Assembly (NCBI GenBank): GCA_016215315.1 | Contig: JACRKG010000054.1 | Span: 1-64,000 of the forward strand | Origin: Candidatus Woesearchaeota archaeon | Lineage (GTDB): Archaea > Nanobdellota > Nanobdellia > Woesearchaeales > ARS49 | Direction: 5' to 3' | Length of the DNA stretch: 64,000 nt | Program-made: the position numbers and the translations under genes | Shown here: in pieces, positions 1-64,000 of the stretch | How positions within the stretch are numbered: position 1 is the first letter of the stretch | How the letters are laid out: each line of letters starts with the position of its first letter | The notes under the pieces: generated by a model | Told to the model about the DNA's origin: nothing | The model's input: only the letters and a program-made list of their open reading frames with translations | The model's database searches: none

Positions 1-116
1 AGGTGGTTGTGCAGTTACTGTTGGATACAACGAGTTTGCAACTGTTGAGAAATATATTCAGAATCAAGAAGAGCATCATGCAGCTGCATAAAGGCCTCGC
101 AAGGATACCTCGACCT

Positions 117-713
117 TTAGGTCGGGGAGGAGGTCATTTTTGGCTTTTCATGTTTTTCAGAAACAAAATGTTTCTTGTGAGTATGAAGCGAAAATAATAA
201 TGACAAAAAGTACAAGACCAACATTCCTCCAGCTACAAAAAAAGAAATACTTGTGGTGTGTGATTCTTCATGGAAGAAAAATAACAGTGAAGGAAATAAC
301 AAAAATAACACAGCCAACAATAACATCGTTGAACTGACTTCTGCTTCATGCTTGTTAAGAACTAATTCTTTCTTATTAAAACCACCAACAATTACGGCAG
401 TACCAAAAACAAGAAGAGTATTGCCTAATATTGAACCTGTGAGTGATGCTTTAACAACTTCAATAAGCCCTTCTTTAAGAGCAAAAAAACCAATAATTAA
501 TTCAGCTAAGTTTCCTAAAGTGGCATTCATTAATCCACCAATAGTAGAAGAATAATAATTCGCCAATTCCTCCGTAGCATTACCTAGCAAATGAGATGCT
601 TTAACTAAAGTAAGAATGATGACAGTAAACAAAACAAAAAGAGGTGCATTAAGATAAGCAAGAACTAAAGTAATAACAAATAATACCACTGAAATTATAA
701 CTGAATTTCGCAT
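117..713 (-). CDS. Ca2+/cation:H+ antiporter (CaCA family), N-terminal half; possibly truncated or frameshifted
   Basis: 198-aa highly hydrophobic protein with about five predicted TM helices. It carries the CaCA alpha-repeat signature GNATE (LLGNATEELANYYSSTIGG) and ends in a His-rich loop (HTHKKHFVSEKHEKPK). The expected second alpha-repeat half is absent. A hydrophobic ORF continues in another frame towards the window start. Confidence 0.5.
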   Translation of the reverse strand: MRNSVIISVVLFVITLVLAYLNAPLFVLFTVIILTLVKASHLLGNATEELANYYSSTIGGLMNATLGNLAELIIGFFALKEGLIEVVKASLTGSILGNTLLVFGTAVIVGGFNKKELVLNKHEAEVSSTMLLLAVLFLLFPSLLFFFHEESHTTSISFFVAGGMLVLYFLSLLFSLHTHKKHFVSEKHEKPKMTSSPT

Positions 714-816
714 TTTGCTATAAAAGAAGTCTTTTAAATAAAAATGTTTTGTTTTCCCCCAGTAATATTTCGATACCTACTGATATCTCGCGTTGACAGT
801 CAGAATTAAAGATAAC

Positions 817-890
817 CGAGCCTGTGAGGATTTGAACCCCAATCAACCGGTCCGAAGCCGGACGCACTATCCAGGTTATGCTACAGGCCC
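817..890 (-). tRNA. tRNA-Arg (anticodon TCG), 74 nt, CCA not encoded
   Basis: Reverse complement folds as a cloverleaf: acceptor GGGCCTG/CAGGCTC (one G-U), D-stem GCAT/GTGC, anticodon stem TCCGG/CCGGT with loop CTTCGGA (T33, anticodon TCG, G37), T-arm TGGGG-TTCAAAT-CCTCA, discriminator G. Folded by hand only. Confidence 0.5.
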
Positions 891-1020
891 ACAAACAAAG
901 CTATATTTAGTTTACTTAAAAAACTTACGTGAAAAAGGTTTACAGCGGCCTTTTGCTTGCGCAAAACCCCGGGGAAAACAAGCGGGATGCGCACTGCTGT
1001 GCTTACCCGCAAAAGATTGA

Positions 1021-1080
1021 TGATTTGCAGTTTATGGTTTACAGGACTGTAAACTGCGAACCATAAACCGCAAACCTTTA
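1021..1080. repeat. Heptamer-periodic imperfect hairpin repeat element (TTTGCAG TTTATGG TTTACAG | CTGTAAA CTGCGAA CCATAAA CCGCAAA)
   Basis: The same unit vocabulary recurs at 3745-3800, 15787-15850, 21858-21935, 26848-26910 and 57222-57245. It lies 40 nt upstream of the 1120 gene start. Confidence 0.7.
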
Positions 1081-1119
1081 GTAAATATTATAAACTCATT
1101 TTGCTAGAAATGATATGTT

Positions 1120-1404
1120 ATGAGCGATAAACCAATTTTGCCTAAAGTAAGTGAAGGAATTGAAGGATCAATAAAGGCAGAATATTTAGGTAATGAAGAA
1201 AAATACGTTTCTGAACTAATTGAAAAAGTCAAAAAAGAAAATCCTATAATAATTAAGTTCTTAGGTGATTGCTTGTCTGGAATTTCAAAAGACAATGAAG
1301 AAGCAAAAAAAGCCATAATTTATTCCGGCTTATTTGTTTATAAACTACTAGAAAGCCAAGCGCAAGCGAATAAGTTAGAAGAAGATATATTAGGAAAAGA
1401 CTGA
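1120..1404 (+). CDS. hypothetical small acidic protein (94 aa)
   Basis: Complete ORF with ATG start and coding-like composition. No motif recognised. Confidence 0.45.
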   Translation: MSDKPILPKVSEGIEGSIKAEYLGNEEKYVSELIEKVKKENPIIIKFLGDCLSGISKDNEEAKKAIIYSGLFVYKLLESQAQANKLEEDILGKD

Positions 1405-1421
1405 CAATTCAAATTAATAAC

Positions 1422-2159
1422 ATGAAACTTCGACTTGAAAGAATAACTGATGTTGATGATCCTGCTTTGCTTCCTGTCAGTGTGTTTTTCAAAAAATGTT
1501 TTCCTAGAACTGGATATGACTTAAACATATTTAAAAAATTTTTAGAAAAATCAAGAAGAAAAAAGTATGAGCATAGTGATTGGTTTATGTTGTACCTGTA
1601 TGATTCAGAAAAAGAAAATTCTGACCACGTTCTAGGCTTGCTTTATGCATTTGCAATTATCAAAAAACCTGATGTAAATTTTGTCATGACTTATTATATC
1701 GCCACTAATCCAGATTCAAGGGGTAAAGGTTTGGGTAAATATTTATTCTTAGAAGCACAAAAACAATACTTTGATCCACAGGCTAGAAAGGCAGGTTTTG
1801 AAGGGATTTCAGGATATTTTGGGGAAATAGAAAAAGAAAAGGATGAGAATGATGCTGATTTTGATGCTAGAATTGAATTTTTCAGAAGATTGGGTTATAA
1901 AAAAATAGATTTAGATTATGTATTTCCAGATATAGGCAATAATTTTGATACTTGTTCAGATTACTCACTTATTTTCTTACCAACTGATAAAATAATCCAA
2001 AAAGAATTTATTGACAACACAACGCTCATTAATTTTCTTCAGGAATATTTCAGAGCAGGATATTCACAAAACAAACCAACCGAAACAAAAGAATTAATTC
2101 ATATAAAAGAACAAATGACTAGATGGGTTCGTTTATTGCCTCTTGAAGATAAAATCTAA
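1422..2159 (+). CDS. putative GNAT-family N-acetyltransferase
   Basis: 245-aa ORF. The segment NPDSRGKGLGKYLFLEA resembles GNAT motif A (R/Q-x-x-G-x-G/A, acetyl-CoA binding). It lies 18 nt downstream of the previous gene. Confidence 0.4.
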   Translation: MKLRLERITDVDDPALLPVSVFFKKCFPRTGYDLNIFKKFLEKSRRKKYEHSDWFMLYLYDSEKENSDHVLGLLYAFAIIKKPDVNFVMTYYIATNPDSRGKGLGKYLFLEAQKQYFDPQARKAGFEGISGYFGEIEKEKDENDADFDARIEFFRRLGYKKIDLDYVFPDIGNNFDTCSDYSLIFLPTDKIIQKEFIDNTTLINFLQEYFRAGYSQNKPTETKELIHIKEQMTRWVRLLPLEDKI

Positions 2160-2211
2160 AAATTGTCTTGTTCACAACATTTAAATTTTATTTGTTATTT
2201 ATATCTCATAT

Positions 2212-2601
2212 ATGATGTCAAAGGTTCAAAAACAAATTACTTCTTTGGAAAATCTTCTTGGGCAAGCAGTATTGGTTAAAACAACCGAGCCTTACCCTCA
2301 TAATTATTATGCTGGAGTTTTAGAACGATATGATGGCAAGATATTTGTTCTTTCTTTGTGGAGTAATAAAAATACTTGCAGTGATTATCATGAAGGACCC
2401 ACTATTTCGTTATCACCAACTCCTAACTTTGGAGGACTTAAATCAACACAGAGAAACAAACAGAAGCTCAGAAGAGAAAGAGATCCTATAACTGATTTGA
2501 TTTTATTGAAAGATAAAGTAGTTGGCGTTTATAGATTTACCAATGTCTTTGAAAGAGAAACCGACGGACGTTTTCAAAGATATAAAGGGTATGAAATTTA
2601 A
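2212..2601 (+). CDS. hypothetical protein (129 aa)
   Basis: Complete ORF. No recognisable motif. Confidence 0.4.
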   Translation: MMSKVQKQITSLENLLGQAVLVKTTEPYPHNYYAGVLERYDGKIFVLSLWSNKNTCSDYHEGPTISLSPTPNFGGLKSTQRNKQKLRRERDPITDLILLKDKVVGVYRFTNVFERETDGRFQRYKGYEI

Positions 2602-2624
2602 CTAAATTCTTTTTAGTTTTCTTA

Positions 2625-3641
2625 CTAAATCGGCAAATTATCAATCTCAACGTCTTCGAATACTGGGATTATCTCGGGTTGTCCCAGGCTGGGATGGAGA
2701 CTTCTCATTTCTATCAGTAAATCTTGTAATTCCCGTCTTGATTTTGTCCTAACATGGAATAATAAACTCCATCTTCCAAACAATTTGCTTAACTGTGTGA
2801 TTAATTTATGGTTTCTTGCGTAATTAAACAATTTCTTTTCCGCAAGCCTTCCATAACTAGTAAAATTAAACAATAACAAATAGGCATTGTAGCCCAATCT
2901 TTCACTTCTCAAAAACATTCTGTATCCACCAATAAAACCATTCTTTTCCAAATTACTAATTCTGTTCTGGACAGTTTTGTAACTAACATCACATTTATTT
3001 CCAATTTCTAAACTCGATTTCCTGCAATCATTTCTTAATTCTTTCAAAATCTTCCAATCTAATTCATCTAACTCAACAAGTCCTTTTTCTGAAAAATTTA
3101 TTTTTATTACATCGATGTTTTTTTCATCTAAAAATTTATGCCTAAAAAATTCATGATATGGAACATACAAAGCATCATAATCACTTAATGCTCCAGAAAA
3201 TCTTTCAAACAAGTCATCCAAGAATTTTTCGAATTCATCAAAATTCTTAACAAACAAAACAACAAATAAATCCCATTTGCTGCCAATCAATGCAACCCAA
3301 TAAACATTATCACGTTGCCTTAAATAATCAACAATTTCTTTTCTTTTTAATTCATCAACTCTACCAAAAGTAAACAAAAGACGATACTGGGAATAATTAA
3401 TTTTAGCAAAATTAAAAACGCTGCCGAAACCAGAAACAATATCTCTTTCAATTAATTTCTTAATTCTATAATCAACAACTTGTTGACTAAGCCTTATCTT
3501 CTTAGCAAGAGTTGTTGTAGGAATTCTAGGATCAGCATCTAATTCCTTCAAAATCTTCAAATCTTTAACGTCCAATTTTTTCACTTCGTGAAAAAATTGT
3601 GGTGATGCAGACAAATCTTCATCTTTTATTTCATTGCTCAT
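2625..3641 (-). CDS. tandem Lrp/AsnC-family transcriptional regulator (two HTH_AsnC + RAM-like halves)
   Basis: 338 aa, twice the usual Lrp length. Both halves have an N-terminal HTH segment (LKILKELDADPRIPTTTLAKKIRLSQQVVDYRIKKLIERDIV and WKILKELRNDCRKSSLEIGNKCDVSYKTVQNRISNLEKNGFI). Each is followed by a beta-alpha-beta region typical of the ligand-binding RAM domain. Confidence 0.7.
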   Translation of the reverse strand: MSNEIKDEDLSASPQFFHEVKKLDVKDLKILKELDADPRIPTTTLAKKIRLSQQVVDYRIKKLIERDIVSGFGSVFNFAKINYSQYRLLFTFGRVDELKRKEIVDYLRQRDNVYWVALIGSKWDLFVVLFVKNFDEFEKFLDDLFERFSGALSDYDALYVPYHEFFRHKFLDEKNIDVIKINFSEKGLVELDELDWKILKELRNDCRKSSLEIGNKCDVSYKTVQNRISNLEKNGFIGGYRMFLRSERLGYNAYLLLFNFTSYGRLAEKKLFNYARNHKLITQLSKLFGRWSLLFHVRTKSRRELQDLLIEMRSLHPSLGQPEIIPVFEDVEIDNLPI

Positions 3642-3744
3642 TTCTATAAAGAAAGAGCAAATGGTATATAAATATTTCTAATCTACAAAAATTTCTAAAG
3701 AAATTTTTAACTATTGGGCTATTTTATGATACTGAATCAGTTTG

Positions 3745-3800
3745 AGTTCAGAGTTTGTAAACCAAAAACTACAAACCCCGAACCATGAACTACTACGGAG
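3745..3800. repeat. Heptamer-periodic hairpin repeat element, variant copy
   Basis: Sequence is TTTGAG TTCAGAG TTTGTAA ACC ... CTACAAA CCCCGAA CCATGAA CTAC. It lies between the divergent Lrp and MVP genes and abuts the GGAGG Shine-Dalgarno at 3797-3801. Confidence 0.6.
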
Positions 3801-3810
3801 GCTTGATAAA

Positions 3811-5493
3811 ATGAGTTTAGAACAAATAACAAAAGAAAACAATGTCTTAAGACCTTTCAAAAAAGCAGTATATGCTTTTAGACCTGAGAAAGCATTTTTA
3901 GATGAAGAACAATATGCGCACATAGTAAATAAAAAAACAGGACAAACAATTCTTGTAGAAGGGCCTGCTGAAAGAGTTCTAAGATATGATGAAAGAATTG
4001 TGGGAGATATAGAACAAAAAATAATTTTAACAGAAAACGAATACGCAATAATATCAAACCCAATAAACAACCAAGGAAAAGTACTTTACGGAGAAAGAGA
4101 AGTGAGAAAAGGACCGCAAAAATTCTCATTACGACCGGGAGAAAAAATAGAAAAACAACCAACAAAAGAACATGTACTAACAAAATATGACGCGCTACTG
4201 GTAAAAGCAAGAGAAGACTTTGACAATCGCAAAGCAGGAGACAAATTTTTAGTAAAAGGTCCAACTAAATATGTACCATCAAAACATGAAGACGTTCTAG
4301 AAAGAATAACTGCAATTTCATTATCTGACACTGATGGAATTTATGTGCAAAACAATGACACTGGAGAAGTAAGTTTAGTAAAAGGTCCAACAGACTATTT
4401 CTTACAACCGAATGAGTCATTTTACGAAAAAGAAATAACAAAAGAAGAACTACAAGCATTAGGATTAGAAGCACAAGTGGGCAGAGATGGAGTAAGAGTT
4501 TTAACCAGACAAGCAGCAAACAAATCGTTCCTAGAAGACAGAACAAAAGCTTTAGTACTAGAATTAGAAGACAATGAAATAGTATTCCTTTACGACGGAA
4601 CAGATACACGAATTGAAAAAGGACCAAAAACAACATTCCTAGGACCTTACGAAAGACCAAAAGTACTAAACTTATCAGGCGGAAGACCAATACAACCAAA
4701 TGCACTGAAAGTAGCACTACTAAAATTAGGACCTGACTTTATTTACGACCAAATAAGCGTAAGAACAAAAGACAACGCACAACTATTACTAAACATAACT
4801 TACAAATGGAGATTCAAAACAGAAAATAACAACCACAAAAAACACTTCTCACTAGAAGACTTTGTAGGATACACGGCAGAAACATTATCCTCAGAAATAA
4901 GAGGTGTTGCAGCAAAATATGACTTTGAAGAATTTCATGCAAAAGCATTTGAATACATCAAAGGGCAAGTCTTTGGTCAAGGAAATTCAAAACTATTCGA
5001 TGAAAACAATCTGGAAATTTTTGGCATAGACATAACAGCAATAAACCCTAAAGACCCAAAAATAGCAGAAAAACTACACGACGCAATAAAAAACAACATG
5101 GACATTTATTGCAAAAAAATAACTCTCAAAGCAACACTAGAAAGCGAAAGACAAGAACTGGAAGGAAAAAAACAAATAGAAAAAGAAAGAGGCGAACTAA
5201 TAAAATCAACAAACGAAAACGACAGACTATTATCAACAGAACAAGCAAAGATTCAAGCAGAAGCAGAAAAAATCAGAGCAGAAAGCCAAGCAGCATCAAC
5301 AAAAATAGTTAATGACGCAGAAATCGAATCAGAAAAGAAAAGACTAAACACCGTAATAGGAGAATTAGGAGGATCAAAAGAATACTTAGCATTACAAAGG
5401 GCAAAAGCACTAGAAAACGTAGAAAAATTAATCGTGCCAGAAAACTCCAGAATACTAATAGGAAACAATGGAGGATTTAATGACGACAACTAG
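3811..5493 (+). CDS. major vault protein (MVP) homolog
   Basis: About five MVP-type ~50-aa repeats, e.g. [62 protein letters not shown]. They are followed by the MVP shoulder signature [32 protein letters not shown] and [31 protein letters not shown]. These match animal MVP [32 protein letters not shown] and [27 protein letters not shown]. A C-terminal coiled-coil (cap-helix-like) follows. Start chosen at ATG 3811, preceded by GGAGG with 9-nt spacing. The ORF track extends to 3742. Confidence 0.8.
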   Translation: [560 protein letters not shown]

Positions 5494-6166
5494 AATAGCA
5501 TTAATCGGTGCAATGCCTCAAGAAATAGAAGCATACAAAAAATTAGCCAACAATAATATCTATGTAGGTCTTGTAGGAATAAGCAAACCGATAGCAGCAC
5601 TAAACACAACAAAAATAATTCTGGATTCTAATCCAGATTTTTTAATTTTTACAGGAGTGGCAGGAGCAATAAGTGAAGAGTATAAACTAGGCGACTTAGT
5701 TATTGGAAGTTATGCGATCGATGCCGATCTAGACGTAACAGTGTGGAAAGAATCACCACAAGCACCAAAATACAAACGAGGAGAACAACCATTCACGAGA
5801 CAAAGAGTGTACACATCAGATCAAAGACTTGTCAATTTAGTTTTAGATTACAACAAAAACATAAAACAAGCATTTGTAGCAACAGGTTCTGCATTTTTAG
5901 ACCAAAAAAAGAAAACAGAATTCTTAGAAAAAATTAACCCACAACTATCAGAAACACTTGAAGGAAAACTAAAAACTCCTGACGTTTATGATATGGAAAC
6001 TTCAGCAGTTCTACAAGTAGCAAACCATTTCAATAAACCCGCAATAGTAATTCGCGCAATAAGCGATACATTAGAAGGAAACGCTCCGGAAGACTTTAAC
6101 AAATTCATTAATAACTCTGTTGAGCAGTATGTCGGATTAGTAAAGTATTTATTAAGACAATTATGA
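5468..6166 (+). CDS. mtnN: 5'-methylthioadenosine/S-adenosylhomocysteine nucleosidase (PNP/UDP phosphorylase family)
   Basis: N-terminal RIALIGAMPQEIE motif, FTGVAGA, DMETSAVLQVA and the C-terminal RAISD motif are characteristic of the MtnN/Pfs fold. Overlaps the MVP stop (5493) by 26 nt. An alternative start is ATG 5480. Confidence 0.75.
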   Translation: MEDLMTTTRIALIGAMPQEIEAYKKLANNNIYVGLVGISKPIAALNTTKIILDSNPDFLIFTGVAGAISEEYKLGDLVIGSYAIDADLDVTVWKESPQAPKYKRGEQPFTRQRVYTSDQRLVNLVLDYNKNIKQAFVATGSAFLDQKKKTEFLEKINPQLSETLEGKLKTPDVYDMETSAVLQVANHFNKPAIVIRAISDTLEGNAPEDFNKFINNSVEQYVGLVKYLLRQL

Positions 6167-6176
6167 GGATGATAAA

Positions 6177-6602
6177 ATGACTCAAAAATTTGAAGAAGAC
6201 ATTTATTTCAAAGATGAAGGTAAAACAATGGTTGCGTCAATCACTTACGAAAGAATTCAAACAAAACAAGAAGAAGAACTCTTAAGAGACTACTACCAAC
6301 AACGTTTTTTTGAAAGAACAGGCCGAAAAGTAATGCCTAAAAGGAAAGAAATAGAAGTAAAACCAAAAGCAGGAGAATCAATATCAGAAACAATATATTT
6401 TCAAGTAAGAGAAAACCAACCATTATACGCAGGAATTTATTTCTTACCACAAAAAGCACCTTATGTGATTCCTAAACTAATTGATTGCCTAAACAAGTTC
6501 AAACAAGAAGTAACATCTCACAAAGAAAATAAAGATTGGCCAATAGTAGATTACACAATAAAAGAATTAGAAAAAATAGTTAGAGAACAAGATGACGCAT
6601 GA
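6177..6602 (+). CDS. hypothetical protein (141 aa)
   Basis: Complete ORF, 10 nt after mtnN, same strand. Probably the same operon. Confidence 0.45.
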   Translation: MTQKFEEDIYFKDEGKTMVASITYERIQTKQEEELLRDYYQQRFFERTGRKVMPKRKEIEVKPKAGESISETIYFQVRENQPLYAGIYFLPQKAPYVIPKLIDCLNKFKQEVTSHKENKDWPIVDYTIKELEKIVREQDDA

Positions 6603-6867
6603 AATAAAAAGAGTCATAGATCCAAACAAAACACTAGAAGGAAGAATAAAGATAATTGGCGAAACAGAAGTTGCAAAAGCAATAGGCGCAGAACCAATGA
6701 CTCCCGAAGAATCTGCTGAATTCTTGAGAAAAACACAATACAATTACACAACTAAAGCAGATAATTATGCTAAGCCAACAACGGATAAAAATGAAAAACC
6801 AAATAACACAATCAAAGAATTCAATATGACTCCCTATCATCTTGGTGATCAACCAACGATTTTCTGA
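6592..6867 (+). CDS. hypothetical protein (91 aa)
   Basis: ORF overlapping the upstream stop by 11 nt (translational coupling). No motif. Confidence 0.35.
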   Translation: MTHEIKRVIDPNKTLEGRIKIIGETEVAKAIGAEPMTPEESAEFLRKTQYNYTTKADNYAKPTTDKNEKPNNTIKEFNMTPYHLGDQPTIF

Positions 6868-6928
6868 AAACAAAATCAAGTCAATAAAAAATCGAAGCCT
6901 TTAAATACTAAAACAGCACAATCTAATT

Positions 6929-7291
6929 TTGGTACGTTGTGGGCCTAAAATGAAAAGTCAAGTTATTATTAAAGAATTAGAAAAAGAAAATTTGTACTTA
7001 TTGCTAAAAGTAGGTATTGATAGCAATGAGAAAATAGTTCTTGTATCATTACCTTGTGAACATCACATAGACATACTTGAAAATTACACTAGTGGTCTGA
7101 AAAGAAGAGAAGCAAAATATGTCAATGTTGTGGGTGGAGGAATTTTTATTCTTGAAGAAGAAAACAAAAAAATAATTCATTACGCTAATGCAAGCAAGCA
7201 GTTTAAACACCTCAATTGTCCTTCTGAACCAGTTGAAGAACTACTCAAACAAAAATATCCTGGTTATTCTATAGAAACAATATTAGAGTAA
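6929..7291 (+). CDS. hypothetical protein (120 aa)
   Basis: Complete ORF with GTG start. No motif recognised. Confidence 0.4.
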   Translation: MVRCGPKMKSQVIIKELEKENLYLLLKVGIDSNEKIVLVSLPCEHHIDILENYTSGLKRREAKYVNVVGGGIFILEEENKKIIHYANASKQFKHLNCPSEPVEELLKQKYPGYSIETILE

Positions 7292-7356
7292 TAATTAAGT
7301 CACAAAATTAATTCTACGAAAACTTTAAAACTATCTCCATAAACCACAGCAATAAT

Positions 7357-7441
7357 GCCGCCGTGGCACAACCTGGTTAATGCGTAACCCTGGAAAGGTT
7401 ATTTCCGCAAGGATTTCCCGGTTCAAATCCGGGCGGCGGCG
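7357..7441 (+). tRNA. tRNA-Ser (anticodon GGA), 85 nt with long variable arm, CCA not encoded
   Basis: Acceptor GCCGCCG/CGGCGGC. Anticodon stem TAACC/GGTTA with loop CTGGAAA (anticodon GGA). Long variable arm TCC-GCAA-GGA. T-arm CCCGG-TTCAAAT-CCGGG. Discriminator G. A TATA-like TTTAAAAC lies about 30 nt upstream. Confidence 0.75.
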
Positions 7442-7599
7442 ATTTTTAGTTTATTTTTTACCGCTAAAGACTAATAGGTCTTAATTACCACATAATATCA
7501 ATTCATGTTAATTCTGGTTTACATAAAGGAATTTTTTTAGAAATATTTATATATGAGTTAACATAAAAGATGAATTTATGTTAATTGGTGTTAACTAAA

Positions 7600-8844
7600 A
7601 TGGAAAAAGAAATTATTGAAGCAATAGAAGAAACAAATAAGTGGTGGAAAGAAAAAACGACTATAGATTTCAAACCGCGAGAAGTGTATACACGGATAAA
7701 AACATTCTTTGCAACAAGACAAATACTGGCGCTTACTGGACTGCGAAGAGTAGGAAAGACAACAATAATGCTTAAATTTGCACACGAGTACATGCAAACG
7801 GAAAATTCAACAAATGTTTTCTACTTCTCTTTTGATGACTTTAAAGATATTAAAATAAAAAAAACAATTCAAACATACGCTAACTTTCTCAAAAAAGATA
7901 TTGCGAATGGAAAATACCTATTTCTCTTTGACGAAATACAGAAAGTAAAAGGATGGGAGGAGCAAATAAAAAGAATATATGATAATTATCCAAACATAAA
8001 AATTATTATTTCAGGCTCAGAATCTCTTTTTATAAGGAAAAAATCCCGAGAAAGCCTCGCTGGAAGAATTTATGAATTTTTCATCACTCCGTTGACGTTT
8101 AAGGAGTATCTTGTTTTCAAAAAAATACCTATGAATAATATCTTGCTTTATAAAAAAGAAATATTGAGCGCGTTCCAATCATATCTCGTAAATAATGGTT
8201 TTCCTGAGCTGGCAGAAGAGCAAAATAAGGAAATAATAAAGAAATACATCAAAGAAAATATTATAGAAAAAATAGTGTACAAAGATCTTCCACAAATCGT
8301 GTCTATAGAAGACCCAACTAGAATTGAAGATATCTATAAAATAATACTTCACGATCCTGGAGAAATAATAAATATAGAAAGAATGGCGCAGGACCTCAAC
8401 TGTACAAGACAAACAACAGCAAAGTATCTTTCCTATCTTGAAAAAGCATTTCTTATAAAAAAATTGTATAACTATTCAAAAAATGAAAGAAAGACTCAAA
8501 GAAAACTTAAAAAATACTATCCGACAATATTATTGCCTGAACTTTCAGAAAAGCAAGAATTAAAAGGAAAGATATTTGAAGCTAGCATGATACTTAATAT
8601 GAAAATAGAATATTTCTGGAGAGATAAGTACAAAAATGAAGTTGATGCAATACAAACAACTGGTGAAACTCTTCTTCCAATAGAAATAAAATATTCAGAA
8701 ACAAACCACAAACCGCTCAATCTGTTTATAAAAAAATTCAAAACAAAACAAGGAATTATACTTACATATGACACTACAAAAGAAAAAGACGAAAATTCAC
8801 CAATAAAAGTTGTACCGTTCTACGAATTCCTTTTGCAAGAATAG
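7600..8844 (+). CDS. archaeal AAA-superfamily ATPase (AAA_14 / DUF4143 type)
   Basis: Walker A LTGLRRVGKTT. Walker B LFLFDEIQKVKGWEE. A C-terminal DUF4143-like region is present. ATG at 7600 preferred over the TTG at 7585 shown in the ORF track. Confidence 0.75.
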   Translation: MEKEIIEAIEETNKWWKEKTTIDFKPREVYTRIKTFFATRQILALTGLRRVGKTTIMLKFAHEYMQTENSTNVFYFSFDDFKDIKIKKTIQTYANFLKKDIANGKYLFLFDEIQKVKGWEEQIKRIYDNYPNIKIIISGSESLFIRKKSRESLAGRIYEFFITPLTFKEYLVFKKIPMNNILLYKKEILSAFQSYLVNNGFPELAEEQNKEIIKKYIKENIIEKIVYKDLPQIVSIEDPTRIEDIYKIILHDPGEIINIERMAQDLNCTRQTTAKYLSYLEKAFLIKKLYNYSKNERKTQRKLKKYYPTILLPELSEKQELKGKIFEASMILNMKIEYFWRDKYKNEVDAIQTTGETLLPIEIKYSETNHKPLNLFIKKFKTKQGIILTYDTTKEKDENSPIKVVPFYEFLLQE

Positions 8845-8874
8845 TAAGATGGTGTGGTAATATTGAACTTTTTT

Positions 8875-9051
8875 TCAATTTTCCTGCATTTCTTTCGGTA
8901 ACAGAATTGGTATTCCTTCTCTTATTGGAAAAATAAACTTGCATTTATTGCATTGTAGTCCTGTTTTGTTCTTTGTATAACTTAAATCCCCTTTATCATC
9001 AGGGCAACAAATCATATCATAAAGCTCTTTTGATAATGGCTCATTTATCAT
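8875..9051 (-). CDS. Trm112/UPF0434-family small protein (58 aa), missed by the 60-aa ORF cutoff
   Basis: Manual translation gives MINEPLSKELYDMICCPDDKGDLSYTKNKTGLQCNKCKFIFPIREGIPILLPKEMQEN. The Trm112/YcaR signature is present: L-x-C-P-x-(C)-x-G-x-L ... L-x-C-x-x-C ... FPIREGIPILL. Confidence 0.7.
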   Translation of the reverse strand: MINEPLSKELYDMICCPDDKGDLSYTKNKTGLQCNKCKFIFPIREGIPILLPKEMQEN

Positions 9052-9116
9052 TATCTTGTAAAAATATAGTTATTTTAAAAAGTTTGTTAACCATTTCTAA
9101 AAACAATTAAGAACGT

Positions 9117-10046
9117 CTATCCTTCAACGTGTTTAACTTTTATTTCTCCTTTAACTGTGTTTGAGTAATCATAATCTATTGTTATGTCTATTGGTTTTTC
9201 GTAATCTCCTAAGTCTTCTAGTGTTTGAGTGCAACTAATTGCTTTCTTGTTCTCATAAAGTGTTACTGTTCCACCAGCGCTAGTTCCTGATAAATCATTT
9301 AGTCCAGTGCATCTTAATCCTGGAACACCACTATCGACTTTTACGTAAACTTTGTTTTGTTTTCTGTCTCCTTCACAATCACTATTCTTTTCGTATAAAC
9401 TTCCGTCTCCTACGTGTACTAAGTCGAAATAAATTCTTAGTTTATCTTTTCCTTGAACTGATTGCTTAACGTTTTGAACGTGAACTGTTCCTCCAGAATT
9501 CTGTACTGGTTTTACTTCTTCTAATGCACAAATGCCATTTTCTGCAGGAGTCAATAAGTTTTCTCTTACACACATTTTTGTTACTGCTTTTGTTTCGTAT
9601 AAATAACAAACCTCTGCAACCAATGGTAAACTTACAACATTGCCTTGTATTTGTGTTATATGATTTAGTTCTTTAAACTCAACAAATACTGGTTGACTAT
9701 CAATAATATCTCCACTTTCTAAAGTTCTCATTGCTTCTAATCCTTCTTCAGGATGTAATGATAATTGATCTTCACTTTTTCCAAACTGTTGTGGTTGAAC
9801 TCCTTTGAGTTTTACAGTTACTTTTTCTCTCTCAACTTTAGTCTCTCCATTATTCTTTAATTTTACAACAACATCAAAAGGATCATTACCACCGTCATTA
9901 ACTTCAGTTCTTAATTGATCAAATGTAGGAACTATTCCTTGAGTTCCTCCAATGAATGGCTTAATTTTTAGTTCAGTATTTTCTGAAGGAGTACAAGCTA
10001 CTATTAATAGTAACCCAATAATTAATAAAATACCTATTTTTTTCAT
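9117..10046 (-). CDS. secreted lipoprotein, paralog 1 of 3
   Basis: Signal peptide with a lipobox-like IVAC. Shares the block CY-x-Y-x-T-x-A ... C ... P ... C ... G ... V-x-NV with the next two genes. Confidence 0.6.
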   Translation of the reverse strand: MKKIGILLIIGLLLIVACTPSENTELKIKPFIGGTQGIVPTFDQLRTEVNDGGNDPFDVVVKLKNNGETKVEREKVTVKLKGVQPQQFGKSEDQLSLHPEEGLEAMRTLESGDIIDSQPVFVEFKELNHITQIQGNVVSLPLVAEVCYLYETKAVTKMCVRENLLTPAENGICALEEVKPVQNSGGTVHVQNVKQSVQGKDKLRIYFDLVHVGDGSLYEKNSDCEGDRKQNKVYVKVDSGVPGLRCTGLNDLSGTSAGGTVTLYENKKAISCTQTLEDLGDYEKPIDITIDYDYSNTVKGEIKVKHVEG

Positions 10047-10085
10047 GATCTAACATAAACTAATCAGTTACATATATAAAATTTT

Positions 10086-11009
10086 CTATGGTACGTGTAC
10101 TATTTCAACATCTCTGAATGCAGTTGTTCTGTATGCATAATCTAATTTTACTATTAATGGTCTTACTTGCTCGCTTCCTGCGTTCATTGTGTTTACTTCA
10201 CAATTAAAACTTGCACTTCCTCCTTGCAATCTTAAGAAGTTATTATTAATTAGTCCTTTGCATGTTGGTTTTATTGATTCAACACCAACAATAACATCAG
10301 TTACTTCAACAAAGTCTAATTCATTAAAATCAAGCTCTTTTTGTGCGTAAGGACTACATTGAGGCATTGCATCTCTTCTGAATACATCTCCACCACCAAC
10401 ATTACTTACACGAATAGTAAAAACAGTTTTACCTTTTCTTGCATCAACATTAACATTACCAACTGCAATAGGTCCACCTTGAGTTCCTAGACCAACACTT
10501 GCGGGAATACAAGCTTTCTTTTCAACACCCCTAGTAAATGGGTTGGGATCTATGCAAACAATTGTTTCAGCAATAGTTTGGTAGCCATAACAAGCTGTTG
10601 CTAACGTCTTAAAGGGATATTTTGATACAGATAATGGATTTATACTTAAAACAAATTCTACAAAGTCTCTGCTACTTGTTGTTGGCGTGTATGCTGTTTT
10701 TCCCTCGAGATTAGGAATTTGTTTTCCATTAAAAGCACCATCCAAAGGTTGAACAATATTATGATCGAAACCTGACAAGTATATTTTATCCAATTGTTTT
10801 CCTACAGAATAAGCGCCTAAATTTTGTACTTCAATTAATACGCTTGCTCTGCTTTCATCGTCATAAATCTTTAAAGGAGGCTGGTTTGTGACAAAATTAA
10901 TGTAAACTCCCTGACTTCCAGTACGAAAACTAGTAGGCTCTCCAGGCCCGGTTGTAGTACACGAAATAAATATAGCCAAAAAAAGCAGCAATAATATGAT
11001 TTTTCTCAT
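10086..11009 (-). CDS. secreted lipoprotein, paralog 2 of 3
   Basis: Signal peptide MRKIILLLLFLAIFISC. Conserved block ACYGYQTIAETIVCIDPNP. Confidence 0.6.
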   Translation of the reverse strand: MRKIILLLLFLAIFISCTTTGPGEPTSFRTGSQGVYINFVTNQPPLKIYDDESRASVLIEVQNLGAYSVGKQLDKIYLSGFDHNIVQPLDGAFNGKQIPNLEGKTAYTPTTSSRDFVEFVLSINPLSVSKYPFKTLATACYGYQTIAETIVCIDPNPFTRGVEKKACIPASVGLGTQGGPIAVGNVNVDARKGKTVFTIRVSNVGGGDVFRRDAMPQCSPYAQKELDFNELDFVEVTDVIVGVESIKPTCKGLINNNFLRLQGGSASFNCEVNTMNAGSEQVRPLIVKLDYAYRTTAFRDVEIVHVP

Positions 11010-11038
11010 TTTTTTATCCTTATTAGTCCTTCTCCTTT

Positions 11039-11938
11039 TTAATTTTTGCTTTCAATTCGTATTTTTTTAGTTATTGTTTGAGCATAACCATAACTTAATT
11101 TAACTGTTAATGGTGAATTATAACTTCCTTCAACACTAGGAATTATTCTTTGCAACTCACAAAACAACTCATCACTCCCATCTTTTAAATTTAATTTGTT
11201 TTTATTACAAACTAACTTTTCATCACTCAATGAAACTTCTACATCAATCACATTCTGCTGTTCTGTGGGAATACTTTTTCCAGTACAAAAATAATTTACG
11301 TAATCAGAACTTATTATTTCTCCCTTATCTAAATTTTTAATGGTGATGATATATTGAGGTCTTACCCCGTTTTTTTCAATAATCATCCTAGGAACGATAT
11401 TTGTTACACCTATGGGTGCTGCTTGGCCTGCACTGAATGATTGAGGATTTACCGTGCAAACCTTTTTTTCTTTACTAGAAGGATTTGAATCGATGCAAGT
11501 AATAATGTTTGCTTTTGTTTCATAAGGATAACACAAACTAAACGATAAAACACTATTAATTCCTTCCTGACTCCCAACACTTTTAGCTTTTCCTTCAACA
11601 ATTATTTGTGTTTGATCTCCGTAAGGTCTTTCTAAACTCTTACCTTTAAGATTTATCGTGTCTGTTTTCTTATCTACTTTAATGTATTGTTCTTCTATTC
11701 CTAAAGAATAAACTCCATTAACAACATTACTTGCTCCAGTATTTTCTACAAAAATTCTTATTGGAACAGCAGATTCCTCATAAACATAAGCTGGTGGTGC
11801 ATTATTATCAAAATAAAAATTCAATCCTTTGCTTCCCGTAAATTCGCTACCGCTAAAAATATCTGAAGTGCAAGAGAGAACAAATAAAAACAAAATCGTC
11901 AAAAAAACCGATTTTTTCGAAGAAAAAATCCTACTCAT
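11039..11938 (-). CDS. secreted lipoprotein, paralog 3 of 3
   Basis: Signal peptide with lipobox VLSC. Conserved block CYPYETKANIITCIDSNPS. Its start overlaps the upstream stop in ATGA. Confidence 0.6.
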   Translation of the reverse strand: MSRIFSSKKSVFLTILFLFVLSCTSDIFSGSEFTGSKGLNFYFDNNAPPAYVYEESAVPIRIFVENTGASNVVNGVYSLGIEEQYIKVDKKTDTINLKGKSLERPYGDQTQIIVEGKAKSVGSQEGINSVLSFSLCYPYETKANIITCIDSNPSSKEKKVCTVNPQSFSAGQAAPIGVTNIVPRMIIEKNGVRPQYIITIKNLDKGEIISSDYVNYFCTGKSIPTEQQNVIDVEVSLSDEKLVCNKNKLNLKDGSDELFCELQRIIPSVEGSYNSPLTVKLSYGYAQTITKKIRIESKN

Positions 11939-13473
11939 TTTTTCACCACAACTTGTGTTTTTTCGCTTAGTTCATAGTCATAAATGGTTGTTGTTTTGAA
12001 AAAATTTGTCGTATAAGGTTGATCTTTAAGTATTTCTTCTGCATCGCCTTCAACTCTTAAACTAAAAACAACTGGTTTTCCCTCTAAATTTTCTGGCAGA
12101 ACACCGAGTCCTTCACCAGTTATTTCATAAACTTTTTCCAAACTATCATCACAAAGATTTCTATCTTCTTGAGGTAAATCTAAGCAAGTAACTTTTTTAA
12201 TTATCCTTCCTTCACCCTGTAATCCTGAAATTCCAGTTACAGTAAATCCTTTTGGCATTACAAAGAACATTTCTTTTATTGTTTTTAATTGTCCAGACCA
12301 AATATTTGTTAATCCCACATCGAGTTTTAAACTAACTCTACTTTCATCAGCATCAAGACCAACTGGAGGACTTCCAATATCCATTGAAACTCTTAATGGC
12401 CCCGGTGTATAAACCGCAATAAAATCGCTGCTGAAAAAATTATAAACTTTTAAAGGATCTTTTCCTTGTCTTCTTAATTCAAAAAGAGTGTTTTGATTTA
12501 AGAAAAATCCTCTTAAATAAGAGAGAGTTTTGAAATTCTCAATGTTAACATTTAGTTTAATTTTATGACTCCCCAGTTCCAAATTCGGAAAATTACAATC
12601 AATTCTTTCATCAAATAAACGAACAACCTTCCAAGATTCTTTCAATGGATATAATTCTCCATCTATTTTATCGTCTGCTTTACAATCAATTTTTAGCGTA
12701 ACCTCATTATCAACAACATCTGCTTTAATTCTTCCCTCAATACTTACAGGCATTCCTTCAGTGAAAATACTGGTGGGTATTGGTTTTAGTTCTTCAACAA
12801 AAACTCCCACTTTTCGTTTATTCATTTCGTCAACTTTTGCTTTGTGAGGATCAATTGCGTACTCAATTCTTCCCCAAAAAACATCCCACATGAACGTAAA
12901 TTGGTCACCAACAAAATTCCAAGCATCACCTGCATTATCAACCATTACATCCCACACATACTCCATTGCTAAAGGAGGATAAACTCCCGGATAAATTGCA
13001 TTAAATCCTATCGCTTGAATGTCATTAAAAAAGAATAACGAAGTGGCAACTATCCAAAATAAGAACAAAACAAACCCAATCCACCTAGTATATCTCGATC
13101 TTTCTCCACCAAATACTATTCCTAAATAAATTGCCCATGCAGGACTGAAAGCGATAATTAATGCGACAAAAGCAACAGTTAGCTCATTAAAAGGCAAATA
13201 TTGAAAAAGACTATTTGCCATTGGAGCAATAAAAGAAATAAGACTGATTATTCCAAATTCTCTAATGTAATGACTCGAACTATGCCTTTCACTTTCATCA
13301 AGCAATAAAACTCTTGCTAAAAATATTAGTAATAAATAAACAAAAAGAAAAGGAAAATGTAAGGGAATTCCTCCCCTAATTCTTATTCTTATATCAAAAA
13401 GAAATATTACCAACCAAATTAGTATAAATAACCAAGCACTTCCTCTACCTGTATGTCTAGTACCATTCGCCAT
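11935..13473 (-). CDS. integral membrane protein with large extracytoplasmic domain
   Basis: 512 aa. The first ~200 residues contain about five hydrophobic helices. The remainder is hydrophilic and beta-rich. Confidence 0.55.
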   Translation of the reverse strand: MANGTRHTGRGSAWLFILIWLVIFLFDIRIRIRGGIPLHFPFLFVYLLLIFLARVLLLDESERHSSSHYIREFGIISLISFIAPMANSLFQYLPFNELTVAFVALIIAFSPAWAIYLGIVFGGERSRYTRWIGFVLFLFWIVATSLFFFNDIQAIGFNAIYPGVYPPLAMEYVWDVMVDNAGDAWNFVGDQFTFMWDVFWGRIEYAIDPHKAKVDEMNKRKVGVFVEELKPIPTSIFTEGMPVSIEGRIKADVVDNEVTLKIDCKADDKIDGELYPLKESWKVVRLFDERIDCNFPNLELGSHKIKLNVNIENFKTLSYLRGFFLNQNTLFELRRQGKDPLKVYNFFSSDFIAVYTPGPLRVSMDIGSPPVGLDADESRVSLKLDVGLTNIWSGQLKTIKEMFFVMPKGFTVTGISGLQGEGRIIKKVTCLDLPQEDRNLCDDSLEKVYEITGEGLGVLPENLEGKPVVFSLRVEGDAEEILKDQPYTTNFFKTTTIYDYELSEKTQVVVKK

Positions 13474-13477
13474 TTCA

Positions 13478-14671
13478 TCATTCTACTTTAATCCTTAACT
13501 CAACTACATCAACAGGTTCTACCGGAGTTACTTCAATGTAATTCTTTCCAGGCAATAATAAATCTTGAACATCGCTCAAAACCCACTCAAATTTGGTTTC
13601 TTTTTGATTTATGCTCTTAACTTGTCCGTTAATGTTAAGTTCTAATTCTTTTTGTTTTCCGTCATCAACAAAATCAAGCTGCAAAATAATCTTTTTGAAT
13701 TTATCAAGCAAAACATCCGAGTATAATTGATTATTAATATTGAAGTAAGCTAAGAAAGGCTTTGTTTCTTTCAGCTTCAACAACAATTGTGATTTGCTAA
13801 TATCATAAACTCCTTTAGTTCCTTCAAAGCTTAAAACATTTCTTCCTGTTTTCAAATAATCTTGATAAACGTTTAATTCTAATATATCATCGCATACTGG
13901 AACTGCAGAGTATAATTGTTTGCTATTCAAGGAAACAGTAAGATACCCTGTATTTTTTACATCACAACTAATAAAAAATCTTAATTTTCCTTCCTTCAAT
14001 TCTTGTAATTCTGATTCCTCTAAAGAAAAAGGATTATGACTTATTAGTGCTTCTTTTTCTTCAACAGTAGCAATAATTTTTAAATCACTAATTTGGTATT
14101 CTTGACTCTCAAAAAATCCTCCTTCAACATTAAAAGTCAACTGATTTTTTTCAGCATCCAACATTCCAGGATCAATACTTAATAAATTTGATTGCTGCGC
14201 TCTACCTCTAAAAATTTCGGCACCATTCAATCCGACAACTAAAATTCCATTCTTAGTTGGCGCTTGAAAGCTAATATGAACTTTTGTTAATCCTTCTTTA
14301 GGAACAGAAAAGGGAATTATTTTTCTTAATTCAGAAAACCAACCATGGTAGATTTGAAACGTGTTGACTTCTCGCAATAAAATATCTGGTTTAGTTTCAG
14401 TTAAAACAAAATTAGGAAAATCAATAGTTTTCTCATCATTATTTACAACACTCAAATGGCCAACATTTTCACGAAGCAAAAATTCTCCCACTAAAGGTTT
14501 AACACCAGAACTGCCAGGAGTTCCTCCTGAAGCATCCTCTCCTAACAACTCAATTCTTACATTTGGAGGTAAAAAAACTATGTAGAATATCAATAAAACT
14601 GTGATAAGCATTATTAGTGTTGCAGCACCAGCAGCATCACGTCTTTTACCTGAACTTTTCTCTTCACCCAT
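13478..14671 (-). CDS. membrane-anchored extracellular protein (first gene of the lipoprotein operon)
   Basis: 397 aa with a single N-terminal TM (ATLIMLITVLLIFYIVFLPP) followed by a hydrophilic domain. Lies 4 nt upstream of the next gene. Confidence 0.5.
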   Translation of the reverse strand: MGEEKSSGKRRDAAGAATLIMLITVLLIFYIVFLPPNVRIELLGEDASGGTPGSSGVKPLVGEFLLRENVGHLSVVNNDEKTIDFPNFVLTETKPDILLREVNTFQIYHGWFSELRKIIPFSVPKEGLTKVHISFQAPTKNGILVVGLNGAEIFRGRAQQSNLLSIDPGMLDAEKNQLTFNVEGGFFESQEYQISDLKIIATVEEKEALISHNPFSLEESELQELKEGKLRFFISCDVKNTGYLTVSLNSKQLYSAVPVCDDILELNVYQDYLKTGRNVLSFEGTKGVYDISKSQLLLKLKETKPFLAYFNINNQLYSDVLLDKFKKIILQLDFVDDGKQKELELNINGQVKSINQKETKFEWVLSDVQDLLLPGKNYIEVTPVEPVDVVELRIKVE

Positions 14672-14749
14672 TTTTTTAACCTTTTAATGAATAATTGACC
14701 AATAAATATATATAAATGTTTCTGATTTTTGTTTTAAAACAAAAATCAA

Positions 14750-15787
14750 ATGAAGTTAATCAAATCAGATAGAAAGAAAGGAATAGTAACTATAAAGCCA
14801 GAAAATACTGATGATTTATGGTCTTTAAGTGAATTAATAGAACCAAACGATTTAGTTAAAGGGAAAACTCAAAGAAAAATCAAAGTAAGCGACAAAGAAA
14901 CAATGAAAAAGATGCTTTTTCTATCGATTAATGTAGAACAAGTAGAATTCACAGAAAACGCATTAAGGATTAACGGTAAAACAACTGAAGACAATGAAGA
15001 CGTGGCAAAAGGAAGCTATCACTCATTTGAAGTAGAACCAGGAACAGTATTTACTGTAGAAAAAGAATGGCTAGACTACCAATGGGATAAATTAATAGAA
15101 TCATCACAAGAAAAACCATCAAAAATACTAATAATTGTATTCGACAGAGAAAGCGCAATATTTGCAAAACTAAAAAGACAAGGATACGAAATAGTTTTAT
15201 CATTACAAGGCGAAGTCGTTAAGAAAAGAGTTTCAGAAAAACCCAAACAAAACTTTTACCAACAAATAATTGCAAAAATAAAAGAATACGACGAGAAAAA
15301 CAATTACGAACACATAATTCTAGGAAGTCCATCATTCTGGAGAGAAGAATTAATGGATCAATTAAAAGATGACAAACTCAAACAAAAAATTGCACACGTC
15401 CAATGCTCAGGAGCAGACGAGCCGTCAATAAAAGAAGTACTAAAAAAAGGAGAACTAGAAAAAGTACTAAAACAAGACCGAATAAGCAAAGAGCTAAAAT
15501 TAGTGGAAGAATTATTCTTACAAATATCAAAAGAAGACTTAGCAGTTTACGGACTTAAAGACGTAAAAAAAGCAGTAGAACTAGGGGCAGTAAATACTTT
15601 ACTAATAACTGACGAATTAATAAAACAAAAAAGACAAAACCAAACATTCAACGAACTACAAGAATTAATGCGAGCAACAGAAAAAATGAAAGGAAATATC
15701 ACAATAATAAGCACAACACACGAAGGAGGAAAAAAACTACAATCCTTATCCGGAATAGCGGCAATCTTACGATATAAAGTGGGATAG
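14750..15787 (+). CDS. pelA: protein pelota homolog (aPelota/Dom34, mRNA surveillance)
   Basis: The N-terminal MKLIKSD...GIVTIKPENTDDLWSLSELIEPNDLV segment is typical of archaeal Pelota. Length 345 aa. An eRF1-like C-terminal region is present. Confidence 0.8.
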   Translation: MKLIKSDRKKGIVTIKPENTDDLWSLSELIEPNDLVKGKTQRKIKVSDKETMKKMLFLSINVEQVEFTENALRINGKTTEDNEDVAKGSYHSFEVEPGTVFTVEKEWLDYQWDKLIESSQEKPSKILIIVFDRESAIFAKLKRQGYEIVLSLQGEVVKKRVSEKPKQNFYQQIIAKIKEYDEKNNYEHIILGSPSFWREELMDQLKDDKLKQKIAHVQCSGADEPSIKEVLKKGELEKVLKQDRISKELKLVEELFLQISKEDLAVYGLKDVKKAVELGAVNTLLITDELIKQKRQNQTFNELQELMRATEKMKGNITIISTTHEGGKKLQSLSGIAAILRYKVG

Positions 15788-15850
15788 TTTGTAGTTTACA
15801 GTTTGTGGTTTACAGGACACGTACTATGAACTACAAACCATGAACTATAA
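15787..15850. repeat. Heptamer-periodic hairpin repeat element
   Basis: TTTGTAG TTTACAG TTTGTGG TTTACAGG ... ATGAACTACAAACCATGAACTATAAACC, immediately after the pelota stop. Confidence 0.7.
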
Positions 15851-15932
15851 ACCCAAATCAGAATTGCGGTTGGAATATTACGGGCGTCAAATGGGTGCTA
15901 AGTCTTGTGATGACTACTAAGTTTTTTGTTGT

Positions 15933-16034
15933 AAAAAATTGTCGCAACAATTTTTTTCCCTGTAAAAAATAATTTATCACAATACAAATCTTTAAATACA
16001 ACTAGTTATTACTCCTTAGTAAGCATCCAGTACT
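15933..16034. promoter_or_regulatory. Candidate operator/promoter region of the TrmB gene
   Basis: Perfect 10-bp inverted repeat AAAAAATTGT-cgca-ACAATTTTTT at 15933-15956. TATA-like TTTAAATA near 15991. TACT-N4-AGTA at 16010-16021 and a further TACT at 16031, resembling the TACT-N-AGTA operators of Thermococcales TrmB. SD-like GGGGGTG at 16113. Confidence 0.4.
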
Positions 16035-16126
16035 CTCAGGGGGTAAAAACAATGATCAAACCGAAAGATTTTAATATTAGCGTTATTATTCACTACCTAA
16101 CAGAAAAAAAAGGGGGTGTATATTAA

Positions 16127-16930
16127 ATGGTTGTAAAAGAAGAACTATTAGGAAAATTAAGAAGATACTTCGCACTAAACTTGTACGAAGTAAAAGTATG
16201 GACTGCACTGCTTTCTAGAGGAGTAGCAACAGCAGGAGAATTAAGCGACATTGCTAACGTTCCAAGAAGCAGAAGTTATGATGTTCTAGAAAGCTTAGAA
16301 AGAAAAGGTTTTGTAGTAATGAAACTAGGAAAACCAATCAAATACATCGCAGTTCCTCCACAAGAAGTTGTGGAAAGAGTAAAGAAAAACATGCTTGAAG
16401 AGGCAGATGAAAGAGTAAAAAGATTAGAGAAGTTAAAAAAAACAGATTTAATACAAGAATTAAATTCATTACACACAACAGGACTAAAATTAGTCGAACC
16501 AACAGATTTGGCTGGAAGTCTAAGAGGAAGACACAATCTTTACTCACACTTAGAGCTAAAAATGAGAGATGCAGAAAAAAGCGTAATACTAGCAACAACA
16601 GCAGAAGGATTAGTAAGAAAAGCGGACAGATTAAGACCTTTATTTGAAAGACTAAGCAAAAAAGGAGTAAAGGTTAGAATTGCAGCTCCAATAACAAAAC
16701 AATCAAGAGAACTAGCAAAATCACTAGGAAAATTTGCAGAAATAAGACACACAGACTCAAAAGCAAGATTCTGCGTAGTCGACGGAAAAGAACTAGTTTT
16801 CATGGTAATGGATGACAACGAAGTACACCCAACATACGACGTTGGAGTCTGGGTAAACACTCCATTCTTTGCACAAGCACTAGAAGGAATGTTCGACCAA
16901 TCCTGGAAAGCAATGAAACCAGTGAAGTAA
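16127..16930 (+). CDS. TrmB-family transcriptional regulator
   Basis: N-terminal winged HTH (LYEVKVWTALLSRGVATAGELSDIANVPRSRSYDVLESLERKGFV), then a coiled-coil and a C-terminal TrmB-type domain. 267 aa. Confidence 0.75.
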   Translation: MVVKEELLGKLRRYFALNLYEVKVWTALLSRGVATAGELSDIANVPRSRSYDVLESLERKGFVVMKLGKPIKYIAVPPQEVVERVKKNMLEEADERVKRLEKLKKTDLIQELNSLHTTGLKLVEPTDLAGSLRGRHNLYSHLELKMRDAEKSVILATTAEGLVRKADRLRPLFERLSKKGVKVRIAAPITKQSRELAKSLGKFAEIRHTDSKARFCVVDGKELVFMVMDDNEVHPTYDVGVWVNTPFFAQALEGMFDQSWKAMKPVK

Positions 16931-17000
16931 ATTCTTAATTTTTTTTTCTTTATTTGTTCTTTTATTTTTATTTTGTTTTCAACTTATTTTTTTATTCTAC
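16931..17000 (+). terminator. oligo-T tract (archaeal intrinsic-terminator-like)
   Basis: TTTTTTTTTCTTTATTTGTTCTTTTATTTTTATTTTGTTTT immediately after the TrmB stop. Confidence 0.45.
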
Positions 17001-17176
17001 TAATTTTAAATTTTCTCAGTTCCAGCCGCCAACACTTTCCGTGCACGTTGAGTTATTTAATTCTCTGGCGGCATAGACAAATGATAAAAAATCTAAGAGT
17101 TATTTATTTGCACTTGAAAAAAAACAATCAATAAAGCAAAAACCTTTTAATAACCAACTATTTTTATGGCATAATT

Positions 17177-18679
17177 ATGACTAACAATTCCGAACTCATC
17201 TCAAGCTTGCATCCTTTAGAAAGAAAACTATTACCTCACTTAAAAAAATACTCTTTATTTGAAGATTTAGTAAAAAATTCAGGAATGCAAGAAGTAGAAG
17301 TAATGAGAGCACTACAATGGCTGCAAAGCAAAAACGTTCTAGAAATAAAAACAGAAAGCGAAACAATAGTCTTACTAGACATTAACGGAGAAACATACAA
17401 AAAAGAAGGACTACCAGAAAGAAGACTCATAAAAGCACTGCACGAAGGAGAACTAACACTAAAACAAATAGAACAAAAAACAAAACTATCACAAAACGAA
17501 TTAAGTTCCTGCTTAGGAACGTTAAGAAAAAAAAACTTAATAGAAATAAGAAAAGAACAAGAAATGACCTTGAAATTAACAGAAGCGGGAAAACATTACG
17601 TCTTAAACGAACACTTCCCAGAAGAACATTTACTAAAACGAGAATTTCCATTAAAATTATCTGAATTAAACCAAGAAGAAAAACAAATATTAGAAGAACT
17701 CAAAAGAAAAAGAATTCTATTAGTTGAAGAAAAAAAGAAGAAAACAGCAGAACTAACCAGTCTAGGAAAATCATTACTAAAAGAAGAAATAAAACAAGAC
17801 GTAATAGATTCATTAACTCCAGAAATAATAAAAAAACAAGAATGGAAAAATAAAAATTTTAGAAAATATGATCTCAAAGCAACAGTACCAAAAATCAATG
17901 CAGGAAAACTACAACATTACAAAAAATTTCTTGATGATGTAAGAACAAAATTCACAACACTAGGATTCGAAGAAATGACAGGACCATTAGTAGAATCAGA
18001 CTTTTGGGATATGGATGCGCTATTCATGCCACAAGACCATTCAGCAAGAGACATACACGAAGCATACTACATTAAAGAACCAAAAACAGCAGAAATCGAC
18101 AAGAAAATATTGGAAAGAGTAAAAGCAGCTCACGAAAAAGGCTGGGGATACAAGTTCTCAATAGAAAAAACACAACAAACTTTACTGAGAACACAAACAA
18201 CAGCTTGCAGTTCAAGAAAACTAGCAAGCCCAGACCTAAAAATTCCAGGAAAATATTTTGCAATTGCAAGAAATTTCAGATATGATGTGATAGATGCAAC
18301 ACATCTTCCCGATTTTCACCAAGTAGAAGGAATAGTAGTAGAAGAAGGACTCACACTAAAACACTTATTTGGATTACTAAAAATGTTCGCAAAAGAATTC
18401 GCAGAAACAGAAGAAATAAAATTAGTCCCAGGATATTTTCCATTCACAGAACCAAGTGTAGAATTATTCGCAAAACACCCACAATTAGGGTGGGTAGAAT
18501 TAGGCGGAGCAGGAATATTTAGACCTGAAGTAGTAGAACCACTAACAGGAAAAAAAATAAGCGTAATTGCATGGGGCCTAGGAGTAGACCGATTAGGAAT
18601 GTTCAAACTAGGAATAAAAGATATAAGAAGCCTATTCAGCCAAAACATAGAAGAACTAAGAGAAAGCAAAATAGTATAA
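17177..18679 (+). CDS. pheS: phenylalanine--tRNA ligase alpha subunit, archaeal type
   Basis: 500 aa. N-terminal winged-helix repeats are followed by class II aaRS catalytic-core motifs (FRPEVVEPLTGKK..., GLGVDRLGMF). The beta-subunit gene follows 1 nt later. Confidence 0.85.
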   Translation: MTNNSELISSLHPLERKLLPHLKKYSLFEDLVKNSGMQEVEVMRALQWLQSKNVLEIKTESETIVLLDINGETYKKEGLPERRLIKALHEGELTLKQIEQKTKLSQNELSSCLGTLRKKNLIEIRKEQEMTLKLTEAGKHYVLNEHFPEEHLLKREFPLKLSELNQEEKQILEELKRKRILLVEEKKKKTAELTSLGKSLLKEEIKQDVIDSLTPEIIKKQEWKNKNFRKYDLKATVPKINAGKLQHYKKFLDDVRTKFTTLGFEEMTGPLVESDFWDMDALFMPQDHSARDIHEAYYIKEPKTAEIDKKILERVKAAHEKGWGYKFSIEKTQQTLLRTQTTACSSRKLASPDLKIPGKYFAIARNFRYDVIDATHLPDFHQVEGIVVEEGLTLKHLFGLLKMFAKEFAETEEIKLVPGYFPFTEPSVELFAKHPQLGWVELGGAGIFRPEVVEPLTGKKISVIAWGLGVDRLGMFKLGIKDIRSLFSQNIEELRESKIV

Positions 18680-18680
18680 A

Positions 18681-20312
18681 ATGCCAACAATACAATTTAA
18701 ACTACAAGAACTGAACAATTTGTTAGACAAAAAAATAAATTTAGCACAACTAAAAGAATTACTCATTCAAGCAAAAGCAGAATATGACGGAGAGCAAGAA
18801 GAAAAAATAAACATAAAATTCAACGACACAAACCAGCCATACTTGTGGGGTGTTGAAGGGTTGTCCAGACTTCTCAAAGGACTTCAAGGAACACAAAAAG
18901 GACTTCCAGTCATCAAAGTAAAAAAATCAAACGCAGAAGTAAAAGTAGACAATAGCGTAAAAAAAATAAGACCATTCATAGTATCCTTCTTAGCAAAAGG
19001 AAAAAAGATCGACGAAGATCTATTACTACAATTAATTCAATTACAAGAAAAATTAAGCGAAAACTACGGAAGAAAAAGAGCAAAAATAGCAATAGGAATT
19101 TATCCATCAAAAAAAATCAGTTTTCCAGTAACATACAAAGCAGCAAACCCAGAAACAAAATTCACACCATTAGACTTCAACAAAGAACTATCACTAAAAC
19201 AAATCTTAGAAGAACACCCAAAAGGAAAAGAATACGCACACATCCTAAAAAACTTTGACAAATACCCAATACTGGTTGATAGCACAGGAAAAGTCTTATC
19301 TTTCCCCCCAATAATAAATTCAGAAACAACAGGAAAAGTAACACCCGGAGAAGAAGAATTATTTTTCGAAGCAACAGGAACAGACCAAAAATCACTCAAT
19401 TTGGTCTGCAACATATTTGCATACGCACTAAACGATCAAGGATTCTCAATAGAACAAGTAAAAACCGACGGAGAATTAACACCAGAACTAAAAACAACAA
19501 AAACAAAAATAACAAAAGAACAAGTAAAAGAATTATTGGGCTTAGATTTATCCGAAAAAGAAATAAAAACATTACTAGAAAAAATGGGCTACAATTATTC
19601 TAGTGGAATCATAGAGATTCCTTCATATAGAACTGACATAATGAACACAGTAGACATTATAGAAGACATAGCAATAGCTTACGGATACGAAAACATACCA
19701 TCAGAACCACTAAAAACACAAACAATAGGAAAAACACTTCCAATCACAAAATTCATCAACAATATAAGACAATTAATGGTTGGCTTAGGGTATCAAGAAA
19801 CATTCTCAGCAGTACTAAACAACAAAAACAATCTCTACGAAAAAATGAACACTCAAGACTTTGGAACAATAGAAATAAAAGACTACATGAGCGAAACATA
19901 CTCAGTAATAAGAAGCTGGATGCTACCAATATTAATGGAAGTACTCTCAAAAAATCAACACAATTCATATCCACAAAAAATATTTGAACAAGGACTAACA
20001 TCAACTCTGAAAAACGGAAAAGCATCAGATCAAGAAAAAATATCTTTCGCAACAGCACATACAAAATCAGATTTCACAGAAGTAAAACAAGCAATAGACT
20101 TAATATTCAGACTATTACAAATCGATTACTCAATAGAAGAAACAAAACACACAAGCTTCATTCAAGGAAGAACAGCAAAAATAATAGTGCATGATAAAGA
20201 AATAGGAATTTTAGGTGAAATACACCCACAAACACTACAAAATTGGCAAATAGAAATGCCCGTAGTTGCGTGTGAAATAAACTTAACAGAACTTTTTGAA
20301 CTAGGAGAGTAA
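18681..20312 (+). CDS. pheT: phenylalanine--tRNA ligase beta subunit, archaeal type
   Basis: 543 aa. B3/4 and B5 regions are present, and the length is typical of archaeal PheT. Tight pairing with pheS. Confidence 0.85.
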   Translation: MPTIQFKLQELNNLLDKKINLAQLKELLIQAKAEYDGEQEEKINIKFNDTNQPYLWGVEGLSRLLKGLQGTQKGLPVIKVKKSNAEVKVDNSVKKIRPFIVSFLAKGKKIDEDLLLQLIQLQEKLSENYGRKRAKIAIGIYPSKKISFPVTYKAANPETKFTPLDFNKELSLKQILEEHPKGKEYAHILKNFDKYPILVDSTGKVLSFPPIINSETTGKVTPGEEELFFEATGTDQKSLNLVCNIFAYALNDQGFSIEQVKTDGELTPELKTTKTKITKEQVKELLGLDLSEKEIKTLLEKMGYNYSSGIIEIPSYRTDIMNTVDIIEDIAIAYGYENIPSEPLKTQTIGKTLPITKFINNIRQLMVGLGYQETFSAVLNNKNNLYEKMNTQDFGTIEIKDYMSETYSVIRSWMLPILMEVLSKNQHNSYPQKIFEQGLTSTLKNGKASDQEKISFATAHTKSDFTEVKQAIDLIFRLLQIDYSIEETKHTSFIQGRTAKIIVHDKEIGILGEIHPQTLQNWQIEMPVVACEINLTELFELGE

Positions 20313-20340
20313 ACCTAATCTTAATCGGGGAAAATATTTA

Positions 20341-21117
20341 ATGAAAAAAGTAATAAACGCACTATTAGTATCTACAGTACTAACAACTTCTGTTTATGCA
20401 AATGAATTAGAATTTGTTCCGCCCATTCATGAAGTAGCACGACAAGTAAGACAAAAAGAAGAACGAGAAAAATATCAAGAAATATTTAAAAGTCTTCCAA
20501 ATAATTTAGACGAAAAAATAAAAACGCCAGAACAACCCGAAAAAGATCCCGTAGACCAAATATTAAGAAATCTATTAATCGTTATAGGCATACAAGCAGA
20601 CTCATTCTTATCGGACGTTGCAGTAAGAGAACTAAGAAAAAAATTAATAAAAGAAGCAGACTCGAGAGGAAACTATTTGAACGAAATCAGTCTAAAAATA
20701 GACCGACAACAACCACAAGTAATAGACCCAAAAAAAGGTACTGAAATAAGAGAAATCAAAGGAATAGAATATAATTACATAAGCGGAGTAGGAATCTCAT
20801 TCAGACCATCACAAAACTCAGCATTTGAAACAAAACTAAGAGGGAGCGTAGACCCATTAGATTTAGAAATCAATCCAAAAATAAAAACAGAACTAAAAAT
20901 AAACAATTACTTAGAAATTTATGGAGAAATAGAAAGAAAATTCAAACCAAATGAAACGGGCGAAAGAAAATACGAATACGGTTTTACTTTCAATGTACTT
21001 AATTTTTTCAACAGAAACAACAAAACACCAGAACAAACATATGTTCCAGCAACTGCAAAAAGTGTACTGGAAGAAGCAAAACGCAATTATGACAACAAGA
21101 AAAAAACAAAGTCATAG
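20341..21117 (+). CDS. secreted hypothetical protein
   Basis: N-terminal signal peptide MKKVINALLVSTVLTTSVYA. 258 aa, hydrophilic. Confidence 0.5.
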   Translation: MKKVINALLVSTVLTTSVYANELEFVPPIHEVARQVRQKEEREKYQEIFKSLPNNLDEKIKTPEQPEKDPVDQILRNLLIVIGIQADSFLSDVAVRELRKKLIKEADSRGNYLNEISLKIDRQQPQVIDPKKGTEIREIKGIEYNYISGVGISFRPSQNSAFETKLRGSVDPLDLEINPKIKTELKINNYLEIYGEIERKFKPNETGERKYEYGFTFNVLNFFNRNNKTPEQTYVPATAKSVLEEAKRNYDNKKKTKS

Positions 21118-21180
21118 ATTTCTTCAAAACAATACTTTTTTAAACAAAGAAAACCAAACTGTAAACTAAAAGAGGAAAGC

Positions 21181-21855
21181 TTGAAAATAAACCAACCAAT
21201 AATTGTAATATTATCAATCGCAATTCTATTAATAATGCTAACCTTGTTCAACACAATAACAGGAAAACAAGTTCAAGAAGGAGAAGAATACAGAGGAAGA
21301 TGGTATCCGCCAGTTGAAAGTCCATTAGAAGGAATACCGGAAGGAACAAGATATGACTTACCTGAAGAATGCCCAATAAACGTCAACGAACTACCAGAAG
21401 GTGTAGGTGTTGGACCATCACTAGGACCAATAGATGTGTACATGAAAAAATCGCTAGAAGTACCAACAGAACAAGTAGTAGATCCTGATACTGATGGAGA
21501 TGGTCTAACAGGCAAAGAAGAATTAATTATAGGTACAGACCCGAATAATTACGATACAGACGGAGATTCCTGGTCTGATGGTGTGGAATATTTTTACGGA
21601 GGAGATCCTTTAGATAAAAAAATAGTTCCTCAAGATTCTGACAATGATGATTTACCAGATAAGCAAGAAAAATACTTAGGCACAGATCCAAACAATTATG
21701 ATACGGACAATGATGGATATTCTGATGCAAAAGAACTCAGAGAAGGAACAGACCCTTTAGATCCAGAAAGTCCAAAGTTCAAAGAGATTAGAGGACAACC
21801 TCTTCCGAGAGAATACCAAAAAGAATTTGATAACGGAGAAATACAAGCAGGATGA
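21181..21855 (+). CDS. membrane-anchored Ca2+-binding repeat protein (thrombospondin type-3-like D-x-D-x-D-G repeats)
   Basis: N-terminal TM anchor. Repeated [52 protein letters not shown] and DPLDPE motifs typical of TSP3/OmpA-like calcium-binding loops. Confidence 0.6.
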
Positions 21856-21857
21856 AA

Positions 21858-21935
21858 TAGTTTACAGTTTGAAGTTTGCAGGGTTATCTTCAGATATCAG
21901 TTACTGTAAACTGTGAACCGCAAACTGTAAACCAA
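21858..21935. repeat. Heptamer-periodic hairpin repeat element
   Basis: TTTACAG TTTGAAG TTTGCAG GG - 20-nt loop - CTGTAAA CTGTGAA CCGCAAA CTGTAAA CC. Confidence 0.7.
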
Positions 21936-22024
21936 TTTTGAGTCATTATCGGTAGTTGAATAACAAAAAATCCTTCTAAGTACATAAATATTTATAAACA
22001 AAAACACCTTAAATCAAATAAAAA

Positions 22025-25000
22025 ATGAGGATGAAGCAAGAACACCTAGTTTTATTAATAATTTTATTAGTTGGAATAATATCAATTTCTGTTTCAACAC
22101 AATTCACAGGACTAGCAACACAACAAGCAAAAAAAGCAGACATGCAACCGGGACTTGTTGCTTACAAATTCTACGAACAAGAAGAAATAACATTCTCACC
22201 ATACGAATGTCCATTTGATTTTGAACTAACAACAAAAGATGAAGATATTTATTCGTCACCAATAACTGGAAGGGCAGTAAATACGCCTTCAACTGTGCCA
22301 GTATTTTATCCTGCTCCGAATAATAACAATTACAATGGACCTATACCACAACAACCTAGAATGGGCATAGCCTGCTGTTACAATGATCCATCTTTTAATG
22401 GTGTTGTTGTAAGTGAATCCTTGATAGATATGAGTAAAAAAAACAATCAATGCAGTTCTGGCACAATGTGGGGTTATGATGTTGATGATGGCTGTACATA
22501 TAAAAATGGACAATATTATGCAGTATCATTTTCTTGTGTAGATAGTGAATTTTCTTGGGCAACAGAATCAACATATTCTCAATATATTAAACGAGTCGAA
22601 ACATCTTGCGGATCACAAGCAAACAGTTGCAGTAATGGAGCATGTGTATCAACTACAGTCGGACCAGGAGGTAAATGCACTTCACAATCACAATGTCCTA
22701 CAGGATATATTTGTGGTAACATGGGTGTAGGAGGAGGAACTTGCGTACCCTTCTCACTTGGTCAACCAACTCCACCAACACCAACAACACCTCCACCAGC
22801 ATTAGATTGTGGACAACCAACTTGTCATGATCCAACAGAAAAAAGAAATTACAATCCCACAACAGGCGTTGCAGCATGCAATTGTAATTGGAATAGATGC
22901 GGGAACAACGTTTGTGAATTAGGAGAAAGCAATTCTAACTGTCAACCTGACTGTTTTCAATTTAGTTCAGGCGCTTCAAATCTAAACAGAGCTCACTGCG
23001 GAGATGGTTTTGGTTTAGTTAATACAAACGAATATTGTGATTGGCAACAAAATAGTTACAAGCCAACAACCTTTACATACATCTCAGAACATCCGGGTGT
23101 AGTAAATCAAAATCTTCTACCAAATAGAGGACAAGCAATATCTTGCGCAACTTTAGGTTATCAATACGGAACTCCCGGTTGTGATTTTGATTGTTTGATT
23201 AATACTGGAACTTGTACGAACACTCCCCCCCAAATTTGTGGGGATGGTATTTGTAACAGCAAAATAGGTGAAGATAGTTTTTCTTGTTCTAATGATTGTT
23301 CTCCTGCAAGTTGTATCTCTTTCCGTGAAAACGATGAAGTAAAACCCACTGATTTACAAGGAAGAATGCACAAATTTAAAGTAAATATCATTGATAAAAT
23401 ATCAAAAACAGTCACAACAACATATGATAGCACTCCACTAATTTTAAGCCGGAATCAACATTTAATCACAACACCATACGATATTTTTTTTGAACTACTA
23501 GGTGAAGATAATACTGGGCTCTACGCGAGAGTTTGTTTAACAGAACCAGCACCAATAGGAGGAACGTGCACGACAAATGCTGGATGTCAAACAGGACTAG
23601 TATGCACAAGCAATGTTTGTTCATTGCCAGGACTAAATCAACAATGCAATCCAACTGTTGGTTGTGCAGGAAATTTATTATGCCAAAATAATATTTGTAC
23701 AAATCCACAACAACCAATAGGAGGATCCTGTACAACTAACTCAAACTGTCAAACAGGACTAGTTTGTACTAATAATGTTTGTTCATTACCAGGACTTAAT
23801 CAGCCATGCTATCAAGGAACTTGTCAACAAGGATATACTTGTAATTCAAATGTTTGCACAATACCTAATCAAGGACAACCATGCACTACAACAATCGGTT
23901 GCTCAGGAAATTTATTATGCCAAAATAATATTTGCACTCAACCAGCACCAGTAATAAATTGCAACAATAACAATATTTGTGACGCAAATGAAGACGCAAC
24001 AAACTGCCCAAGCGATTGCGATTTAGGAACATTATCAACTTTTTGTACAACGTCAAGTTCAGGAATACAATTATTATCCTTAGGACAAACAATAACATTC
24101 ACAGATTCACAAGGGCTTTCTCACACTATAGAACTAATTTCAATAGCCACAACAACAAAAACAGCAATAATAAAATACGACGGAACAACAATGAGTTTAA
24201 ACTTAAAACAACACTCAACTACATCAACATATGATATTTTACTTGCACTAATTGGCTCAAACGCTCAAGGAAATTATGCAAGAATTTGCGCAAACATTCC
24301 AGTAACACAATCCATAATAGGTTGCTCACACACATTCACTAACGCAGTAATTTATTTCTGGGATGGAATCATAGGAAGTAAGTCTTCAGGACAACCAACA
24401 GGCACAGATACATATGTTATTGTAAGTTATAATGGTCCTGATTGGGACAAGTACCCAGACCAAAAAGGAGTTAAGTGGTCAATTCAAGGAAAAGAATTTC
24501 CTGCAGATCCTACTATGAATGTAGGCTGGACTCCACAACCACCAGGAGCTATACCCACATCTAGAACAATGACCGTAAAACTAACAGGACTACAACCAGG
24601 ACAAGCAAACTTAGAATTACAAAGCGATGCAGGAGCTTTTTGCAGAACAAAACAAGTATTAATTCCAACACCAACAGCTCCGCCACCACCACTAACTTGC
24701 GCAGATGTATTTACTCTACACAGTGTTGAAACAGCTTTCTTTGAACAAGGACAAAGAGTACAAAACAATGCAGTTAAAGGACCAGACTCACAAGTACAAG
24801 TTAAGTTAGCTGGAATAAATTTAGGCTACACAGTAAATGATTTCAAATTTACAGTTGACGGAAATCCTTCAGGAAGAATAACAGAAGTAACAGAAGATGC
24901 AGGATATACATACATTAAAAGCGACATAACATTCACTCAAACACCAACACTTGTATCAGTAACAGATTCTCAAGGAATCAAATGCAGTCAAGACATACCA

Positions 25001-26113
25001 ATAGCATGGACTCAAAGAGTTGCACCAGCATTATGCGGCAATGGACAATTAGATCCTGGAGAATTGTGCGACAAAGGAGCAGCAAACAGTAACAACCCTG
25101 ACGCTGAATGTAGAACAGATTGCAGACCAAGAAGATGCATGGACTTAATATGCGATGCAAACAGCGGAGAAACAAAAGACACCTGCCCGAGAGATTGCGC
25201 ACCATACTGCGACCAAACAACACCTTGCGCAGACCCTGCACAAACATGCATAACAACATTCAACAGATGCATAACACCTTGCAAGCAAGACCAAATAATG
25301 GGCAACGACTTAATATGCAGAGATAGAACAACAGTAACTCAGAAAAAACCAGAAGCAGCAAAAGCACCAGAAAGAAAATATGAACAACGCACATTTGAAG
25401 AAATAATAACTTACTGCCCAGAATTATTCCAAATACCTGCAAACAAACAATTCAAAATAAAATTCAAAACACCAACAGACCCAAGAGTTCCAGAAAAACT
25501 AAGAAGACTAATCGATCCAAAACTACCACTAGTAGTAACGTGCAGCGGAGTAACAAACGTTGCAGAAGTAATAAAAGTTCCAGGAAATGTTTATGAAAAC
25601 ACATTCACGCTGGCAGTACCACCTACATCCTGCACATTCAGAGTACTAAAAGATAAAGTAGCAGCATACGTCTCACCAGAATACTCAGAAATATCTACAA
25701 GAACAACAAGTGCGGAAGAAATCAAAGAAATAAGAGACACAGAACCACCAGAACAAATAACACAACCAACATCACAACCAATACCACAACAACCAACAAC
25801 AGAAAGACCATCAAGCATACCAACACCACCACTAGCACAAGAAACACCGTCAACAACAGAACAACCATCAATAGAAAGACCAACTACAGTTCAAGAACCT
25901 ATAAAAATAATCGGCACTCCATCATCAGGAAAAACAATCAAAATAAAAATAACGAGCACATCACAAGAACCAGAAATAGTTGTAAACTTATTAAGCGACG
26001 CATCAAGATATCCAAAACTAATCACTGCAAAATTCAAGAAAAAAATAAACACAGAACTAAATGAATACGAAGCAGAAATAACACCATACAAAAAAGAGGC
26101 AGATCTAAAATGA
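22025..26113 (+). CDS. large secreted/surface cysteine-rich repeat protein (1362 aa)
   Basis: Signal/anchor at the N-terminus. Four tandem ~40-aa Cys modules (GGTCTTNAGCQTGLVCTSNVCSLPGLNQQCN...). A myxo-type Cys-rich repeat (CGNGQLDPGELCDKGAANSNNPDAECRTDC). Pro/Thr-rich low-complexity stalk near the C-terminus. Confidence 0.65.
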   Translation: MRMKQEHLVLLIILLVGIISISVSTQFTGLATQQAKKADMQPGLVAYKFYEQEEITFSPYECPFDFELTTKDEDIYSSPITGRAVNTPSTVPVFYPAPNNNNYNGPIPQQPRMGIACCYNDPSFNGVVVSESLIDMSKKNNQCSSGTMWGYDVDDGCTYKNGQYYAVSFSCVDSEFSWATESTYSQYIKRVETSCGSQANSCSNGACVSTTVGPGGKCTSQSQCPTGYICGNMGVGGGTCVPFSLGQPTPPTPTTPPPALDCGQPTCHDPTEKRNYNPTTGVAACNCNWNRCGNNVCELGESNSNCQPDCFQFSSGASNLNRAHCGDGFGLVNTNEYCDWQQNSYKPTTFTYISEHPGVVNQNLLPNRGQAISCATLGYQYGTPGCDFDCLINTGTCTNTPPQICGDGICNSKIGEDSFSCSNDCSPASCISFRENDEVKPTDLQGRMHKFKVNIIDKISKTVTTTYDSTPLILSRNQHLITTPYDIFFELLGEDNTGLYARVCLTEPAPIGGTCTTNAGCQTGLVCTSNVCSLPGLNQQCNPTVGCAGNLLCQNNICTNPQQPIGGSCTTNSNCQTGLVCTNNVCSLPGLNQPCYQGTCQQGYTCNSNVCTIPNQGQPCTTTIGCSGNLLCQNNICTQPAPVINCNNNNICDANEDATNCPSDCDLGTLSTFCTTSSSGIQLLSLGQTITFTDSQGLSHTIELISIATTTKTAIIKYDGTTMSLNLKQHSTTSTYDILLALIGSNAQGNYARICANIPVTQSIIGCSHTFTNAVIYFWDGIIGSKSSGQPTGTDTYVIVSYNGPDWDKYPDQKGVKWSIQGKEFPADPTMNVGWTPQPPGAIPTSRTMTVKLTGLQPGQANLELQSDAGAFCRTKQVLIPTPTAPPPPLTCADVFTLHSVETAFFEQGQRVQNNAVKGPDSQVQVKLAGINLGYTVNDFKFTVDGNPSGRITEVTEDAGYTYIKSDITFTQTPTLVSVTDSQGIKCSQDIPIAWTQRVAPALCGNGQLDPGELCDKGAANSNNPDAECRTDCRPRRCMDLICDANSGETKDTCPRDCAPYCDQTTPCADPAQTCITTFNRCITPCKQDQIMGNDLICRDRTTVTQKKPEAAKAPERKYEQRTFEEIITYCPELFQIPANKQFKIKFKTPTDPRVPEKLRRLIDPKLPLVVTCSGVTNVAEVIKVPGNVYENTFTLAVPPTSCTFRVLKDKVAAYVSPEYSEISTRTTSAEEIKEIRDTEPPEQITQPTSQPIPQQPTTERPSSIPTPPLAQETPSTTEQPSIERPTTVQEPIKIIGTPSSGKTIKIKITSTSQEPEIVVNLLSDASRYPKLITAKFKKKINTELNEYEAEITPYKKEADLK

Positions 26114-26346
26114 AAACATTTTTTTCGAAGAAAAAAATAATATTTTTAATTTTCGTAATTTTATTACTGATCTTAGTCGGATGCAAAAAAGAAGACTCAG
26201 AACTACAAAAATTAAAAGAATTACAAAAACAAAAAGAAACACCAACAACAAAACAAATAGCAGAAAAACCAAACCCAATAAAAGTAAACGAAAAACTAGT
26301 AGTAGTTGACGGTGAAGGAAGACAGTTGGAAGTAAAAGTGGAATAA
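26110..26346 (+). CDS. small lipoprotein (78 aa)
   Basis: Start overlaps the upstream stop in ATGA. Signal peptide with lipobox LVGC. Confidence 0.5.
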   Translation: MKTFFSKKKIIFLIFVILLLILVGCKKEDSELQKLKELQKQKETPTTKQIAEKPNPIKVNEKLVVVDGEGRQLEVKVE

Positions 26347-26788
26347 TTCTTAGGTATTACGATACCAGGATGTTTATAAACACTTAGGTATTCTGATACC
26401 GAAACATTTAAAGACTAATATCGTTTAAATCATAACAATTTTGTCATTTTGTTGATACTAAAGTAGTATACTTTACTATCAACTATTCAAATTTTTCTAT
26501 TCAAAGAAAACGAAATTACTCCTTTAGAGATAAAATATCAAGAAAAAATATCCTGCAATTCCAATACACCAATTATTGGCGTTGCTGAATTAGTTTGCAC
26601 GTAAAAGACTTATCAGTATCATCTCTAGCTTGGCTGGACAAATTGTTCGGCTGCCAAAAAAGAACAAAAATAAGCAAGCAAATAAGTCTGGCAGCCGCTA
26701 GGGGAAAATTTTCCTTGAAAACGATAAAATAGGTGAAAATAATTCTTAAAAACGCTTAACCTTCTTTTCGACGGTGCAGAACAGCAAT

Positions 26789-26797
26789 ATTTATAAA
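26789..26797 (+). promoter_or_regulatory. candidate TATA box for the giant-gene operon
   Basis: ATTTATAAA lies about 130 nt upstream of the 26919/26931 start. The hairpin repeat element at 26848-26910 would then lie in the 5'UTR. Confidence 0.3.
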
Positions 26798-26847
26798 CAA
26801 AAACTCCTAAAAACAGTTATAAAAGGGTGTTTAAGGGATTTAACGGG

Positions 26848-26910
26848 TTTACAGTTTGTAGTTTGCAGTTTATAGTCCCGTAAACCGTAAACTTTGAACT
26901 GCAAACTAAA
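26848..26910. repeat. Heptamer-periodic hairpin repeat element (best copy)
   Basis: TTTACAG TTTGTAG TTTGCAG TTTATAG - tcccg - TAAACCG TAAACTT TGAACTG CAAACTA. Ends 9 nt before the giant gene start. Confidence 0.7.
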
Positions 26911-26918
26911 AAGAGAGG

Positions 26919-29900
26919 GTGTATGATGTAGTGAACAAAAGAGTGATAGCATTGTTCGTAATAGTATTATTTCTAAACATCACATTAGTTTCAGCACTAC
27001 CAGTTTGGCTTGAATGGATGCTAAAACTACCGAGCATAACTGGAAAACAAGTATTTCAGCAACAAACTTGTCCTTCTGGTTATTCTCCAGTTAAAGATAA
27101 CAACCAATTGATTTATGCGGCAAACTGCCAAACAACTGACTCAGGAATAATGGGCAATTTATACTTAGGAAATAATCCTCAGTTGTATACTCCCGAAGGA
27201 TTTGTACTGGCAGGACTAGTAGATTTTGCATGCACCCCTGAAATAACAGAAAGAACTGAAACAATTTGCGGTCCATTTGTAGGAAATTCAGAAATGGGAG
27301 AACCATTGTCTTTAGTATGTCAAAAATCAATTTCTTGTGAAACAACACAACAACCACCAACGACTCCACCAGTAGAAACCCCACCAACAACAGATCAACC
27401 GATACAACCCTGTTCAGGAGTAGAATGTCCTGCAGGAAAAATACTTAACACAGGAACTTGCTCTTGTGAATGTGCTTTGACAAATGCAATATGTAAACAA
27501 AACTTAAACAATAATGATGCATATGCAGATCTAACAGCTTGCTCTTGCAAAATAAATGAAACACCTCCCCAAACATCAGAAAATTTATGCCCTTCGGGAG
27601 GAACTGTTGAAGCACTTGCAGATACTTGCGAAAAATATGGAAGTTGCCCAACACCACAAATAGCTTGCGGAGTAAAATTTACGGGTTATGGATCATCAAC
27701 AGCATTTGAATGGGGACCTCAATGTTTAGATAAAACAAAAATAACTTATTATTGCGGAGCAACAAACAACGAAGGAAAAACAGCAATCTGCCAATTAGAA
27801 AACGCATGTGGAAACAACGAAATTTGCATTCAACAACCACAAGAAAATCCAACAAATGTTTATTGTAGTGCTCCAGAAAGTGCTTGTCCTCTAGAACCAG
27901 GAGCAGAAGAACCTTGTCAAGAAAAAAACAAAGCAATAAGTATTCAATTTCCGCCAGGTTCTGAAGTCTTAGACAAACCTTACTGTGATAACTTATGCCA
28001 ATTATCTTATTGTTATCAAACGAGCGATAAAAAAATTACAATAGCAAAATCTCCTGGAAAAGAGGAACAGTCAAGAGAAAATGGTAAAGCATATGATGAT
28101 TCTGGCAAAGAAACAGGAACAGATACAGAAACTTGTTATACTTGTTCATTCTATTCATCGGGAGACTTCCAACCAATTGCTTGCCCAATATCTGAAGTAG
28201 CTTGCAATAATAACAATGTAGCGCAATTAGGAGAAGAATGTGACGGAACAGACTTAAAACAAAAAAATTGCAAAGACTTTACTCAAAGCACAATACTGCA
28301 ACCTTTCGACGGAGGAAAACTAAAATGTGACACCGCTTGCGATTACAACACAAATGAATGCTATGTTTGCGGCGATGGATCAATTGACGGACCAGAACAA
28401 TGTGACATCAATGAAGCGGGACAAGAATTTGGTTGCGATCCAGGATGGTTCTGCGGAGTACAATCAGGGTTAAGATGTCAATGCATTCCTCCAATTATTG
28501 AATCAACAAAAGAATCCTGTCAAAAAGCAGGAGTATCCACGACATTAATCAAAAAAGATCCACCACTAGCTTACACATATACTGATGGAATCAAACCATC
28601 ACTTGAAGAAGCATTCAATCAAGCACTACTAGAAACAACAGGCACACTAAAATCAGAAGGAATAGAACTAACAAATCCATCAACAGACTTTGAAAATATT
28701 TGTTTTAAATGCAACATAGAAGGAGAAGCACAAACGGGTGACGATGTAAGTAGAAAAGTATTCGCTGATTATTGTGCACCAGTAGAAAAAGTAAACCTAA
28801 AAACAGCATGCATCCAAGAAGCAAACGGAGTAACATTCCAACAAAAACAAAACGAAGATGTAAAAGAAGAAACAAAATATCCAAACAAAGCAAGACCAGA
28901 AATAACAAAGAAAGAAGGAAGAAAATTAAGCTCGCCAAAAAAATTCAGCAATCAAGAATTCTCTCAATCACTCAATATTCCAACTTCAGAAGTTTCTAGT
29001 GTAGACTTAAACAATGTCTGTTGGGCTTGCGGAATACCAGACACAAGTTACAGTTTACTGGGAGGAAAATTTTCAACGTCAGGTCAACAAGGAGTAACTT
29101 CACAAGCATCATTAGTTCCTGTGAGAATTGATTGTCCAATAATAGAAAAAGCTGAAACGAATTGCTGTATTAGAAAAGATGATGAAGGAAAAATTGTAGA
29201 ACGTGCTTTAGTTGAGGGTAAATGTCCAGAAAAATTACCAATAAAAGATCCAACTGGAGAAGCTTGCAAAATTATTGAAAAAGGAAAACAAGTTTGTTGT
29301 CTAGTTCCTCCTGTTCCTGAAAAGAATATTCCAGAAAATTATGTTTGGAAAGAAAACTCGTGTGGAGAACTAAAAGAATTCCCAGAACAATATTGTAATC
29401 CAATTAAAAGATTAGCTTGTGAGATATGTCCTTCTTGTGATAATGCAATAGGAGGTTTACCTCAAGGAACTCCATCACAAAGCTTGCTTTTAGCAGATCC
29501 TAAAGGAATCATTGGAGAAGGTGATGAAGAACAAAAACAACCCAAATGCGGTGACGGAGTAAGAAATGGAAAAGAAGATTTTGATCCAGGAATGGCAGTT
29601 GTTAATGCAAGAAAAGAATCAGAAAACGGAGCAAGAACTCAAACAATTTGTCCAGTACAAGAAGGATCAACAGGTTCTCTAGTAACAAACCAATGGGATG
29701 ATCACTGCAAAAAAATAGGTTTAGGAACACAATTCAACATTAACACGTGCAAATGCGAAGGCACAACAGAGCTATCAACATCACAATCACAACAACAAAT
29801 TAAAACAAATTGTGAAGTTTACAAACCATCAACAGAAAAAACAGAATTACCACAACTAGAATTACTAAAAAAAGAATATATTAGTTTTGCTCCAGAAAAA

Positions 29901-32900
29901 CAAATAGAACAAATCCCGAGCATACAAAGCACGATATTAATACAAAAAGACTATGTGCTAAGCAGTGATGGCCGCTTCAAAAAAGAAAAAACTCTCGAAC
30001 AAATAGAAGAAACATCCAAAAATATAAAACCAATAACAGGAAAGTTCATAATAACTGGATTCCAAACAGCAGAAATAACAACACCTAAATTAATCAAAAC
30101 AATAGACAACGTTGACGGAAGCAAAACTTTAGAATTCAGCGATGGATCAAAAAAAGTTCTGACAGAAACTTATTCCAAAAACGACCTAGGACAATTAGTT
30201 AGAGATCACTTTACAAAAACAGTAATAACAAAAGAAGGCAAAACAATACAAAGAAAACAATTAATTAACGGCGAAATAGAAGAAACATATCCGGACAAAA
30301 CAGTAATAAGGTACAAATTAACTCCAGATAAAAAATCACAAGTAACATTCCAACAATTTACTAATGATAAAGGAAAAACAGTAAAGTTAAGCTATGAATA
30401 CCTTCCTGACAGCACAAGAAAAAGAATAAGCGACACTGATAGCAGTTCTGCAATCCAAGAACCATTCATTAACGAAAAAGGAGAACAGGAATGGAGAAAC
30501 AAAAAAGAAACCGATGCATTTGGCAGAACATTCTCTTACGACTACAAAAAAACCAAAATCAATGGAGAAGAAAAAGAAGTAACCTTAGTAAAAAATGAAG
30601 CAGGACTAATAGTAGAAGCATTTTATGATGAACAAGTTCAAAGAATTAATGTTGACTGCGAAGAAAAAGAAAAATTAAATTGCAAAAAACCAGAAGAAAG
30701 CAATTACGAAAAAACAGATTTGGGCGGCGGATTATTACAATTCAAGAAAAAAATTCAAGAAGGAGAAAAACAACACGAATACACATGCAAACTAACCAGC
30801 ACAAAAATATTCTCACAACCAGAATGCTTAATGACTTATGAAAAAACACAATTAGATGACGGAACAATAAAAGAAAGCATATACGAATACCAAGGCGACA
30901 GCACTTACAAAATAATAGACAAAAAAGATCCAAGAGACGTCTCAGTCATAAAATACGTTGATGGAAAGCCAAAAACATTAATGGCAACATCAATAGATGA
31001 AGAAGGAAACGCAGTAGGTTACTATGTGAAAGAGCAACAAGATGGTTCTCAAGAACTAGATTTCTTTGACGGAAGAACAAGAAAATTAAGCAAAACAAGA
31101 GAAACAACTTCATTCACAAATGAATTTGGCGATGAAACATTCTTATTAGGAAAAAATAAAGAAGGAAAAGAACAATTCAAACAAGTAAGTAGTGATGGAA
31201 AAACAACAATCTATTATGAAGAAGACAGTCAAGATGCTGAAGGAAAAACAAAATATTTCACATCAAGAACAGAAATAAAAACAGAAAAAGGAACAGAAGT
31301 AATAAGCAGAGAAAAAACAAAAGACGGCCTAATTAAAGAAACACGAGCGGATTCGACTGGCGCTGTAACAATTTTATTCTTCAAAGAAGGAGAATCAGAT
31401 CCTAAAAAATATCAAACAATAGACGAATGCGGAATAGACTCAGGAATAATAGAAACAACAAAAGATCAAGAAAAACCAGAAACAATGACGCAACCTTGTG
31501 AAACTGAAGAAGTGCAATCTCAAGTTGATTTCACAAAACTAAGTGATACAGAAAAAGACAATTATTGCAAAGATAGGAAATCAAAAGATCAACAAAAAAA
31601 TGAAGAATCAAAAAAGGCAAAAGAGCTAAAAGATATATGTGTTTACGAGCTAAAAAATAACAATTACCGAATAAATGAAATAGATAAAAAAGATGGAAGC
31701 AAAGAAAAATATGAATACTTCAATTATGAAAGTAATGAATTAACAAAAATAGAATACACTGGCGGGCCAAGAGATGGAACTTATTTAATTCTGGCAAACG
31801 CAGAAGATGTCAAAAACGAAAAAGGAGAAACAGTCAATGACAAATATGGATCACCAAAAAAATTACAAGTAGTGCTAGAGTCAAAATCACTGATTGATGG
31901 ACAACCAAAAATATATTGCACAGCAAACTTAGCGGACGGAAGCAAACTACAAGTAGAAAAAGGTAAAGGAATCATAAGCCAATACTCTTACTTAAACCCA
32001 GAAACAGAAAAAACACTCAAAAATCTAGGACTAATAGAAGAAACAATAATAGAAGAAACACTAATAGAAAAAACACTAATAGAAGAAACACCCAAAAAAG
32101 GTCCAGCATCATTCACAACAAAAACTCAAGTAATAACACAAGAAAAAACAACTACTACAACAAGAGAACCACTAACTAACGGAAATATTTTAGTGAGAGC
32201 AGTTGATGACGATTTAAGAAACTCGAATTTTGCTCATCTACTTTACGAAAAATACTTCAACAAAGAATGTGTAGGTACTGAAGTAATAAAAGAAGAGCAA
32301 AAATCAGAAGAAACAGAGCAACCAAAAATAAGTCTGAGCGCAGGAAGAAATCAAGCATCACAAAGCTCACAAAAAATAGCGCAAACACTATTAGGCGGAG
32401 GAAAACCAACAGGCCCAGTTAATCTAGGAGATGTATTAGGAACACAAAATCCAGTTTCTTGCGTAGCAAACACACTCAAAAGTTTAAGCGAAGATAAAAC
32501 AGAAACTCCAGAACCAAAATTCTTATACCAAATAATCAAGCCACAAAAAGAAGAAGACTTAGTATTAAGACAAGCATTTGAAGTAAATGGAGAAGAACAA
32601 ATCACTGATTATGTTTACCCAGAACAAAAAAAGAAAACTAGCTACACGAGAGTAAATGTTAAAGAAAAAACGTGGACTCAATTTAATGAAAAAGATGAAG
32701 CTCAAGAATTCTTATCAAAAACAGAACAAGGATACCAATTAACATCTTACGGAGATTACGGCGGACTAACTAAATTATGCGAGAAATTGGACGAAAAACA
32801 ATACCAAAATCCTCTAGCAGAAAAAGTAGACATGACACCAATACAATTATGTAAAGAACAACCAGAACTTTGCTTAGCAGGAAGTTGTCCAGAAACATAC

Positions 32901-35900
32901 GAATCAGTATGCGGTAAAGATGGAATAACCTACAAAAATGAATGCTTAGCAAAAATAGCAAAAGCAGATATTGAAAGAAAAGGAGAATGTCAATGTCAAG
33001 ACTTAAAAAAATTAAAACCAGGAACAGAAGTAGTATGCGAAGACCAAAAGCCAAGAACAACATGTACAACAGATCAAGACTGTAATTCAGAAGGAACAAA
33101 AACATGCGGTAACGGAAAAGAATACTATGAAAAAACATGCAAAGAAGACAAAGAAGGAAATAAATTCTGCATTCCAAATCCAAACTTAGCAACAATCTGC
33201 ACCAACGCAGAATGTCCTCCAGTCCAAACAAGCAATAATTGTCCAACAGGAACGCTATCAAAAGAAATACGTTACGAAAATGGCTGTTTCGCAGGAACAC
33301 AATGCATAAGCCCAGGACAACCACCAATAATTCCAGACTCCAAACAATGTCCTCAAGTAGCAATACCAACACCAATAACGGGATACAGAATAATTCCAAA
33401 ATTTGACAATCAAGGCTGCCTAGTAAACGCAGACATGATTGGAGAAGAACAAATAACAGGAATGGCATCTGAAGAATTAGCAGAACTACAAAACATAAAA
33501 TTACCAACAAAAGAAACAGACAAAGAAAAAACTGCAGAAGCATCATTAGAAAAGCCAAGTGAAGAACTTAATGGAGTGAAAGACAGAGAAATAGGAGATG
33601 GTTGCAACCAAATAAGTATTTGTGACAATGGCGAAATATATCATCCATACTTGAAAAAAGAAAATAGTTGCATTCAAAACCCATTAACAATATGCAATTC
33701 ACCGATTGCAACATACAAAACAAACTTAGTCAAATCTTGCAATGACAAAGATAAAGACGGAAGATGTGATATCAACAATGACAACAAAGAAGATGCAATC
33801 ATAATCAGAAGAAGCAATGATGTTATAGAAACAGTGGAAATAAATTTTGGAAGCAAAGATAACGACTTTGATAATGACGGAATACCCGACTGGTTAGACA
33901 TAGACAAATACGGTACTGGAAAAGCATTCACTAAACCAACATATTCTTTAGACTCACCTCCAGAAGACAGAGATAATGACAAAAATAAAGATGTAGTAGA
34001 ACTTTTATTGGCAAGCCAATTATTCGAAGCAGGACAAGGATACAATTTTGAACAAGACAAAAACAACGACTTAATAACCGACAAAGAAGAAAATTCATTC
34101 AGCTCAATAAAAAACACACTAACAAGTTTTGCAGAACTAATACCCGGATACCTAATAATAAAAGCACCATTTACATTATCAACAAACTTAAAATTCACTC
34201 CAACAAGCATAACTGGAAGAATAATAAATGGAATAACAGGATTCTTTGTTGCACCACCAAATAACGGAGGAACAGGCAAACTCGCTCAATCACAACTAAT
34301 AGGCGGAGTGTGGATGGCAAACATAGAACATGCACCTCAACCATATGATTACATAATGAATGTTTATGACAACTTCAACAAAGTAAAACAACCAAACTTT
34401 GAAGCATTCAAAAAATACCAAAAAGAATACGTAGACAACATAATAGGAAATTTGAACGTAGACTTAGTTTGTGACAAAGATGGCTACAAATCATTCTTGG
34501 AAACACAAAAAAATAGCATAGTTGAACAAGTAATGGCTTCAGTAGAAGCAGTAAAAAAATCATTTGAAGACGCAGAAAAATTCTTAGACAGCGACTTAGA
34601 CATAGCATACGACAAACTAGCAGGAATCAATCCCGTTGAAGACTTAAAAAACAAACTAGAAAACTTCCAAGAAAATTATGAAAAAGCAAAACAAGAATTT
34701 GAACAAACAGGCGAAGCATACACAGGATCAAAAAATAATTTTAAAGAAATAAAAAACAAAATTAGCGATAAATTACAAGAATCAAACGAAGGAAGAAAGT
34801 TTATACATGCAATGGAACAATCAGAACTGAACGAAGTAGACACAGAAAAAACATTCACTAGTGAACAAACAGCACTAAGATTAGCACAAAATAATTATAA
34901 CCAAATAAGTCAATCAGTGGCAGCATGCAATCAAGCAAGAAAAGAGGGGCAAGGAAGTTCTTCCTGCGAAGCATTAGTCAACAAATTAAATCAAGCCACT
35001 ACTAGCTTGAACGCTGCAGAAAGACAATTAAGCGCATCACAAAAACGCGCACAAGGAGCATACCAACCACAAAGCCAAGAAAACTTACAAGCAGCATTCG
35101 ACAAACTACCTCAAAAGATCAAAGACCAATTCGGAAATACTTTTGCTAATTTTATGAGTGCAAGCACTCAAAACTTAAAAGCCACAATAGACTACATAAA
35201 CACCCAAAACTTTGGAAACTTCTGGTTTGGAAGCACAAAATTCAAACCAGAATTTGTAAGCTCAGCAGATCTACTTTCAAAAGGAACTCTAGAACAAGTT
35301 GCAACAACTAACCGAGATAGAATAGTTGAAAAAAACATAAAGGCAGAACTAATAAACCAAAGATTAGATGACACGCCAGAAAATAGAGCATCATTAAGAA
35401 AAATTGTAGAAAACAGTGAATGGTATGAAGAGATAACTAATGAAGTTGAAAACGCAAAACAAATACAACAAAAAGTTCAGAAAGGAGAAAAATTAACAAA
35501 AGAAGAACAAGACTTCGTTCAAAAAACAGCAAAAGAAGAAAACACAAGAACAAAAGAAGAAATCAACAAGAAAAAACAAGAAGTATTCGAAAAAAGAAAA
35601 GAAGAATTCTCTAAAGCACAAGAAAAATTAGACAAAATACAAAAATTTGATTTCCAAAAAGAAACCAACAACTTATACCAAGAAATAACTTCAGACTATC
35701 CAAGAAAAGTAAGCGATTTGATTGAAGGATTAGAAGATATCAGAACAAGAGCTCAAGAAATAATAAACAACAAAGAAAGTTGCCCTGCAGAAAATAAAGA
35801 CGCAATGAACCAACTACTAGCTCTTCTAGATTCAATGATTGACAGTATGGAGCGCAAAAAATCGGACTTATACGAATTCATAGACAAACACATTGAAGGA

Positions 35901-38900
35901 AAAGACAAAAATGCACCAACAGATCCAGCAGAAAGAGAAAAATTATTCCCTGCTGAAGCACTAAACGCACAAAACGAAAAACTCAAACAATACCAAGACA
36001 ACGCAAACAATCCTCAAGCAACAAACTTCCAAAAAGAACAATGGAATAATTTAGCACAACAAGAAAAACAATCATTTGCTTCAATATATTTCAAACTAGC
36101 CGCTGACAGAATGATCATAGATGCAATCTTTGAACAAATACAAATGCTCCAAGTAGAACCATTAACAAAACTAGCACAAATGCTAGAACAAAAAATGGAA
36201 TGCTGCACACAAAGTTACCAACCAATGAAAGGAACAACACTACCTAAACAAGAAAAAATAATAGAAAAACCCAAAGACAAAGAATTACCAAAAGCACCAG
36301 ACACAACAGGAGCATTAGCACTAACACTAGAATCAATACAATGCCAAACAAACTTAGTAACAGGAATGCAAACTACATCAACCACAAAAAGAACTCAAGA
36401 TGATACTGAAAACCCTCCACCAGAACTACCAACACCAATAGAATGCCCATACTGCACGTGCAATAATTACATTCAGAAAGCAGCATTCAAAAAAGGACAA
36501 GCAACACAAACAAGCTTCGGACCAACACTTGACGAACCTCAAACACCAAAAGAACCACCATTAGATCCTGGCAGCGTATCTAATGGGGCATCATCAAGAC
36601 CAACTGAACCACCAACGTTACAAAACATAGCTGCAATACTAAAACCAGGAACAACAGTAGCACAACCAACAACAGAAAGACCGGCATCAATACCACCTCC
36701 AACATCAATAACTCCAAAACCACAAGAAATAGTTAAACCAATAATCAATCCATGTGTAGACAAGTTCAAATTAAAAGAAGCATCACTTGAAGGAGTTCAA
36801 AAATTTGAAGATCAAAAATTAAAAAAAGCCGCAAAAGAACAAAACACTTGCTGGAAAGAATTCGGCGATGATTACAAAGGCGAAGGCATACAAAAATGGA
36901 AAGAAAACGCAGTCCAAGCAATAAATGAAAAACTAAAGAGCAAAGGATTAAGCATAGATAAACTAGGATCAGATGCAGAAAGTACTGGTGGAATCAAAAT
37001 TTATTACGGAGGAAGTGAAGTCACACCAGACGAACAAGGAAACATACCAGGAACATTCTACAACAGTGAAGAAATACAAAAACTAAGAGAAGAACAAATA
37101 CAAGAAAGAATGCAGTCACAAACAGAAAAAATAAGAGACTGCCACGTAAAAACAGAAGCAGCAGCGCAAGTAGCAAAAGATGTTGTAGGCCAAGATTACA
37201 ATGCACAAGCAGTAGAGAAAAAAGACGGAACATTCCAAGTACAAATAACATCAAGAGATGGAACAAACGGGTTCTTAGACGAAAACGGCAACGCAATATT
37301 CCAAACACCTGAAGGATCAGCAGTAAAAATAGGAGATAAATACGTTCCATTAAACAAAGCACAAGATGGAAAAATGTACACTCTTGACGAAAATGGAAAC
37401 TTACAAGCATACAATGTTGATGAAAAACTTGGTGATGAAGAAAAACAAAAACTAAGCGGATGCTTCAATCTCAACGCAATAGGCCTAAACTATCAAGCAG
37501 ACTTTAATGACTTACTTGCTAAAGGAAAAATAGACGAAGCAATAAAAGCAAAAATCAACCAAGGAATGATGAATGCAAGACTTAATGCATTACTAGGAGA
37601 CATAACTGCAGGAATCAATTCATTAATGGATTCACTCAAAGCAATAGCACAAGTACTAAAAGATCAAGGACTAATAAATGAAGAATTATTTGATATGATT
37701 AATAAATTAAGTGCGGATAATTTAGACAACCTAAAAACAGCTTTAGAACAATTAGGCGACAAAATAGAAGACAAAACAATATTTGAAGAATTCAAAAAAA
37801 CATTCGACTCACTACTAGCATCAAAAACACTACAAGAAGCAAACCAATTACTAGAAAAACAAAAAGGAATGAAACCATGCACAGAACAAAAAACACCAGA
37901 CTGCGCAACAAAAGAAGAATACCAAAAAATAGCTGAAGACCTAAAAAAATTAGTAGAAGAAGACAAATTCTTCAACAAAGAAGAAGCAATGCCTGAAAAC
38001 TACAAAAAATTCTTACAAGGACTTCTTGTTCAATCAATATTCGGAAGCGAAGGAGTTCCAGGCTTAATCGATGCGATGAGAACGGAAATTATTGAAGGAA
38101 TAAAAAATACCTCTCCACTAACTGAACTTGGAAAATCGTTATACACCAATTTAGAGCTAGAAAAAGCATACCAAGAAATATTAAACAAATACGGAAATTA
38201 TTTGAGCGATGAAGCAAAAGATGGCTTAACTAAATCAAGAGATTATTACGCAAGCGAAGCAGAATATGCAGGAATAAGACTTGAAAGACAATCAGAATAC
38301 ACATCACTAAAAGAAGAAAAAGACCTATCTCTAGGAGAAAGACAATTCTCAAACATAAACGAACAAAGAAGAACTGAATTATTAACAAAAGGCGAACAAA
38401 TAACTTCAAGAGTTGAAGCCAACTTCGCAAGACAAAAAGCATACTCTGACTTGAAAACAGTTCTAAGTGAATGGGTTAGAGGAATGGAAAGAAAAGGAAG
38501 CTTCATGGATTACAGTTTAAAATTAGGAGAAATAAGAAAAGCAATAGAAACTTATGGCGGATCAAGCAAAGAAAAATTATTATCAACACTTGACCAAGTT
38601 AACTCAAAACTAGCATCAGGAAGTGAAGCAGAACTAACCACAGGAATTCTAGACATAATGAACTCCTTAACAGAAACAAATAATTTACCATCCAACAGAA
38701 TTACTGACGAAGAAATACAATCCTTAGGAGTAATAAATAAATTAACAGCTTCAGGAAAAGATGTTCATTTAGCAGACCAAAAAGGAAACATACTAAGCAA
38801 TGACTTAGAAGGAAGCCACCAAAGCATACAATCAAGAGAAAAAGTTCAAGAACAATCACAATTATACAAAATTTTGGTTGCAGGAAAATACCAACAAGCA

Positions 38901-41900
38901 GCCGAACAAGGAGATTGGGAAGGACTAACTAAATGGCATAATGAATTATCTGACGCAAATTACTTCCAAGAAATGAATAATAAACAATTAACAATATTAC
39001 AATTAGAACAAAAAATGCACAATACACAATCAGCAGGAAAACCAGGATGGGGAGAATGGTTATTCACATCAGGAGATAAGCTAAGAGAAAAATATTCAGA
39101 TTATTATAATCCAACACCAAGAGAAGAAACAATAAAAGGTTTAGGTAATGAAATAGAAAAACAAACAATACTAAGAGATGTAACTTATGAAATGAGAAAC
39201 ATGGATGATGAGCACAGAAAAGATCATTTAGATTATCTTGGAAAAAGAACTGAAGAAATATTAAAAGAACAAGGAGAAATAAAAACAAAAGCACAAGAAG
39301 CAAGAGGCGGATTTTTCTGGGGACTTATATCTAGCGCAGGTTCTGCTGTAGGCTTAACAACAGCTCCAAGCGTTCTAGAAGATCAAGCAAAAAATGCTGC
39401 TCTCGAAACAAGCCTAATGGAAGGAAGGCTAGAAGCAGTAGGTTCACTAATGAAAAATTATAATCCTCAAGGATATAATGAATTCAAACGAGAACTAGAA
39501 ATAAAAGCATTAAGCGCTCCAAAAAGTGCAGGATTCATGAAAGAATTCAGTCCTGAAAGAGCAAAAGTATACTCAGAATTAGGAGAAACTTACTTGAAAA
39601 CATTAACAAACTTAGAAACACAAGAAGCAGGAAACAAAGCAATAAATGAAGCTGTTTCAATAGCAGCAAAACAAGGAAAAACATTAACACAACAAGAACT
39701 AGATCAAGCATACTATGGTGGAGCAAGCAAAGCACTCAGTGATATTGGCCAAAAAATAAGAATGAACTCCGCAGAAATGTACAGTTCAACAAAAAGCTAC
39801 AACATTAAAGATGAAATAGAAAAGAATACTGCATCCACACTACAATTTTTAGGATCATATGCATCACAATACACAACAGAATTAAGAAAACTAAGCAATG
39901 AAGGGCTAACAACAAATGATGACTTACTAAAAATACAAAATAATATATTATCAACGATGAGTTCACTAGGAGGAATAAGCGAAATAAACAGAAAAGCATT
40001 CTTAGACTTAAACACGATGCAAGTATTAGGAACAAAAGTTCCAAGACTAGGACTAATGTCACCAGGAGGACTAGTAAGATACTGGAAAGAAGGAGTCTCT
40101 GGACTAGACAATATTGGCCAAACAGAAGTATACAATTTAGGAAACGTACAAGATGCACTATTAAGAGCAACAGCAGGAACAGCAGATAAATCAAACATAA
40201 ACATTCTCAAGAATGCAGGAATAAATTATGAAAAAGGAAAAATATTCCTAACACAAGATTCTCTAAATAAATTCAACAACAATGTAGTGCAATCCAAAGG
40301 AATAAACGATTTCAACTCATACGACATGAACCGCGTAAGCCAAATGTTTGGATTTGTAGAAATGATAAAAACAGCAGCATCATTCGCAGTAGGAGGAGTT
40401 GCAACTAAATTCGTTAACGAAGCAGTTACAGGAATAAAAACAGCCAACACAGCAAGATACTTCACAACAGCAGAAAAACTAAACAGGTACGTAAAATATG
40501 GAGAAGGATTAGAAGACTTAACACAATTACAAAGAATAGGACTAAAAGTTTCAAACGAAGCAATAAAAATAGGAGGGTTTGCAGGAGAAGCAACAGCATT
40601 CCCAATCGGAATGGCCGCAGGAAGCGACGCAGTAGGATATGTAGCAACAAGATTTGAAGATAAACTGGGGGGAACACCAGAAGGAAGAAGCTACACTCCA
40701 GCAATGGACGCATTCATGAAAAATCCGGGCGAAGCAATACTAAACTCTGCAGCAATGCTAGGAACATTCAAAGGTTTAGGAAAATTAGGAGTTGCAGCAC
40801 AAGAATATGCACAATCAAAAATAGTAAGAAATGCACTAGAAACAGAATTAGGATCACAAACAGCAAAACAATTACTTCCAGGAGTAATGAACAGATTAAG
40901 AACTGGAGAAGCAATACCGGAATTCTTGAAAGGAGCAGAAAACGTAGGAACAGCACTAACAATGACAAAAGCAATACCAATAGCATTTGAAATAGCAGGA
41001 ATGGTAGGACTAGAATCACTAGAAAACAATTACGCAGGAAACAGCGTTCCATTCTATGAAACACTACTAAGAGCAGGATTCACAACAACAATGATGCACG
41101 GAGCAGCACACATACCATCAAAAGATGCAAATCAAGGAATAAAAGCAAGCAATTTCGTAAGAGACGTAAGCTCAGCAAGAACAGTACGAGATCAAGCATA
41201 CGATTCATTACAAAAACTTGCAGGAGTAGAACCATCAGCAAGAAAACCATTTGAAGCAACTGCAGGAAGAGAATACATAGACCCATTAAAACAATACAAA
41301 CCAGAAGAATTAGACAACTTACAAGCAGACCAATTAAGACAATACCAAGAAGGAATGAACGAAGTAATAAAATATGAACAATTAGCAAACCAAGCAAGCA
41401 CTCCTGCAGAAAAAGAAGCAATGAGAACAGCCGCAGAAAATGCAAGAACACAAGCAACAGATATGATGGGAAGAGCAGAAGCAACAAGGAAATTAGCAGA
41501 AACAATGAGAGAAACACAACAAGAAGGAAAACTAAAAACACCACAACCAGTGCCTGAAGCAAAACAACCAACATCACAAGAAGCGCAAAAATTATTGAAA
41601 GACATTATCACGCCAGATATGAGAAAAGAACTACTACAAAGAATACAACAAGAACAATTAATCCAAGACGTAATAAACAATCCTGCAAGAGTAACAGAAC
41701 AAAGAATACTAGAAGAAGGATTAGCAAGAACCCCACAAGAAGCACAAAAATTATTGAAGGACTTAATTAAACAAGGTAAAAAAGCAAGACTAACAAACAA
41801 CGAATATGAATTAGCAAGAGCAGATAACAATTTAGGAAATGAAAGATACAAATTAGAAGTTGAGGCACAAAAATTACAAGAAAAATACAAAAACGGAGAA

Positions 41901-42563
41901 TTAACAACAAGCGATTATTCTAGATTATTAGACTTACAAAGAAATTATCATTTAGCAGAAGAACAATTCTACAAACAAGCATCAAGAGATAAAACAGGAA
42001 CAGAAAAAGCTCATTTGGATATTAAAGCAAATGAAGCAGCACAAAGAGCTTCAGACACAAAAATAGACATAGAAGCACTACAAAGAACAAGCCAAGCAAT
42101 AGGAATACCTCAAATAAAAGACGATAAAAAAGATGCACTATCATTAGAAGCAATAAAAGCAATAAAGAATTCACTGGACTTTTTAGACTTACAAATACTA
42201 AACAAAGGAAGAATTGTCAGCATGGATGTTTCCGCACTAAAAGAAATGAGCGACGCAACAAAAGAAAAAATAAGCTCTGGAGAACAAAAACTGTTAGCAG
42301 AAAATGGATTCAAATCACTAGCAGAAAAAGCAAGCGCATTAAGAAAAGAAGCAGAAGAAATGAGGACAAAAGCAACTAGTGAAAATGGTAAAATTATTGA
42401 TTTAGCACTATCAAGAAGTGCAATGGAATTAGACCAAAGAGCCAGTCAATTAGAACAAATGGCAAGAAATGAAAGAAGCACAGAAAGTCTAGAACAAGAA
42501 AGAACCCAATTAGAACAAGAAAGAGCAAGATTACAAAAAGAGATGGAAGCATGCGTAGGATAA
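26919..42563 (+). CDS. giant secreted protein (5214 aa): Cys-rich N-terminal region, Kazal domain, TSP3-like Ca-binding motifs, ~2800-aa helical/coiled-coil C-terminal region
   Basis: Single uninterrupted ORF starting at GTG 26919 (or GTG 26931) with a signal peptide. Myxo-type Cys repeats (CGDGSIDGPEQCD). Kazal signature CPETYESVCGKDGITYKNECLAKIAKADIERKGEC at about 32885-32992. D-x-D-x-DG clusters at about 33735-33910. Long E/K/Q-rich helical region with Gly/Ala-rich amphipathic stretches at about 39300-41100. Confidence 0.8.
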   Translation: MYDVVNKRVIALFVIVLFLNITLVSALPVWLEWMLKLPSITGKQVFQQQTCPSGYSPVKDNNQLIYAANCQTTDSGIMGNLYLGNNPQLYTPEGFVLAGLVDFACTPEITERTETICGPFVGNSEMGEPLSLVCQKSISCETTQQPPTTPPVETPPTTDQPIQPCSGVECPAGKILNTGTCSCECALTNAICKQNLNNNDAYADLTACSCKINETPPQTSENLCPSGGTVEALADTCEKYGSCPTPQIACGVKFTGYGSSTAFEWGPQCLDKTKITYYCGATNNEGKTAICQLENACGNNEICIQQPQENPTNVYCSAPESACPLEPGAEEPCQEKNKAISIQFPPGSEVLDKPYCDNLCQLSYCYQTSDKKITIAKSPGKEEQSRENGKAYDDSGKETGTDTETCYTCSFYSSGDFQPIACPISEVACNNNNVAQLGEECDGTDLKQKNCKDFTQSTILQPFDGGKLKCDTACDYNTNECYVCGDGSIDGPEQCDINEAGQEFGCDPGWFCGVQSGLRCQCIPPIIESTKESCQKAGVSTTLIKKDPPLAYTYTDGIKPSLEEAFNQALLETTGTLKSEGIELTNPSTDFENICFKCNIEGEAQTGDDVSRKVFADYCAPVEKVNLKTACIQEANGVTFQQKQNEDVKEETKYPNKARPEITKKEGRKLSSPKKFSNQEFSQSLNIPTSEVSSVDLNNVCWACGIPDTSYSLLGGKFSTSGQQGVTSQASLVPVRIDCPIIEKAETNCCIRKDDEGKIVERALVEGKCPEKLPIKDPTGEACKIIEKGKQVCCLVPPVPEKNIPENYVWKENSCGELKEFPEQYCNPIKRLACEICPSCDNAIGGLPQGTPSQSLLLADPKGIIGEGDEEQKQPKCGDGVRNGKEDFDPGMAVVNARKESENGARTQTICPVQEGSTGSLVTNQWDDHCKKIGLGTQFNINTCKCEGTTELSTSQSQQQIKTNCEVYKPSTEKTELPQLELLKKEYISFAPEKQIEQIPSIQSTILIQKDYVLSSDGRFKKEKTLEQIEETSKNIKPITGKFIITGFQTAEITTPKLIKTIDNVDGSKTLEFSDGSKKVLTETYSKNDLGQLVRDHFTKTVITKEGKTIQRKQLINGEIEETYPDKTVIRYKLTPDKKSQVTFQQFTNDKGKTVKLSYEYLPDSTRKRISDTDSSSAIQEPFINEKGEQEWRNKKETDAFGRTFSYDYKKTKINGEEKEVTLVKNEAGLIVEAFYDEQVQRINVDCEEKEKLNCKKPEESNYEKTDLGGGLLQFKKKIQEGEKQHEYTCKLTSTKIFSQPECLMTYEKTQLDDGTIKESIYEYQGDSTYKIIDKKDPRDVSVIKYVDGKPKTLMATSIDEEGNAVGYYVKEQQDGSQELDFFDGRTRKLSKTRETTSFTNEFGDETFLLGKNKEGKEQFKQVSSDGKTTIYYEEDSQDAEGKTKYFTSRTEIKTEKGTEVISREKTKDGLIKETRADSTGAVTILFFKEGESDPKKYQTIDECGIDSGIIETTKDQEKPETMTQPCETEEVQSQVDFTKLSDTEKDNYCKDRKSKDQQKNEESKKAKELKDICVYELKNNNYRINEIDKKDGSKEKYEYFNYESNELTKIEYTGGPRDGTYLILANAEDVKNEKGETVNDKYGSPKKLQVVLESKSLIDGQPKIYCTANLADGSKLQVEKGKGIISQYSYLNPETEKTLKNLGLIEETIIEETLIEKTLIEETPKKGPASFTTKTQVITQEKTTTTTREPLTNGNILVRAVDDDLRNSNFAHLLYEKYFNKECVGTEVIKEEQKSEETEQPKISLSAGRNQASQSSQKIAQTLLGGGKPTGPVNLGDVLGTQNPVSCVANTLKSLSEDKTETPEPKFLYQIIKPQKEEDLVLRQAFEVNGEEQITDYVYPEQKKKTSYTRVNVKEKTWTQFNEKDEAQEFLSKTEQGYQLTSYGDYGGLTKLCEKLDEKQYQNPLAEKVDMTPIQLCKEQPELCLAGSCPETYESVCGKDGITYKNECLAKIAKADIERKGECQCQDLKKLKPGTEVVCEDQKPRTTCTTDQDCNSEGTKTCGNGKEYYEKTCKEDKEGNKFCIPNPNLATICTNAECPPVQTSNNCPTGTLSKEIRYENGCFAGTQCISPGQPPIIPDSKQCPQVAIPTPITGYRIIPKFDNQGCLVNADMIGEEQITGMASEELAELQNIKLPTKETDKEKTAEASLEKPSEELNGVKDREIGDGCNQISICDNGEIYHPYLKKENSCIQNPLTICNSPIATYKTNLVKSCNDKDKDGRCDINNDNKEDAIIIRRSNDVIETVEINFGSKDNDFDNDGIPDWLDIDKYGTGKAFTKPTYSLDSPPEDRDNDKNKDVVELLLASQLFEAGQGYNFEQDKNNDLITDKEENSFSSIKNTLTSFAELIPGYLIIKAPFTLSTNLKFTPTSITGRIINGITGFFVAPPNNGGTGKLAQSQLIGGVWMANIEHAPQPYDYIMNVYDNFNKVKQPNFEAFKKYQKEYVDNIIGNLNVDLVCDKDGYKSFLETQKNSIVEQVMASVEAVKKSFEDAEKFLDSDLDIAYDKLAGINPVEDLKNKLENFQENYEKAKQEFEQTGEAYTGSKNNFKEIKNKISDKLQESNEGRKFIHAMEQSELNEVDTEKTFTSEQTALRLAQNNYNQISQSVAACNQARKEGQGSSSCEALVNKLNQATTSLNAAERQLSASQKRAQGAYQPQSQENLQAAFDKLPQKIKDQFGNTFANFMSASTQNLKATIDYINTQNFGNFWFGSTKFKPEFVSSADLLSKGTLEQVATTNRDRIVEKNIKAELINQRLDDTPENRASLRKIVENSEWYEEITNEVENAKQIQQKVQKGEKLTKEEQDFVQKTAKEENTRTKEEINKKKQEVFEKRKEEFSKAQEKLDKIQKFDFQKETNNLYQEITSDYPRKVSDLIEGLEDIRTRAQEIINNKESCPAENKDAMNQLLALLDSMIDSMERKKSDLYEFIDKHIEGKDKNAPTDPAEREKLFPAEALNAQNEKLKQYQDNANNPQATNFQKEQWNNLAQQEKQSFASIYFKLAADRMIIDAIFEQIQMLQVEPLTKLAQMLEQKMECCTQSYQPMKGTTLPKQEKIIEKPKDKELPKAPDTTGALALTLESIQCQTNLVTGMQTTSTTKRTQDDTENPPPELPTPIECPYCTCNNYIQKAAFKKGQATQTSFGPTLDEPQTPKEPPLDPGSVSNGASSRPTEPPTLQNIAAILKPGTTVAQPTTERPASIPPPTSITPKPQEIVKPIINPCVDKFKLKEASLEGVQKFEDQKLKKAAKEQNTCWKEFGDDYKGEGIQKWKENAVQAINEKLKSKGLSIDKLGSDAESTGGIKIYYGGSEVTPDEQGNIPGTFYNSEEIQKLREEQIQERMQSQTEKIRDCHVKTEAAAQVAKDVVGQDYNAQAVEKKDGTFQVQITSRDGTNGFLDENGNAIFQTPEGSAVKIGDKYVPLNKAQDGKMYTLDENGNLQAYNVDEKLGDEEKQKLSGCFNLNAIGLNYQADFNDLLAKGKIDEAIKAKINQGMMNARLNALLGDITAGINSLMDSLKAIAQVLKDQGLINEELFDMINKLSADNLDNLKTALEQLGDKIEDKTIFEEFKKTFDSLLASKTLQEANQLLEKQKGMKPCTEQKTPDCATKEEYQKIAEDLKKLVEEDKFFNKEEAMPENYKKFLQGLLVQSIFGSEGVPGLIDAMRTEIIEGIKNTSPLTELGKSLYTNLELEKAYQEILNKYGNYLSDEAKDGLTKSRDYYASEAEYAGIRLERQSEYTSLKEEKDLSLGERQFSNINEQRRTELLTKGEQITSRVEANFARQKAYSDLKTVLSEWVRGMERKGSFMDYSLKLGEIRKAIETYGGSSKEKLLSTLDQVNSKLASGSEAELTTGILDIMNSLTETNNLPSNRITDEEIQSLGVINKLTASGKDVHLADQKGNILSNDLEGSHQSIQSREKVQEQSQLYKILVAGKYQQAAEQGDWEGLTKWHNELSDANYFQEMNNKQLTILQLEQKMHNTQSAGKPGWGEWLFTSGDKLREKYSDYYNPTPREETIKGLGNEIEKQTILRDVTYEMRNMDDEHRKDHLDYLGKRTEEILKEQGEIKTKAQEARGGFFWGLISSAGSAVGLTTAPSVLEDQAKNAALETSLMEGRLEAVGSLMKNYNPQGYNEFKRELEIKALSAPKSAGFMKEFSPERAKVYSELGETYLKTLTNLETQEAGNKAINEAVSIAAKQGKTLTQQELDQAYYGGASKALSDIGQKIRMNSAEMYSSTKSYNIKDEIEKNTASTLQFLGSYASQYTTELRKLSNEGLTTNDDLLKIQNNILSTMSSLGGISEINRKAFLDLNTMQVLGTKVPRLGLMSPGGLVRYWKEGVSGLDNIGQTEVYNLGNVQDALLRATAGTADKSNINILKNAGINYEKGKIFLTQDSLNKFNNNVVQSKGINDFNSYDMNRVSQMFGFVEMIKTAASFAVGGVATKFVNEAVTGIKTANTARYFTTAEKLNRYVKYGEGLEDLTQLQRIGLKVSNEAIKIGGFAGEATAFPIGMAAGSDAVGYVATRFEDKLGGTPEGRSYTPAMDAFMKNPGEAILNSAAMLGTFKGLGKLGVAAQEYAQSKIVRNALETELGSQTAKQLLPGVMNRLRTGEAIPEFLKGAENVGTALTMTKAIPIAFEIAGMVGLESLENNYAGNSVPFYETLLRAGFTTTMMHGAAHIPSKDANQGIKASNFVRDVSSARTVRDQAYDSLQKLAGVEPSARKPFEATAGREYIDPLKQYKPEELDNLQADQLRQYQEGMNEVIKYEQLANQASTPAEKEAMRTAAENARTQATDMMGRAEATRKLAETMRETQQEGKLKTPQPVPEAKQPTSQEAQKLLKDIITPDMRKELLQRIQQEQLIQDVINNPARVTEQRILEEGLARTPQEAQKLLKDLIKQGKKARLTNNEYELARADNNLGNERYKLEVEAQKLQEKYKNGELTTSDYSRLLDLQRNYHLAEEQFYKQASRDKTGTEKAHLDIKANEAAQRASDTKIDIEALQRTSQAIGIPQIKDDKKDALSLEAIKAIKNSLDFLDLQILNKGRIVSMDVSALKEMSDATKEKISSGEQKLLAENGFKSLAEKASALRKEAEEMRTKATSENGKIIDLALSRSAMELDQRASQLEQMARNERSTESLEQERTQLEQERARLQKEMEACVG

Positions 42564-45500
42564 ACGAACTAAAAAAAGTAGTAATACTATTTTTTGTACT
42601 TTTAATTAGTTTACAAATCATTGCAGCACAAGCATGCTATCCACAACAAGAACTACAAAAAGTCAACGAAAGAATAGAAGAAATAAAAACAGCACTAGAA
42701 GCATCACGAAATGCAGAAAATGCAAGAACAGCAGAACACGAAGCATACAGAAAAACAGAAAAATCATTTGAAGACGCACTAAATTTAGTACAAGACAAAT
42801 ATGATGCAGGAGAAATAACACCAGAACAGTATTCTGCACTGAAAAAAGTCTACGAAAACGAAGTAGCAAAACTAAGAAAAGCAAGACAATTAAGTATTTT
42901 ACAACTAGAAAATGTAGGCTCAGGAGCTAAAATAAGTCAAGAAGTACAAAAATTAGAAACAAACAGAAGAAAACAATTAAGCCAAGTAGAAAGAAAACTT
43001 TCAGATCTTGAATACCAATTAAGAAGCGGAGGAAAAAGCGAATCTGAAGTAAGCGGAACATTAGCAACTGAAAGACAAAAATTACTACAAGAATTATCAG
43101 ACCAGCTAGGAACATCAAGAGAACAACTAAACAAAGAATACAATCTTAACGAAATCCAAAAACTAGAAAGAGAAATAAACCAATTAGAAATAGCAAATAA
43201 CGAAATAAAATCAGATACCCGATTCAAACAATTCTTTGAAAGCATAGAAAGCGTAAAAGAAACTTATAGAGTCAATCAAAATTCAGAAGCAAGAATGCAA
43301 GCAAGAGAAGACTTAGCAAAAAAATTAAGACAAGACCCAGAATTATCAAACAAAATTGATGGAGCAGAAGTAAAATATCGAGACATAAGACAAAAAGCAA
43401 AAGAACTAGTTGCTGATATGAACGACAAAGCGGCAATAAAACAAAAAATAAAAGAACTAGCTAAAAAAACAGCAGAAACTCCTTCCGACGTACAATCATG
43501 GAAAGACTTATCACTACTAAAAAAACACTTACAAAATTTAGAATTAGGAAACTACAACAAACTATCGAGCTTAAGAACAGAATTAGGAGCAGCACAAGAA
43601 AGACTAACAAAACTACCTCAAGATTCTGCAGAATACAAAGCAGTAGAAACAGAATACAACAGGATTCTAGACGAAATAAGCGATATATCAAATGAATCCT
43701 ACTTAGAAACAGGAGACAAAACATTAAACGATTTGTTAGAATTAGTGATGAGACAATGGGAATACGCCAAAACATCAGAACAAAACCAATACACATTCAA
43801 CATTAGAGGAAAACAATTAAGTGAAGCATTATTAGAATTCGCCAGAAATTTGAAGCCTGGTAAGGCTTCAGCAATAGAATTCGCACTAGGTGGAGGAAAA
43901 ACAAGCACAGTAGCTCCAGTAATCGCAGAAATATCAAGACTACTAACAGGAAGAAAAGCATTAATAGAATTACCAGATGGAAAAAGCACAGATGCATACA
44001 ATGAAATAGGAAGGGCGCTAACAAGACAAGGAAGAAGAGTTGTAGTAATAAGAAACACAGAAAAACCACTAGAAATTTTAGCGCAAATAAAAGATGCAGA
44101 CGTAGTTCTCGTAGAATTCAGCACTAGAGGATTCATAGAAGCAATGGCCAGGTCAACAAAAATAAGCCCGACACTACGAGAAGCTTACAGAGAACTACAA
44201 TTAGAACTAGTAAAAGACAGAACACATATACAAGACGAAGCACACCAAGGAACAGACATAGGAAACAGATACACATTAAGCGGTGGAGAAGGAGAAGAAA
44301 TAGGCAAACCATTACAAAACGATGCAAAACTAATAGGAGACACACTAGTAGAATTGGGATTCGTTAAAAAAGGATTCGTGGACAGAAGTGTATTATCGAC
44401 AACAGCAGTCTTTAAAGGAATATTCATGCAAGCAAGAGGAGCACTATTTGAAGAAACAGCACTAAAAAAAATATCAGAAAAACTAGCAGAAAAACTAAAA
44501 CAAGAAGGTTTCAGCCAAGAAAACTTAGGAGAAAAAATAAATGACTACTTCAAAAACAAAGAAAAAAGCAAATACTCAAATGAATTCTCAACAGAACAAC
44601 AAACAAGAATGAAAGATTTACTAGAACAAATCAACAATTTCGCAGAAGCAATGAACAAAAAACCAAACAGTGAGTATCAACCAGATAAATTAGGAAGAAA
44701 AATAGGCCTAGCAAAAAACGGAAACCCTGCATTCAATCAACAAGTAAGCAATCCAAAACTAGCACTAGCAGTTGAGTATGTTGGAAGTACATACTTTGAC
44801 AAACCAACAAATTTCGGATCAGTAAAAACAAGCGGAGGAACAATATCCTCATCCTGGCTAGCAAACCAATATTTATTATTAAAAAATAGCGGAACATACT
44901 TAGGAATGTCAGGAACAATGGGAAAACAATTACAATCCCTCGTTAGCGCACTAAAAATAGAAACGAAATCAAACTCACAAATGAACGACTTAATCTTTGG
45001 AAGACAAAATGCACAAGGAGAATACGAAGGAGGACTATTAAGAGAAGCAACAGGAACAAAAACACTAAATGAAGCACTAGATATTTCAATAAAAGAAATT
45101 CAAAAAGGAAAAGAAGGAATGTTCGGCAAGAGCAAAGGACAAGATGCAAATGGAAATTTAGTAATGGTAGTACCTCACGAAGGAACAACAGCTGGAGAAA
45201 TAATAAGCAAACTAATAAAATCAGGAATCAAAAAAACATTCATAGAAAAAAACGGAGAAAACTTCATTCTAAAAGATAGTAATGGAAACAAATTAAGAGA
45301 TATAAATTCAAAAGAAGCAGCCACATTAATGAATAATGGAAAAGATATAATTCTAGTAATGGGAGAAGCAGCAACAACAGGAACAGACGTAAAACTAAAC
45401 AAAAACATACCATTTGTTAACTTCGCAAGCTCAACAAACATAGCAGACACAATAATGCAAGGAGTAAAAAGAGCGGGAAGACTAGCAGGAACAAACGCAG

Positions 45501-48500
45501 CAGAACACCCTGACACTTACATGTTCATATCAGGAAAAGAAGTAAAAACAGGAAAATTAACAATTAAAGAAGTAAAAGAAGTATGGGATAAAAACCAAAA
45601 TCATGAATCAAAAAACAGCCTATATGATTATGTAAGCGCAATAGTTGAATTTCACTACGAAAAATTATTTGTAGACATACTATACCAAGAAGGACTAAAT
45701 CCGGAACTAGCAAGAATAGCACAAGAACTAAACGAAGCATTCACGAGCAAAGGAAGAACAGAACAAAACTTAAACACAGAACACGGAGTAAGCTCAGTAG
45801 AACAAACATTAACAGGAAAAGTAAAAGGCAACACAGAATTCTTCAAAAAAATACTAAATGGAGAAGAAATAATACTAGAAGGCGAATACACTGAAACGGG
45901 AGAACCAAAAAAAATAACTTCACAAGACGTACGCAAATTCAGAGATAGTTTAGACTCAGAATTCAAAAAAAGACTAGAAGACTTATCCGAAGAACCAACA
46001 AAGAAATTTGAATTTGGTGAAGGAAAAGAATCAGAAAAACAACCACTACTAGAAGAAACACTAGACGGACTAATAGGCTTATTAAGTCAAACAATACCAA
46101 AAGAAGCTCTGCCAGAATTTGCTCCAGGAAAACTAAGCGACACATTTATAGTGAAAGAATTAACTGAAAACAGACACAATTCAGAACAATTATTATCCCA
46201 AATGGAAGGAGAATTAGGATCATTAACAAGACAAAATGATGAAGTAACCTCAAGAATAAACGAATATAAAAATGGAGTAAATGGTGTTGTTCAAGAATTA
46301 CAAAACAATGACTTAATAACAATAAGAGGAGGGATACAAGCAGGAACTTACACAGTAAACAAAGACGAAGACGAAAATGTTTGGTTACTAAACGCAAAAG
46401 GAGAAATAATCTCGGCACAAACAGCACTAATGATTGACTCAGCACTAAAAACAAGCGATGAAATAAAAATAACGAGATCACAACAAGAAATATTAAGTCA
46501 AGAGTTGCAAGAAGCAAACGAAAACCTAGAAACAGTAATCCAAGCACAAAATGAATACAACAAATTAATCGCTGAAAAAGAAAGATTAGAACAAGAAATA
46601 TTCAACATAAACAACATAGAAGCCACAAATCAAGCAGCAGAAGCATTATACAAAATATTCAAAGAAAAAGGACTAGAAAATCTAATATTAAACCAAGCAG
46701 ACCTACTAAACTACTTATCATCAATACCTCAAGAAGAAAGAGATGCAATAATAAACACAGGAAAAGACTTAACATTAAATAAAAACCAAATAGATAAAAT
46801 AACAGAGAAATTTTCGAAGAAAATTTCTCAAGGAGAATTACTGAAAAGACAAAACAACGAACAAATAACAACAGACACAACAAAATACAGAGACCAAATC
46901 AAAAAATACACAACACAAATAAAAACAATCAATCAAGAACTACTAAACACATTGCGTTTATCACTTGCAGGAATATCACAAACACAACTTCCAACATTAG
47001 CAGGAACAGAAACAACATCCGCATATGAATTAATCGATCTTGCAATAAAAGAATTAGAAAAAACAAACCTAGAAGAATTAGTGAGCAAATTAGAAACAAC
47101 TGAAGGCTTCGAACTCACACAAGAACAAATAATATTACTAACAGAATTACAAAACCAAATACAAACAAACACTAAAAACTTAGAATTAACCCTCTCAATA
47201 CTAAACGAATTATTAACACAAGACATAACTAGCGAACAAAGAGAACAATTATCAAAAACATACAATAAAGCAGCACAATCACTAAAACAATTCCGTGAAT
47301 TAGAAAGCCAAACAAGTGCAACAAGAACACAAATTAATTTAGACTTAGGAATAGAAGCACTAACGCAAGAAGAACTAGAATCAAAAATAAAAGAAAAACA
47401 ATCAGAAATAGAAACAGCACAAAACTCAATAAAAGAATTCTCACAACTAGCACAAGAAGCAAAAACAAAAGGAGATGAAGGAGCAGTAAAAGCATACGAA
47501 GATGCAATAAAAGACAGACAACAAGAAATAACAAAACTAGAAAAAGAAATAGCACAACTAAAAACAAAACTAGAAATTTCTGCGGAAATTTCAACAACAA
47601 AAGAAATTCCTCCAGCAACAGAACTCCCTGCAATAATTGAACCAATATCATCAAGAGAACAAATCCCACTACCAGAACATGAAGAACTCAAACCCGAAAC
47701 AGGCTCAGCTGAAAGAGCAAGAAAAGCAAGAGAACAATTAACACAAAAAATAGACCAAATAATCAAAGGCATGCCAGTTCCAGTATATGCATTCAACCAA
47801 CCATTAGAAAGTGCATGGGGTGGAGACCTAATAAGGATATCATCTCCAAAATCGGGTGTTGTGAGAGTTCTACACTTAGACGCCACAGGTCATGGATCTC
47901 AAGGAGCTAAACACAAAACAGGATTAGCATTAGCAATACAAAGGCTAGAGACTGGAGCAACAGGCGAACTAAAACAAGACTTAGAGATGTACTTGAGAGC
48001 ATTACAAGAAGAAATCAACACAATAAAAGAAGAATTTAAAGAACAAGGTTTGAGTGCAGAAGAACTAAAAGATTATGATCCTTTAGGAACATTTGCAGTA
48101 TATGATTATAACACTGAAACGGGCGAAGTAATTTATTCAACGGGAGGAGAAGAGAGAAACTTCTTCCAATATACTGAAGGAAAAGTAGGAGCAGCACTCA
48201 AATCTAGGGGAGAAAAATTAGGTGAAGCGGGAATTAAAACAGATACTACAAACATGAAGCCAGGAGATGTATTTGTAATAGTTAGTGATGGAGTCACAGA
48301 CATGTTCAAAGATGGAGCAAAGAGATTACAAAAAGCTCTAGGAAAAGATAAATTTGACCAATTAGGAATAAAAGATTTGAAACAAATAATTGAAGAAAAC
48401 GCAGGCAAATCAGAAGGAGAAATCAAACAAGCAATAATGAGTGAGTATAATAGAATAAAAGGATTCTTGGCACCTGTAATAACTGAATTAAAAGAACAAG

Positions 48501-51500
48501 AAAAAACAAAATCCTTATCCCAATTAGAAGCAGATCAAAAAGAGGCAGAAACATTAAGAGAAACAATAAATGTTATTGAAGGTTTGTTTGATGACGTAAG
48601 CATAGTAGTAATGAAAGCTAAAACGGCAGAAGTATCTGCGCTAAATATAGAAGATTCATTCTTTACTGATGCGGTGGATGAATCTATTGCTAAGGGGGAA
48701 ATACCTGACGCATTGCCTGGTGTGCGCGATGAAGATGATAAAGATAATTTAAGAAGTGTTATTGCGTCTGGCGAAGTTTCAGTTAAAAAATTATATAAAG
48801 AGTTACATTCCAGAATAAGCACCGACCCCAAATTAAGTAATGAAGAGAAACAAAAACGTTTAGCTGCGCTTAATGTTGTTTTCAGAACAACCGTAACCTG
48901 GCTAGTTGCTCAGGATGAAGCAGATCTAGAACTTCCTTATGTTGCTCATGATGCTAAACACTCTAGAACTACTTCAACAGATATGTCTAAGATTGTTAGA
49001 GCCTCTCCAGAACTTAGAGTTGAATTAGAAAAACAATATGGCCCATATTATGCAGAACTAGTTACTTTGTTAGGATTCTTGCATGATGTTGGTTACGCAA
49101 CACTCGAAGAAGGAGAACATAAATCTATCCATGCACCTAGAGGAGGTGAAATGGTTGAAAATTTCTTGAGAAGTCAAATAGCTGCTTCATTCGGTTTAAG
49201 CGAAAAAGCTGTTAGTGATTTTGTTGATGCAATAACTTATCATGGTTCTGATAAGAAAGGAAAAGATTACAAAGCGGCAAGTTTGACAGAAAATCCTTTA
49301 CTATTACTGATGCGTTTATCAGATAACCTTGACATAACAGAAAATAGATTAAGAGCTTGGCAAAGAGATCAATTCTTTATGAGAGCAGTATACAAGCTCT
49401 GGGATGATGAAGAAATAAAAGGTTATGAAGCAAAAATAGCCGGATTAAGAAAAGAATTATCCCGAACAGAAGTTAAAAAAGATATTGATGAACATAATGA
49501 ACAAATCGATGCATTAATTGAAAAGATCAATGAACGAGTTAAAAAGATCAATGAAGAGTCAGTCAATGTTATTACTGGTGTTCGCAACTTATTACAAAAA
49601 TTACATGATGAAAGATCTACTGAATGGTATCAACAAGCAGATGAAAATACTAAAATAATTTTATCAAAAAGCGCGCTTATGAAAGGACTAGGAGAAATTC
49701 TAAAAGATAGAAAACTCGAGAAAAACCAACTTGGAACAATTTTGACCCTTTTGAAGAAGTATGCTTTAAATGATGCAAAATTAAGTGACAGTCTCAGTAT
49801 GTTCGGAAACATTATCGAGGCAATTCCTAAAATGAATTATGAATCATTCCCACACTTCATAGGAGCACTTGTAATAAAAGGCGTTAATTACCAAGTTAAA
49901 AATGGCGAAATGATTGTTAGTGTTGATATTGATCCAGAAGCTGAACGTCTTGGAGAACAATTATTAGGTAAAGAAAACGTTCTGGTTGGCGAATATCAAG
50001 TTGCGAGAACAGTTCTTGCAGTATCCTCATTATTCTTTGAAGAAGGAATCGATGAAATTAAAGGACCAACTGAAAGAGGAATTAAAATAGAAATTAAAAA
50101 AATTAAAGAATCAAAAGAAAAAATCAAAGAACTCAAAGAAATAGAAGAAATACAAGAAGGTATTGGAGCTACAAAAATAATTATGCCCGAAACAGAAAAA
50201 CCAATTCTAGAAGAAGAAATCGGAATCCCCGCAGAAATAACTCTTGAAGAAAGAATCACTGAACGTATAGAAACTGATTGTGAAGGTGGAGGAAGCGTAC
50301 ATTGCTCATTCAATTACGAGAAAACGGGTGTATCAATTGATTTATTGAATCAACACGTAATGAATGAGAAAAATAAACAAGAAATAATCAAAGCTGCAAC
50401 TACGGTTGTAGAATGGGCAGCAGGAGTTTATAATTTCAAAAAAGAAAAACCCGAAGAAGCGTGGATTAAAGAAGTAACATTCGAAGGAACTGTTGTAAAA
50501 ATAGTAATAAACGTAGAACAAAAAAATGCAGAGTCAATAAAAGAAACACTTCAAGCCAGGTTAGCTTCAGAAAAATTATGGGACGCATTAGTCAGAACGC
50601 CTAATCTTGTAGTATACACAAATATTGCAACTAGAGAAGAAATAATAAAAAACATAGAATTCCAACTAGAAAAAGCAGTACTTGAAGAGAAAGTCGAAGA
50701 AAAAATTTCAAGAATCACAATTCCAAAAGAAGAAGTACACAATCTTGAAAGTATACTAGAAAAAATCGGAGTAACACTTCCAGAATTAGTGGACAGAAAA
50801 AAACCAGTAGGCTACCAAATCAAAGGAGCAACAAAATTAGGACAAGGAAGATTTGGAATTGCTTGGTTAGTAAACTTAGATGGGAAACAACAAGTAATAA
50901 AAATATTAGATATAGAAGACGAAGGAGCATTATCAAGTTTGAGCAGTGAAACACTAGAAGGAGTCTTAGCTAATTATGACTTTGTTCAAGAAGAGTACTT
51001 GATCACGCGACAAGTCAAAGGAGACTCACGCTTTATTCAAACAAATGGAATAGTTCGCGGAGAACAAGAATTAATAGATTTAGGTAATAAATTTATTTCA
51101 GAAAGTGAAGAATTATCAAAACTTTTTGAAGACAAAAATGCGCTACGAGAAAAACTCAAAAACCGAGAAATATCGGCAAAAGATGTAAGCAAACAACAAA
51201 AACAAGCAGAATTTTTCAAGAAAAAAGGAGAATACTTAATAAATTTAGCAAAACAAGGCAGCGGTTTCATAGCAACAATTTCAGATTATTACGAAGGCGA
51301 AGACTTTGATGCAATGAGAAAATCACAAAAAACAATATCTAGAAAACAATTCTCTGAATTAAAAAGATTCCTCACACAAGCATTGAATGATTTACACAAT
51401 GGAAAAACGTTAGACCGCTTGTTAATAACTCACGGAGATACAAAACCCGCAAATGTCATGTTATTAAAAAATGGAAAATTCCTAATCTTAGACTTTGGAG

Positions 51501-52105
51501 TAGCAAAATTACACAAACCAGAAAAACAACAAAATCCAATAGAAAAAGATGACTTAAGAAAAGGAGTTTTCTTAGATAATGTAAGATATTATGAAACAAC
51601 GAACAGAGCAAGAACAATGCAAGACTTCTCAGAAGTTTCAGATCAAGAATTTGAGCAATGGTATTTAGGAGAACTAACAGAATTATTAAAAGGATTTAAA
51701 GAAGTAAATGTAGAACATGACTTCCTCGAAACAGAAGTAGGAAAATTCAAACAAGATTACAAAAAATTAATTGAAACAATAAAACAAAACACAATAGAAA
51801 CTTTCAAAAATAAAGCAATCAAAGAAGGCAGACTAACTCTAGAACAACATGAAGAATTACTGAGAAAAGCACAACAATCACTAGAACAACATGAAGAATT
51901 ACTGAGAAAAGCACAACAATCACTAGAACAAATCCCACTACCAGAACATGAAGAACTCAGACCAGAAAAAGAACTACCTGCTGAGGTCCTTACACCTGCA
52001 GAAGTACTAATGAATGAATTAACAAAAGCAGAAAGCAAACCATCAATAGGATATCCCGATATTGAAGATATAGTGATACAAGAAGGAGTAGACGTATGCA
52101 GTTAA
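42551..52105 (+). CDS. giant secreted multi-enzyme protein (3184 aa): SF2 helicase-like ATPase core + PP2C/SpoIIE phosphatase + HD phosphohydrolase + Hanks-type Ser/Thr kinase
   Basis: Overlaps the upstream stop by 13 nt. Signal peptide. SF2 motifs: I ALGGGKTS, II DEAH (IQDEAHQG), III SGT, VI QGVKRAGRLAG, at about 43850-45500. PP2C: DATGHG and SDGVTD at about 47750-48480. HD: HDVGY ... H ... H ... D at about 48900-49350. Kinase: LGQGRFG, VIKIL, HGDTKPANV, DFGVAK at about 50800-51620. Confidence 0.8.
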   Translation: MRRINELKKVVILFFVLLISLQIIAAQACYPQQELQKVNERIEEIKTALEASRNAENARTAEHEAYRKTEKSFEDALNLVQDKYDAGEITPEQYSALKKVYENEVAKLRKARQLSILQLENVGSGAKISQEVQKLETNRRKQLSQVERKLSDLEYQLRSGGKSESEVSGTLATERQKLLQELSDQLGTSREQLNKEYNLNEIQKLEREINQLEIANNEIKSDTRFKQFFESIESVKETYRVNQNSEARMQAREDLAKKLRQDPELSNKIDGAEVKYRDIRQKAKELVADMNDKAAIKQKIKELAKKTAETPSDVQSWKDLSLLKKHLQNLELGNYNKLSSLRTELGAAQERLTKLPQDSAEYKAVETEYNRILDEISDISNESYLETGDKTLNDLLELVMRQWEYAKTSEQNQYTFNIRGKQLSEALLEFARNLKPGKASAIEFALGGGKTSTVAPVIAEISRLLTGRKALIELPDGKSTDAYNEIGRALTRQGRRVVVIRNTEKPLEILAQIKDADVVLVEFSTRGFIEAMARSTKISPTLREAYRELQLELVKDRTHIQDEAHQGTDIGNRYTLSGGEGEEIGKPLQNDAKLIGDTLVELGFVKKGFVDRSVLSTTAVFKGIFMQARGALFEETALKKISEKLAEKLKQEGFSQENLGEKINDYFKNKEKSKYSNEFSTEQQTRMKDLLEQINNFAEAMNKKPNSEYQPDKLGRKIGLAKNGNPAFNQQVSNPKLALAVEYVGSTYFDKPTNFGSVKTSGGTISSSWLANQYLLLKNSGTYLGMSGTMGKQLQSLVSALKIETKSNSQMNDLIFGRQNAQGEYEGGLLREATGTKTLNEALDISIKEIQKGKEGMFGKSKGQDANGNLVMVVPHEGTTAGEIISKLIKSGIKKTFIEKNGENFILKDSNGNKLRDINSKEAATLMNNGKDIILVMGEAATTGTDVKLNKNIPFVNFASSTNIADTIMQGVKRAGRLAGTNAAEHPDTYMFISGKEVKTGKLTIKEVKEVWDKNQNHESKNSLYDYVSAIVEFHYEKLFVDILYQEGLNPELARIAQELNEAFTSKGRTEQNLNTEHGVSSVEQTLTGKVKGNTEFFKKILNGEEIILEGEYTETGEPKKITSQDVRKFRDSLDSEFKKRLEDLSEEPTKKFEFGEGKESEKQPLLEETLDGLIGLLSQTIPKEALPEFAPGKLSDTFIVKELTENRHNSEQLLSQMEGELGSLTRQNDEVTSRINEYKNGVNGVVQELQNNDLITIRGGIQAGTYTVNKDEDENVWLLNAKGEIISAQTALMIDSALKTSDEIKITRSQQEILSQELQEANENLETVIQAQNEYNKLIAEKERLEQEIFNINNIEATNQAAEALYKIFKEKGLENLILNQADLLNYLSSIPQEERDAIINTGKDLTLNKNQIDKITEKFSKKISQGELLKRQNNEQITTDTTKYRDQIKKYTTQIKTINQELLNTLRLSLAGISQTQLPTLAGTETTSAYELIDLAIKELEKTNLEELVSKLETTEGFELTQEQIILLTELQNQIQTNTKNLELTLSILNELLTQDITSEQREQLSKTYNKAAQSLKQFRELESQTSATRTQINLDLGIEALTQEELESKIKEKQSEIETAQNSIKEFSQLAQEAKTKGDEGAVKAYEDAIKDRQQEITKLEKEIAQLKTKLEISAEISTTKEIPPATELPAIIEPISSREQIPLPEHEELKPETGSAERARKAREQLTQKIDQIIKGMPVPVYAFNQPLESAWGGDLIRISSPKSGVVRVLHLDATGHGSQGAKHKTGLALAIQRLETGATGELKQDLEMYLRALQEEINTIKEEFKEQGLSAEELKDYDPLGTFAVYDYNTETGEVIYSTGGEERNFFQYTEGKVGAALKSRGEKLGEAGIKTDTTNMKPGDVFVIVSDGVTDMFKDGAKRLQKALGKDKFDQLGIKDLKQIIEENAGKSEGEIKQAIMSEYNRIKGFLAPVITELKEQEKTKSLSQLEADQKEAETLRETINVIEGLFDDVSIVVMKAKTAEVSALNIEDSFFTDAVDESIAKGEIPDALPGVRDEDDKDNLRSVIASGEVSVKKLYKELHSRISTDPKLSNEEKQKRLAALNVVFRTTVTWLVAQDEADLELPYVAHDAKHSRTTSTDMSKIVRASPELRVELEKQYGPYYAELVTLLGFLHDVGYATLEEGEHKSIHAPRGGEMVENFLRSQIAASFGLSEKAVSDFVDAITYHGSDKKGKDYKAASLTENPLLLLMRLSDNLDITENRLRAWQRDQFFMRAVYKLWDDEEIKGYEAKIAGLRKELSRTEVKKDIDEHNEQIDALIEKINERVKKINEESVNVITGVRNLLQKLHDERSTEWYQQADENTKIILSKSALMKGLGEILKDRKLEKNQLGTILTLLKKYALNDAKLSDSLSMFGNIIEAIPKMNYESFPHFIGALVIKGVNYQVKNGEMIVSVDIDPEAERLGEQLLGKENVLVGEYQVARTVLAVSSLFFEEGIDEIKGPTERGIKIEIKKIKESKEKIKELKEIEEIQEGIGATKIIMPETEKPILEEEIGIPAEITLEERITERIETDCEGGGSVHCSFNYEKTGVSIDLLNQHVMNEKNKQEIIKAATTVVEWAAGVYNFKKEKPEEAWIKEVTFEGTVVKIVINVEQKNAESIKETLQARLASEKLWDALVRTPNLVVYTNIATREEIIKNIEFQLEKAVLEEKVEEKISRITIPKEEVHNLESILEKIGVTLPELVDRKKPVGYQIKGATKLGQGRFGIAWLVNLDGKQQVIKILDIEDEGALSSLSSETLEGVLANYDFVQEEYLITRQVKGDSRFIQTNGIVRGEQELIDLGNKFISESEELSKLFEDKNALREKLKNREISAKDVSKQQKQAEFFKKKGEYLINLAKQGSGFIATISDYYEGEDFDAMRKSQKTISRKQFSELKRFLTQALNDLHNGKTLDRLLITHGDTKPANVMLLKNGKFLILDFGVAKLHKPEKQQNPIEKDDLRKGVFLDNVRYYETTNRARTMQDFSEVSDQEFEQWYLGELTELLKGFKEVNVEHDFLETEVGKFKQDYKKLIETIKQNTIETFKNKAIKEGRLTLEQHEELLRKAQQSLEQHEELLRKAQQSLEQIPLPEHEELRPEKELPAEVLTPAEVLMNELTKAESKPSIGYPDIEDIVIQEGVDVCS

Positions 52106-55100
52106 AAAAGATAATAATAACAATACTCGCAATTTTGATAATATTACAAGTAGTTGTAGCTGCAAGAACGGCTTGTGAAAGATACACTGATGACGAATTT
52201 TTTGTAAAACAAAAATTAGAAGAAAAAGGACTGCCTACAACAAAAGCGCTAATAAATCTAGTCCAAACAGCCGTAAGCTTTAGAGTTGACGAACAAAGAA
52301 ATACTCCTTGGTTAGAAAGAATAAAAAAATATTTCGGGAAGTTAGTAACAAAACAAGAAAAAACACTTGATGATGTAATATTAGAAACAGACCAAAAATT
52401 AAGAATCGGCGACGATTCATTTATTAAAGCAAGAACAAAATTCAAACAATCACTTTCAAAACTAGCACCAGAAAAACCAAGAACATTCTCAGAACACCAA
52501 TTTACAGATTTAGTATTAATAGAAGAAGTTAATAAAGAAGGAAAAACAATTCCTGTAGAAAAAAAAGTTGCAAACTTCCAAAAACCGGGAGTGTATAAAG
52601 CAAAAACTGAAGATAAAACATACATAATAAAAGTATACGAATCAGAAACACAAGCTGCACAAGACAAAAAAAGTTTAACAGTACTAAAACAAATAGAAGG
52701 AATTCCGCTAATTAACGATTTCGTGAGAGACCAAGATAATGCAAAAATAGGACTAGTAATAGAAGATCTTCCTTCAATTTCAGAATCAGAAACACAAGAC
52801 ATTAAAGGAGAATTCTTTGAAAAATTAGAAAAATTATTTTTAGACTTATCACTAAAAAACAAATACACCCCAAAAAACATTTTGGGAATACCAATCAAAG
52901 TCAAAAACGGAAGACCATATCTTAACCCATTCGATCTAAACAAAGGAGACTTAAATGAAGAATTTTTACAAAAAAGGCTTGACTCACTAAAAAAAGCAAT
53001 CATTCGTTTTGGAACACACAAATTAAGCAATGAAGGAACATTTTATTTGAACAATAGAATCAGTGTGGAAGGAATAAAAGAAATACCCGCAGAAAACATA
53101 CAAGTACTAGACAAGATAGGAGAAGGAGCTCACGGAATAGTATTCAAAGTTCTGATAGAAGAAAAACTTCACGTAATTAAGTTATTCAAGCAAGATCCTT
53201 ACTTAACAGAAACAGAATTAATCAACAATATTCTTGAAGAATATGACAAAGCCAAAATAATCCAAGGACTAGACTTAGGGCCAGAAATTGCAGGATTAAC
53301 AATAATAAACGGAATTCCTGCACTAGTAATTGAGTATGTTGATTCAATAGACCCACAAACTGCATCTTACGATGAACTAAAAGAAATAGTTAATGAAGAA
53401 ACACTAAAAGAATACCAGGACGCGATTCCTGCAAAACTAAATAAAGAAGGATACTTCATGACTGATTACCAAGGAGGAATTCTAAAAGAAGACCAATTTA
53501 TTAATGGCAAATTAAGAAAAAAAGGAGAAGTACTAATTTTAGATGCAGCAAGTTTAGAAAAAATAATTCCACAAGTAACAACAGAAGAAGATCTAGAATT
53601 AATGAAAGAATCAGCCAACATAGAAAATTTAATGAGCACAAAAGAAAAAACAAAGAATATTAATGGCATATTAGAAACTTTTGTTAAGGAATCTAAAGAA
53701 AAAGTAGCTTCGGTAAAAAACAACGAAAAGTCCTTAGACTCTTTGCTTGAATTACGAGGAACTTATTCAGAATTACCTGAAGAAGGAATAGACTCTCTTG
53801 AAAGAATGCTAGGTGATGGAATTAAAAAACCTTTAAGCCAATTAAAACCCGGGAAAATATTAAGAATTTCAAGTGCATCAACAAGCATTGATCTAAAAAA
53901 CTTAAATGATAGAAGCGGAGGTCATGCAAAAGCAGACTTAGTAAAAAACTACGGCGCATTTAGACCACTAAATGAATTCTTAAAAACGGTATTAGGATAC
54001 ACAAGAACTGGTGCTTTCCAAAAAACACTAATGGCAGTAAAATCAGAAGAAACAGAAACCACACGAGGAAGACCGTATAGAATCTATGAAGGATATGGCT
54101 ACAAAGTTACCGTTTATGAAGCCAAAGAAGATGGAGAATTGATAAACAAATTAAACGAAAAATTTGAAGAAATAAAAAAAAGAAAAGTAACAACGGACGG
54201 AGGAGAAATTGAAGTGGGGGACGTTCTAAGCGCAGTACTAAAAGAATATTTTGTAAAAATAGAAGGAAAAGTTCCTGAAAATGTTCTAGATCAAATAAGC
54301 ATGGACGTTTACAAAACTTTAACGGTGGCCAGACATTACCAAACATTAAAAAATGAAAAAGTGGGTTCTTACACTGATGAAGAAATAGATAATTACGTAA
54401 TAGAAAAACATGAAGAATATAAAACAGCAGATGAAACAAGAAAGAAAGAAATAGAGGATGAATTAGCAGAATTATTTGATAGTTTCCCACTAACAGAAGA
54501 CGGGAGCATAATGTCTGTAGAACAAACAAAAGAAGAATTAAATAAATTAATCAAACAAATAGAAGACGAAACAACATTATTAAAAATCGCAGAAGGAGAA
54601 AAAAGAAGTGAATTACTCATTAGCTTATCAAGAGAAATAATAAAACTAACCGAGCTTGAAAGAACGATACGAAGAAAATCAACTGGACACCCAAAATTCC
54701 CAACAAAAGCAACAGGAAAAGCATTTGCAGCAACAATAGACAATGACGCAGAATATATAATAAGATATTCTCCTGTTCTTGGAGGAGTAACGGGAATTAA
54801 AGGATACTATGCATCTACAGATGTTCACGATGTTGGAAAAGAAAACACAAATCAAAACAAAATAGAAATAATTGAAAACTTATTAAGCAAACCACAAATA
54901 AATAAAGAAGATATTCTCAAAACAAGAAGAATGATTGGTAAAGAAAGAGACAAACAAATCGGAGGAGTTTATCTGCTATTAATAGGACATCCCGAAGTTC
55001 TAACCAAAGAATTTTTCACAGATAACAGCAAATTCACTTCAGAAATGCTCAAAAAATTAAATAATTTCCTAAATTCAAATCAATGGAACTCAAGAGAAAT

Positions 55101-55899
55101 AAATGACCTCAAACCAGCACTTTCAGAAACAATTAGCTTATTAAATAAATACCAAGAAGGAGAAGACGTTTTAGACGATTTAAACTCACAAAGAAGAATA
55201 GTTGCTGAAAAATTAAGTCTATTATTCACCCACTTAATGCGCGCAGTAGCTACAGGAGGAGACGAAGGCTTAGAAATACAACAAGAAAACGAATACACTG
55301 TACTAAGAAACTTTTTAATAGGAATGTTAACTAACAAAAAAGTAATACCTGGAACAGGAATGGTAAAACTAGGCCTTGAAGGCGTAGAAGCAAACAACTT
55401 AGATAGTGCTAAAACAAGAAGCAAAGGAGCATCACTAGTTACTAAAATAATAAAAGTATTCGAAGAAGACTACGCAGAAAAATACGGCTACACGTACGGA
55501 GAAAGACTGGGAAAAGATAACGAAAAACTTTATGAAGAAGTAAGTGACAAAGTAATTAATTATTTCACGAGCGAAGTGGATTATTTAGTTAAACAAATAG
55601 AATCAGCAACAAGCATTACAGACTTAAACAAAAACGATCAAAAGAGACTGCAAAAATTATTACCTCAGCTCAATAATTTAGACGTCTGGGGTTATGCGCT
55701 AGGAATAAAAATCAATTCATTAATAGATTTGAGAAATAAACTAAGCCAAGCAATAGAAAGAAAAGGATGGAGTTCAAACTTAGGCTTAGATACAGACCAA
55801 TTAGAAGAAGCAGTAATAAGTGAAGATGAAGATTTGTTCCCCGAACTAATTGATGCAAGAGGGATTGAGATTTCTGGCGCAGAAGAAATATGCAAATAA
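52096..55899 (+). CDS. giant secreted protein (1267 aa) with kinase-like (possibly pseudokinase) domain
   Basis: Overlaps the upstream stop by 10 nt. Signal peptide. Glycine loop plus beta3 Lys: IGEGAHGIVFKV and VIKLF at about 53100-53190. A second N-lobe-like segment KPGVYKAKTEDKTYIIKVYE. No clear HRD/DFG was seen. Confidence 0.65.
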   Translation: MQLKKIIITILAILIILQVVVAARTACERYTDDEFFVKQKLEEKGLPTTKALINLVQTAVSFRVDEQRNTPWLERIKKYFGKLVTKQEKTLDDVILETDQKLRIGDDSFIKARTKFKQSLSKLAPEKPRTFSEHQFTDLVLIEEVNKEGKTIPVEKKVANFQKPGVYKAKTEDKTYIIKVYESETQAAQDKKSLTVLKQIEGIPLINDFVRDQDNAKIGLVIEDLPSISESETQDIKGEFFEKLEKLFLDLSLKNKYTPKNILGIPIKVKNGRPYLNPFDLNKGDLNEEFLQKRLDSLKKAIIRFGTHKLSNEGTFYLNNRISVEGIKEIPAENIQVLDKIGEGAHGIVFKVLIEEKLHVIKLFKQDPYLTETELINNILEEYDKAKIIQGLDLGPEIAGLTIINGIPALVIEYVDSIDPQTASYDELKEIVNEETLKEYQDAIPAKLNKEGYFMTDYQGGILKEDQFINGKLRKKGEVLILDAASLEKIIPQVTTEEDLELMKESANIENLMSTKEKTKNINGILETFVKESKEKVASVKNNEKSLDSLLELRGTYSELPEEGIDSLERMLGDGIKKPLSQLKPGKILRISSASTSIDLKNLNDRSGGHAKADLVKNYGAFRPLNEFLKTVLGYTRTGAFQKTLMAVKSEETETTRGRPYRIYEGYGYKVTVYEAKEDGELINKLNEKFEEIKKRKVTTDGGEIEVGDVLSAVLKEYFVKIEGKVPENVLDQISMDVYKTLTVARHYQTLKNEKVGSYTDEEIDNYVIEKHEEYKTADETRKKEIEDELAELFDSFPLTEDGSIMSVEQTKEELNKLIKQIEDETTLLKIAEGEKRSELLISLSREIIKLTELERTIRRKSTGHPKFPTKATGKAFAATIDNDAEYIIRYSPVLGGVTGIKGYYASTDVHDVGKENTNQNKIEIIENLLSKPQINKEDILKTRRMIGKERDKQIGGVYLLLIGHPEVLTKEFFTDNSKFTSEMLKKLNNFLNSNQWNSREINDLKPALSETISLLNKYQEGEDVLDDLNSQRRIVAEKLSLLFTHLMRAVATGGDEGLEIQQENEYTVLRNFLIGMLTNKKVIPGTGMVKLGLEGVEANNLDSAKTRSKGASLVTKIIKVFEEDYAEKYGYTYGERLGKDNEKLYEEVSDKVINYFTSEVDYLVKQIESATSITDLNKNDQKRLQKLLPQLNNLDVWGYALGIKINSLIDLRNKLSQAIERKGWSSNLGLDTDQLEEAVISEDEDLFPELIDARGIEISGAEEICK

Positions 55900-57042
55900 T
55901 CAGTTAACAAAAAAGGGAACATCTGCAAACTTAAGAAAAAAAGGATTGCCAGAATTCTTTGCAGAACTAAGCTCATTCAAATAACACGTTTCTGTTTTTC
56001 CAAGCATTTCTCTTCTCGATTGATTTTTTAATCCGTACTTTTTATACCATTCACTTGTTTGCAAGTATTTATCATAATCAACATCTAAAACTTTTTTTTC
56101 TTTTTCATTCAATCCTTTCAAAAAGTCTTCATACTTTCTTTCTCTGCAAACATCCTGTTCTGAATTTTTCCATAATGGTCCTTTCCAAATCTTACTGTAA
56201 ACACCCTGCAAAGCAAACCTTAAAGCATCATTAAATAAATCTCTCTCAAAATTAAAAGTTCTTATAGAATTATAAAAAAAAGGCGCTTCGATATCTTGAT
56301 TGTTGTAAGTTTTAAATTTTCTTCTTTTTTCATTCTTTAAAAGAATTTCTGCAATATTTTGTAAGTGAAAGAAAATTTGTAATTCCTCCTCAAAACTGTC
56401 GCTATCAATACTTGCCAAATTGACAAAATATTCGCTCAAAGATTTAAGAGAAGGATTTGATCCTGTGATAAACGGAATAACTCTTTGCTCAAAACAATCA
56501 GCAACACTACTAAATTCTCCATCATTCTCCATAACAAGCTCTAAAACAAAATCCCCTGCATTATCTCTTGCATTTTCTAAAAAAACTTTTCTTATTCTGT
56601 AAACGCTAAAATTTCTAGACAAATCCCCAACATTAATTCCTGCCGCAGCACAAGCAGAATTCAACTTAGCACTCATACCAACCCCCGTTTCTTTAATGAC
56701 TAATTTTCTTTTATCATAAAGCTTAAGCATTCTGTGAAGCAAAAAATGAGAAGCTCTACTAATTTCTTTTGCTGGTGTTACGTCATCCAAATTTTTTGCT
56801 AAAAGCATTAAAGGAAGATAAACTCCCTCATAACCCATGCCCACTTCACTACAATCACCGAAAACTGCTGAAGGAGCTATAACAAACTCTTTTTTACTAT
56901 TAGAATCAAAACCAAAATTTCTAACTTCCAACTGCTTAGTTAAAACCTCAAGAGTGGGTTTATCACAATCAATACAGTAACTAGTATTATTAACCGCAAA
57001 CTGTTCCATAAAAGGTTTACGAAGTAAACCTTTAAAAAACAA
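55900..57042 (-). CDS. hypothetical protein (380 aa), unassigned; faint GHMP-kinase-like Gly/Ser-rich segment
   Basis: Complete ORF convergent with the giant operon. The segment IKETGVGMSAKLNSACAAAGINVGD weakly resembles a GHMP P-loop. Assignment not secure. Confidence 0.35.
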   Translation of the reverse strand: MFFKGLLRKPFMEQFAVNNTSYCIDCDKPTLEVLTKQLEVRNFGFDSNSKKEFVIAPSAVFGDCSEVGMGYEGVYLPLMLLAKNLDDVTPAKEISRASHFLLHRMLKLYDKRKLVIKETGVGMSAKLNSACAAAGINVGDLSRNFSVYRIRKVFLENARDNAGDFVLELVMENDGEFSSVADCFEQRVIPFITGSNPSLKSLSEYFVNLASIDSDSFEEELQIFFHLQNIAEILLKNEKRRKFKTYNNQDIEAPFFYNSIRTFNFERDLFNDALRFALQGVYSKIWKGPLWKNSEQDVCRERKYEDFLKGLNEKEKKVLDVDYDKYLQTSEWYKKYGLKNQSRREMLGKTETCYLNELSSAKNSGNPFFLKFADVPFFVN

Positions 57043-57255
57043 ATTGGCGAATACTAATAATATAAGAAATATTTTCTATTTGTTCTGACACAAAATCAAG
57101 ATGTATTTAAATAAGATCGATATTACTAAAGTCGTTCTTAGTTATTTTGAATATCTTTCGGTTTTTAATCCGCACATTTATTGATTAAATTCGGCTTATG
57201 ATACGATAGTTGCTACTTCTAGTTTGCAGTTTGAAGTGAATATACCAATTCTGTT

Positions 57256-57289
57256 CATTACTAATGCACACTATTGTTCATTAGTAATG
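57256..57289. promoter_or_regulatory. twin 11-bp palindromes CATTA-N-TAATG (candidate operator) upstream of the fourth giant gene
   Basis: CATTACTAATG at 57256-57266 and CATTAGTAATG at 57279-57289, 23 bp centre to centre, 120-155 nt upstream of the 57411 start. Confidence 0.4.
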
Positions 57290-57410
57290 AAAACTATTAT
57301 TTTTACTATGTGGAAACAATTCTTCTTTTCCGACGAAAAAAACAGGAAGATTTATAAAGAAAAACATTACAAAACACTTGAAAAATAGAATAAAAAACGA
57401 GGGGTTATTA

Positions 57411-60400
57411 TTGAGTAAAAAGCTACTGTTAATACTAGTAGTACTAGTTCTAGTTCCAACACTAATTCATGCACAAGGATTCAGTAAGGGATACTGTGTA
57501 GTGAATCCAGATTTTAGTGATTTAAGAAATACTTTAAGCGATGAAAACATCAAAAATGCTTTAGCTAAAGCATCATTGGAAAAACAAACCACCATAGAAA
57601 TAACCGACGCAAGAGTGATACATCAAAGAACTTTAGCAGTACAAAGCATTCTTAACCAAGAAAAAACTCCAAACATGCTTTTTGAGGATTTAGAAACAGA
57701 TCAAAAACTCAAATTGGGTATTAAAAGTTTGATAGAACAAATCTCGAATTATCCTCTTGAAAATTCTGTTTGGAAAACTATTGGAGAAAGACTCTATGAA
57801 TTAAACCAAAGAGATTCTAACACCATTGAAAAATTCAAGTCTTGGATGAGTGAACTAAAAAGCAAAATAGAAGGTTTCTGGCCTTTTGGAAAAGACGCAG
57901 CAAGAACACAACTAAGTAATTTAGAAAAAATATTGGAAGCTTACGAAAAAAAAGAAAGAATTGAAGACTTAAAAAATGGTGTTTTCAAAGAAAAAGAACT
58001 AAAAGGAAAAATCAATCAAGCAGTATACAAAGAATACAATTTTGAAAAAGCAAGAAGAATAATATCAGAATACAAAGGAAAAGTGAAAGATGAATTTCTT
58101 GAAGAAATGCTTAAAACTTTAGATAAAGTAGAAGTGGGATTCTTTGATTTACCAAGAGCTTTGTTATTCTTTGGTGAGCAACAAAAAGATTTTAACAGCG
58201 TCATTCTAGAAGGTGAAGGAATGACTGTTGGTCGTTTAGCAAACAACAATTTAGTATTTAGCGATAATTTTGTTTCAGGAAAACACGCGAGATTGTTTTT
58301 AAAAGATGGCAAAACACACATTACTGATTTAGGATCTACCAACGGAGTTTATGTAAAGAAAACAGGAACACAAGAATTTGAAAGAATAAATTCAAACACG
58401 CCAATAGAACTAAACGATGGCGACGAAGTAAGCATTACGCCTTTAAAAAATGGAATTATTTTCAAAATAAACACATTTCATCTCAAATTAAACGAACTAC
58501 TAAAACAAAACGATATTGAAGGAGCAAAAAAATTAATCAATGATGAACTAGAAAAAGGACAAATAAACACGGAAAGCCTATCCAGATTCTTTGCAAAAAT
58601 AACAGGAAAAGAAAAAGCATTACCGGAAGAAGAAATAAAACCTGAAAAGAGGATTACTCCTGTAGTAATACAAAAAGTTCCTGCATCGCCTTTAGATCAT
58701 GACAATAAATGGGCTTCTTTAGTTGGAATAATACCAGGACTAACTGAAGAATTAGAGCGAGACTTTAAGTTTGGAGGAATGATAAACGAGTGGGGTAAAG
58801 GAGAGTACAAACACGAAAAGTCAACAGAAGGCGGAGGAACTATGGAGCTCACCCCCGCAAGTGAAGAAGAATACAAAACATTCCAAGAATGGAAAAAATA
58901 CAATTATCTGCCCGAACTCTCTCTTTCTGAAGCTAGAGAAGAATTAAGAAAACTAAAAGCGCTATTAAGTAAGCACGAGATAACTCTGGAATTCACAGAA
59001 AATCTTGAAGATTTTGAAACTAATGAAAAATCAGTAATTCACTTATCATCAAAAATAAAAAGAATAAGACAATTACTAGAATTACTTCCAGACTCAATTT
59101 TAGACTTAGGCACACTAGAAAGAATAACTCTTGGAGGGTATGAAGGAGTTGGAGGCGCAAAAGGAAGCGCATTCAATTCACAATACAAAGAACTTCAAAT
59201 ACTACAATTCGCATTATCTGGACCAGAAAGAAACTTAGACGCATTAGTATTACACGAATCGGGACATGCTTTGGCAGTTTCTTTAACACAAAAAGAACGT
59301 GATGAATTAAGACAATTACGAGAAAAAATATCTCAATCAGATTTTTTCACTTTTGATTATGGTCTAGGAAAAGAAGAAAGAGCTGGAAGAATGAGTGATT
59401 CATTAAACGAATTCCTTGCAGAATCATTCATGCACTACACATTACAAGGAGAACAATTAAGAAAACATATTGAGAATTTAGAAAAAACAAAACCGAGTGC
59501 AGGAAAAGCATACAGCGAATTATATAATTTCTTAAAACAAAAGTTCGATGGAAAAGAATATGGGGTCAAAAAAGTAGCAGTACCACGGATAAAAACAAAA
59601 GCAGACTGCCAACCAACAAGAAGCGCAGGATGCGTTTTATCAAATGTTTTAAATCCAACAAAAACAGCAGGAGAGCTCGAAAATTTTGTTAAAGAATTCG
59701 GTATTGAAGAAGGAAAAACAACTCCTCTTGAAGTAGAACCAAAAATAATAATAACCCCCGAAACACAAAACTTACCACAAGAAGAACAAATAGGAACAAT
59801 AGAATTCACTGCAAATGTTCCGAGTGAGAAAGCAGATGAGTTCGAAATATTTGTAATTAAAAAAATTTCTGAGGAAAAAATTCTAATTCCTCCAGAGCAA
59901 AGAACTGAAGTAAAAGAATTTGAATTTGTCAAAGCCGGAGCAGTTTTGGAACCTGTTGAAGGAGTTATTGCATTAGACGCGGGTAACAAACAAGTGCCTG
60001 GGGTAATAGACCATCATCATATTATTGGGAGTGAAAGAGCAGCAACTGGAACAGTACTGGATAATCCTCAACTAATAATTGATTGGCACAACAAAAAGCC
60101 AATCACTAAATTAACTTCTCACGAAAACCCCGACTTTGATTCAATAACATCCACTTACTTAGCAAAATACTTCTTACAACACGGAGAATTTCCAGAAGGA
60201 GCAGAAGTATTGGCTGCATATGTTGACTTAGTTGATTTCGGAAGATTGCCTAAAGCACAAAATATGGAAAACACTCCTTATGGAGTCATGACTGGCATAC
60301 TATTTGCTTATAGAGGATATTTTGATCCAGCACAGAAAAAATTTATACCAAACAACGATAAAAGACTAGAAAAAGGAATGGAATTCATAGACTTCTTACT

Positions 60401-63400
60401 GAAAAGAATCCAAGAATTAAAACTAATCAATTTAGCAGACGAATATCAAGCATCAAAAATATTTGAAAACACAGAATTAAATGATGACATAAAAAAATCT
60501 AAAGATTACATAAAACAAGACCAAGAAAGCTTCAAACAAGACTTTGAACGTGCCAGAAAAGAAAAAATAATTCTTAAAAAAGAAACTGGGCAAACAATAA
60601 CTACTAATTTTGTATTTTTAGAAAACCCCGAAAGCGCGTTATTCAAAGAATACTTTAGAGGCTTAGGATACTCTGTGATGAATATTTATTTCTCAAAACA
60701 AGATCCAACAAAGCCAGATTCACCAAACATAAGAAGATTTGTGATAAGCACAGACCCTGAAACAAAACTACAACTAAAAGGATTGGGAGAAATAATAGAC
60801 AAAGCAGAACAAAAAGCAAGAGAAGAATTAATTAAAGAATTAGAAAAAATAAAGTTTTTCGAAGAAAAACTTGAGAAAGCAAAAGAAGCCTTAGGCAGCG
60901 CAGTAGAAACTTCTTTTAACTCATTAATTAAAGATAAAACATTAACAGAACAAGAAAAAATCAATTTACTAATACAATTAATAGCAAGAGCTGGAGAACC
61001 AAGACCGGGCTACACAAATGCAGATCCATGGTATGACGGAAGAGGCCACAGTTACACAATAATAGACACACCAAGAACAGGCACAGCAATAAGCAAAGAA
61101 CAAATGGATCAAATACTTAGCGAATACAGTAACAAAAATAAAGAAGAAAAACCAGAAGTTCCAGTACCAGTAAACTGCCAAGGAGGACATAGCGTTGATT
61201 GCAGTTTAGACCTGAGTTCTTTCAAAATTGACATATCAAAATTAGTTGAAGACAAAGTCTTCAGAGACGCAATTGAAATTTTTGCTTCCAGCAAAGATTA
61301 CCCCTTAGAAGAACCTTACAAAACACACTTAAGAGAATTAAATGCAGAAGGAAACAACTTAGTAGTTATACTAAACGTTCCTTCAGAACTAAAAGATAAA
61401 GTCGCTAGCGACTTTAAAGAAGCAATAAGGTTAGGACTATTTGATCCATTCCTCAAACCAGAAATAAAATCAGAAATAAATTTCAAAGGATACATAGAAT
61501 TAATGAAAAGGTACAGAAACTTATTTTCAGATGATTACTTGTACACTACAAGACTAAAAAACTTAAAAGAAAAAGGAGAAACCACACAATTGCAAATTTG
61601 GCAAAATTTGCAGGGAAAAAGAAAACTAGACGAATTACAAAAATTAAGAACGCGATTCCTAAAATATTTACTAAAAGAAGAAAATGAAAATTCTAACAAA
61701 ATAGCAGAATTATTCTATGTTGCATTAGGATATGGCGTGAATGTTGATCCTGAACTAGCAGAACTATTCTTACAATCACTAAAAGATGCAGGCGTTAGCC
61801 TGCAACAAAAACAATTAATACAAAAACTACTAAATCACAGACTAAGAGAAGAAAGAGAATATTATCAACTACCTCCAGAACAAAAATTAATTCTAATAGA
61901 ACTAAGAAATCAAGTACAAGAGTTAGAAACACAAAAAGAAACACCATCAACATTATCTCCTGAAGAATACATCTTAAGCATAGGACTAGAACAATTGCTT
62001 GAACCTAAAATAGTTGATGTTTATCATGAACGCTTCCGTAAAATATTTTTTGACGATGAAGAATACAACCAATTACTAGGTGAAATCAAAAATTTAGTTG
62101 AGAAAAAAGAACAACTAGACATATCATGGTCACAACTGCTACCGCTCATAGAAAATATTCTAGCAGGCAGAGGAAACACTTTAACAATAGTTGATCAAAA
62201 AACAAAAGAACAAAGAGAACTAACATCACAAGACTTAACAGATGAAGAAACACTAAAAGCAATATCAGAAGGAAAAATAAGAATCAACGGAAAAATATTT
62301 GATCAATACGTTGCAGATGTAAGAGAAAAACTCAGCAAAGAAGAAGCTGACAAAATAAATCAAGTAGGGAAAACGGAGTTCTCTCAAGAACAAATAAGAT
62401 TCAGACTAGAAATAAGAAGAAGACTATACGAATTAAAAAACAAACTCGACCTGATAAGAACATTATCTGAATTCATAGATAATAATTCTCCGCACAGATT
62501 ATTATACAATATTGAAGAAGAAAGATATTCTCAAATCGAAAGAAAATATGAAGAACTAAAAAACAGACTATTGACAAAAGCATTCGAGTTCCTATTACAC
62601 GAATCTTTTGATAGAAAATTACTAAAACTAAACAATTTAGAACTCAAAAGTTCTTTAATCAATTGGTTCAAAGATGAAATCAAACAAACATACAAAGAAT
62701 TTTATGACGACAAAGAAAAACAAGAATTCACCAACAGAATAACCGACCAAGAAATACAAACAATAAACAGAATAGAACAAGTAAGACAAAAAGGATATTA
62801 CGAAACAACAGAACAAGCCTTAGGTGATAAAACAGCAAGACTGCAATTCGGAAAAATTAGCTTGCCAATACCTTTGATTAGATTGTCTGTAGCTAGAGAA
62901 ACACTAATTCAACACAGAGTAGAAACTGACTCATTCATTGAGGACCAAAACGAAGTTTTAGCAAGACTCGATTCACTAAGAACACTTCTAGGAATAGAAA
63001 GAAAAGCAGACTGCGAAGGAGTGGCAAGCGCTTATTGTTACAGAAGAACAACGAAAGCACTAACAACAGAACAACTTCTAACTGCAAAAGAAAAAGCAAA
63101 AGAAGGCATGGACGAATTAGTGAGCGAAGGAAAATTATCCCAAGATGACAAAGAAGCAAGCGAATGGGTTGACGAACCAGAACAATACGGAACACTACTA
63201 AAACTAGTATTTAATGTCAAGAAGAATAAAGCAAAAGTAGTTCAAGAAAAAGAAGAAATATCTCCTGAGCAAAAATTCAAAAATCCGACAAGCAAAGCAG
63301 TCTTTAAAGAGCTTCAAGACTATATAGAAAAATTATTTGCAGACAAGAAAGTAATAACTGTTAATGGAGAAGAATTATCCAAAGAAACAGTGTTATCTAG

Positions 63401-64000
63401 AACAATAAAAGCATTGCTCGATCTAGAATCTGAACCTTTACCAACTAAAGTAGAAAATTACAATGTCAATTCAATCCCTAAACTGCCAGGTCTAAGGAAT
63501 TTGTACATTGAAGCGAGCTTAGAAGTTAGCAAAGAATCCTTGCGTCAAGAACTAGAAAAACTCAATGAACGAATAGAAAAACAACAAGGTCTCCTTGGCC
63601 AAATGCAAGAATTTCACGGAGGCTTCTTCAAATCCATCCTTTATTTCTTCACAGGAAAACCTCAAGAACTTGTTAAAGCAACTAAGAGTCTAGAAGATCT
63701 AAGAAATTTCAGAAAAGTGCAGGAAGCAGGATTGAGCGCATTTGAAAAAGAACTGGAGAAATTAAAAGCAGTGAGTGCAGAGAAACAGCAGGTTTCTCCA
63801 TGCAGTTCCTGCACAACAACAGTTGCAGGCTGGGCTGTTAAGAGTAGTAATAAAGATTCAGCTTTCAAGATTAGTTTTGAAAAAAGAAAAGGCTGGATTT
63901 ATTTAGGAATTGCTCATTATGATCAAGTATTTGATAAAGAAAATGAAGTTAGGTTAAAGAGTTATATTTTTGCCAGCGGAGCACCGCCTGAAGAAGTAGA
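57411..64000 (+). CDS. giant secreted protein, partial (>2190 aa, runs off window): FHA domain + HExxH zincin-like motif + coiled-coil
   Basis: No + strand stop from 57291 to the window end; only short minus-strand ORFs overlap it. TTG start at 57411 (or 57378). Signal peptide SKKLLLILVVLVLVPTLIHA. FHA signature GMTVGRLANNNLVFSDNFVSGKHARLFLKDGKTHITDLGSTNGVYVK at about 58190-58480. LHESGHALAV (HExxH) at 59262-59279 with a downstream Glu. Confidence 0.7.
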   Translation, partial: MSKKLLLILVVLVLVPTLIHAQGFSKGYCVVNPDFSDLRNTLSDENIKNALAKASLEKQTTIEITDARVIHQRTLAVQSILNQEKTPNMLFEDLETDQKLKLGIKSLIEQISNYPLENSVWKTIGERLYELNQRDSNTIEKFKSWMSELKSKIEGFWPFGKDAARTQLSNLEKILEAYEKKERIEDLKNGVFKEKELKGKINQAVYKEYNFEKARRIISEYKGKVKDEFLEEMLKTLDKVEVGFFDLPRALLFFGEQQKDFNSVILEGEGMTVGRLANNNLVFSDNFVSGKHARLFLKDGKTHITDLGSTNGVYVKKTGTQEFERINSNTPIELNDGDEVSITPLKNGIIFKINTFHLKLNELLKQNDIEGAKKLINDELEKGQINTESLSRFFAKITGKEKALPEEEIKPEKRITPVVIQKVPASPLDHDNKWASLVGIIPGLTEELERDFKFGGMINEWGKGEYKHEKSTEGGGTMELTPASEEEYKTFQEWKKYNYLPELSLSEAREELRKLKALLSKHEITLEFTENLEDFETNEKSVIHLSSKIKRIRQLLELLPDSILDLGTLERITLGGYEGVGGAKGSAFNSQYKELQILQFALSGPERNLDALVLHESGHALAVSLTQKERDELRQLREKISQSDFFTFDYGLGKEERAGRMSDSLNEFLAESFMHYTLQGEQLRKHIENLEKTKPSAGKAYSELYNFLKQKFDGKEYGVKKVAVPRIKTKADCQPTRSAGCVLSNVLNPTKTAGELENFVKEFGIEEGKTTPLEVEPKIIITPETQNLPQEEQIGTIEFTANVPSEKADEFEIFVIKKISEEKILIPPEQRTEVKEFEFVKAGAVLEPVEGVIALDAGNKQVPGVIDHHHIIGSERAATGTVLDNPQLIIDWHNKKPITKLTSHENPDFDSITSTYLAKYFLQHGEFPEGAEVLAAYVDLVDFGRLPKAQNMENTPYGVMTGILFAYRGYFDPAQKKFIPNNDKRLEKGMEFIDFLLKRIQELKLINLADEYQASKIFENTELNDDIKKSKDYIKQDQESFKQDFERARKEKIILKKETGQTITTNFVFLENPESALFKEYFRGLGYSVMNIYFSKQDPTKPDSPNIRRFVISTDPETKLQLKGLGEIIDKAEQKAREELIKELEKIKFFEEKLEKAKEALGSAVETSFNSLIKDKTLTEQEKINLLIQLIARAGEPRPGYTNADPWYDGRGHSYTIIDTPRTGTAISKEQMDQILSEYSNKNKEEKPEVPVPVNCQGGHSVDCSLDLSSFKIDISKLVEDKVFRDAIEIFASSKDYPLEEPYKTHLRELNAEGNNLVVILNVPSELKDKVASDFKEAIRLGLFDPFLKPEIKSEINFKGYIELMKRYRNLFSDDYLYTTRLKNLKEKGETTQLQIWQNLQGKRKLDELQKLRTRFLKYLLKEENENSNKIAELFYVALGYGVNVDPELAELFLQSLKDAGVSLQQKQLIQKLLNHRLREEREYYQLPPEQKLILIELRNQVQELETQKETPSTLSPEEYILSIGLEQLLEPKIVDVYHERFRKIFFDDEEYNQLLGEIKNLVEKKEQLDISWSQLLPLIENILAGRGNTLTIVDQKTKEQRELTSQDLTDEETLKAISEGKIRINGKIFDQYVADVREKLSKEEADKINQVGKTEFSQEQIRFRLEIRRRLYELKNKLDLIRTLSEFIDNNSPHRLLYNIEEERYSQIERKYEELKNRLLTKAFEFLLHESFDRKLLKLNNLELKSSLINWFKDEIKQTYKEFYDDKEKQEFTNRITDQEIQTINRIEQVRQKGYYETTEQALGDKTARLQFGKISLPIPLIRLSVARETLIQHRVETDSFIEDQNEVLARLDSLRTLLGIERKADCEGVASAYCYRRTTKALTTEQLLTAKEKAKEGMDELVSEGKLSQDDKEASEWVDEPEQYGTLLKLVFNVKKNKAKVVQEKEEISPEQKFKNPTSKAVFKELQDYIEKLFADKKVITVNGEELSKETVLSRTIKALLDLESEPLPTKVENYNVNSIPKLPGLRNLYIEASLEVSKESLRQELEKLNERIEKQQGLLGQMQEFHGGFFKSILYFFTGKPQELVKATKSLEDLRNFRKVQEAGLSAFEKELEKLKAVSAEKQQVSPCSSCTTTVAGWAVKSSNKDSAFKISFEKRKGWIYLGIAHYDQVFDKENEVRLKSYIFASGAPPEEV

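What the first reader, a model, noticed from the sequence alone, without database searches (positions are those of the whole stretch)
3811..5493. Major vault protein homolog in an archaeal genome, in an operon with an MTA/SAH nucleosidase
The 560-aa protein has MVP-type repeats and a shoulder/cap-helix region, with extended collinear matches to animal MVP (LIRGPLEYVPSAKVEVVE vs [29 protein letters not shown]...[11 protein letters not shown] vs [11 protein letters not shown]...[11 protein letters not shown]). Vaults are regarded as eukaryotic organelles with few prokaryotic homologs. A compact (about 5-repeat) archaeal version could form a smaller nanocompartment. The mtnN gene overlaps its stop by 26 nt, suggesting co-expression and perhaps a cargo relationship.
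Basis: partly seen in the sequence, partly recalled or inferred. Interest (0 to 1): 0.75.

Follow-up and report, generated by a model that had tools for sequence, protein, structure and literature searches.

The report
Compact vault protein beside a nucleosidase gene
A tiny-celled (DPANN) archaeon encodes a real, shortened relative of the protein that builds eukaryotic vault particles, and its gene is usually paired with a nucleosidase gene in related microbes, which gives a testable clue to what vault-like cages do.

Summary
Window 3811-5493 (+) encodes a 560-aa protein that passes the Pfam cut-offs for MVP_shoulder and four MVP-repeat models. It matches rat MVP at E=1e-68, and its model matches vault structures at Foldseek E=1e-41; SPFH cages score only about 1e-8. 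It has five repeats, a shoulder, a ~105-residue cap helix and no membrane segment. The flanking genes are archaeal, and NCBI holds the identical protein from a Candidatus Woesearchaeota MAG.

Archaeal MVPs are no longer new. Five-repeat Asgard MVPs, a pan-archaeal MVP fold, Borg MVPs and phage MVPs were all reported in 2023-2026. I rate this a new member of a known kind.

What this work adds:
- The protein belongs to a DPANN-specific clade (100% bootstrap), separate from CPR/bacterial, Asgard-like and long eukaryote-type clades.
- An MtnN-type nucleosidase gene with intact catalytic residues lies beside the MVP gene in 19 of about 28 evaluable loci, in both the DPANN and CPR clades. In DPANN the two genes often overlap by 4-14 nt.
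- A divergent double-wHTH Lrp/AsnC regulator and its promoter motif are conserved.
- A virus-borne subclade exists, one member lying next to a T4-type capsid gene.

Cage assembly and any cargo relationship remain inference. No targeting extension was found, and the basic residues of the human NAD+/ADP pocket are not kept.

The parts
2625..3641 (-). Divergently transcribed 338-aa regulator with two AsnC/Lrp-type winged-helix domains and a RAM (ligand-binding) domain
   Evidence: Pfam HTH_AsnC-type 5e-23 (two stretches), HTH_24, AsnC_trans_reg 8e-9. Homologues (41-54% identity) sit in the same divergent position upstream of MVP or PNP-MVP in L002, L003, L011, L021 and L022, and upstream of a PNP without MVP in L042.
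3642..3810 (.). Shared control region. It holds a TATA-like box at 3665-3674, a conserved motif TTTCTAATCTACAAAAA at 3675-3691, a perfect 10-2-10 palindrome AAAAATTTCTaaAGAAATTTTT at 3687-3708, and GGAGG at 3797-3801
   Evidence: The TATA box plus TTTCTAATYTACAAAAA recurs in the equivalent intergenic regions of L002, L011, L021 and L022, and in weaker form in L003. A palindrome of this arm length arose in 9 of 5000 shuffles. Its role as promoter or operator is inferred, not shown.
3811..5493 (+). Compact major vault protein homologue, 560 aa, soluble
   Evidence: Pfam MVP_shoulder, Vault, Vault_2, Vault_3 and Vault_4 all above their cut-offs. Rat MVP 1.3e-68. AF2 model pLDDT 81.6. Foldseek top hits are human, rabbit and rat vaults at 3e-41 to 2.5e-34. 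Maximum Kyte-Doolittle 19-residue window is 0.78, so no TM segment.
3889..4728 (+). Five MVP beta-repeats (about aa 27-69, 71-123, 127-171, 176-245, 249-305), collinear with roughly R5/R6 to R9 of rat MVP. The fourth carries a low-confidence insertion, aa ~218-245
   Evidence: Strand pattern in the AF2 model. Pfam repeat hits at aa 81-115, 121-156, 168-211 and 251-306. The phmmer alignment pairs query 49-306 with rat MVP 253-519, and query 34-174 also aligns with R1-R3.
4729..5055 (+). Shoulder (SPFH-fold) domain, aa 307-415, with G307-P308-D309-F310 and W333 invariant in the 31-sequence alignment
   Evidence: MVP_shoulder 2.7e-28 over profile positions 1-118 of 118; Band_7 only 6e-6. Invariant columns. 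D309, F310 and W333 correspond to human D521, F522 and W545.
5056..5367 (+). Cap helix: one continuous predicted helix, aa 416-519, 39% charged residues
   Evidence: AF2 secondary structure H416-519. It aligns with the rat MVP cap helix from residue 647. Composition.
5425..5463 (+). Conserved C-terminal motif [13 protein letters not shown] (aa 539-551), possibly the cap-ring or closure strand
   Evidence: Family consensus is KLVVPTDSKLVLG. The resemblance to the eukaryotic cap-ring stretch STLITNGNAPINLF is by eye only. HMMER alignments to eukaryotic MVPs stop near profile position 527, and the AF2 monomer is disordered here.
5480..6166 (+). MtnN-type (PNP_UDP_1) adenosyl-nucleoside hydrolase, 228 aa. 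It overlaps the MVP 3' end by 14 nt (26 nt from the alternative ATG at 5468), and its Shine-Dalgarno GGAGG at 5470-5474 lies inside the MVP gene
   Evidence: PNP_UDP_1 2e-29. NCBIfam MtnN models score 1.3e-31 and 2.2e-20 but fall below the equivalog cut-offs. Best PDB hits are all MTA/SAH nucleosidases, 6e-18. Equivalents of E12, M173, E174, R193, S196 and D197 are kept. A homologue is adjacent to MVP in 19 loci.
6177..6867 (+). Two small co-directional ORFs (141 aa at 6177-6602; 91 aa at 6592-6867) of unknown function. They may belong to the same transcript
   Evidence: No Pfam or NCBIfam hit. The 141-aa protein has a homologue in the same position only in L014 (2e-11) and a weak PADLOC PDC-S26 hit (1e-5). 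They are not conserved across the family, so membership in the module is doubtful.

Best explanation
Window 3811-5493 encodes a genuine, compact member of the major vault protein family in a DPANN (Woesearchaeota) archaeon.

Anatomy (shown). The protein has a short N-terminal helix, five MVP beta-repeats, an SPFH-type shoulder, a single ~105-residue cap helix and a conserved C-terminal strand motif. It has no membrane anchor.

Assembly (inferred). Every structurally characterised protein with a shoulder followed by a long helix packs side by side into a closed cup or barrel: vaults, HflK/C, flotillin, prohibitin, stomatin, erlin and QmcA. This protein therefore most likely forms a soluble homo-oligomeric 'mini-vault' cage. 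Copy number is unknown, and so is whether two cups pair at the N-terminal rim.

Expression (sequence shown, function inferred). The gene shares a control region with a divergent double-wHTH Lrp/AsnC-type regulator. It is probably translationally coupled to the next gene, because the MVP stop lies inside that gene and that gene's Shine-Dalgarno sequence lies inside MVP.

Partner (shown). The next gene encodes an MtnN-type N-ribosyl hydrolase with an intact catalytic set, so it probably releases adenine from SAH, MTA or 5'-deoxyadenosine. The MVP-nucleosidase pairing recurs in two deeply separated MVP clades (DPANN and CPR/other bacteria).

Function (proposed). The two proteins probably act together, with the cage scaffolding, enclosing or feeding the nucleosidase, or handling its adenosyl substrate. 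Purine salvage in organisms that are generally thought unable to make purines de novo (background knowledge, not tested here) is one possible setting.

My confidence in each step:
- MVP homologue: about 0.97.
- Forms a cage: about 0.65.
- Functionally coupled to the nucleosidase: about 0.5.
- The nucleosidase is physically enclosed: about 0.15.
For: Identity:
- Pfam MVP_shoulder and the Vault, Vault_2, Vault_3 and Vault_4 models all score above their cut-offs.
- phmmer gives rat MVP at 1.3e-68, collinear over 466 residues.
- The AF2 model has pLDDT 81.6 and the expected domain order.
- Foldseek top 12 hits are all vault structures (3e-41 to 2.5e-34), while SPFH cages score 2.6e-8 or worse.
- No TM segment.

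Archaeal host:
- Pelota/eRF1-family, archaeal PheRS and TrmB genes are in the window.
- The identical protein is deposited from a Woesearchaeota MAG.

Lineage:
- NJ tree of 161 sequences and 435 columns: DPANN clade 100% bootstrap, CPR/bacterial clade 100%, all short forms 89% apart from the long eukaryote-type proteins.

Operon:
- The overlap is 14 nt, with GGAGG inside the MVP gene.
- Overlaps are 4 nt in L001, L002 and L014; the longest-ORF call in L019 overlaps by 32 nt, while the deposited gene calls there overlap by 14 nt.

Conserved pairing:
- A PNP_UDP_1 gene lies on the same strand within 3 kb in 7 of 8 evaluable cellular DPANN-clade loci and 12 of 17 CPR/bacterial loci. It is usually immediately adjacent.

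Nucleosidase:
- Catalytic residues are conserved in all linked nucleosidases.

Regulation:
- The regulator and a promoter-region motif are conserved in 5-6 loci.

Literature context:
- Eukaryotic vaults house NAD+-cleaving and NAD+-consuming enzymes next to an adenine-nucleotide pocket in the MVP shoulder (PMC12280208; bioRxiv 10.64898/2026.05.01.722283).
Against: - No assembly was modelled or observed. The tools gave monomer predictions only.
- The DPANN-type nucleosidase subfamily also occurs without MVP (L040, L041, L042). In its tree, MVP-linked and unlinked members are interleaved. It therefore looks like the lineage's ordinary MtnN rather than a dedicated partner.
- Linked nucleosidases have no consistent N- or C-terminal extension that could act as a targeting signal.
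- The PNPs of the DPANN and CPR clades are not demonstrably sister groups (support 7%).
- About a third of loci lack the nucleosidase, including all three virus-like relatives.
- The basic residues that hold the diphosphate in the human MVP pocket are replaced: K506 by I, R511 by L, K573 by E.
- In one locus (L019) the nucleosidase is followed by a Cys/Met-metabolism PLP enzyme. CPR loci carry SAM-dependent enzymes nearby, RlmN and TrmD. This fits plain housekeeping clustering equally well.
Confidence: 0.6

Rival explanations
1. The MVP cage and the nucleosidase are functionally independent. MVP has merely inserted, repeatedly or once with later spread, into a housekeeping regulator-mtnN unit, and the adjacency reflects shared regulation or co-transfer.
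For: The regulator-PNP pair exists without MVP in L042. DPANN-type PNPs without MVP occur in L040 and L041. Linked and unlinked PNPs are interleaved in the tree. No targeting extension was found. Neighbours are housekeeping genes: Cys_Met_Meta_PP and an aminoacyl-tRNA synthetase in L019, and S16, RlmN and TrmD in CPR loci.
Against: The pairing is kept in two MVP clades that share only 40-46% identity, while every other neighbour differs between them. In DPANN the genes overlap by 4-14 nt. If the PNPs were recruited independently in the two clades, as allows, that argues for selection on the pairing and not for chance.
Confidence: 0.3
2. The protein works like a membrane-facing SPFH cup and not a free two-halved vault. 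It would sit as a single cup against the membrane or another surface and delimit a microdomain.
For: The shoulder also passes the Band_7 cut-off (26.8 vs 23.6 bits). Structural matches to HflK/C, erlin, prohibitin, flotillin and stomatin cages reach 1e-8 to 1e-5. The C-terminal motif resembles the closure motifs of SPFH proteins, which is my recollection and was not tested. An Odin locus places tandem MVPs next to a flotillin. A 2026 paper's abstract reports vault particles associated with membranes in situ (PMC13100048, abstract seen).
Against: There is no TM helix or obvious lipid anchor. No NfeD-type partner was found among the neighbours. Five MVP-type repeats replace the membrane-proximal SPFH1 region. 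Similarity to MVP exceeds similarity to any SPFH cage by more than 30 orders of magnitude.
Confidence: 0.15
3. It is an anti-virus or abortive-infection module, in which the PNP-family enzyme depletes adenine nucleotides and MVP acts as sensor or scaffold.
For: PNP-family nucleosidases serve as effectors in some defence systems (established knowledge; weak PADLOC 'PN-superfamily effector' hit 4.7e-5). Nearby genes hit candidate defence models: PDC-S01 at 2.8e-61 for 7585-8844 and PDC-S26 at 1e-5 for 6177-6602. Close MVP relatives are carried by viruses.
Against: MVP has no PADLOC hit. The PNP resembles housekeeping MtnN far more than defence effectors (1e-31 vs 5e-5). CPR loci lie among ribosomal and tRNA-modification genes, not in defence islands. 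No sensor or signalling gene is conserved across loci.
Confidence: 0.05
4. It is an ordinary SPFH/band-7 protein miscalled as MVP, or a contaminating or recently transferred eukaryotic MVP gene.
For: The shoulder is an SPFH fold, and some sources label relatives 'SPFH domain-containing protein' or 'HflC'.
Against: Four MVP-repeat models and MVP_shoulder score above their cut-offs. Rat MVP scores 1e-68, against 0.27 for QmcA. The flanking genes are archaeal. Identity to eukaryotic MVPs is only 30-33%. The protein sits in a 100%-supported DPANN clade well apart from the long eukaryote-type proteins.
Confidence: 0.01

Closest known systems
Eukaryotic major vault protein / vault particle (rat and human; e.g. 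PDB 4V60, 7PKZ, 9BW5)
   Same: Same domain order: MVP repeats, SPFH-type shoulder, long cap helix, C-terminal tail. It is collinear with rat MVP residues 253-750 at 1e-68 and gives Foldseek 3e-41. The GPDF motif and the Trp of the shoulder pocket are invariant.
   Different: It has five repeats instead of nine, and a cap helix of about 105 residues instead of about 155. Identity is only 30-33%. No vault RNA, TEP1/TROVE or PARP4 counterpart is present in the window. The basic residues of the human NAD+/ADP pocket are not kept. Assembly has not been shown.
Asgard archaeal MVP homologues (Kostlbacher et al., Nat Microbiol 2026, PMC12962969)
   Same: These are also archaeal and compact, and are described as having five repeats, a shoulder and a cap helix, with a tentative closed-cup multimer model. 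The window protein is 37-39% identical to Odin and Hodarchaeales proteins.
   Different: The window protein belongs to a separate DPANN clade (100% bootstrap). Its grouping with the Asgard-like clade has only 58% support. The Odin locus examined has tandem MVP paralogues and no nucleosidase. DPANN and CPR are not mentioned in that paper's main text.
Compact MVPs of CPR and other bacteria (Uhrbacteria, Parcubacteria, Doudnabacteria, Anaerolineales, Eremiobacterota MAGs)
   Same: About 550 aa, the same architecture, 40-46% identity. In 12 of 17 evaluable loci they are also paired with an MtnN-type nucleosidase.
   Different: They form a distinct clade (100% bootstrap). The genes are separated by 44-242 nt and do not overlap. 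The divergent regulator is TrmB-type and not Lrp/AsnC-type.
Long bacterial MVP homologues (Myxococcales, Cytophagales, Oscillatoriales; Daly 2013 as cited in PMC12962969; Sokolskyi 2019, bioRxiv 872010)
   Same: They are prokaryotic MVP-family proteins.
   Different: Those are reported as more than 50% identical to eukaryotic MVP. I infer, without having tested it, that they group with the long (~850 aa) clade. The window protein is short and falls outside that clade.
SPFH cages (HflK/C, QmcA, stomatin, prohibitin, flotillin, erlin)
   Same: Shared shoulder fold followed by a long helix. These all form closed cup-shaped oligomers, which is the basis for predicting a cage here.
   Different: Those proteins are membrane-anchored and lack MVP repeats. 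Similarity is marginal at sequence level (QmcA E=0.27). No NfeD partner is present.
Single-repeat 'MVP repeat + SPFH' archaeal proteins (PLoS Comput Biol 2026, PMC13607799) and virus or Borg MVPs (bioRxiv 10.1101/2023.11.10.566534; 10.1101/2024.11.05.622173)
   Same: They show that the MVP fold is spread across archaea, including DPANN, and across mobile elements. Here a virus-borne subclade is nested inside the DPANN clade.
   Different: The pan-archaeal examples are 317-396 aa with one repeat, whereas this protein has five repeats. None of those reports mentions a nucleosidase partner in the passages I read. The one paper found containing 'vault', 'MVP' and 'nucleosidase' together is an unrelated leukaemia study.
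MtnN (5'-methylthioadenosine/S-adenosylhomocysteine nucleosidase), for the partner gene
   Same: PNP_UDP_1 fold, best PDB hits all MtnN (6e-18), catalytic residues kept, and NCBI names it MtnN.
   Different: It scores below the NCBIfam equivalog cut-offs (109.9 vs 169; 73.2 vs 73.8). It lacks about 18 residues near the N-terminus and has two insertions relative to the aligned PDB MtnN chain (alignment). Its substrate is untested.

Membership tests
Major vault protein (MVP) family | Tandem MVP repeat domains (Pfam Vault, Vault_2, Vault_3, Vault_4) | tested here: met
   All four models score above their gathering cut-offs (41.6, 23.8, 51.5 and 24.6 bits). The AF2 model shows five beta-repeats.
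Major vault protein (MVP) family | MVP shoulder domain (PF11978) | tested here: met
   98.8 bits against a cut-off of 25, covering profile positions 1-118 of 118.
Major vault protein (MVP) family | Long cap helix following the shoulder | tested here: met
   A continuous predicted helix at aa 416-519, aligned to the rat cap helix from residue 647. This is a prediction, not an experimental structure.
Major vault protein (MVP) family | Cap-ring region at the C-terminus | tested here: inconclusive
   A conserved motif [13 protein letters not shown] resembles eukaryotic STLITNGNAPINLF by eye. HMMER alignments to eukaryotic MVPs end before it, and the AF2 monomer is disordered there.
Vault particle (the organelle) | Nine repeats per chain and a 78-mer, two-halved barrel | tested here: not met
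   Only five repeats in 560 aa. Oligomeric state could not be tested with these tools.
Vault particle (the organelle) | Minor components: vault RNA, TEP1 (TROVE/NACHT/WD40), PARP4 | tested here: not met
   Rfam at gathering threshold finds only two tRNAs in the 64 kb window. No TROVE, NACHT or PARP hit was found among the neighbours scanned. A related virus-like locus (L012) does carry PARP-like and zf-PARP genes.
Vault particle (the organelle) | Adenine-nucleotide pocket in the shoulder (human R504, K506, R507, H509, R511, D521, F522, W545, K573) | tested here: inconclusive
   Equivalents of D521, F522 and W545 are invariant, and R504 is kept as K or R. K506 is replaced by I, R511 by L, H509 by N and K573 by E. 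Residue list from PMC12280208.
SPFH / band-7 membrane scaffolds | SPFH domain | tested here: met
   Band_7 26.8 bits against a cut-off of 23.6, much weaker than MVP_shoulder over the same residues.
SPFH / band-7 membrane scaffolds | N-terminal membrane anchor, often with an NfeD operon partner | tested here: not met
   Maximum 19-residue hydropathy is 0.78. No NfeD hit was found in the neighbouring ORFs.
MtnN (MTA/SAH nucleosidase), partner gene 5480-6166 | PNP_UDP_1 fold with the catalytic Glu, Met-Glu, Arg and Ser-Asp set | tested here: met
   PNP_UDP_1 2e-29. The residues are conserved in all 17 linked and 20 reference sequences. The E. coli residue numbering is from memory.
MtnN (MTA/SAH nucleosidase), partner gene 5480-6166 | Score above the NCBIfam equivalog cut-off | tested here: not met
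   NF004079 scores 109.9 against 169, and TIGR01704 scores 73.2 against 73.8. It is a divergent subfamily.
MtnN (MTA/SAH nucleosidase), partner gene 5480-6166 | Hydrolysis of MTA, SAH or 5'-deoxyadenosine | not testable with these tools
   This needs an enzyme assay.
Cargo-loaded protein nanocompartment (encapsulin-like logic) | Cargo gene adjacent to the shell gene and carrying a terminal targeting peptide | tested here: inconclusive
   Adjacency is met in 19 loci. There is no consistent terminal extension on linked versus unlinked nucleosidases. Internal docking surfaces cannot be excluded.

The most novel reading that the evidence does not exclude
The compact MVP cage and the MtnN-type nucleosidase form an ancient 'enzyme-in-a-vault' module. 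In this reading, prokaryotic mini-vaults dock or enclose an adenine-releasing N-glycosidase, as eukaryotic vaults hold the NAD+-cleaving TEP1 and the NAD+-consuming PARP4 beside the shoulder pocket. Handling adenosyl metabolites would then be the ancestral job of vaults. The module would have been spread among DPANN archaea, CPR bacteria and large viruses by horizontal transfer.
Probability: 0.15. Interest if true: 0.85.

Novelty: new member of a known kind. Interest (0 to 1): 0.5.

Why it matters
What vaults do has been an open question for a long time. Work from 2025-2026 places NAD+-consuming enzymes and bound ADP-ribose at the MVP shoulder in human vaults.

A two-gene prokaryotic cassette that pairs a minimal MVP with an adenosyl-nucleoside hydrolase, conserved across DPANN and CPR lineages, offers a small system for testing whether MVP cages partner with nucleoside or nucleotide enzymes. 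The cassette (about 2.4 kb) should be easy to express.

The results also show that compact MVPs are not specific to Asgard archaea. They form at least four prokaryotic clades and one virus-borne subclade. This weakens the use of MVP as an Asgard-to-eukaryote signature.

If the pairing turns out to be mere operon hitch-hiking, the finding reduces to one more archaeal MVP homologue.

Tried and rejected
- PADLOC scan: no hit for MVP, and only marginal hits for the nucleosidase and the 141-aa ORF. A known defence system is not supported.
- Rfam scan of the whole window for vault RNA or other ncRNA: only two tRNAs.
- Conservation of the human NAD+/ADP pocket: the core D, F and W are kept, but the basic residues are not. 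I dropped the claim that the archaeal protein binds NAD+ or ADP in the same way.
- Search for a targeting extension on MVP-linked nucleosidases: none.
- Test for a conserved four-gene operon: the small downstream ORFs (141 and 91 aa) are shared only with L014.
- Test for co-inheritance of the nucleosidase with MVP between the DPANN and CPR clades: unresolved, with 7% support at the deep node.
- Sigma-70 promoter and intrinsic-terminator scans: not above shuffled expectation (11 vs 12.6; 3 vs 2.4), and not appropriate for an archaeon anyway.
- The palindrome at 3687-3708 as a conserved operator: it is not conserved in the other loci. Only the TATA box and the adjacent motif are.
- Foldseek against BFVD found only generic SPFH proteins.
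- The afdb50 library was unavailable.
- INPHARED tblastn found only distant hits (23-26% identity) in 462-735 kb uncultured phages.
- The genome contigs and metagenome scans returned only 11 and 18 loci because few peptide patterns were used, so the neighbourhood statistics rest on about 33 distinct loci.
- The phylogenies are neighbour-joining trees on Kimura-corrected distances. No maximum-likelihood program was available, so deep branching order should be treated as provisional.
Full report
**1. Observation**

The ORF at 3811-5493 (+) is real. It has an ATG start, encodes 560 aa and ends in TAG. GGAGG lies 9 nt upstream of the ATG.

Pfam-A gives these scores, all above their gathering cut-offs:

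| Model | Bits | Cut-off |
|---|---|---|
| MVP_shoulder | 98.8 | 25 |
| Vault_3 | 51.5 | 28.8 |
| Vault | 41.6 | 27 |
| Vault_4 | 24.6 | 22.9 |
| Vault_2 | 23.8 | 23.6 |

The generic Band_7 model scores only 26.8 bits on the same shoulder residues. Against all PDB sequences the best hits are rat, human and rabbit MVP (1.3e-68 to 1e-66). The alignment is collinear, pairing query 49-514 with MVP 253-750. The first non-MVP SPFH protein, QmcA, has E=0.27.

**2. Anatomy**

I built an AlphaFold2 model on a 31-sequence alignment. Mean pLDDT is 81.6 and pTM is 0.60. The model shows, in order:
- a short helix, aa 14-23;
- five beta-repeats at about aa 27-69, 71-123, 127-171, 176-245 and 249-305, the fourth with a low-confidence insertion;
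- an alpha/beta shoulder, aa 307-415;
- one continuous helix, aa 416-519;
- a short helix, aa 522-533;
- a disordered tail.

Foldseek against the PDB returns twelve vault structures first (3e-41 to 2.5e-34). SPFH cages (HflK/C, erlin, prohibitin, flotillin, stomatin, QmcA) appear only at 2.6e-8 and worse. The protein has no hydrophobic segment: the maximum 19-residue hydropathy is 0.78.

The family consensus ends in a conserved motif, KLVVPTDSKLVLG, which reads [13 protein letters not shown] here at aa 539-551. By eye it resembles the eukaryotic cap-ring stretch STLITNGNAPINLF, but HMMER does not align that region.

**3. Host and lineage**

The same window carries a Pelota/eRF1-family gene, archaeal-type PheRS alpha and beta genes and a TrmB regulator. 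The identical 560-aa protein is deposited as a hypothetical protein of a Candidatus Woesearchaeota MAG, on a 142-kb contig.

Homologues fall into bands of identity:
- 53-64%: Nanoarchaeota/Woesearchaeota-type contigs;
- 40-46%: CPR bacteria (Uhrbacteria, Parcubacteria, Doudnabacteria) and a few other bacterial MAGs;
- 37-39%: Odinarchaeota and Hodarchaeales;
- 30-33%: eukaryotic MVPs.

A profile search of 1.84 billion cluster representatives found 2221 hits at E<=1e-3 and only 393 at E<=1e-30, so the family is rare.

I built a neighbour-joining tree from 161 sequences and 435 columns with 100 bootstraps. Support values are:
- DPANN clade including the window protein: 100%;
- CPR/bacterial clade: 100%;
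- Asgard-containing clade: 98% for the core and 90% for the wider group;
- all short forms apart from the long (~850 aa) eukaryote-type proteins: 89%;
- DPANN plus Asgard-like clade: 58%.

The gene is therefore neither a contaminant nor a recent import from eukaryotes. The deep branching order is provisional, because no maximum-likelihood program was available.

**4. Neighbourhood**

*The downstream gene.* The next ORF hits PNP_UDP_1 at 2e-29. NCBIfam MtnN models hit at 1.3e-31 and 2.2e-20 but fall below their equivalog cut-offs. All strong PDB hits are MTA/SAH or aminofutalosine nucleosidases.

NCBI's call begins at ATG 5480 and gives 228 aa. That start is preceded by GGAGG at 5470-5474 and gives a 14-nt overlap.

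*Conservation of the pairing.* I collected 39 related loci by MVP similarity, about 33 of them distinct. A nucleosidase of this family lies on the same strand within 3 kb in 19 of them:

| Group | Loci with the nucleosidase | Evaluable loci |
|---|---|---|
| Cellular DPANN clade (window, L001, L002, L003, L014, L019, L022) | 7 | 8 |
| CPR/bacterial clade (L004, L005, L006, L009, L010, L026, L028, L029, L031, L032, L033, L034) | 12 | 17 |

- In the DPANN loci the two genes overlap by 4 nt (L001, L002, L014) or by 14 nt (window; L019 by its deposited gene calls).
- In the CPR loci they are 44-242 nt apart in most cases.
- Apart from MVP itself, no other gene family was found in loci of both the DPANN and the CPR clade.
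- For a gene present once or twice per roughly 1000-gene genome, adjacency in two thirds of loci cannot be chance. This is my inference.
- Equivalents of the catalytic residues E12, M173-E174, R193 and S196-D197 are conserved in every linked copy. The E. coli numbering is from memory.

*The regulator.* A divergent 338-aa regulator with two AsnC/Lrp-type wHTH domains recurs upstream in L002, L003, L011, L021 and L022. A TATA-like box and the motif TTTCTAATYTACAAAAA recur with it in the intergenic region. CPR loci carry a divergent TrmB-type regulator in the same position.

**5. Limits on the functional link**

- The DPANN-type nucleosidase subfamily also occurs without MVP, in L040 and L041. 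In L042 it keeps the same divergent regulator but has no MVP.
- In a nucleosidase tree the DPANN-type clade is supported at 90-96%, but MVP-linked and unlinked members are interleaved. The relation of the DPANN-type, CPR-type and generic MtnN groups is unresolved.
- Linked copies have no consistent terminal extension.
- Neighbours such as Cys_Met_Meta_PP (L019) and RlmN and TrmD (CPR loci) fit an ordinary SAM-cycle housekeeping role.

The enzyme therefore looks like the lineage's normal MtnN. The open question is why MVP keeps settling beside it.

**6. Link to recent vault biology**

Human MVP binds NAD+, ADP and ADP-ribose in a pocket between adjacent shoulders (PMC12280208). TEP1 is reported as an active NADase inside the vault (bioRxiv 10.64898/2026.05.01.722283).

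I mapped the published pocket residues onto the alignment:
- D521, F522 and W545 are invariant in all 16 DPANN-clade sequences (D309, F310 and W333 here);
- R504 is kept as K or R;
- K506 is replaced by I or V, R511 by L, H509 by G or N, K573 by E, and P565 by E or D.

The phosphate-binding character of the human pocket is thus not preserved. I do not claim nucleotide binding for this protein.

**7. Most likely mechanism**

*Shown.* This is a compact, soluble MVP-family protein in an archaeon. Its gene overlaps the next gene, which encodes a catalytically intact MtnN-type nucleosidase. The pairing is conserved across two clades.

*Inferred.*
- The protein forms a homo-oligomeric cup or barrel. 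The basis is that every characterised protein with a shoulder followed by a long helix does so (about 0.65).
- The cage and the nucleosidase work together (about 0.5).
- The nucleosidase is physically enclosed (about 0.15).

*Rivals.*
- Operon hitch-hiking without a functional link (0.3).
- A membrane-facing SPFH-like cup (0.15).
- A defence module (0.05).
- A miscalled SPFH protein or a contaminant (0.01).

**8. Comparison with what is known, and novelty**

- Five-repeat Asgard MVPs with a tentative decamer model were published in 2026 (PMC12962969).
- A pan-archaeal survey reported the MVP fold in all major archaeal groups, but as proteins of 317-396 aa with one repeat (PMC13607799).
- Borg MVPs and gut-phage MVPs have been noted.
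- Long bacterial homologues were described earlier.

An archaeal MVP is therefore no longer surprising, and I rate this a new member of a known kind. In the searchable library I found no paper linking MVP to DPANN, CPR or a nucleosidase partner. Those elements are the new content of this report.

**9. Seen in passing**

- A subclade nested inside the DPANN MVP clade appears to be virus-borne. L039, an IMG/VR contig, carries a T4 Gp23-type major capsid gene (9e-78) two genes upstream of an MVP. That MVP is 55% identical to the window protein and 65-82% identical to P0015, P0010 and P0018.
- P0018 sits on 300-600 kb contigs, flanked by a PARP-catalytic-like gene (28.1 bits, cut-off 26.7), an SNF2 helicase and a zf-PARP protein.
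- None of these virus-like loci carries the nucleosidase.

Noticed in passing
L039:1035-6494 (IMG/VR UViG_3300033147_000338): A T4 Gp23-type major capsid gene (Pfam 9e-78) lies two genes upstream of an MVP that is 55% identical to the window protein and 82%, 69% and 65% identical to P0015, P0010 and P0018. This looks like a virus-borne subclade nested in the DPANN MVP clade. No nucleosidase is adjacent.
   Followed up: partly
L012:1334-9718 (also L013, L023; contigs of 300-600 kb, GC about 47%): The MVP gene is flanked by a PARP-catalytic-like gene (249 aa; 28.1 bits vs cut-off 26.7), an SNF2-type helicase and a zf-PARP protein (369 aa). This is reminiscent of the PARP4-vault link in vertebrates. 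Whether the contig is a virus, a plasmid or a cell is not settled.
   Followed up: partly
window 6929-7291 (+): A 120-aa ORF hits the Janus/Ocnus family (phosphohistidine phosphatase PHPT1-like; 29 bits vs cut-off 23). From background knowledge this family is mostly eukaryotic, which I did not check here. The true start is probably the internal ATG, a few codons into the ORF.
   Followed up: no
window 22025-55899 (+): Four consecutive giant ORFs (1362, 5214, 3184 and 1267 aa) occupy about 34 kb and have almost no Pfam matches. The exceptions are a Kazal-like stretch, and SpoIIE/PP2C and protein-kinase stretches inside the 3184-aa ORF.
   Followed up: partly
window 9117-14671 (-): Five consecutive same-strand ORFs (309, 307, 299, 512 and 397 aa) have no Pfam hit at E<=1e-4.
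   Followed up: no
window 7585-8844 (+), after tRNA-Ser at 7356-7442: An AAA_14 + DUF4143 ATPase has a strong match to the PADLOC candidate defence family PDC-S01 (2.8e-61). A related ATPase also lies near the MVP in L019.
   Followed up: no
window 3687-3708: A perfect 10-2-10 palindrome, AAAAATTTCTaaAGAAATTTTT, lies in the regulator-MVP intergenic region. A palindrome of this arm length arose in 9 of 5000 shuffles. It is not conserved in related loci, unlike the adjacent TATA box and the TTTCTAATYTACAAAAA motif.
   Followed up: yes
L017:6001-10833 (Odinarchaeota MAG): Two tandem MVP paralogues (479 and 491 aa) lie next to a flotillin-type SPFH gene on the opposite strand. No nucleosidase is present.
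   Followed up: no
L020:3893-7530 (320-kb metagenome contig): Two divergently oriented short MVPs (501 and 509 aa) sit on a contig whose other genes look eukaryotic (Nup88, F-box, acyl-CoA oxidase, HSBP1). Compact MVPs may therefore also exist in some eukaryote or giant virus.
   Followed up: no
L042:3943-5699: An archaeal locus (eIF2-alpha and L44e nearby) has the same double-wHTH Lrp/AsnC regulator divergent from a DPANN-type nucleosidase but no MVP. The regulator-nucleosidase unit thus exists without MVP, and may be the older arrangement.
   Followed up: partly
P0002 (793 aa) and P0012 (752 aa), DPANN-clade members: These are longer relatives with 5-6 matched stretches, which points to extra N-terminal repeats. 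Repeat number therefore varies within the clade.
   Followed up: no

Follow-up and report, generated by a model that had tools for sequence, protein, structure and literature searches.

In this study, we describe a family of heptamer-periodic imperfect hairpins in a Woesearchaeota (DPANN) archaeon whose genome is described as small or tiny. We put at about an even chance the reading that they are a lineage-specific, dispersed, quasi-palindromic intergenic repeat, probably mobile in the manner of REP elements or MITEs, with arms that evolve as heptanucleotide simple repeats and with only incidental effects on mRNA. The window, a stretch of 64 kb with a GC content of 33%, contains five complete elements (E1 to E5), one half copy and one remnant built on a common plan, in which three or four GTT-Y-R-Y-R units are followed by a centre of 4-24 nt and then by four or five Y-R-Y-R-AAC units. 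The elements have the appearance of DNA that turns over fast and is probably selfish, a type familiar from bacteria, and not of conserved gene switches, because they are found only between genes and are missing from the closest relative. A first-pass annotation of this DNA had offered three readings, namely 5'UTR structures controlling translation, iterated binding sites for a protein, and a miniature mobile element. The last is the best supported of these by presence and absence against a close relative, by restriction to one lineage and by an asymmetric apex found in three copies, one of them inverted, while the results speak neither for nor against iterated protein-binding sites.

Architecture of the elements

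The six loci of the first-pass annotation do hold elements of the kind described, with coordinates correct to within a few bases, and a period-7 scan and RNA folds agree that they form a real family of heptamer-periodic imperfect hairpins. The scan gives arms of three to five units each, head to tail, and TRF called a period of 7 (or 14) at E1, E3, E4 and E5, with matches of 73-82% in period-7 arrays, 100% in one array of 2.1 copies, and 84-93% at period 14. The unit had been written TTT-NNN-G; it is indeed a heptamer, better written GTT-Y-R-Y-R, in which GTT is fixed and positions 4-7 toggle, almost all changes being transitions (at position 4, 31 units have T and 7 have C). There are about 17 distinct in-register heptamers among 37 correctly registered units, the left arm of E2 having been tabulated out of register in this tally. 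The complementary arm had also been recognized, but right arms actually have four or five units and not three or four.

E1 (1023-1076) lies between a tRNA-Arg gene (816-891, - strand) and a leaderless gene at 1120. Its left arm, ATTTGCA GTTTATG GTTTACA (1023-1043), is followed by the apex GGAC (1044-1047) and the right arm TGTAAAC TGCGAAC CATAAAC CGCAAAC (1048-1075), and the element ends 11 nt upstream of a TATA-like box, TTATAAAC (1088-1095). In E2 (3740-3790), which is located downstream of a conserved Lrp/MVP divergent promoter block, the left arm GTTTGA GTTCAGA GTTTGTA (3740-3759) runs into the right arm TGTAAAC CAAAAAC TACAAAC CCCGAAC CATGAAC (3756-3790), 6 nt before the Shine-Dalgarno sequence GGAGG (3797-3801) of a vault-protein-like gene with its ATG at 3811. 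E3 (15787-15854) overlaps the pelota stop codon TAG (15785-15787) by one base; four left units (15787-15814), the centre GGACACGTAC (15815-15824) and four right units (15825-15852) are followed by CC. E4 (21860-21934) begins 4 nt past the stop of gene 21181-21855 and consists of three left units (21860-21880), a 24-nt centre (21881-21904) and four right units (21905-21932) plus CC; 57 nt separate its end from the TATA-like box (21992-21999) belonging to a leaderless 1362-aa gene with its ATG at 22025. E5 (26847-26908) has four units on each side (26847-26874 and 26879-26906) of the apex GTCC (26875-26878; GGAC on the - strand) and ends 5 nt before GAGAGGG (26913-26919); the 5214-aa gene that follows likely starts at GTG 26931 or 26919, and since E5 is downstream of a TATA-like box (26791-26798) it probably lies within the 5'UTR of this gene. 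The half copy (57222-57235, + strand) is made of two left-arm units, GTTTGCA GTTTGAA, lacks a right arm and, with two units only, is weak taken alone; it stands upstream of another long + strand ORF beginning near 57308. The remnant (21153-21166, + strand), a locus additional to the six, consists of a pair of right-arm units, ACCAAAC TGTAAAC; the Shine-Dalgarno sequence TAAAAGAGG and a TTG start at 21181 come next, and the 3' flank, AAAC TAAAAAGAGAGG, is the same as in E5.

The copies resemble one another beyond their units. The apex TTTACRGGAC is common to E1 and E3 on the + strand and E5 on the - strand, that is, three of the five copies, and occurs nowhere else in the window (0.18 expected). 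E1 and inverted E5 are identical at 40 of 48 positions, the differences being transitions where checked. Because the copies are nearly symmetric, however, pairwise similarity assigns them orientations that are not transitive, a point against the mobile reading.

Turnover in relatives and occurrence in other genomes

Element positions are not conserved in relatives, a point that the first-pass annotation had proposed checking, and on the reading preferred here they would not be conserved regulatory sites. A relative with a 93% identical pelota has neither E1 nor E3 at the matching spacers. E3 is identical in Logan contig L001 (sequencing run SRR12113407 contains the identical pelota-E3 contig) and is absent from the orthologous spacer in L002, L003 and L004, so that the sequences differ by an indel of about 67 nt, with the pelota stop on one side and otherwise alignable spacer on the other; the single comparison of the filled site with the empty L002/L003 site revealed no target-site duplication and no conserved target motif. 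There is also no element in L002 ahead of the same gene downstream of E1, which is not a clean empty site because the tRNA gene of L002 is oppositely oriented, and L002 bears a different arm 3 nt past the Lrp stop codon. The arm counts are 8 in 64 kb here, 1 in 12 kb in L002 and 0 in 21 kb in L004. In 826 kb from 80 other DPANN relatives there was no period-7 array, and a family-specific scan gave one chance-like match of three units; the elements are thus not a general DPANN feature.

If the family is a mobile palindromic repeat, an element would be gained or lost as one unit. It might spread, like REP/REPIN or MITE elements, via a hairpin-forming intermediate and a trans-acting factor, and might be lost via palindrome deletion. 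After insertion, each arm would behave as a 7-nt simple-sequence repeat, with slippage gains and losses of units and with transitions, and copies would persist only where genes stay intact, such as upstream of promoters, right after stops or in 5' leaders shortly before the ribosome-binding site. The variable unit numbers and the unmirrored order of units in the two arms (0.74 observed against 0.75 with permuted units) are evidence for arms of the simple-repeat type, and the compensatory matching sought between the arms was not found in this comparison. Against this reading, only five full copies are visible within 64 kb. A search for a transposase or HUH/Y1 gene in the window (25 proteins against Pfam, 10 of them also against NCBIfam) found none, and the observed presence and absence would equally result if an ancestral palindrome had been lost in the relatives instead of gained here.

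The two-arm architecture is present in many bacteria, mostly Bacteroidota and CPR, and in all 27 cases, from the window and other genomes, the G/T-rich GTT-type arm comes first (5') and the AAC-type arm second (3'). Dispersed families with conserved cores between the arms occur in Lepagella muris (L033/L109) and Prevotella (L013-L015), and a Saccharibacteria genome (L009) has three copies of the architecture, again with a conserved core. A Flavobacterium and Niastella are further carriers of this architecture. The element-bearing genomes contain 294 period-7 arrays, against at most 24 for any other period from 4 to 12, and they have heptamer arrays built from a wide range of unrelated units as well. 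In the genome and the viral collections alike, matches to GTTTRYR exceeded 120 loci, and long arrays of this motif number 30 loci against 16 and 22 for composition-matched permuted control heptamers. Since permuted heptamers form arrays nearly as often and unrelated arrays co-occur, a universal sequence-specific motif was rejected. A literature string search for arrays of the unit returned no prokaryotic paper, only the ACAAACT satellite of Drosophila virilis.

These arrays bear on the possibility that the elements are purely local simple-sequence repeats, with arms grown in place by 7-nt polymerase slippage, without movement and without function, which we hold to be unlikely. Degenerate units, variable unit numbers, the unmirrored arms, the unrelated arrays in the same genomes and the performance of the control heptamers all agree with it, as does the passage of PMC4679880 that summarizes the 'long simple sequence repeats' of Mrazek et al. 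(2007), in which heptanucleotides are the most abundant long class and are distributed sporadically; for bacterial heptanucleotide repeats, 7-nt slippage steps have been proposed as the origin. Yet at E3 a two-arm block of 67 nt is cleanly present or absent with no seed sequence at the empty site, an asymmetric apex is common to three copies and conserved cores mark the bacterial families, and slippage alone does not predict a strict 27:0 arm polarity.

Folding, placement around genes and possible effects on expression

RNA folding, another check that had been proposed, gave long imperfect hairpins for all five elements on either strand, with z-scores between -3.4 and -5.9 for the + strand and between -3.8 and -8.5 for the - strand. 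The + strand energies are -22.2 kcal/mol for E1 (z -5.1), -11.8 for E2 (z -3.4), -28.5 for E3 (z -5.9), -24.5 for E4 (z -3.9) and -22.9 for E5 (z -4.9), and the - strand energies of E1 and E2 are -29.5 (z -8.5) and -22.3 (z -6.2). The fold of the GC-rich island adjoining E1 (945-1015) was not significant. Rfam matched only two tRNAs in the window, nothing at ten loci with related elements and, at 26340-26935, nothing at E below 0.4; with no covariance-model match to the elements at the gathering score, membership in any Rfam RNA family was rejected.

It had been stated that all copies lie 5' of + strand genes, which is true but trivially so, because nearly all genes in the window are on the + strand, and E1 and E2 are located in divergent spacers. 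It had also been stated that two copies abut the ribosome-binding site or start codon; E2 and E5 are indeed close to the ribosome-binding site, but they end (at 3790 and 26908) about 5 nt before the Shine-Dalgarno sequence and not at the start codon. Three position classes can be recognized. The ends of E2, E5 and the remnant at 21153 are followed at 5-6 nt by a Shine-Dalgarno sequence, which is not the case for E1, E3 and E4; E3 and E4 start 0-4 nt past stop codons; and E1 and E4 are upstream of the TATA-like boxes of leaderless genes and so outside the downstream transcripts. Such varied positions (5'UTR, post-stop, upstream of promoter) are expected of a tolerated insertion and not of a dedicated signal. 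Two copies 5-6 nt before a Shine-Dalgarno sequence and two 0-4 nt after stops could nevertheless reflect function rather than tolerance.

A functional cis-regulatory element, in which a protein bound to the iterated GUUU/AAAC heptamers or the hairpin, or their folding within the mRNA, would control how flanking-gene transcripts are translated or how stable they are, is in our judgment improbable. Beyond the placements in the window, evidence for it comes from 170 arms in many genomes, in which GTTT-sense arms predominate over the opposite sense within 12 nt after stop codons (42:6) and AAAC-sense arms within 30 nt before start codons (40:16). The AAAC-sense arms are nearly free of start codons (0.66 vs. 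8.2 per 100 nt) and stop-rich, which suits a leader, and for the three window copies with + strand genes on either side, folding is slightly favoured on the + strand. There are precedents as well: a regulatory role has been proposed in Beggiatoaceae for TAACTGA direct repeats, which are known from marine Beggiatoaceae, Cyanobacteria and Bacteroidetes (MacGregor, 2015; PMC4679880), and for TTTTGAA/TTCAAAA heptamer repeats near Nostoc start codons (bioRxiv 10.1101/2022.06.06.494920). Against it, the elements are not kept at the orthologous spacers of the 93% relative, arrays are missing from the 826 kb of other relatives, and the flanking genes (pelota, a vault-like protein, surface giants) are unrelated to each other. 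Moreover, E1 and E4 are outside the downstream transcripts, the Shine-Dalgarno sequences are not sequestered by the hairpins, and no Rfam family was matched. No test supported selection on RNA structure, sense-strand structure included: both strands fold, the sense RNA was the more stable one in just 6 of the 16 cases that could be assigned, and the arms show neither mirror nor compensatory matching. The earlier suggestion of translational control from the 5'UTR fits E2, E5 and the remnant, but fails for E1 and E4, which precede the promoters of leaderless genes, and for E3 and E4, which follow stops; free Shine-Dalgarno sequences, shifting positions and the sense-strand count weigh against it in general. 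With a mobile, tolerated repeat, transcribed copies would add an imperfect stem-loop of 20-30 bp to the mRNA, and this, as with bacterial REP elements, may incidentally alter initiation or the stability of 3' ends.

Placement after stops also raises the idea of transcription terminators or 3'-end signals, with the U3 runs of the left arm and the hairpin stopping archaeal RNA polymerase after pelota and gene 21181-21855. E3 and E4 begin at or just past stop codons, the left arm has three or four T3 runs, and the 42:6 preference of GTTT-sense arms is strong; but compared with an intrinsic terminator the order is inverted, the U-rich arm coming 5' of the stem and the 3' side being A-rich; canonical oligo-T tracts (T6 and T7) follow E3 about 70 nt further on; and E1, E2 and E5 are promoter-proximal or in leaders, where termination would be harmful. 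We consider this idea very improbable. Identity with the intrinsic terminator proper, which has a G+C-rich stem and a 3' U-tract, is rejected on the A/U-rich stems and 5' U-rich arm.

The family is non-random and strictly intergenic. At no more than one mismatch, GTTTNNNGTTTNNNGTTT has 18 matches in the window, 15 of them within the five elements, where left arms match on the + strand and right arms on the - strand. A strict scan for at least three units at period 7 bearing GTT[TC] or [GA]AAC found three left and five right arms, all within the E1-E5 loci, and these eight compare with a mean of 0.57 and a maximum of 3 in 300 dinucleotide shuffles. The coding fraction over 1-57042 is 94.4%, every arm is in the 5.6% that is non-coding, and roughly a tenth of the window's scarce non-coding DNA consists of these elements. 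No arm lies inside any gene, so the comparable density in coding regions by which mere compositional bias was to be recognized is not observed. A chance product of AT-rich base composition, for which the low GC content and loose matching (102 matches at up to two mismatches vs. 71 expected) might be cited, is next to impossible and is refuted by the strict scan, the shuffles and the intergenic restriction, while left and right arms in the window are always paired within 24 nt and fold with z-scores down to -8.5.

Relation to known repeats and significance

Several known systems share features with these elements. Mazel and colleagues reportedly described, in 1990, the cyanobacterial STRR sequences, which are heptanucleotide tandem repeats. 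Like these and the long simple sequence repeats, the elements have 7-nt units head to tail (at least three in a row) and are intergenic, sporadic and lineage-specific; unlike them, they have degenerate units (GTT plus four two-base toggles) instead of one near-perfect heptamer, and short arrays of 3-5 units in an inverted pair of fixed polarity that forms a hairpin, and their host is a DPANN archaeon. Elhai and co-workers are said to have found, in 2008, small dispersed repeats inside heptamer repeats in Nostoc. With the TAACTGA and Nostoc repeats the elements have in common short heptamer sets (2-6 units) that are mostly intergenic, often end a few nt before the start, have a preferred orientation to the gene and occur patchily, Bacteroidetes included. 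The unit sequence differs, those repeats are direct (with a single inverted case reported) whereas ours are two-arm hairpins, and only two or three of the seven copies in the window adjoin a ribosome-binding site.

REP/REPIN elements are mobilized by RAYT transposases (PMC3116915). The elements described here are likewise short imperfect palindromes, extragenic, in either orientation, lineage-specific and variably present among close relatives, and they would form stem-loops in 3'UTRs or between cistrons; they differ in that no RAYT or IS200/IS605 gene is found in the window and in that the arms are 7-nt periodic with units of variable number and order. MITEs, archaeal ones included, form dispersed families of 50-160 nt with terminal inverted repeats around a variable or family-specific centre. 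The GTT-type arm on the left and its complement on the right in all copies (27 of 27 with other genomes) correspond to such terminal repeats, the families are dispersed, and the bacterial relatives have conserved cores. MITE copies share an internal sequence and derive from an autonomous element; here an apex is common to three of five copies, and no autonomous element was seen in the window. Unlike in MITEs, there is no target-site duplication at the single filled/empty comparison (E3), the 'terminal repeats' are simple-repeat arrays of variable length, and the centres have only 4-24 nt.

Integron attC sites (R'' RYYYAAC ... R' GTTRRRY) are imperfect hairpins recognized as folded single strands, and resemble the elements in their conserved 7-bp boxes with AAC and GTT triplets. 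Identity with attC was rejected: the arm order is reversed (AAC first and GTT last in attC, GTT first in 27 of 27 here) and position 4 is a pyrimidine where attC has a purine. In addition, there are arrays instead of one box pair, and no integrase or cassette array is found here. CRISPR arrays have a constant repeat of 23-50 nt and unique spacers of similar length, and the exclusion of CRISPR in the first-pass annotation stands, the units here being 7 nt, abutting and variable.

A more far-reaching idea, which we regard as quite improbable, is that two-arm heptamer hairpins are one cross-domain class with built-in polarity on both strands, made or moved by a conserved, undescribed mechanism. 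This class may span DPANN and Thermoplasmata archaea, CPR bacteria, Bacteroidota and others. Candidate mechanisms are a single-strand hairpin transposase with heptamer arrays as its 'ends', and a repair pathway adding G/T-rich heptamers to both 3' break ends and then joining them; tight placement, GTTT-sense after stops and start-free AAAC-sense before starts, would help such a class persist. With regard to the polarity itself, a rationale in which the G/T-rich arm gives stop codons to upstream genes was rejected, the AAAC-sense arms being stop-richer (8.15 vs. 4.18 stop codons per 100 nt), and start-codon avoidance in AAAC-sense arms is the sole rationale that survives.

Among the long simple repeats of prokaryotes, those with heptanucleotide units occur most often, and their origin ('why seven?') and function are a puzzle. 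The window shows them in a tiny DPANN archaeal genome with little non-coding DNA (5.6%), and the survey adds three regularities: arrays are often inverted pairs of invariant polarity (27/27), arms are oriented to gene ends (42:6 after stops, 40:16 before starts), and element turnover outpaces the decay of neutral spacer sequence. The search for a trans-acting factor, if one exists, could well begin in a small genome of this kind. If there is none, the elements offer a clear case of gene boundaries tolerating structured junk, and annotators should then not call them riboswitches, terminators or CRISPR remnants.

Architecture and folding of the heptamer elements

In this analysis, we show that the window carries five full copies of a hairpin element built from 7-nt units, E1 (1023-1076), E2 (3740-3790), E3 (15787-15854), E4 (21860-21934) and E5 (26847-26908), together with a half copy of two units only at 57222-57235; copy counts and family scope in the host refer to these 64 kb of its genome. 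The sequences at all six loci are as the first-pass annotation described them, and a two-unit remnant at 21153-21166 is additional to its loci. Each full element consists of a left arm of 3 or 4 units beginning with GTT, a short central stretch of 4-24 nt, and a right arm of 4 or 5 units that end in AAC. Base counts over 40 units (right arms reverse-complemented; G 36, T 39 and T 38 at positions 1-3, and T 31/C 7, purine 39, pyrimidine 33 and purine 38 at positions 4-7) define the unit as GTT-Y-R-Y-R, and nearly all unit-to-unit changes are transitions. ACAAACT and ATAAACT match the heptamers of the classical Drosophila virilis satellites, an agreement that appears to be coincidental.

The arrays are not random. 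At up to one mismatch, GTTTNNNGTTTNNNGTTT has 18 matches in the window, 15 of them inside E1-E5, where + strand matches mark left arms and − strand matches right arms. Under strict criteria (three or more period-7 units carrying GTT[TC] or [GA]AAC), eight arms were recovered, all within E1-E5, whereas 300 dinucleotide shuffles averaged 0.57 arms and reached 3 at most. Moreover, the elements are restricted to intergenic DNA, as first proposed: coding sequence occupies 94.4% of positions 1-57042 and every arm sits in the other 5.6%, so that no arm is found in coding sequence, where mere compositional bias had been expected to place them at similar density. GTTC-type units (GAAC on the + strand) account for 7 of 21 right-arm units and none of the roughly 15 left-arm units in correct register in E1-E5, an asymmetry that might be a signature of mutation on the A-rich + strand.

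The proposed long imperfect hairpins are recovered for E1-E5 on both strands, with predicted RNA energies of -22.2, -11.8, -28.5, -24.5 and -22.9 kcal/mol on the + strand (z -3.4 to -5.9) and -29.5, -22.3, -24.0, -23.5 and -20.7 kcal/mol on the − strand (z -3.8 to -8.5). DNA folds are weaker because G-T pairs are many, and the heptamer period allows the arms to pair in several registers. A hand count of the 16 variable positions of E3 gave 9 Watson-Crick, 4 G-U and 3 A-C pairs, about the expectation for random purine-pyrimidine pairing. Unit order is not mirrored between the arms of 27 two-arm elements from the window and other genomes (0.74 vs 0.75 permuted), indicating that hairpin potential is a property of the family and not the product of arm-by-arm compensation. 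A dedicated regulatory role is disfavoured by this absence of compensatory pairing and by the lack of a sense advantage, the sense RNA being the more stable strand in 6 of 16 assignable cases. Shine-Dalgarno sequences of neighbouring genes fall outside the predicted stems.

Gene boundaries and turnover in the host lineage

The host is an archaeon, with genes for pelota, TrmB, Lrp/AsnC and an archaeal-type PheRS in the window; the pelota homologues bearing names are labelled Woesearchaeota or Nanoarchaeota, and the 1362-aa protein has a 100% identical NCBI counterpart from 'Candidatus Woesearchaeota archaeon'. Promoters and 5'UTRs were assigned from standard archaeal promoter geometry. TATA-like TTATAAAC boxes lie 32-33 nt upstream of ATG 1120 and ATG 22025, which implies putative leaderless mRNAs for these genes, and a further box lies at 26791. 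E1 ends 11 nt upstream of a predicted promoter, and E4 begins 4 nt past a stop codon, ahead of the next putative promoter. The start of E3 overlaps the pelota stop codon by a single base, the last of the codon, and T6 and T7 tracts follow some 70 nt farther on. E2 lies downstream of a promoter block that is conserved across three genomes and ends 6 nt ahead of GGAGG, and E5 lies inside the predicted leader of the 5214-aa gene, ending 5 nt ahead of GAGAGGG. On these putative promoters, the suggestion of 5'UTR structures would fit two of the five full copies (E2 and E5) and not E1, E3 and E4. Such close contact with ribosome-binding sites and stop codons favours some function; however, the genes flanking the elements are unrelated to one another, which speaks against dedicated regulation.

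Three copies share an apex, TTTACRGGAC, found on the + strand in E1 and E3, on the − strand in E5 and nowhere else in the window (0.18 occurrences expected), and E1 is identical to inverted E5 at 40 of 48 ungapped positions, the differences being transitions where checked. Together these argue for descent from a common copy, with insertion in either orientation, with support that is moderate because near-symmetric copies make orientation calls non-transitive.

The pelota neighbourhood is syntenic in contigs of two related assemblies, and pelota of the related contigs L002 and L003 is 93% identical to that of the window. Their intergenic spacers downstream of pelota align with that of the window from 'AATATTACGG' on and carry 20 unrelated bases in place of the 67-nt E3, an indel polymorphism. 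E2 lies on the left edge of a 2.4-kb indel versus L002. Upstream of the gene-1120 orthologue L002 has no element, although the tRNA gene is flipped there and this is not a clean empty site; 3 nt past its Lrp stop codon it has a four-unit right arm of its own, where the window has none. No arm was present in 21 kb of the relative L004 (74%). A metagenome scan with a pelota profile gave 80 loci of relatives with 44-70% identity (826 kb), in which there were no period-7 arrays whatever and a family-specific scan found one chance-like match. This absence indicates that the family is restricted to the immediate lineage of the window. Positional conservation in related genomes, proposed at first pass as a check, is not found, which again counts against a regulatory role, and the elements turn over faster than spacer sequence decays.

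The 2.4-kb indel comprises a major-vault-protein-like gene of this DPANN archaeon (3811-5493; Pfam MVP_shoulder, 2.7e-28, Vault_3, Vault, Vault_4 and Vault_2) and the next gene, a PNP_UDP_1 phosphorylase (5468-6166), neither of them present in L002. Also lacking there is a GC-rich island (945-1015, about 75 nt; surroundings 33% GC) between tRNA-Arg and E1, whose predicted fold is no more stable than those of shuffles (z about -1). Five successive − strand ORFs (9117-14671; 309, 307, 299, 512 and 397 aa) have no Pfam match and keep their order in L002-L005, and for that reason look like a candidate lineage-specific operon. The giant + strand genes (26919-55899; 5214, 3184 and 1267 aa) have overlapping stop and start codons and a very A-rich coding strand (AT skew up to +0.48). 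At the curated cut-off, Pfam gave no match for the 1267-aa protein, and the 1362-aa protein encoded upstream of the giants has no homologue but itself among 5.8 billion clusters. Two repeats inside the giant genes have in-frame lengths, a perfect 42-nt tandem duplication (51839-51931; 2.2 copies matching at 100%) and an array of 15-nt units (32030-32091; 4.1 copies). A perfect inverted repeat of 13 bp, TTCATTACTAATG / CATTAGTAATGAA (57255-57297, loop about 10 nt), lies shortly before ATG 57308. It bears no relation to the heptamer family and may act as an operator or leader hairpin; the ORF from about 57308 runs past 64000 and leaves the window end.

Heptamer arrays and their polarity in other genomes

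The pattern (GTTTRYR)3GTTT gave at least 120 rows of matches in a genome collection. Those listed are chiefly from Bacteroidota (Prevotella, Chitinophagaceae, Flavobacteriaceae), with CPR bacteria (Saccharibacteria, Daviesbacteria, Wildermuthbacteria), Desulfobacterales and others, and two archaea, a Woesearchaeota (L017) and a Thermoplasmata (L112). Among them are 294 period-7 arrays, whereas no other period from 4 to 12 exceeds 24, and about half of the arrays listed have unrelated units (e.g., GGTTATA, TTAACCC, CTTACAG, GATTCGT). Long arrays of the target family occur at 30 loci of a viral collection versus 16 and 22 for composition-matched permuted heptamers, just 1.4-1.9 times as frequent. 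The permuted controls and the unrelated arrays rule out a universal special motif, and the broad matches reflect the general abundance of heptanucleotide repeats in prokaryotes (Mrazek 2007, as summarised in PMC4679880).

The two-arm plan of the window recurs at many bacterial and archaeal loci among the matches listed, with centres of 0-139 nt, and its polarity is fixed: where opposite arms are adjacent within 150 nt, the GTT-arm precedes the AAC-arm in 27 listed cases and follows it in none. Inverted pairs of other heptamers mostly follow suit, with a clearly G/T-rich arm first in 6 of 8 and an A/C-rich arm first in none. By simple, crude ORF calls on the listed matches, arms at most 12 nt past a stop codon are GTTT-sense by 42:6 and those at most 30 nt ahead of a start codon AAAC-sense by 40:16, and several elements (in L013, L029, L085 and L087) occupy their stop-to-start spacer from end to end. 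Such a strong orientation bias relative to genes favours some function. Start codons are nearly nil in AAAC-sense arms (0.66 vs 8.2 per 100 nt), and their avoidance could explain the orientation before genes; stop-codon supply is ruled out as the cause of the orientation after genes, since stop codons are commoner in AAAC-sense arms.

Centres are conserved between copies inside single genomes (Lepagella L033/L109, Prevotella L013-L015), and Saccharibacteria L009 has three near-identical copies within 3 kb (4620-4671, 6684-6735, 7418-7445), each placed some 10 nt ahead of a Shine-Dalgarno sequence belonging to a − strand gene; dispersed repeat families behave in this way. In the composite dispersed elements of Prevotellaceae (L013 3828-3928, L014 5169-5277, L015 6435-6536) and Lepagella muris (L033 3691-3826, L109 4979-5080), a centre of 45-53 nt, conserved in part across copies and genomes (e.g., GATGAATAC...GTAATCATC), lies between the arms. 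These composite elements have no Rfam match. The elements of the window match no Rfam family either, a further point against a dedicated regulatory role.

Relation to known repeats

Cyanobacterial STRR are heptanucleotide repeats, and by form E1-E5 group with these and with LSSR, TAACTGA and Nostoc heptamers. TAACTGA repeats are found in Beggiatoaceae, Cyanobacteria and Bacteroidetes (PMC4679880), and Nostoc has heptamers near start codons (bioRxiv 10.1101/2022.06.06.494920); E1-E5, in contrast to heptanucleotide repeats, have no single near-perfect unit. Their behaviour recalls that of REP/REPIN elements (PMC3116915) and of MITEs, but no RAYT gene is seen within the 64-kb window and there is no target-site duplication at the E3 site. 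As a defining feature of each class fails, the elements are a variant and not a member. The earlier exclusion of CRISPR is upheld, attC is ruled out by its opposite polarity, and intrinsic terminators are rejected for E1-E5. Our search of the open-access literature found no paper with these unit arrays for any prokaryote, nor one describing heptamer repeats in DPANN archaea. Related hairpin and heptamer structures are most likely described by Elhai et al. (2008).

Among the possibilities raised at first pass, a miniature mobile element is the best supported, its mode of spread being conjectural. Spread would rely on a trans-acting enzyme working on the hairpin, as for REP/RAYT or MITEs, unit turnover would arise from slippage, and the stem-loop may affect mRNA 3'-end stability or initiation. 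On the best-supported reading, E1-E5 are copies of a palindromic repeat that is lineage-specific, dispersed and probably mobile; its arms would evolve in the manner of heptanucleotide simple repeats, and it would be tolerated at gene boundaries only.

Follow-up and report, generated by a model that had tools for sequence, protein, structure and literature searches.

What the giant genes of a tiny uncultured archaeon (Candidatus Woesearchaeota) are for, and on which side of the membrane their products work, is the question raised by a cluster of at least 37 kb in its genome. A sequence-only reading proposed that four consecutive genes, forming a single operon, encode signal-peptide-bearing giants whose kinase/PP2C/FHA toolkit acts on another cell. 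In the window (the whole stretch of DNA analysed, 64,000 nucleotides), our ORF calls agree with the lengths proposed for A, B and C and with overlaps of 13 nt (A/B) and 10 nt (B/C), and the fourth plus-strand giant, for which more than 2190 aa had been claimed, is D (Table 1). The frame of D stays open from 57291 up to the end of the window, and its start codon lies behind a GAGGGG ribosome-binding site, both of which are kept in a second genome. The single operon, however, does not survive: X380, on the minus strand, splits C from D and makes D a separate transcription unit. The locus thus has A, B and C in one operon, then a conserved gene on the opposite strand, then D under its own promoter. 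Pfam and hydrophobicity checks gave no recognised domain and no signal peptide for X380, which is 38% identical (E 9e-69) to the 345-aa gene that occupies this position, also on the minus strand, in assembly GCA_053533315.1 (hereafter L003).

Table 1. Genes, domains and motif regions of the locus, in window coordinates, with residue numbers of the encoded proteins.
Feature	Position	Strand	Details
Three upstream secreted-protein genes	20341..26113	+	258 aa; 224 aa; 1362 aa
Gene A	26919..42563	+	ORF, 5214 aa; GTG start
Kazal-type domain of A	32850..32990	+	aa 1978-2024; Pfam Kazal_1 and Kazal_2
Asp-rich stretch of A	33744..33908	+	two DxDxDG (TSP3-like) motifs, A 2276 and 2316; motif level only
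Gene B	42551..52105	+	ORF, 3184 aa
P-loop NTPase-like region of B	43808..45550	+	aa 420-1000; SF2/SecA-like motifs in order: GGGKTS, DEAH, MSGT, TTGTD, QGVKRAGR
PP2C/SpoIIE phosphatase of B	47798..48460	+	aa 1750-1970; GGD, DATGHG, SDGVTD
HD-type module of B	48713..50191	+	aa 2055-2547; core about aa 2130-2270; HSR, LHDVGY, YHGSD, LSDNLD
Cys-loop domain of B	50246..50626	+	aa 2566-2692; C-x7-C loop at start
Hanks-type Ser/Thr kinase of B	50813..51610	+	aa 2755-3020; GQGRFG, VIK, HGDTKPAN, DFG
Gene C	52096..55899	+	ORF, 1267 aa; NCBI MBI5066508.1, locus tag HZA97_09850
Small kinase-like domain of C	53086..53571	+	aa 331-492; GEGAHG, VIK, atypical DYQ / ILDAAS; without C-terminal lobe
Module M2 of C	53599..55833	+	aa 502-1246; GGDEF-like fold at about aa 570-745, then helical part
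X380	55900..57042	-	conserved antisense gene between C and D; 369-380 aa
TATA-like promoter element of D	57348..57365	+	AGATTTATAAAGAAAAAC, upstream of D
Gene D	57411..64000	+	at least 2196 aa, runs past window end; TTG start
FHA domain of D	58197..58436	+	aa 263-342; GR, SGKH, TNG intact
Zincin-like motif region of D	59208..59480	+	aa 600-690; LHESGHAL then NEFLAESF; HExxH at D 615
DHH-like phosphoesterase cassette of D	59874..61157	+	aa 822-1249; SHENPDFDS, DHHH, GRGH

The promoter element of A also precedes the gene for a 1362-aa secreted protein (exact copies of ATATTTATAAACAAAAAC at 26787-26804 and 21988-22005, respectively), and the three upstream secreted-protein genes may belong to the same regulon as the giants. 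The 1362-aa protein is Cys-rich, with a DUF7107 match of 22 bits, just under the Pfam cutoff of 24.6, and the 224-aa protein carries TSP3_bac repeats. The neighbourhood is archaeal, with Pelota/eRF1-like, TrmB and archaeal PheRS genes in the window, and in NCBI both B and C are assigned to Candidatus Woesearchaeota archaeon, B under the name SpoIIE family protein phosphatase.

Each of the four giants has exactly one hydrophobic segment, located at its N-terminus, preceded by K/R residues and followed by a small-x-small site, and a hydrophobicity scan found no further transmembrane segments in A, B, C or D. The maximum KD15 of the giants is 2.97-3.34, compared with at most 1.2 for the housekeeping genes of the window. 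The N-termini of A (aa 1-26), B (AAQA before C), C, and D (IHA before QG) are all signal-peptide-like, and five homologs (P0006, P0009, L3_5609, L3_2482, and L4_2599) show the same single segment, K/R residues and small-x-small site. The Sec-type signal peptides claimed earlier thus fit all four proteins, as an assignment made by heuristics (hydrophobicity, charge and cleavage-site pattern). The cysteines have a pattern of their own. A has 124 of them, with rich stretches at aa 1-1000 and 1800-2300 and a single one, at position -2 from the C-terminus, in its last 1550 aa. B has only four, C only two (C27 and C1266), and D nine (one after the signal peptide plus four pairs), and every cysteine of these three proteins is either paired (Cx7C, Cx6C, or CxxC) or one of two terminal ones, which would fit disulfides made outside the cytoplasm. 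From the signal-peptide-like N-termini, the strict pairing of cysteines, and a Cys-rich A with a Kazal domain, we infer that the giants are exported.

Some observations count against export. B, C and D are K/E/L-rich and Cys-poor, a composition that would suit cytoplasmic proteins too; kinases, nucleotide enzymes and a P-loop NTPase depend on ATP or metal cofactors, which are scarce outside cells; and no secretion or translocation machinery was seen within the window. Furthermore, the nearest solved relative of the FHA domain of D is Sulfolobus ArnA, a cytoplasmic regulator of the archaellum. One could therefore imagine membrane-tethered signalling scaffolds, anchored by their N-terminal helices, with the bulk of B, C and D and their ATP-dependent domains inside and only A extracellular, in which the kinase, PP2C and FHA parts regulate intracellular targets such as the envelope, division, or attachment structures. 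We regard this as rather unlikely, given that K/R residues before the helix, neutral or acidic residues after it, and small-x-small sites lead one to expect the C-terminal bulk on the outside. The strictly paired cysteines, conserved Cx7C loops and terminal cysteines also speak against it, as does the operon and promoter organisation that B, C and D have in common with the clearly extracytoplasmic A, the 1362-aa Cys-rich protein and the TSP3 protein.

What the giants carry was then a matter of how well each proposed domain stood up to profile searches. In A, the Kazal domain did so (Kazal_1 at aa 1978-2020, 24.5-26.4 bits against a gathering score of 21; PDB Kazal inhibitors at E about 1e-3). 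The proposed Ca-binding repeats amount to two DxDxDG motifs, with no Pfam TSP3 match at E <= 0.1. No other domain was recognised in A. Over its C-terminal 700 aa it shares 24% identity with a 5970-aa protein of L003. Given its Cys-richness, Kazal domain and Asp-rich motifs, A is most likely a disulfide-stabilised surface tether or adhesin.

B holds the two catalytic halves of the toolkit, both above their Pfam gathering scores: SpoIIE at aa 1769-1967 (37.8-42 bits against 25; E 1.3e-10 to 2.4e-9) and Pkinase at aa 2907-2993 (35.7-40 bits against 31.7). The SpoIIE domain is the best-conserved part of B across orthologs (69% nt identity over 991 nt), and the kinase, whose PHROG match is a serine-threonine kinase, keeps every catalytic motif. 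Overall, B is 28.6% identical to a 2482-aa protein of L003 over 2234 aa. The HD phosphohydrolase falls just short of its Pfam threshold (20.4 bits against 22; E 6.6e-4), and a PDB profile search returned no match for it. The module is 45.5% identical over 494 aa to one in the 3416-aa protein P0009, and the two agree at every His/Asp motif residue. The SF2 ATPase core found no Pfam or PDB match and an hhalign probability of 0.7% against SecA, and a single-sequence AF2 model was unusable (pLDDT 40). Its ordered motifs are, however, kept in the L003 ortholog over a background of 28% identity. The Cys-loop domain, about 110 aa long, is a family-specific module that sits between enzyme domains.

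For C, a profile of the protein and three homologs matched about 276 PDB chains, nearly all of them Ser/Thr kinase N-lobes, which bears out the proposed second kinase-like domain. The same four-sequence profile matches the archaeal RNA kinase TkArkI, and Pfam FTA2, which we take to be a member of the protein-kinase clan, scores 24.4 bits, under its cutoff of 30.2. The domain, also present in P0006, P0007 and P0009, is missing the HRD and Asn residues, and the GGDEF-like fold of M2 has the degenerate signature TGAFQK and gives way to a helical part in which HPKF, DVHxxG and GGDE motifs are conserved. Some modules may therefore be non-catalytic.

D supplies the phospho-threonine reader. Its FHA domain scores far above the gathering score (55.7 bits against 20.7 at aa 272-342; E 6.7e-15), matches NCBIfam FhaB (3.8e-15), has Sulfolobus ArnA as its top PDB match, and keeps the phospho-threonine-binding residues. 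The HExxH motif stays at motif level, the zincin-like region having no HMM support, and the giant of a related locus, L006, has HENFH and then EEFWADYF at the equivalent position, just upstream of a cassette shared with D. This 1.28-kb DHH-like cassette (Pfam DHH 19.5-20.8 bits, under the GA of 28.1) is 89% identical in both nucleotides and amino acids to L006 3710-4987, with sharp edges, whereas other shared regions have 63-69% nt identity; the codon differences comprise 74 synonymous and 45 non-synonymous ones. The cassette thus appears to have been exchanged between loci that have otherwise diverged, and is probably under purifying selection. In L003, the counterpart of D runs to at least 5609 aa, and the N-terminal 330 aa of D are 29% identical to it. 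With the HD, DHH, SF2 and zincin calls sub-threshold or motif-level, these four assignments are best taken as putative. Of the more than 11,800 residues in the giants, most fall outside any recognisable domain.

The recurrence of phosphoesterase-type modules (HD, DHH-like, PP2C, and 2H-SAK in the L003 ortholog of D) suggests another possibility, namely an extracellular array that mainly harvests or degrades external or host nucleotides, RNA, phospho-compounds and peptides. The HD, DHH-like, 2H, PP2C and zincin-like modules would feed a cell unable to make nucleotides, and the kinase-like and FHA parts would be binding or structural domains. The degenerate catalytic signatures of the GGDEF-like and C-type kinase-like domains would agree with this, and DPANN archaea are, by the accounts consulted, limited in biosynthesis. 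It is distinctly unlikely, however, as the Hanks kinase of B has all catalytic motifs, the L003 ortholog of D has three strong Pkinase domains, the FHA domain retains its phospho-threonine-binding residues, and the P-loop motifs are conserved between orthologs; nor would scavenging enzymes need to be fused into mosaics of 3000-5000 aa.

The same gene order, sought in other genomes, was found in L003: genes for 5970 aa, 2482 aa (SpoIIE) and 2149 aa, an antisense 345-aa gene, and one for at least 5609 aa. All five are pairwise homologous to the genes of the window, and the 13-nt A/B overlap is also present. In the L003 ortholog of D, FHA is combined with three Pkinase domains and a 2H phosphoesterase. 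The giant of L006 carries FHA and kinases along with HExxH, the DHH cassette and a C-type module, in P0009 a kinase is joined by the HD module and a C-type kinase, and other relatives carry the same modules in differing orders. That the toolkit is kept in a second genome strengthens the idea of a giant exported phospho-toolkit. The family is very rare: only six homologs of C occur among 1.84 billion cluster representatives, and a single locus was found among 185,579 species genomes.

Mosaic multi-enzyme architecture and cassette exchange are likewise seen in polyvalent proteins of phages and conjugative elements, effector-enzyme arrays that include a kinase class without a C-terminal lobe (PMC5512222), like the kinase-like domain of C. 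That the giants are such proteins, delivered with the DNA of an integrated mobile element or virus, seems highly improbable to us all the same. Housekeeping archaeal genes adjoin three independent loci: PheRS and Pelota in this window, ribosomal L16 (Pfam family) and a methionine-aminopeptidase-type M24 peptidase in L004, and histone, FEN1 and PolB in L007. Integrase, capsid, MuF and ArdC domains are absent, IMG/VR scans found no viral relatives, PHROGs gave a generic kinase match only, and N-terminal Sec-type signals are not a known feature of polyvalent proteins.

We consider it about an even bet (a probability near 0.5) that the locus is a conserved Woesearchaeota (DPANN) cluster of Sec-exported, non-repetitive, mosaic giants that serve as polyvalent effector carriers at the contact with a partner or host. 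B, C and D would be strings of enzyme modules (Hanks-type kinases, a truncated kinase-like domain, and PP2C, HD, DHH-like, zincin-like, P-loop NTPase-like and degenerate GGDEF-like modules) with small Cys-loop domains between them. The proteins would act at or across the contact: the kinases would mark host proteins or the giants themselves with phospho-threonine, D would dock onto these marks through its N-terminal FHA domain, allowing phospho-dependent assembly, and PP2C would remove them. Modules would be swapped as cassettes between lineages, an exchange that suggests an arms race. Of the initial proposal, then, the toolkit and the signal-like N-termini stand, and the target cell, together with any action on it, we infer.

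The domain set recalls PpkA-PppA-Fha1, the kinase/PP2C/FHA regulatory triad of T6SS, as well as Sulfolobus ArnA/B with its kinases: the same three families are adjacent, with catalytic and phospho-threonine-binding residues intact. The T6SS likeness drawn previously holds as an analogy of domain set only, since those proteins are small, cytoplasmic regulators of a defined machine, whereas here the domains are embedded in exported mosaics of 1267 to more than 5000 aa and the cluster contains no T6SS or archaellum genes. MARTX-type multi-effector toxins, exported by T1SS, have RTX repeats and a processing protease. With these toxins and polyvalent proteins, the giants have in common unrelated effector enzymes on one polypeptide, new combinations made by recombining cassettes, and delivery into another cell as the proposed rationale; they differ in their chromosomal context and Sec-type N-termini, and Pfam and PHROG searches found no MuF, ArdC, RTX or CPD domains in them.

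No archaeal giants with a kinase/PP2C/FHA set are described in the literature searched. The broader statement that no archaeal system of this kind is known goes too far, as DPANN surface giants (PMC10266531) and multi-enzyme giants of Omnitrophota (bioRxiv 10.1101/2023.11.21.568195) give the kind a precedent. SPEARE and related Nanohaloarchaeota giants reach 9409 aa, with an N-terminal Sec signal peptide, a huge predicted ectodomain of Ig-like/fibronectin-like repeats, a membrane-spanning part and a C-terminal VirB4/TraG-like ATPase, and have been proposed to attach to and manipulate hosts (PMC10266531). The Woesearchaeota giants are also huge DPANN proteins with signal-like N-termini; in contrast, they are non-repetitive, have no internal transmembrane segment, form a multi-gene cluster, and carry kinase, PP2C, FHA, HD and DHH-like modules, and we detected no sequence relationship between the two. 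Archaeovorins are bacterial giants of more than 10,000 aa from ultra-small, host-dependent or predatory Omnitrophota, non-repetitive and multi-enzyme, with many transmembrane segments, many regions predicted to be extracellular, mainly glycosyl-transferase/hydrolase, methyltransferase, peptidase and NUDIX domains, GGDEF in the domain list, and a proposed role in attack (bioRxiv 10.1101/2023.11.21.568195). Our giants similarly string together many unrelated enzyme domains without repeats, but their kinase/PP2C/FHA set is absent from archaeovorins. Finally, Giant1-5 of Apilactobacillus kunkeei are bacterial surface proteins, for which the abstract of PMC12863079 mentions no kinase, phosphatase or FHA; as described there, several genes in a row encode these extracellular giants of 3000-8000 aa and account for a few percent of a small symbiont genome, which resembles the present locus in its clustering of several giant-protein genes in a small genome.

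Giant genes A, B and C have their reading frames, overlaps included, exactly where the sequence-only reading had placed them, and open frames of 1267 to 5214 codons at 33% G+C, in a window that is AT-rich throughout (31-38% G+C), are not possible by chance; a pseudogene origin is also ruled out by the purifying selection seen in orthologs. The further claim of four consecutive genes had to be dropped, as the minus-strand gene X380 separates C from D, the fourth giant, which is cut by the window end. The TTG start of D, together with its ribosome-binding site, is also found in a second genome. Since copies of an 18-nt TATA-like element (ATATTTATAAACAAAAAC) lie upstream of a 1362-aa secreted-protein gene, of A and of D, the region can be divided into three similarly promoted units, namely the 1362-aa gene, A-B-C, and D, which suggests that the secreted-protein genes may share a common promoter and hence be co-regulated.

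Coordinates of the features in the window, with protein identity to the counterparts in the syntenic locus L003 of GCA_053533315.1
Feature	Position	Strand	Description	Identity to L003 counterpart
Vault-protein-like gene	3742-5493	+	583 aa	
AAA_14 + DUF4143 ATPase gene	7585-8844	+	upstream of the giants	
Lipobox lipoprotein genes	9117-14671	-	three in tandem, about 300 aa	
Secreted-protein genes	20341-26113	+	258 aa; 224 aa; 1362 aa; directly upstream of A	
A	26919-42563	+	5214 aa; GTG start	24%
B	42551-52105	+	3184 aa; 13-nt overlap with A	28.6% over 2234 aa
C	52096-55899	+	1267 aa; 10-nt overlap with B	41%
X380	55900-57042	-	369-380 aa; covers most of the C-D interval	38%
D	57411-64000	+	at least 2196 aa; TTG start behind GAGGGG ribosome-binding site; frame open from 57291	29%, N-terminus including FHA
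TATA-like element, 18 nt	21988-22005, 26787-26804		identical copies, upstream of the 1362-aa secreted-protein gene and A	
TATA-like element, two-mismatch copy	57348-57365		46 nt upstream of D	
AGTTT[GA]NAGTTT repeat	15786-15804, 21156-21167, 21859-21877, 26853-26871, 26896-26907, 57221-57232		every copy intergenic	

The same gene order, which it had been proposed to look for in other genomes, is present in GCA_053533315.1, a genome with one of the C homologs described below, where proteins of 5970 aa, 2482 aa (with SpoIIE) and 2149 aa are followed by a minus-strand gene of 345 aa (plus one of 279 aa) and a protein of at least 5609 aa. Because this syntenic locus, L003, has a counterpart of X380, the antisense gene belongs to the cluster as a conserved component. 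The overlap of A and B is itself kept nearly base for base (ATGCGTAGGATAA at 42551-42563 of the window and ATGCGCAGCATAA at 2472-2484 of L003), and a junction of this type also occurs at about 9992-10004 of another related locus, L004; the downstream protein always starts with MR[RS][IL]N. Gene callers had misplaced the starts at such junctions in public records, and once these are corrected, the L003 orthologs regain signal-peptide-like N-termini. In the D ortholog of L003, FHA is accompanied by three Pkinase domains and a 2H-SAK phosphoesterase. L003 also has, between this ortholog and its antisense gene, two genes that are absent from the window, encoding 279 aa (17476-18315, minus strand; no Pfam match) and 73 aa (18550-18771, plus strand).

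Relatives of the giants are rare. An exhaustive HMMER search of 1.84 billion cluster representatives yielded only six homologs of C, five of them long (1116-3575 aa) and one a 143-aa fragment; two bear organism labels, one Woesearchaeota and one Nanoarchaeota, the source of the others being ENA, Logan and JGI assemblies. One related locus each was found in 185,579 species genomes and in JGI metagenomes, and a genome-contig scan with the C-terminal part of D gave no match. In the contig index searched, B was absent, and a Logan contig of 8.5 kb was the sole entry with C and X380. A word-indexed homolog search returned only B itself for B and nothing for D or for a helicase SF2-like region of B, probably because K/E-rich words swamp the candidates.

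Other relatives carry the same modules in a different order. For instance, P0009, a giant homolog of 3416 aa from a Rifle aquifer metagenome, combines a kinase, a B-type HD module (45% identical to that of B over 494 aa) and a C-type kinase-like domain, and is preceded by an A-like, Cys-rich protein of 2599 aa. In the related locus L006 (Ga0210057_1005586), which comes from a different metagenome, a frame of more than 3925 aa contains FHA, kinases, HExxH, a DHH cassette and, at its C-terminus, the module M2 of C. The DHH cassette is 89% identical to that of D at the nucleotide level over 1279 nt with sharp edges (window 59874-61151, L006 3710-4987), whereas the other stretches shared by D and L006 are 63-69% identical, and its codon differences comprise 74 synonymous versus 45 non-synonymous changes. 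These figures point to a recent lateral exchange of this single module, apparently under purifying selection.

All four giants possess a single N-terminal hydrophobic segment, located behind K/R residues and ahead of a small-x-small site, with no later transmembrane segment. The putative cleavage sites, assigned heuristically, are VSA|L, AQA|C, VAA|R and IHA|Q; homologs have the same N-terminal features, and cytoplasmic controls from the window have far lower hydrophobicity scores. The giants show the n-region, h-region and small-x-small features of the Sec-type signal peptides ascribed to them, as predicted by heuristics that do not distinguish a cleaved signal from a signal anchor. We considered a lipobox to account for the Cys just behind the signal peptide and rejected it, as the lipoproteins of the window read IVAC, ISC and LSC versus AQAC and RTAC in the giants; a class III (pilin-type) signal was rejected as well, there being no [KR]-[GA] site ahead of the hydrophobic stretch.

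The distribution of Cys bears on the same question. A is Cys-rich, its 124 Cys clustering in aa 1-1000 and 1800-2300, while B, C and D are nearly free of Cys and follow an ordered pattern: one Cys lies right after the signal peptide, another at position -1 to -3 from the C-terminus, and the others form Cx7C, Cx6C or CxxC pairs. With these pairs begins a conserved, family-specific domain, about 110 aa long, that is placed between the enzyme modules. C27 and C1266 are the only Cys of C, and the terminal pair is also kept in the B and C orthologs. The ordered pattern is seen in the window (42551-64000), L003, L004 and L006, and its pairing fits disulfides that would form outside the cytoplasm. 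We considered whether the C-terminal Cys is a mere by-product of the next start codon overlapping a TGC codon, which does occur at the A/B and B/C junctions of both genomes; nevertheless, C and its ortholog retain this Cys with no same-strand gene downstream. The terminal pair could either loop each giant back on itself or connect the giants with one another, head to tail. Taken with the N-termini, the Cys pattern makes export of the giants well supported, as an inference and not as a result. In the main rival explanation, B, C and D would be signalling scaffolds that are tethered to the membrane and stay intracellular, an arrangement that a signal anchor would allow and that the Cys pairing does not favour; we consider it unlikely.

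The Hanks-type Ser/Thr kinase, the PP2C/SpoIIE phosphatase and the FHA phospho-threonine reader proposed earlier all give HMM matches above the GA threshold and have their key residues. In B, Pkinase (PF00069, aa 2907-2993) scores 35.7 bits with the whole protein and 40.0 bits with the excised domain (GA 31.7); the Gly-rich loop GQGRFG (2765), the Lys in VIK (2783), the catalytic loop HGDTKPAN (2961) and DFG (2981) are intact, the inter-lobe insert is long, and an APE/activation segment is not evident. SpoIIE/PP2C (PF07228, aa 1769-1967 of B) reaches 37.8-42 bits versus a GA of 25, and its metal-binding Asp motifs GGD, DATGHG and SDGVTD are identical in the L003 ortholog. The FHA domain of D (PF00498, aa 272-342) scores 55.7 bits versus 20.7 (NCBIfam FhaB 3.8e-15), includes the phospho-threonine-binding motifs GR, SGKH and TNG, and has Sulfolobus ArnA as its closest solved relative. 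A second kinase-like domain, in C (aa 331-492), is borne out only in its N-lobe: GEGAHG and VIK are present, and a four-sequence profile finds about 276 PDB matches at E < 1, nearly all of them Ser/Thr kinases (N-lobes), as well as the archaeal RNA kinase TkArkI (E 4e-4), but the canonical HRD..N loop and the C-lobe are missing. His-Arg, Asn and the C-lobe are absent from all four members, which read DYQ/DFQ ... IDAGSL, and Pfam FTA2 gives 24.4 bits, below its cutoff of 30.2.

Most of the more than 11,800 giant residues carry no recognisable domain, and BLAST detects no internal repeats. Among the remaining modules, the Kazal inhibitor domain of A (PF00050/PF07648, aa 1978-2020) is as had been described, with Kazal_1 at 24.5-26.4 bits versus a GA of 21 and 19 PDB Kazal chains at E <= 1 (best 8e-4). 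The Ca-binding repeats did not survive, given that A has only two DxDxDG motifs and no Pfam TSP3 match at E <= 0.1. HD (PF01966) falls just under its GA of 22 in B (20.4 bits, E 6.6e-4) and a PDB profile search with this module found no HD protein; the His/Asp motif residues (H..HD..H..D) are invariant between B and P0009, whose modules are 45-48% identical. The HExxH of D reads HESGH followed by NEFLAESF, and HENFH with EEFWADYF stands at the same place in L006; about 0.1 HExxH would be expected by chance in 11,800 aa, as estimated from composition, and no Pfam family matches the region.

The SF2 ATPase core attributed to B fared worse. Pfam gives no match at E <= 1, the PDB none with a single sequence or a two-sequence profile, hhalign against E. 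coli SecA a probability of 0.7% with only the motif III region aligned, and single-sequence AF2 an unusable model (pLDDT 40). What stands is the ordered set of motifs I, II, III, V and VI (GKT[ST], DEA[HQ], M[ST]GT, TG.. and Q..RA.R.AGT) in both B and its L003 ortholog, which are 28% identical overall; these motifs look most like those of SecA, which we take as a lead only. The DHH-like cassette of D (aa 822-1249) is newly recognised here through HxxPDxD, DHH and GRGH; DHH (PF01368) scores 19.5-20.8 bits versus a GA of 28.1 and covers motif I only. Module M2 of C (aa 502-1246) contains a region with a GGDEF-like fold, and a PDB profile search with the module found nothing. Given that the signature position reads TGAFQK in all homologs and that C has no Pfam GGDEF match at E <= 1, we do not class C as a cyclase.

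The sequence-only reading compared these domains with the PpkA/PppA/Fha module of type VI secretion, whose components are small, separate proteins of the cytoplasm, with genes next to those of the machine under their control. This comparison is no more than an analogy, because the domains are here built into giants whose N-termini resemble signal peptides, and no T6SS genes were found in the window; only the three domain families are common to the giants and the T6SS or Arn triads. Nanohaloarchaeota have giant Sec-exported proteins, SPEARE and relatives, in which an ectodomain of Ig-like repeats is combined with a membrane-spanning part and, at the C-terminus, a VirB4/TraG-like ATPase (PMC10266531); in contrast, the window giants lack internal repeats, an internal transmembrane segment and a VirB4/TraG match. 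The closest functional analogues are the Archaeovorins of Omnitrophota, which are non-repetitive multi-enzyme proteins (bioRxiv 10.1101/2023.11.21.568195), together with mobile-element polyvalent proteins, which include a kinase class without a C-lobe, like the kinase-like domain of C (PMC5512222). Polyvalent proteins are recognised by a mobile-element context and by header or processing domains such as MuF, ArdC-N and MPTase (PMC5512222), whereas the giants have no such Pfam or PHROG matches, they lie among housekeeping genes of archaeal type (a Pelota/eRF1-like protein, TrmB, Lrp, and archaeal PheRS alpha and beta), and IMG/VR scans found no relatives. The same neighbours and scans make a mobile-element origin of the cluster, which its likeness to polyvalent proteins might call to mind, highly improbable. 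Since the defining features of all the compared families are absent, the window cluster is a member of none of them, and literature searches found no description of it.

The earlier observation is confirmed in part and its interpretation supported in part; the finding itself is real, conserved and unusual. Our preferred reading, with a probability of about 0.5, is a predicted function as a surface or effector system, in which A would act as a disulfide-stabilised tether and B, C and D as polyvalent carriers of enzyme modules acting at or inside a partner cell. Kinases, FHA and PP2C would together let the giants dock on one another or on proteins of the host, reversibly and depending on phospho-threonine, and X380 might be a cytoplasmic helper, at a guess a chaperone, an immunity factor or a regulator. 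That the giants serve instead as a scavenging array seems to us distinctly unlikely. A bolder version of the effector reading would have the giants joined covalently in gene order: A through its C-terminal Cys to B at the first mature Cys, B in the same way to C, and possibly C to D. Outside the cell they would make up a single multi-enzyme chain that exceeds 14,000 residues, and its inter-module Cx7C loops would then be nick-and-reduce release sites, as in AB toxins, freeing kinase, phosphatase and nucleotide-enzyme modules inside the host cell. As a whole we hold this to be quite improbable; if true, it would amount to archaeal contact-dependent effector delivery without a dedicated secretion machine.

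The cluster takes at least 37 kb of a genome that probably has about 1 Mb, a typical DPANN size; the figure would rise to about 47 kb should D be as long as its ortholog (at least 5609 aa). Little is known of the ways in which DPANN archaea attach to their hosts and exploit them, and Woesearchaeota are not known to have been cultured. Here, lineages with protein identities of only 24-41% keep the same gene order, and modules are exchanged between lineages. If the giants are exported effectors, this would be the first candidate host-manipulation system in the group built on eukaryote-like phospho-signalling domains. The cluster extends to archaea an emerging pattern, the investment of ultra-small symbionts and predators in giant proteins that are multi-enzyme and non-repetitive. 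It also offers concrete parts for study, namely an intact kinase, PP2C and FHA, the conserved X380 as a putative cytoplasmic partner, and a Cys pattern that predicts specific disulfides.

NCBI lists B and C as "Candidatus Woesearchaeota archaeon" proteins, C being MBI5066508.1 (HZA97_09850) on a contig of 142,499 bp. Every plus-strand gene from 20341 to the window end, A-D included, has a signal-peptide-like N-terminus. Directly upstream of A, the 224-aa secreted protein has bacterial TSP3 repeats (TSP3_bac 1.4e-21), and the 1362-aa one has 80 Cys and a sub-threshold DUF7107 match (22 bits versus a cutoff of 24.6). The heptamer-periodic repeat AGTTT[GA]NAGTTT, whose copies mostly flank secreted-protein genes, has 9 matches versus 1.3 expected, with none of the shuffles reaching 9; the related loci have none. 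The three lipoproteins (MKKIGILLIIGLLLIVAC..., ...FISC... and ...VLSC...) are encoded next to two membrane-protein genes of 512 and 397 aa, and Pfam gives no match for any of the five. An AAA_14 + DUF4143 gene likewise lies about 2 kb upstream of the homologous giant P0006 on an unrelated contig (locus L007, 4427-5596), and its presence upstream of giants in both contigs may be a coincidence. Finally, the 583-aa protein gives strong Pfam matches to major vault protein domains (MVP_shoulder 2.9e-28, Vault_3, Vault and Vault_4) and a match to SPFH/Band 7, and a vault-protein-like gene is unexpected in a DPANN archaeon.
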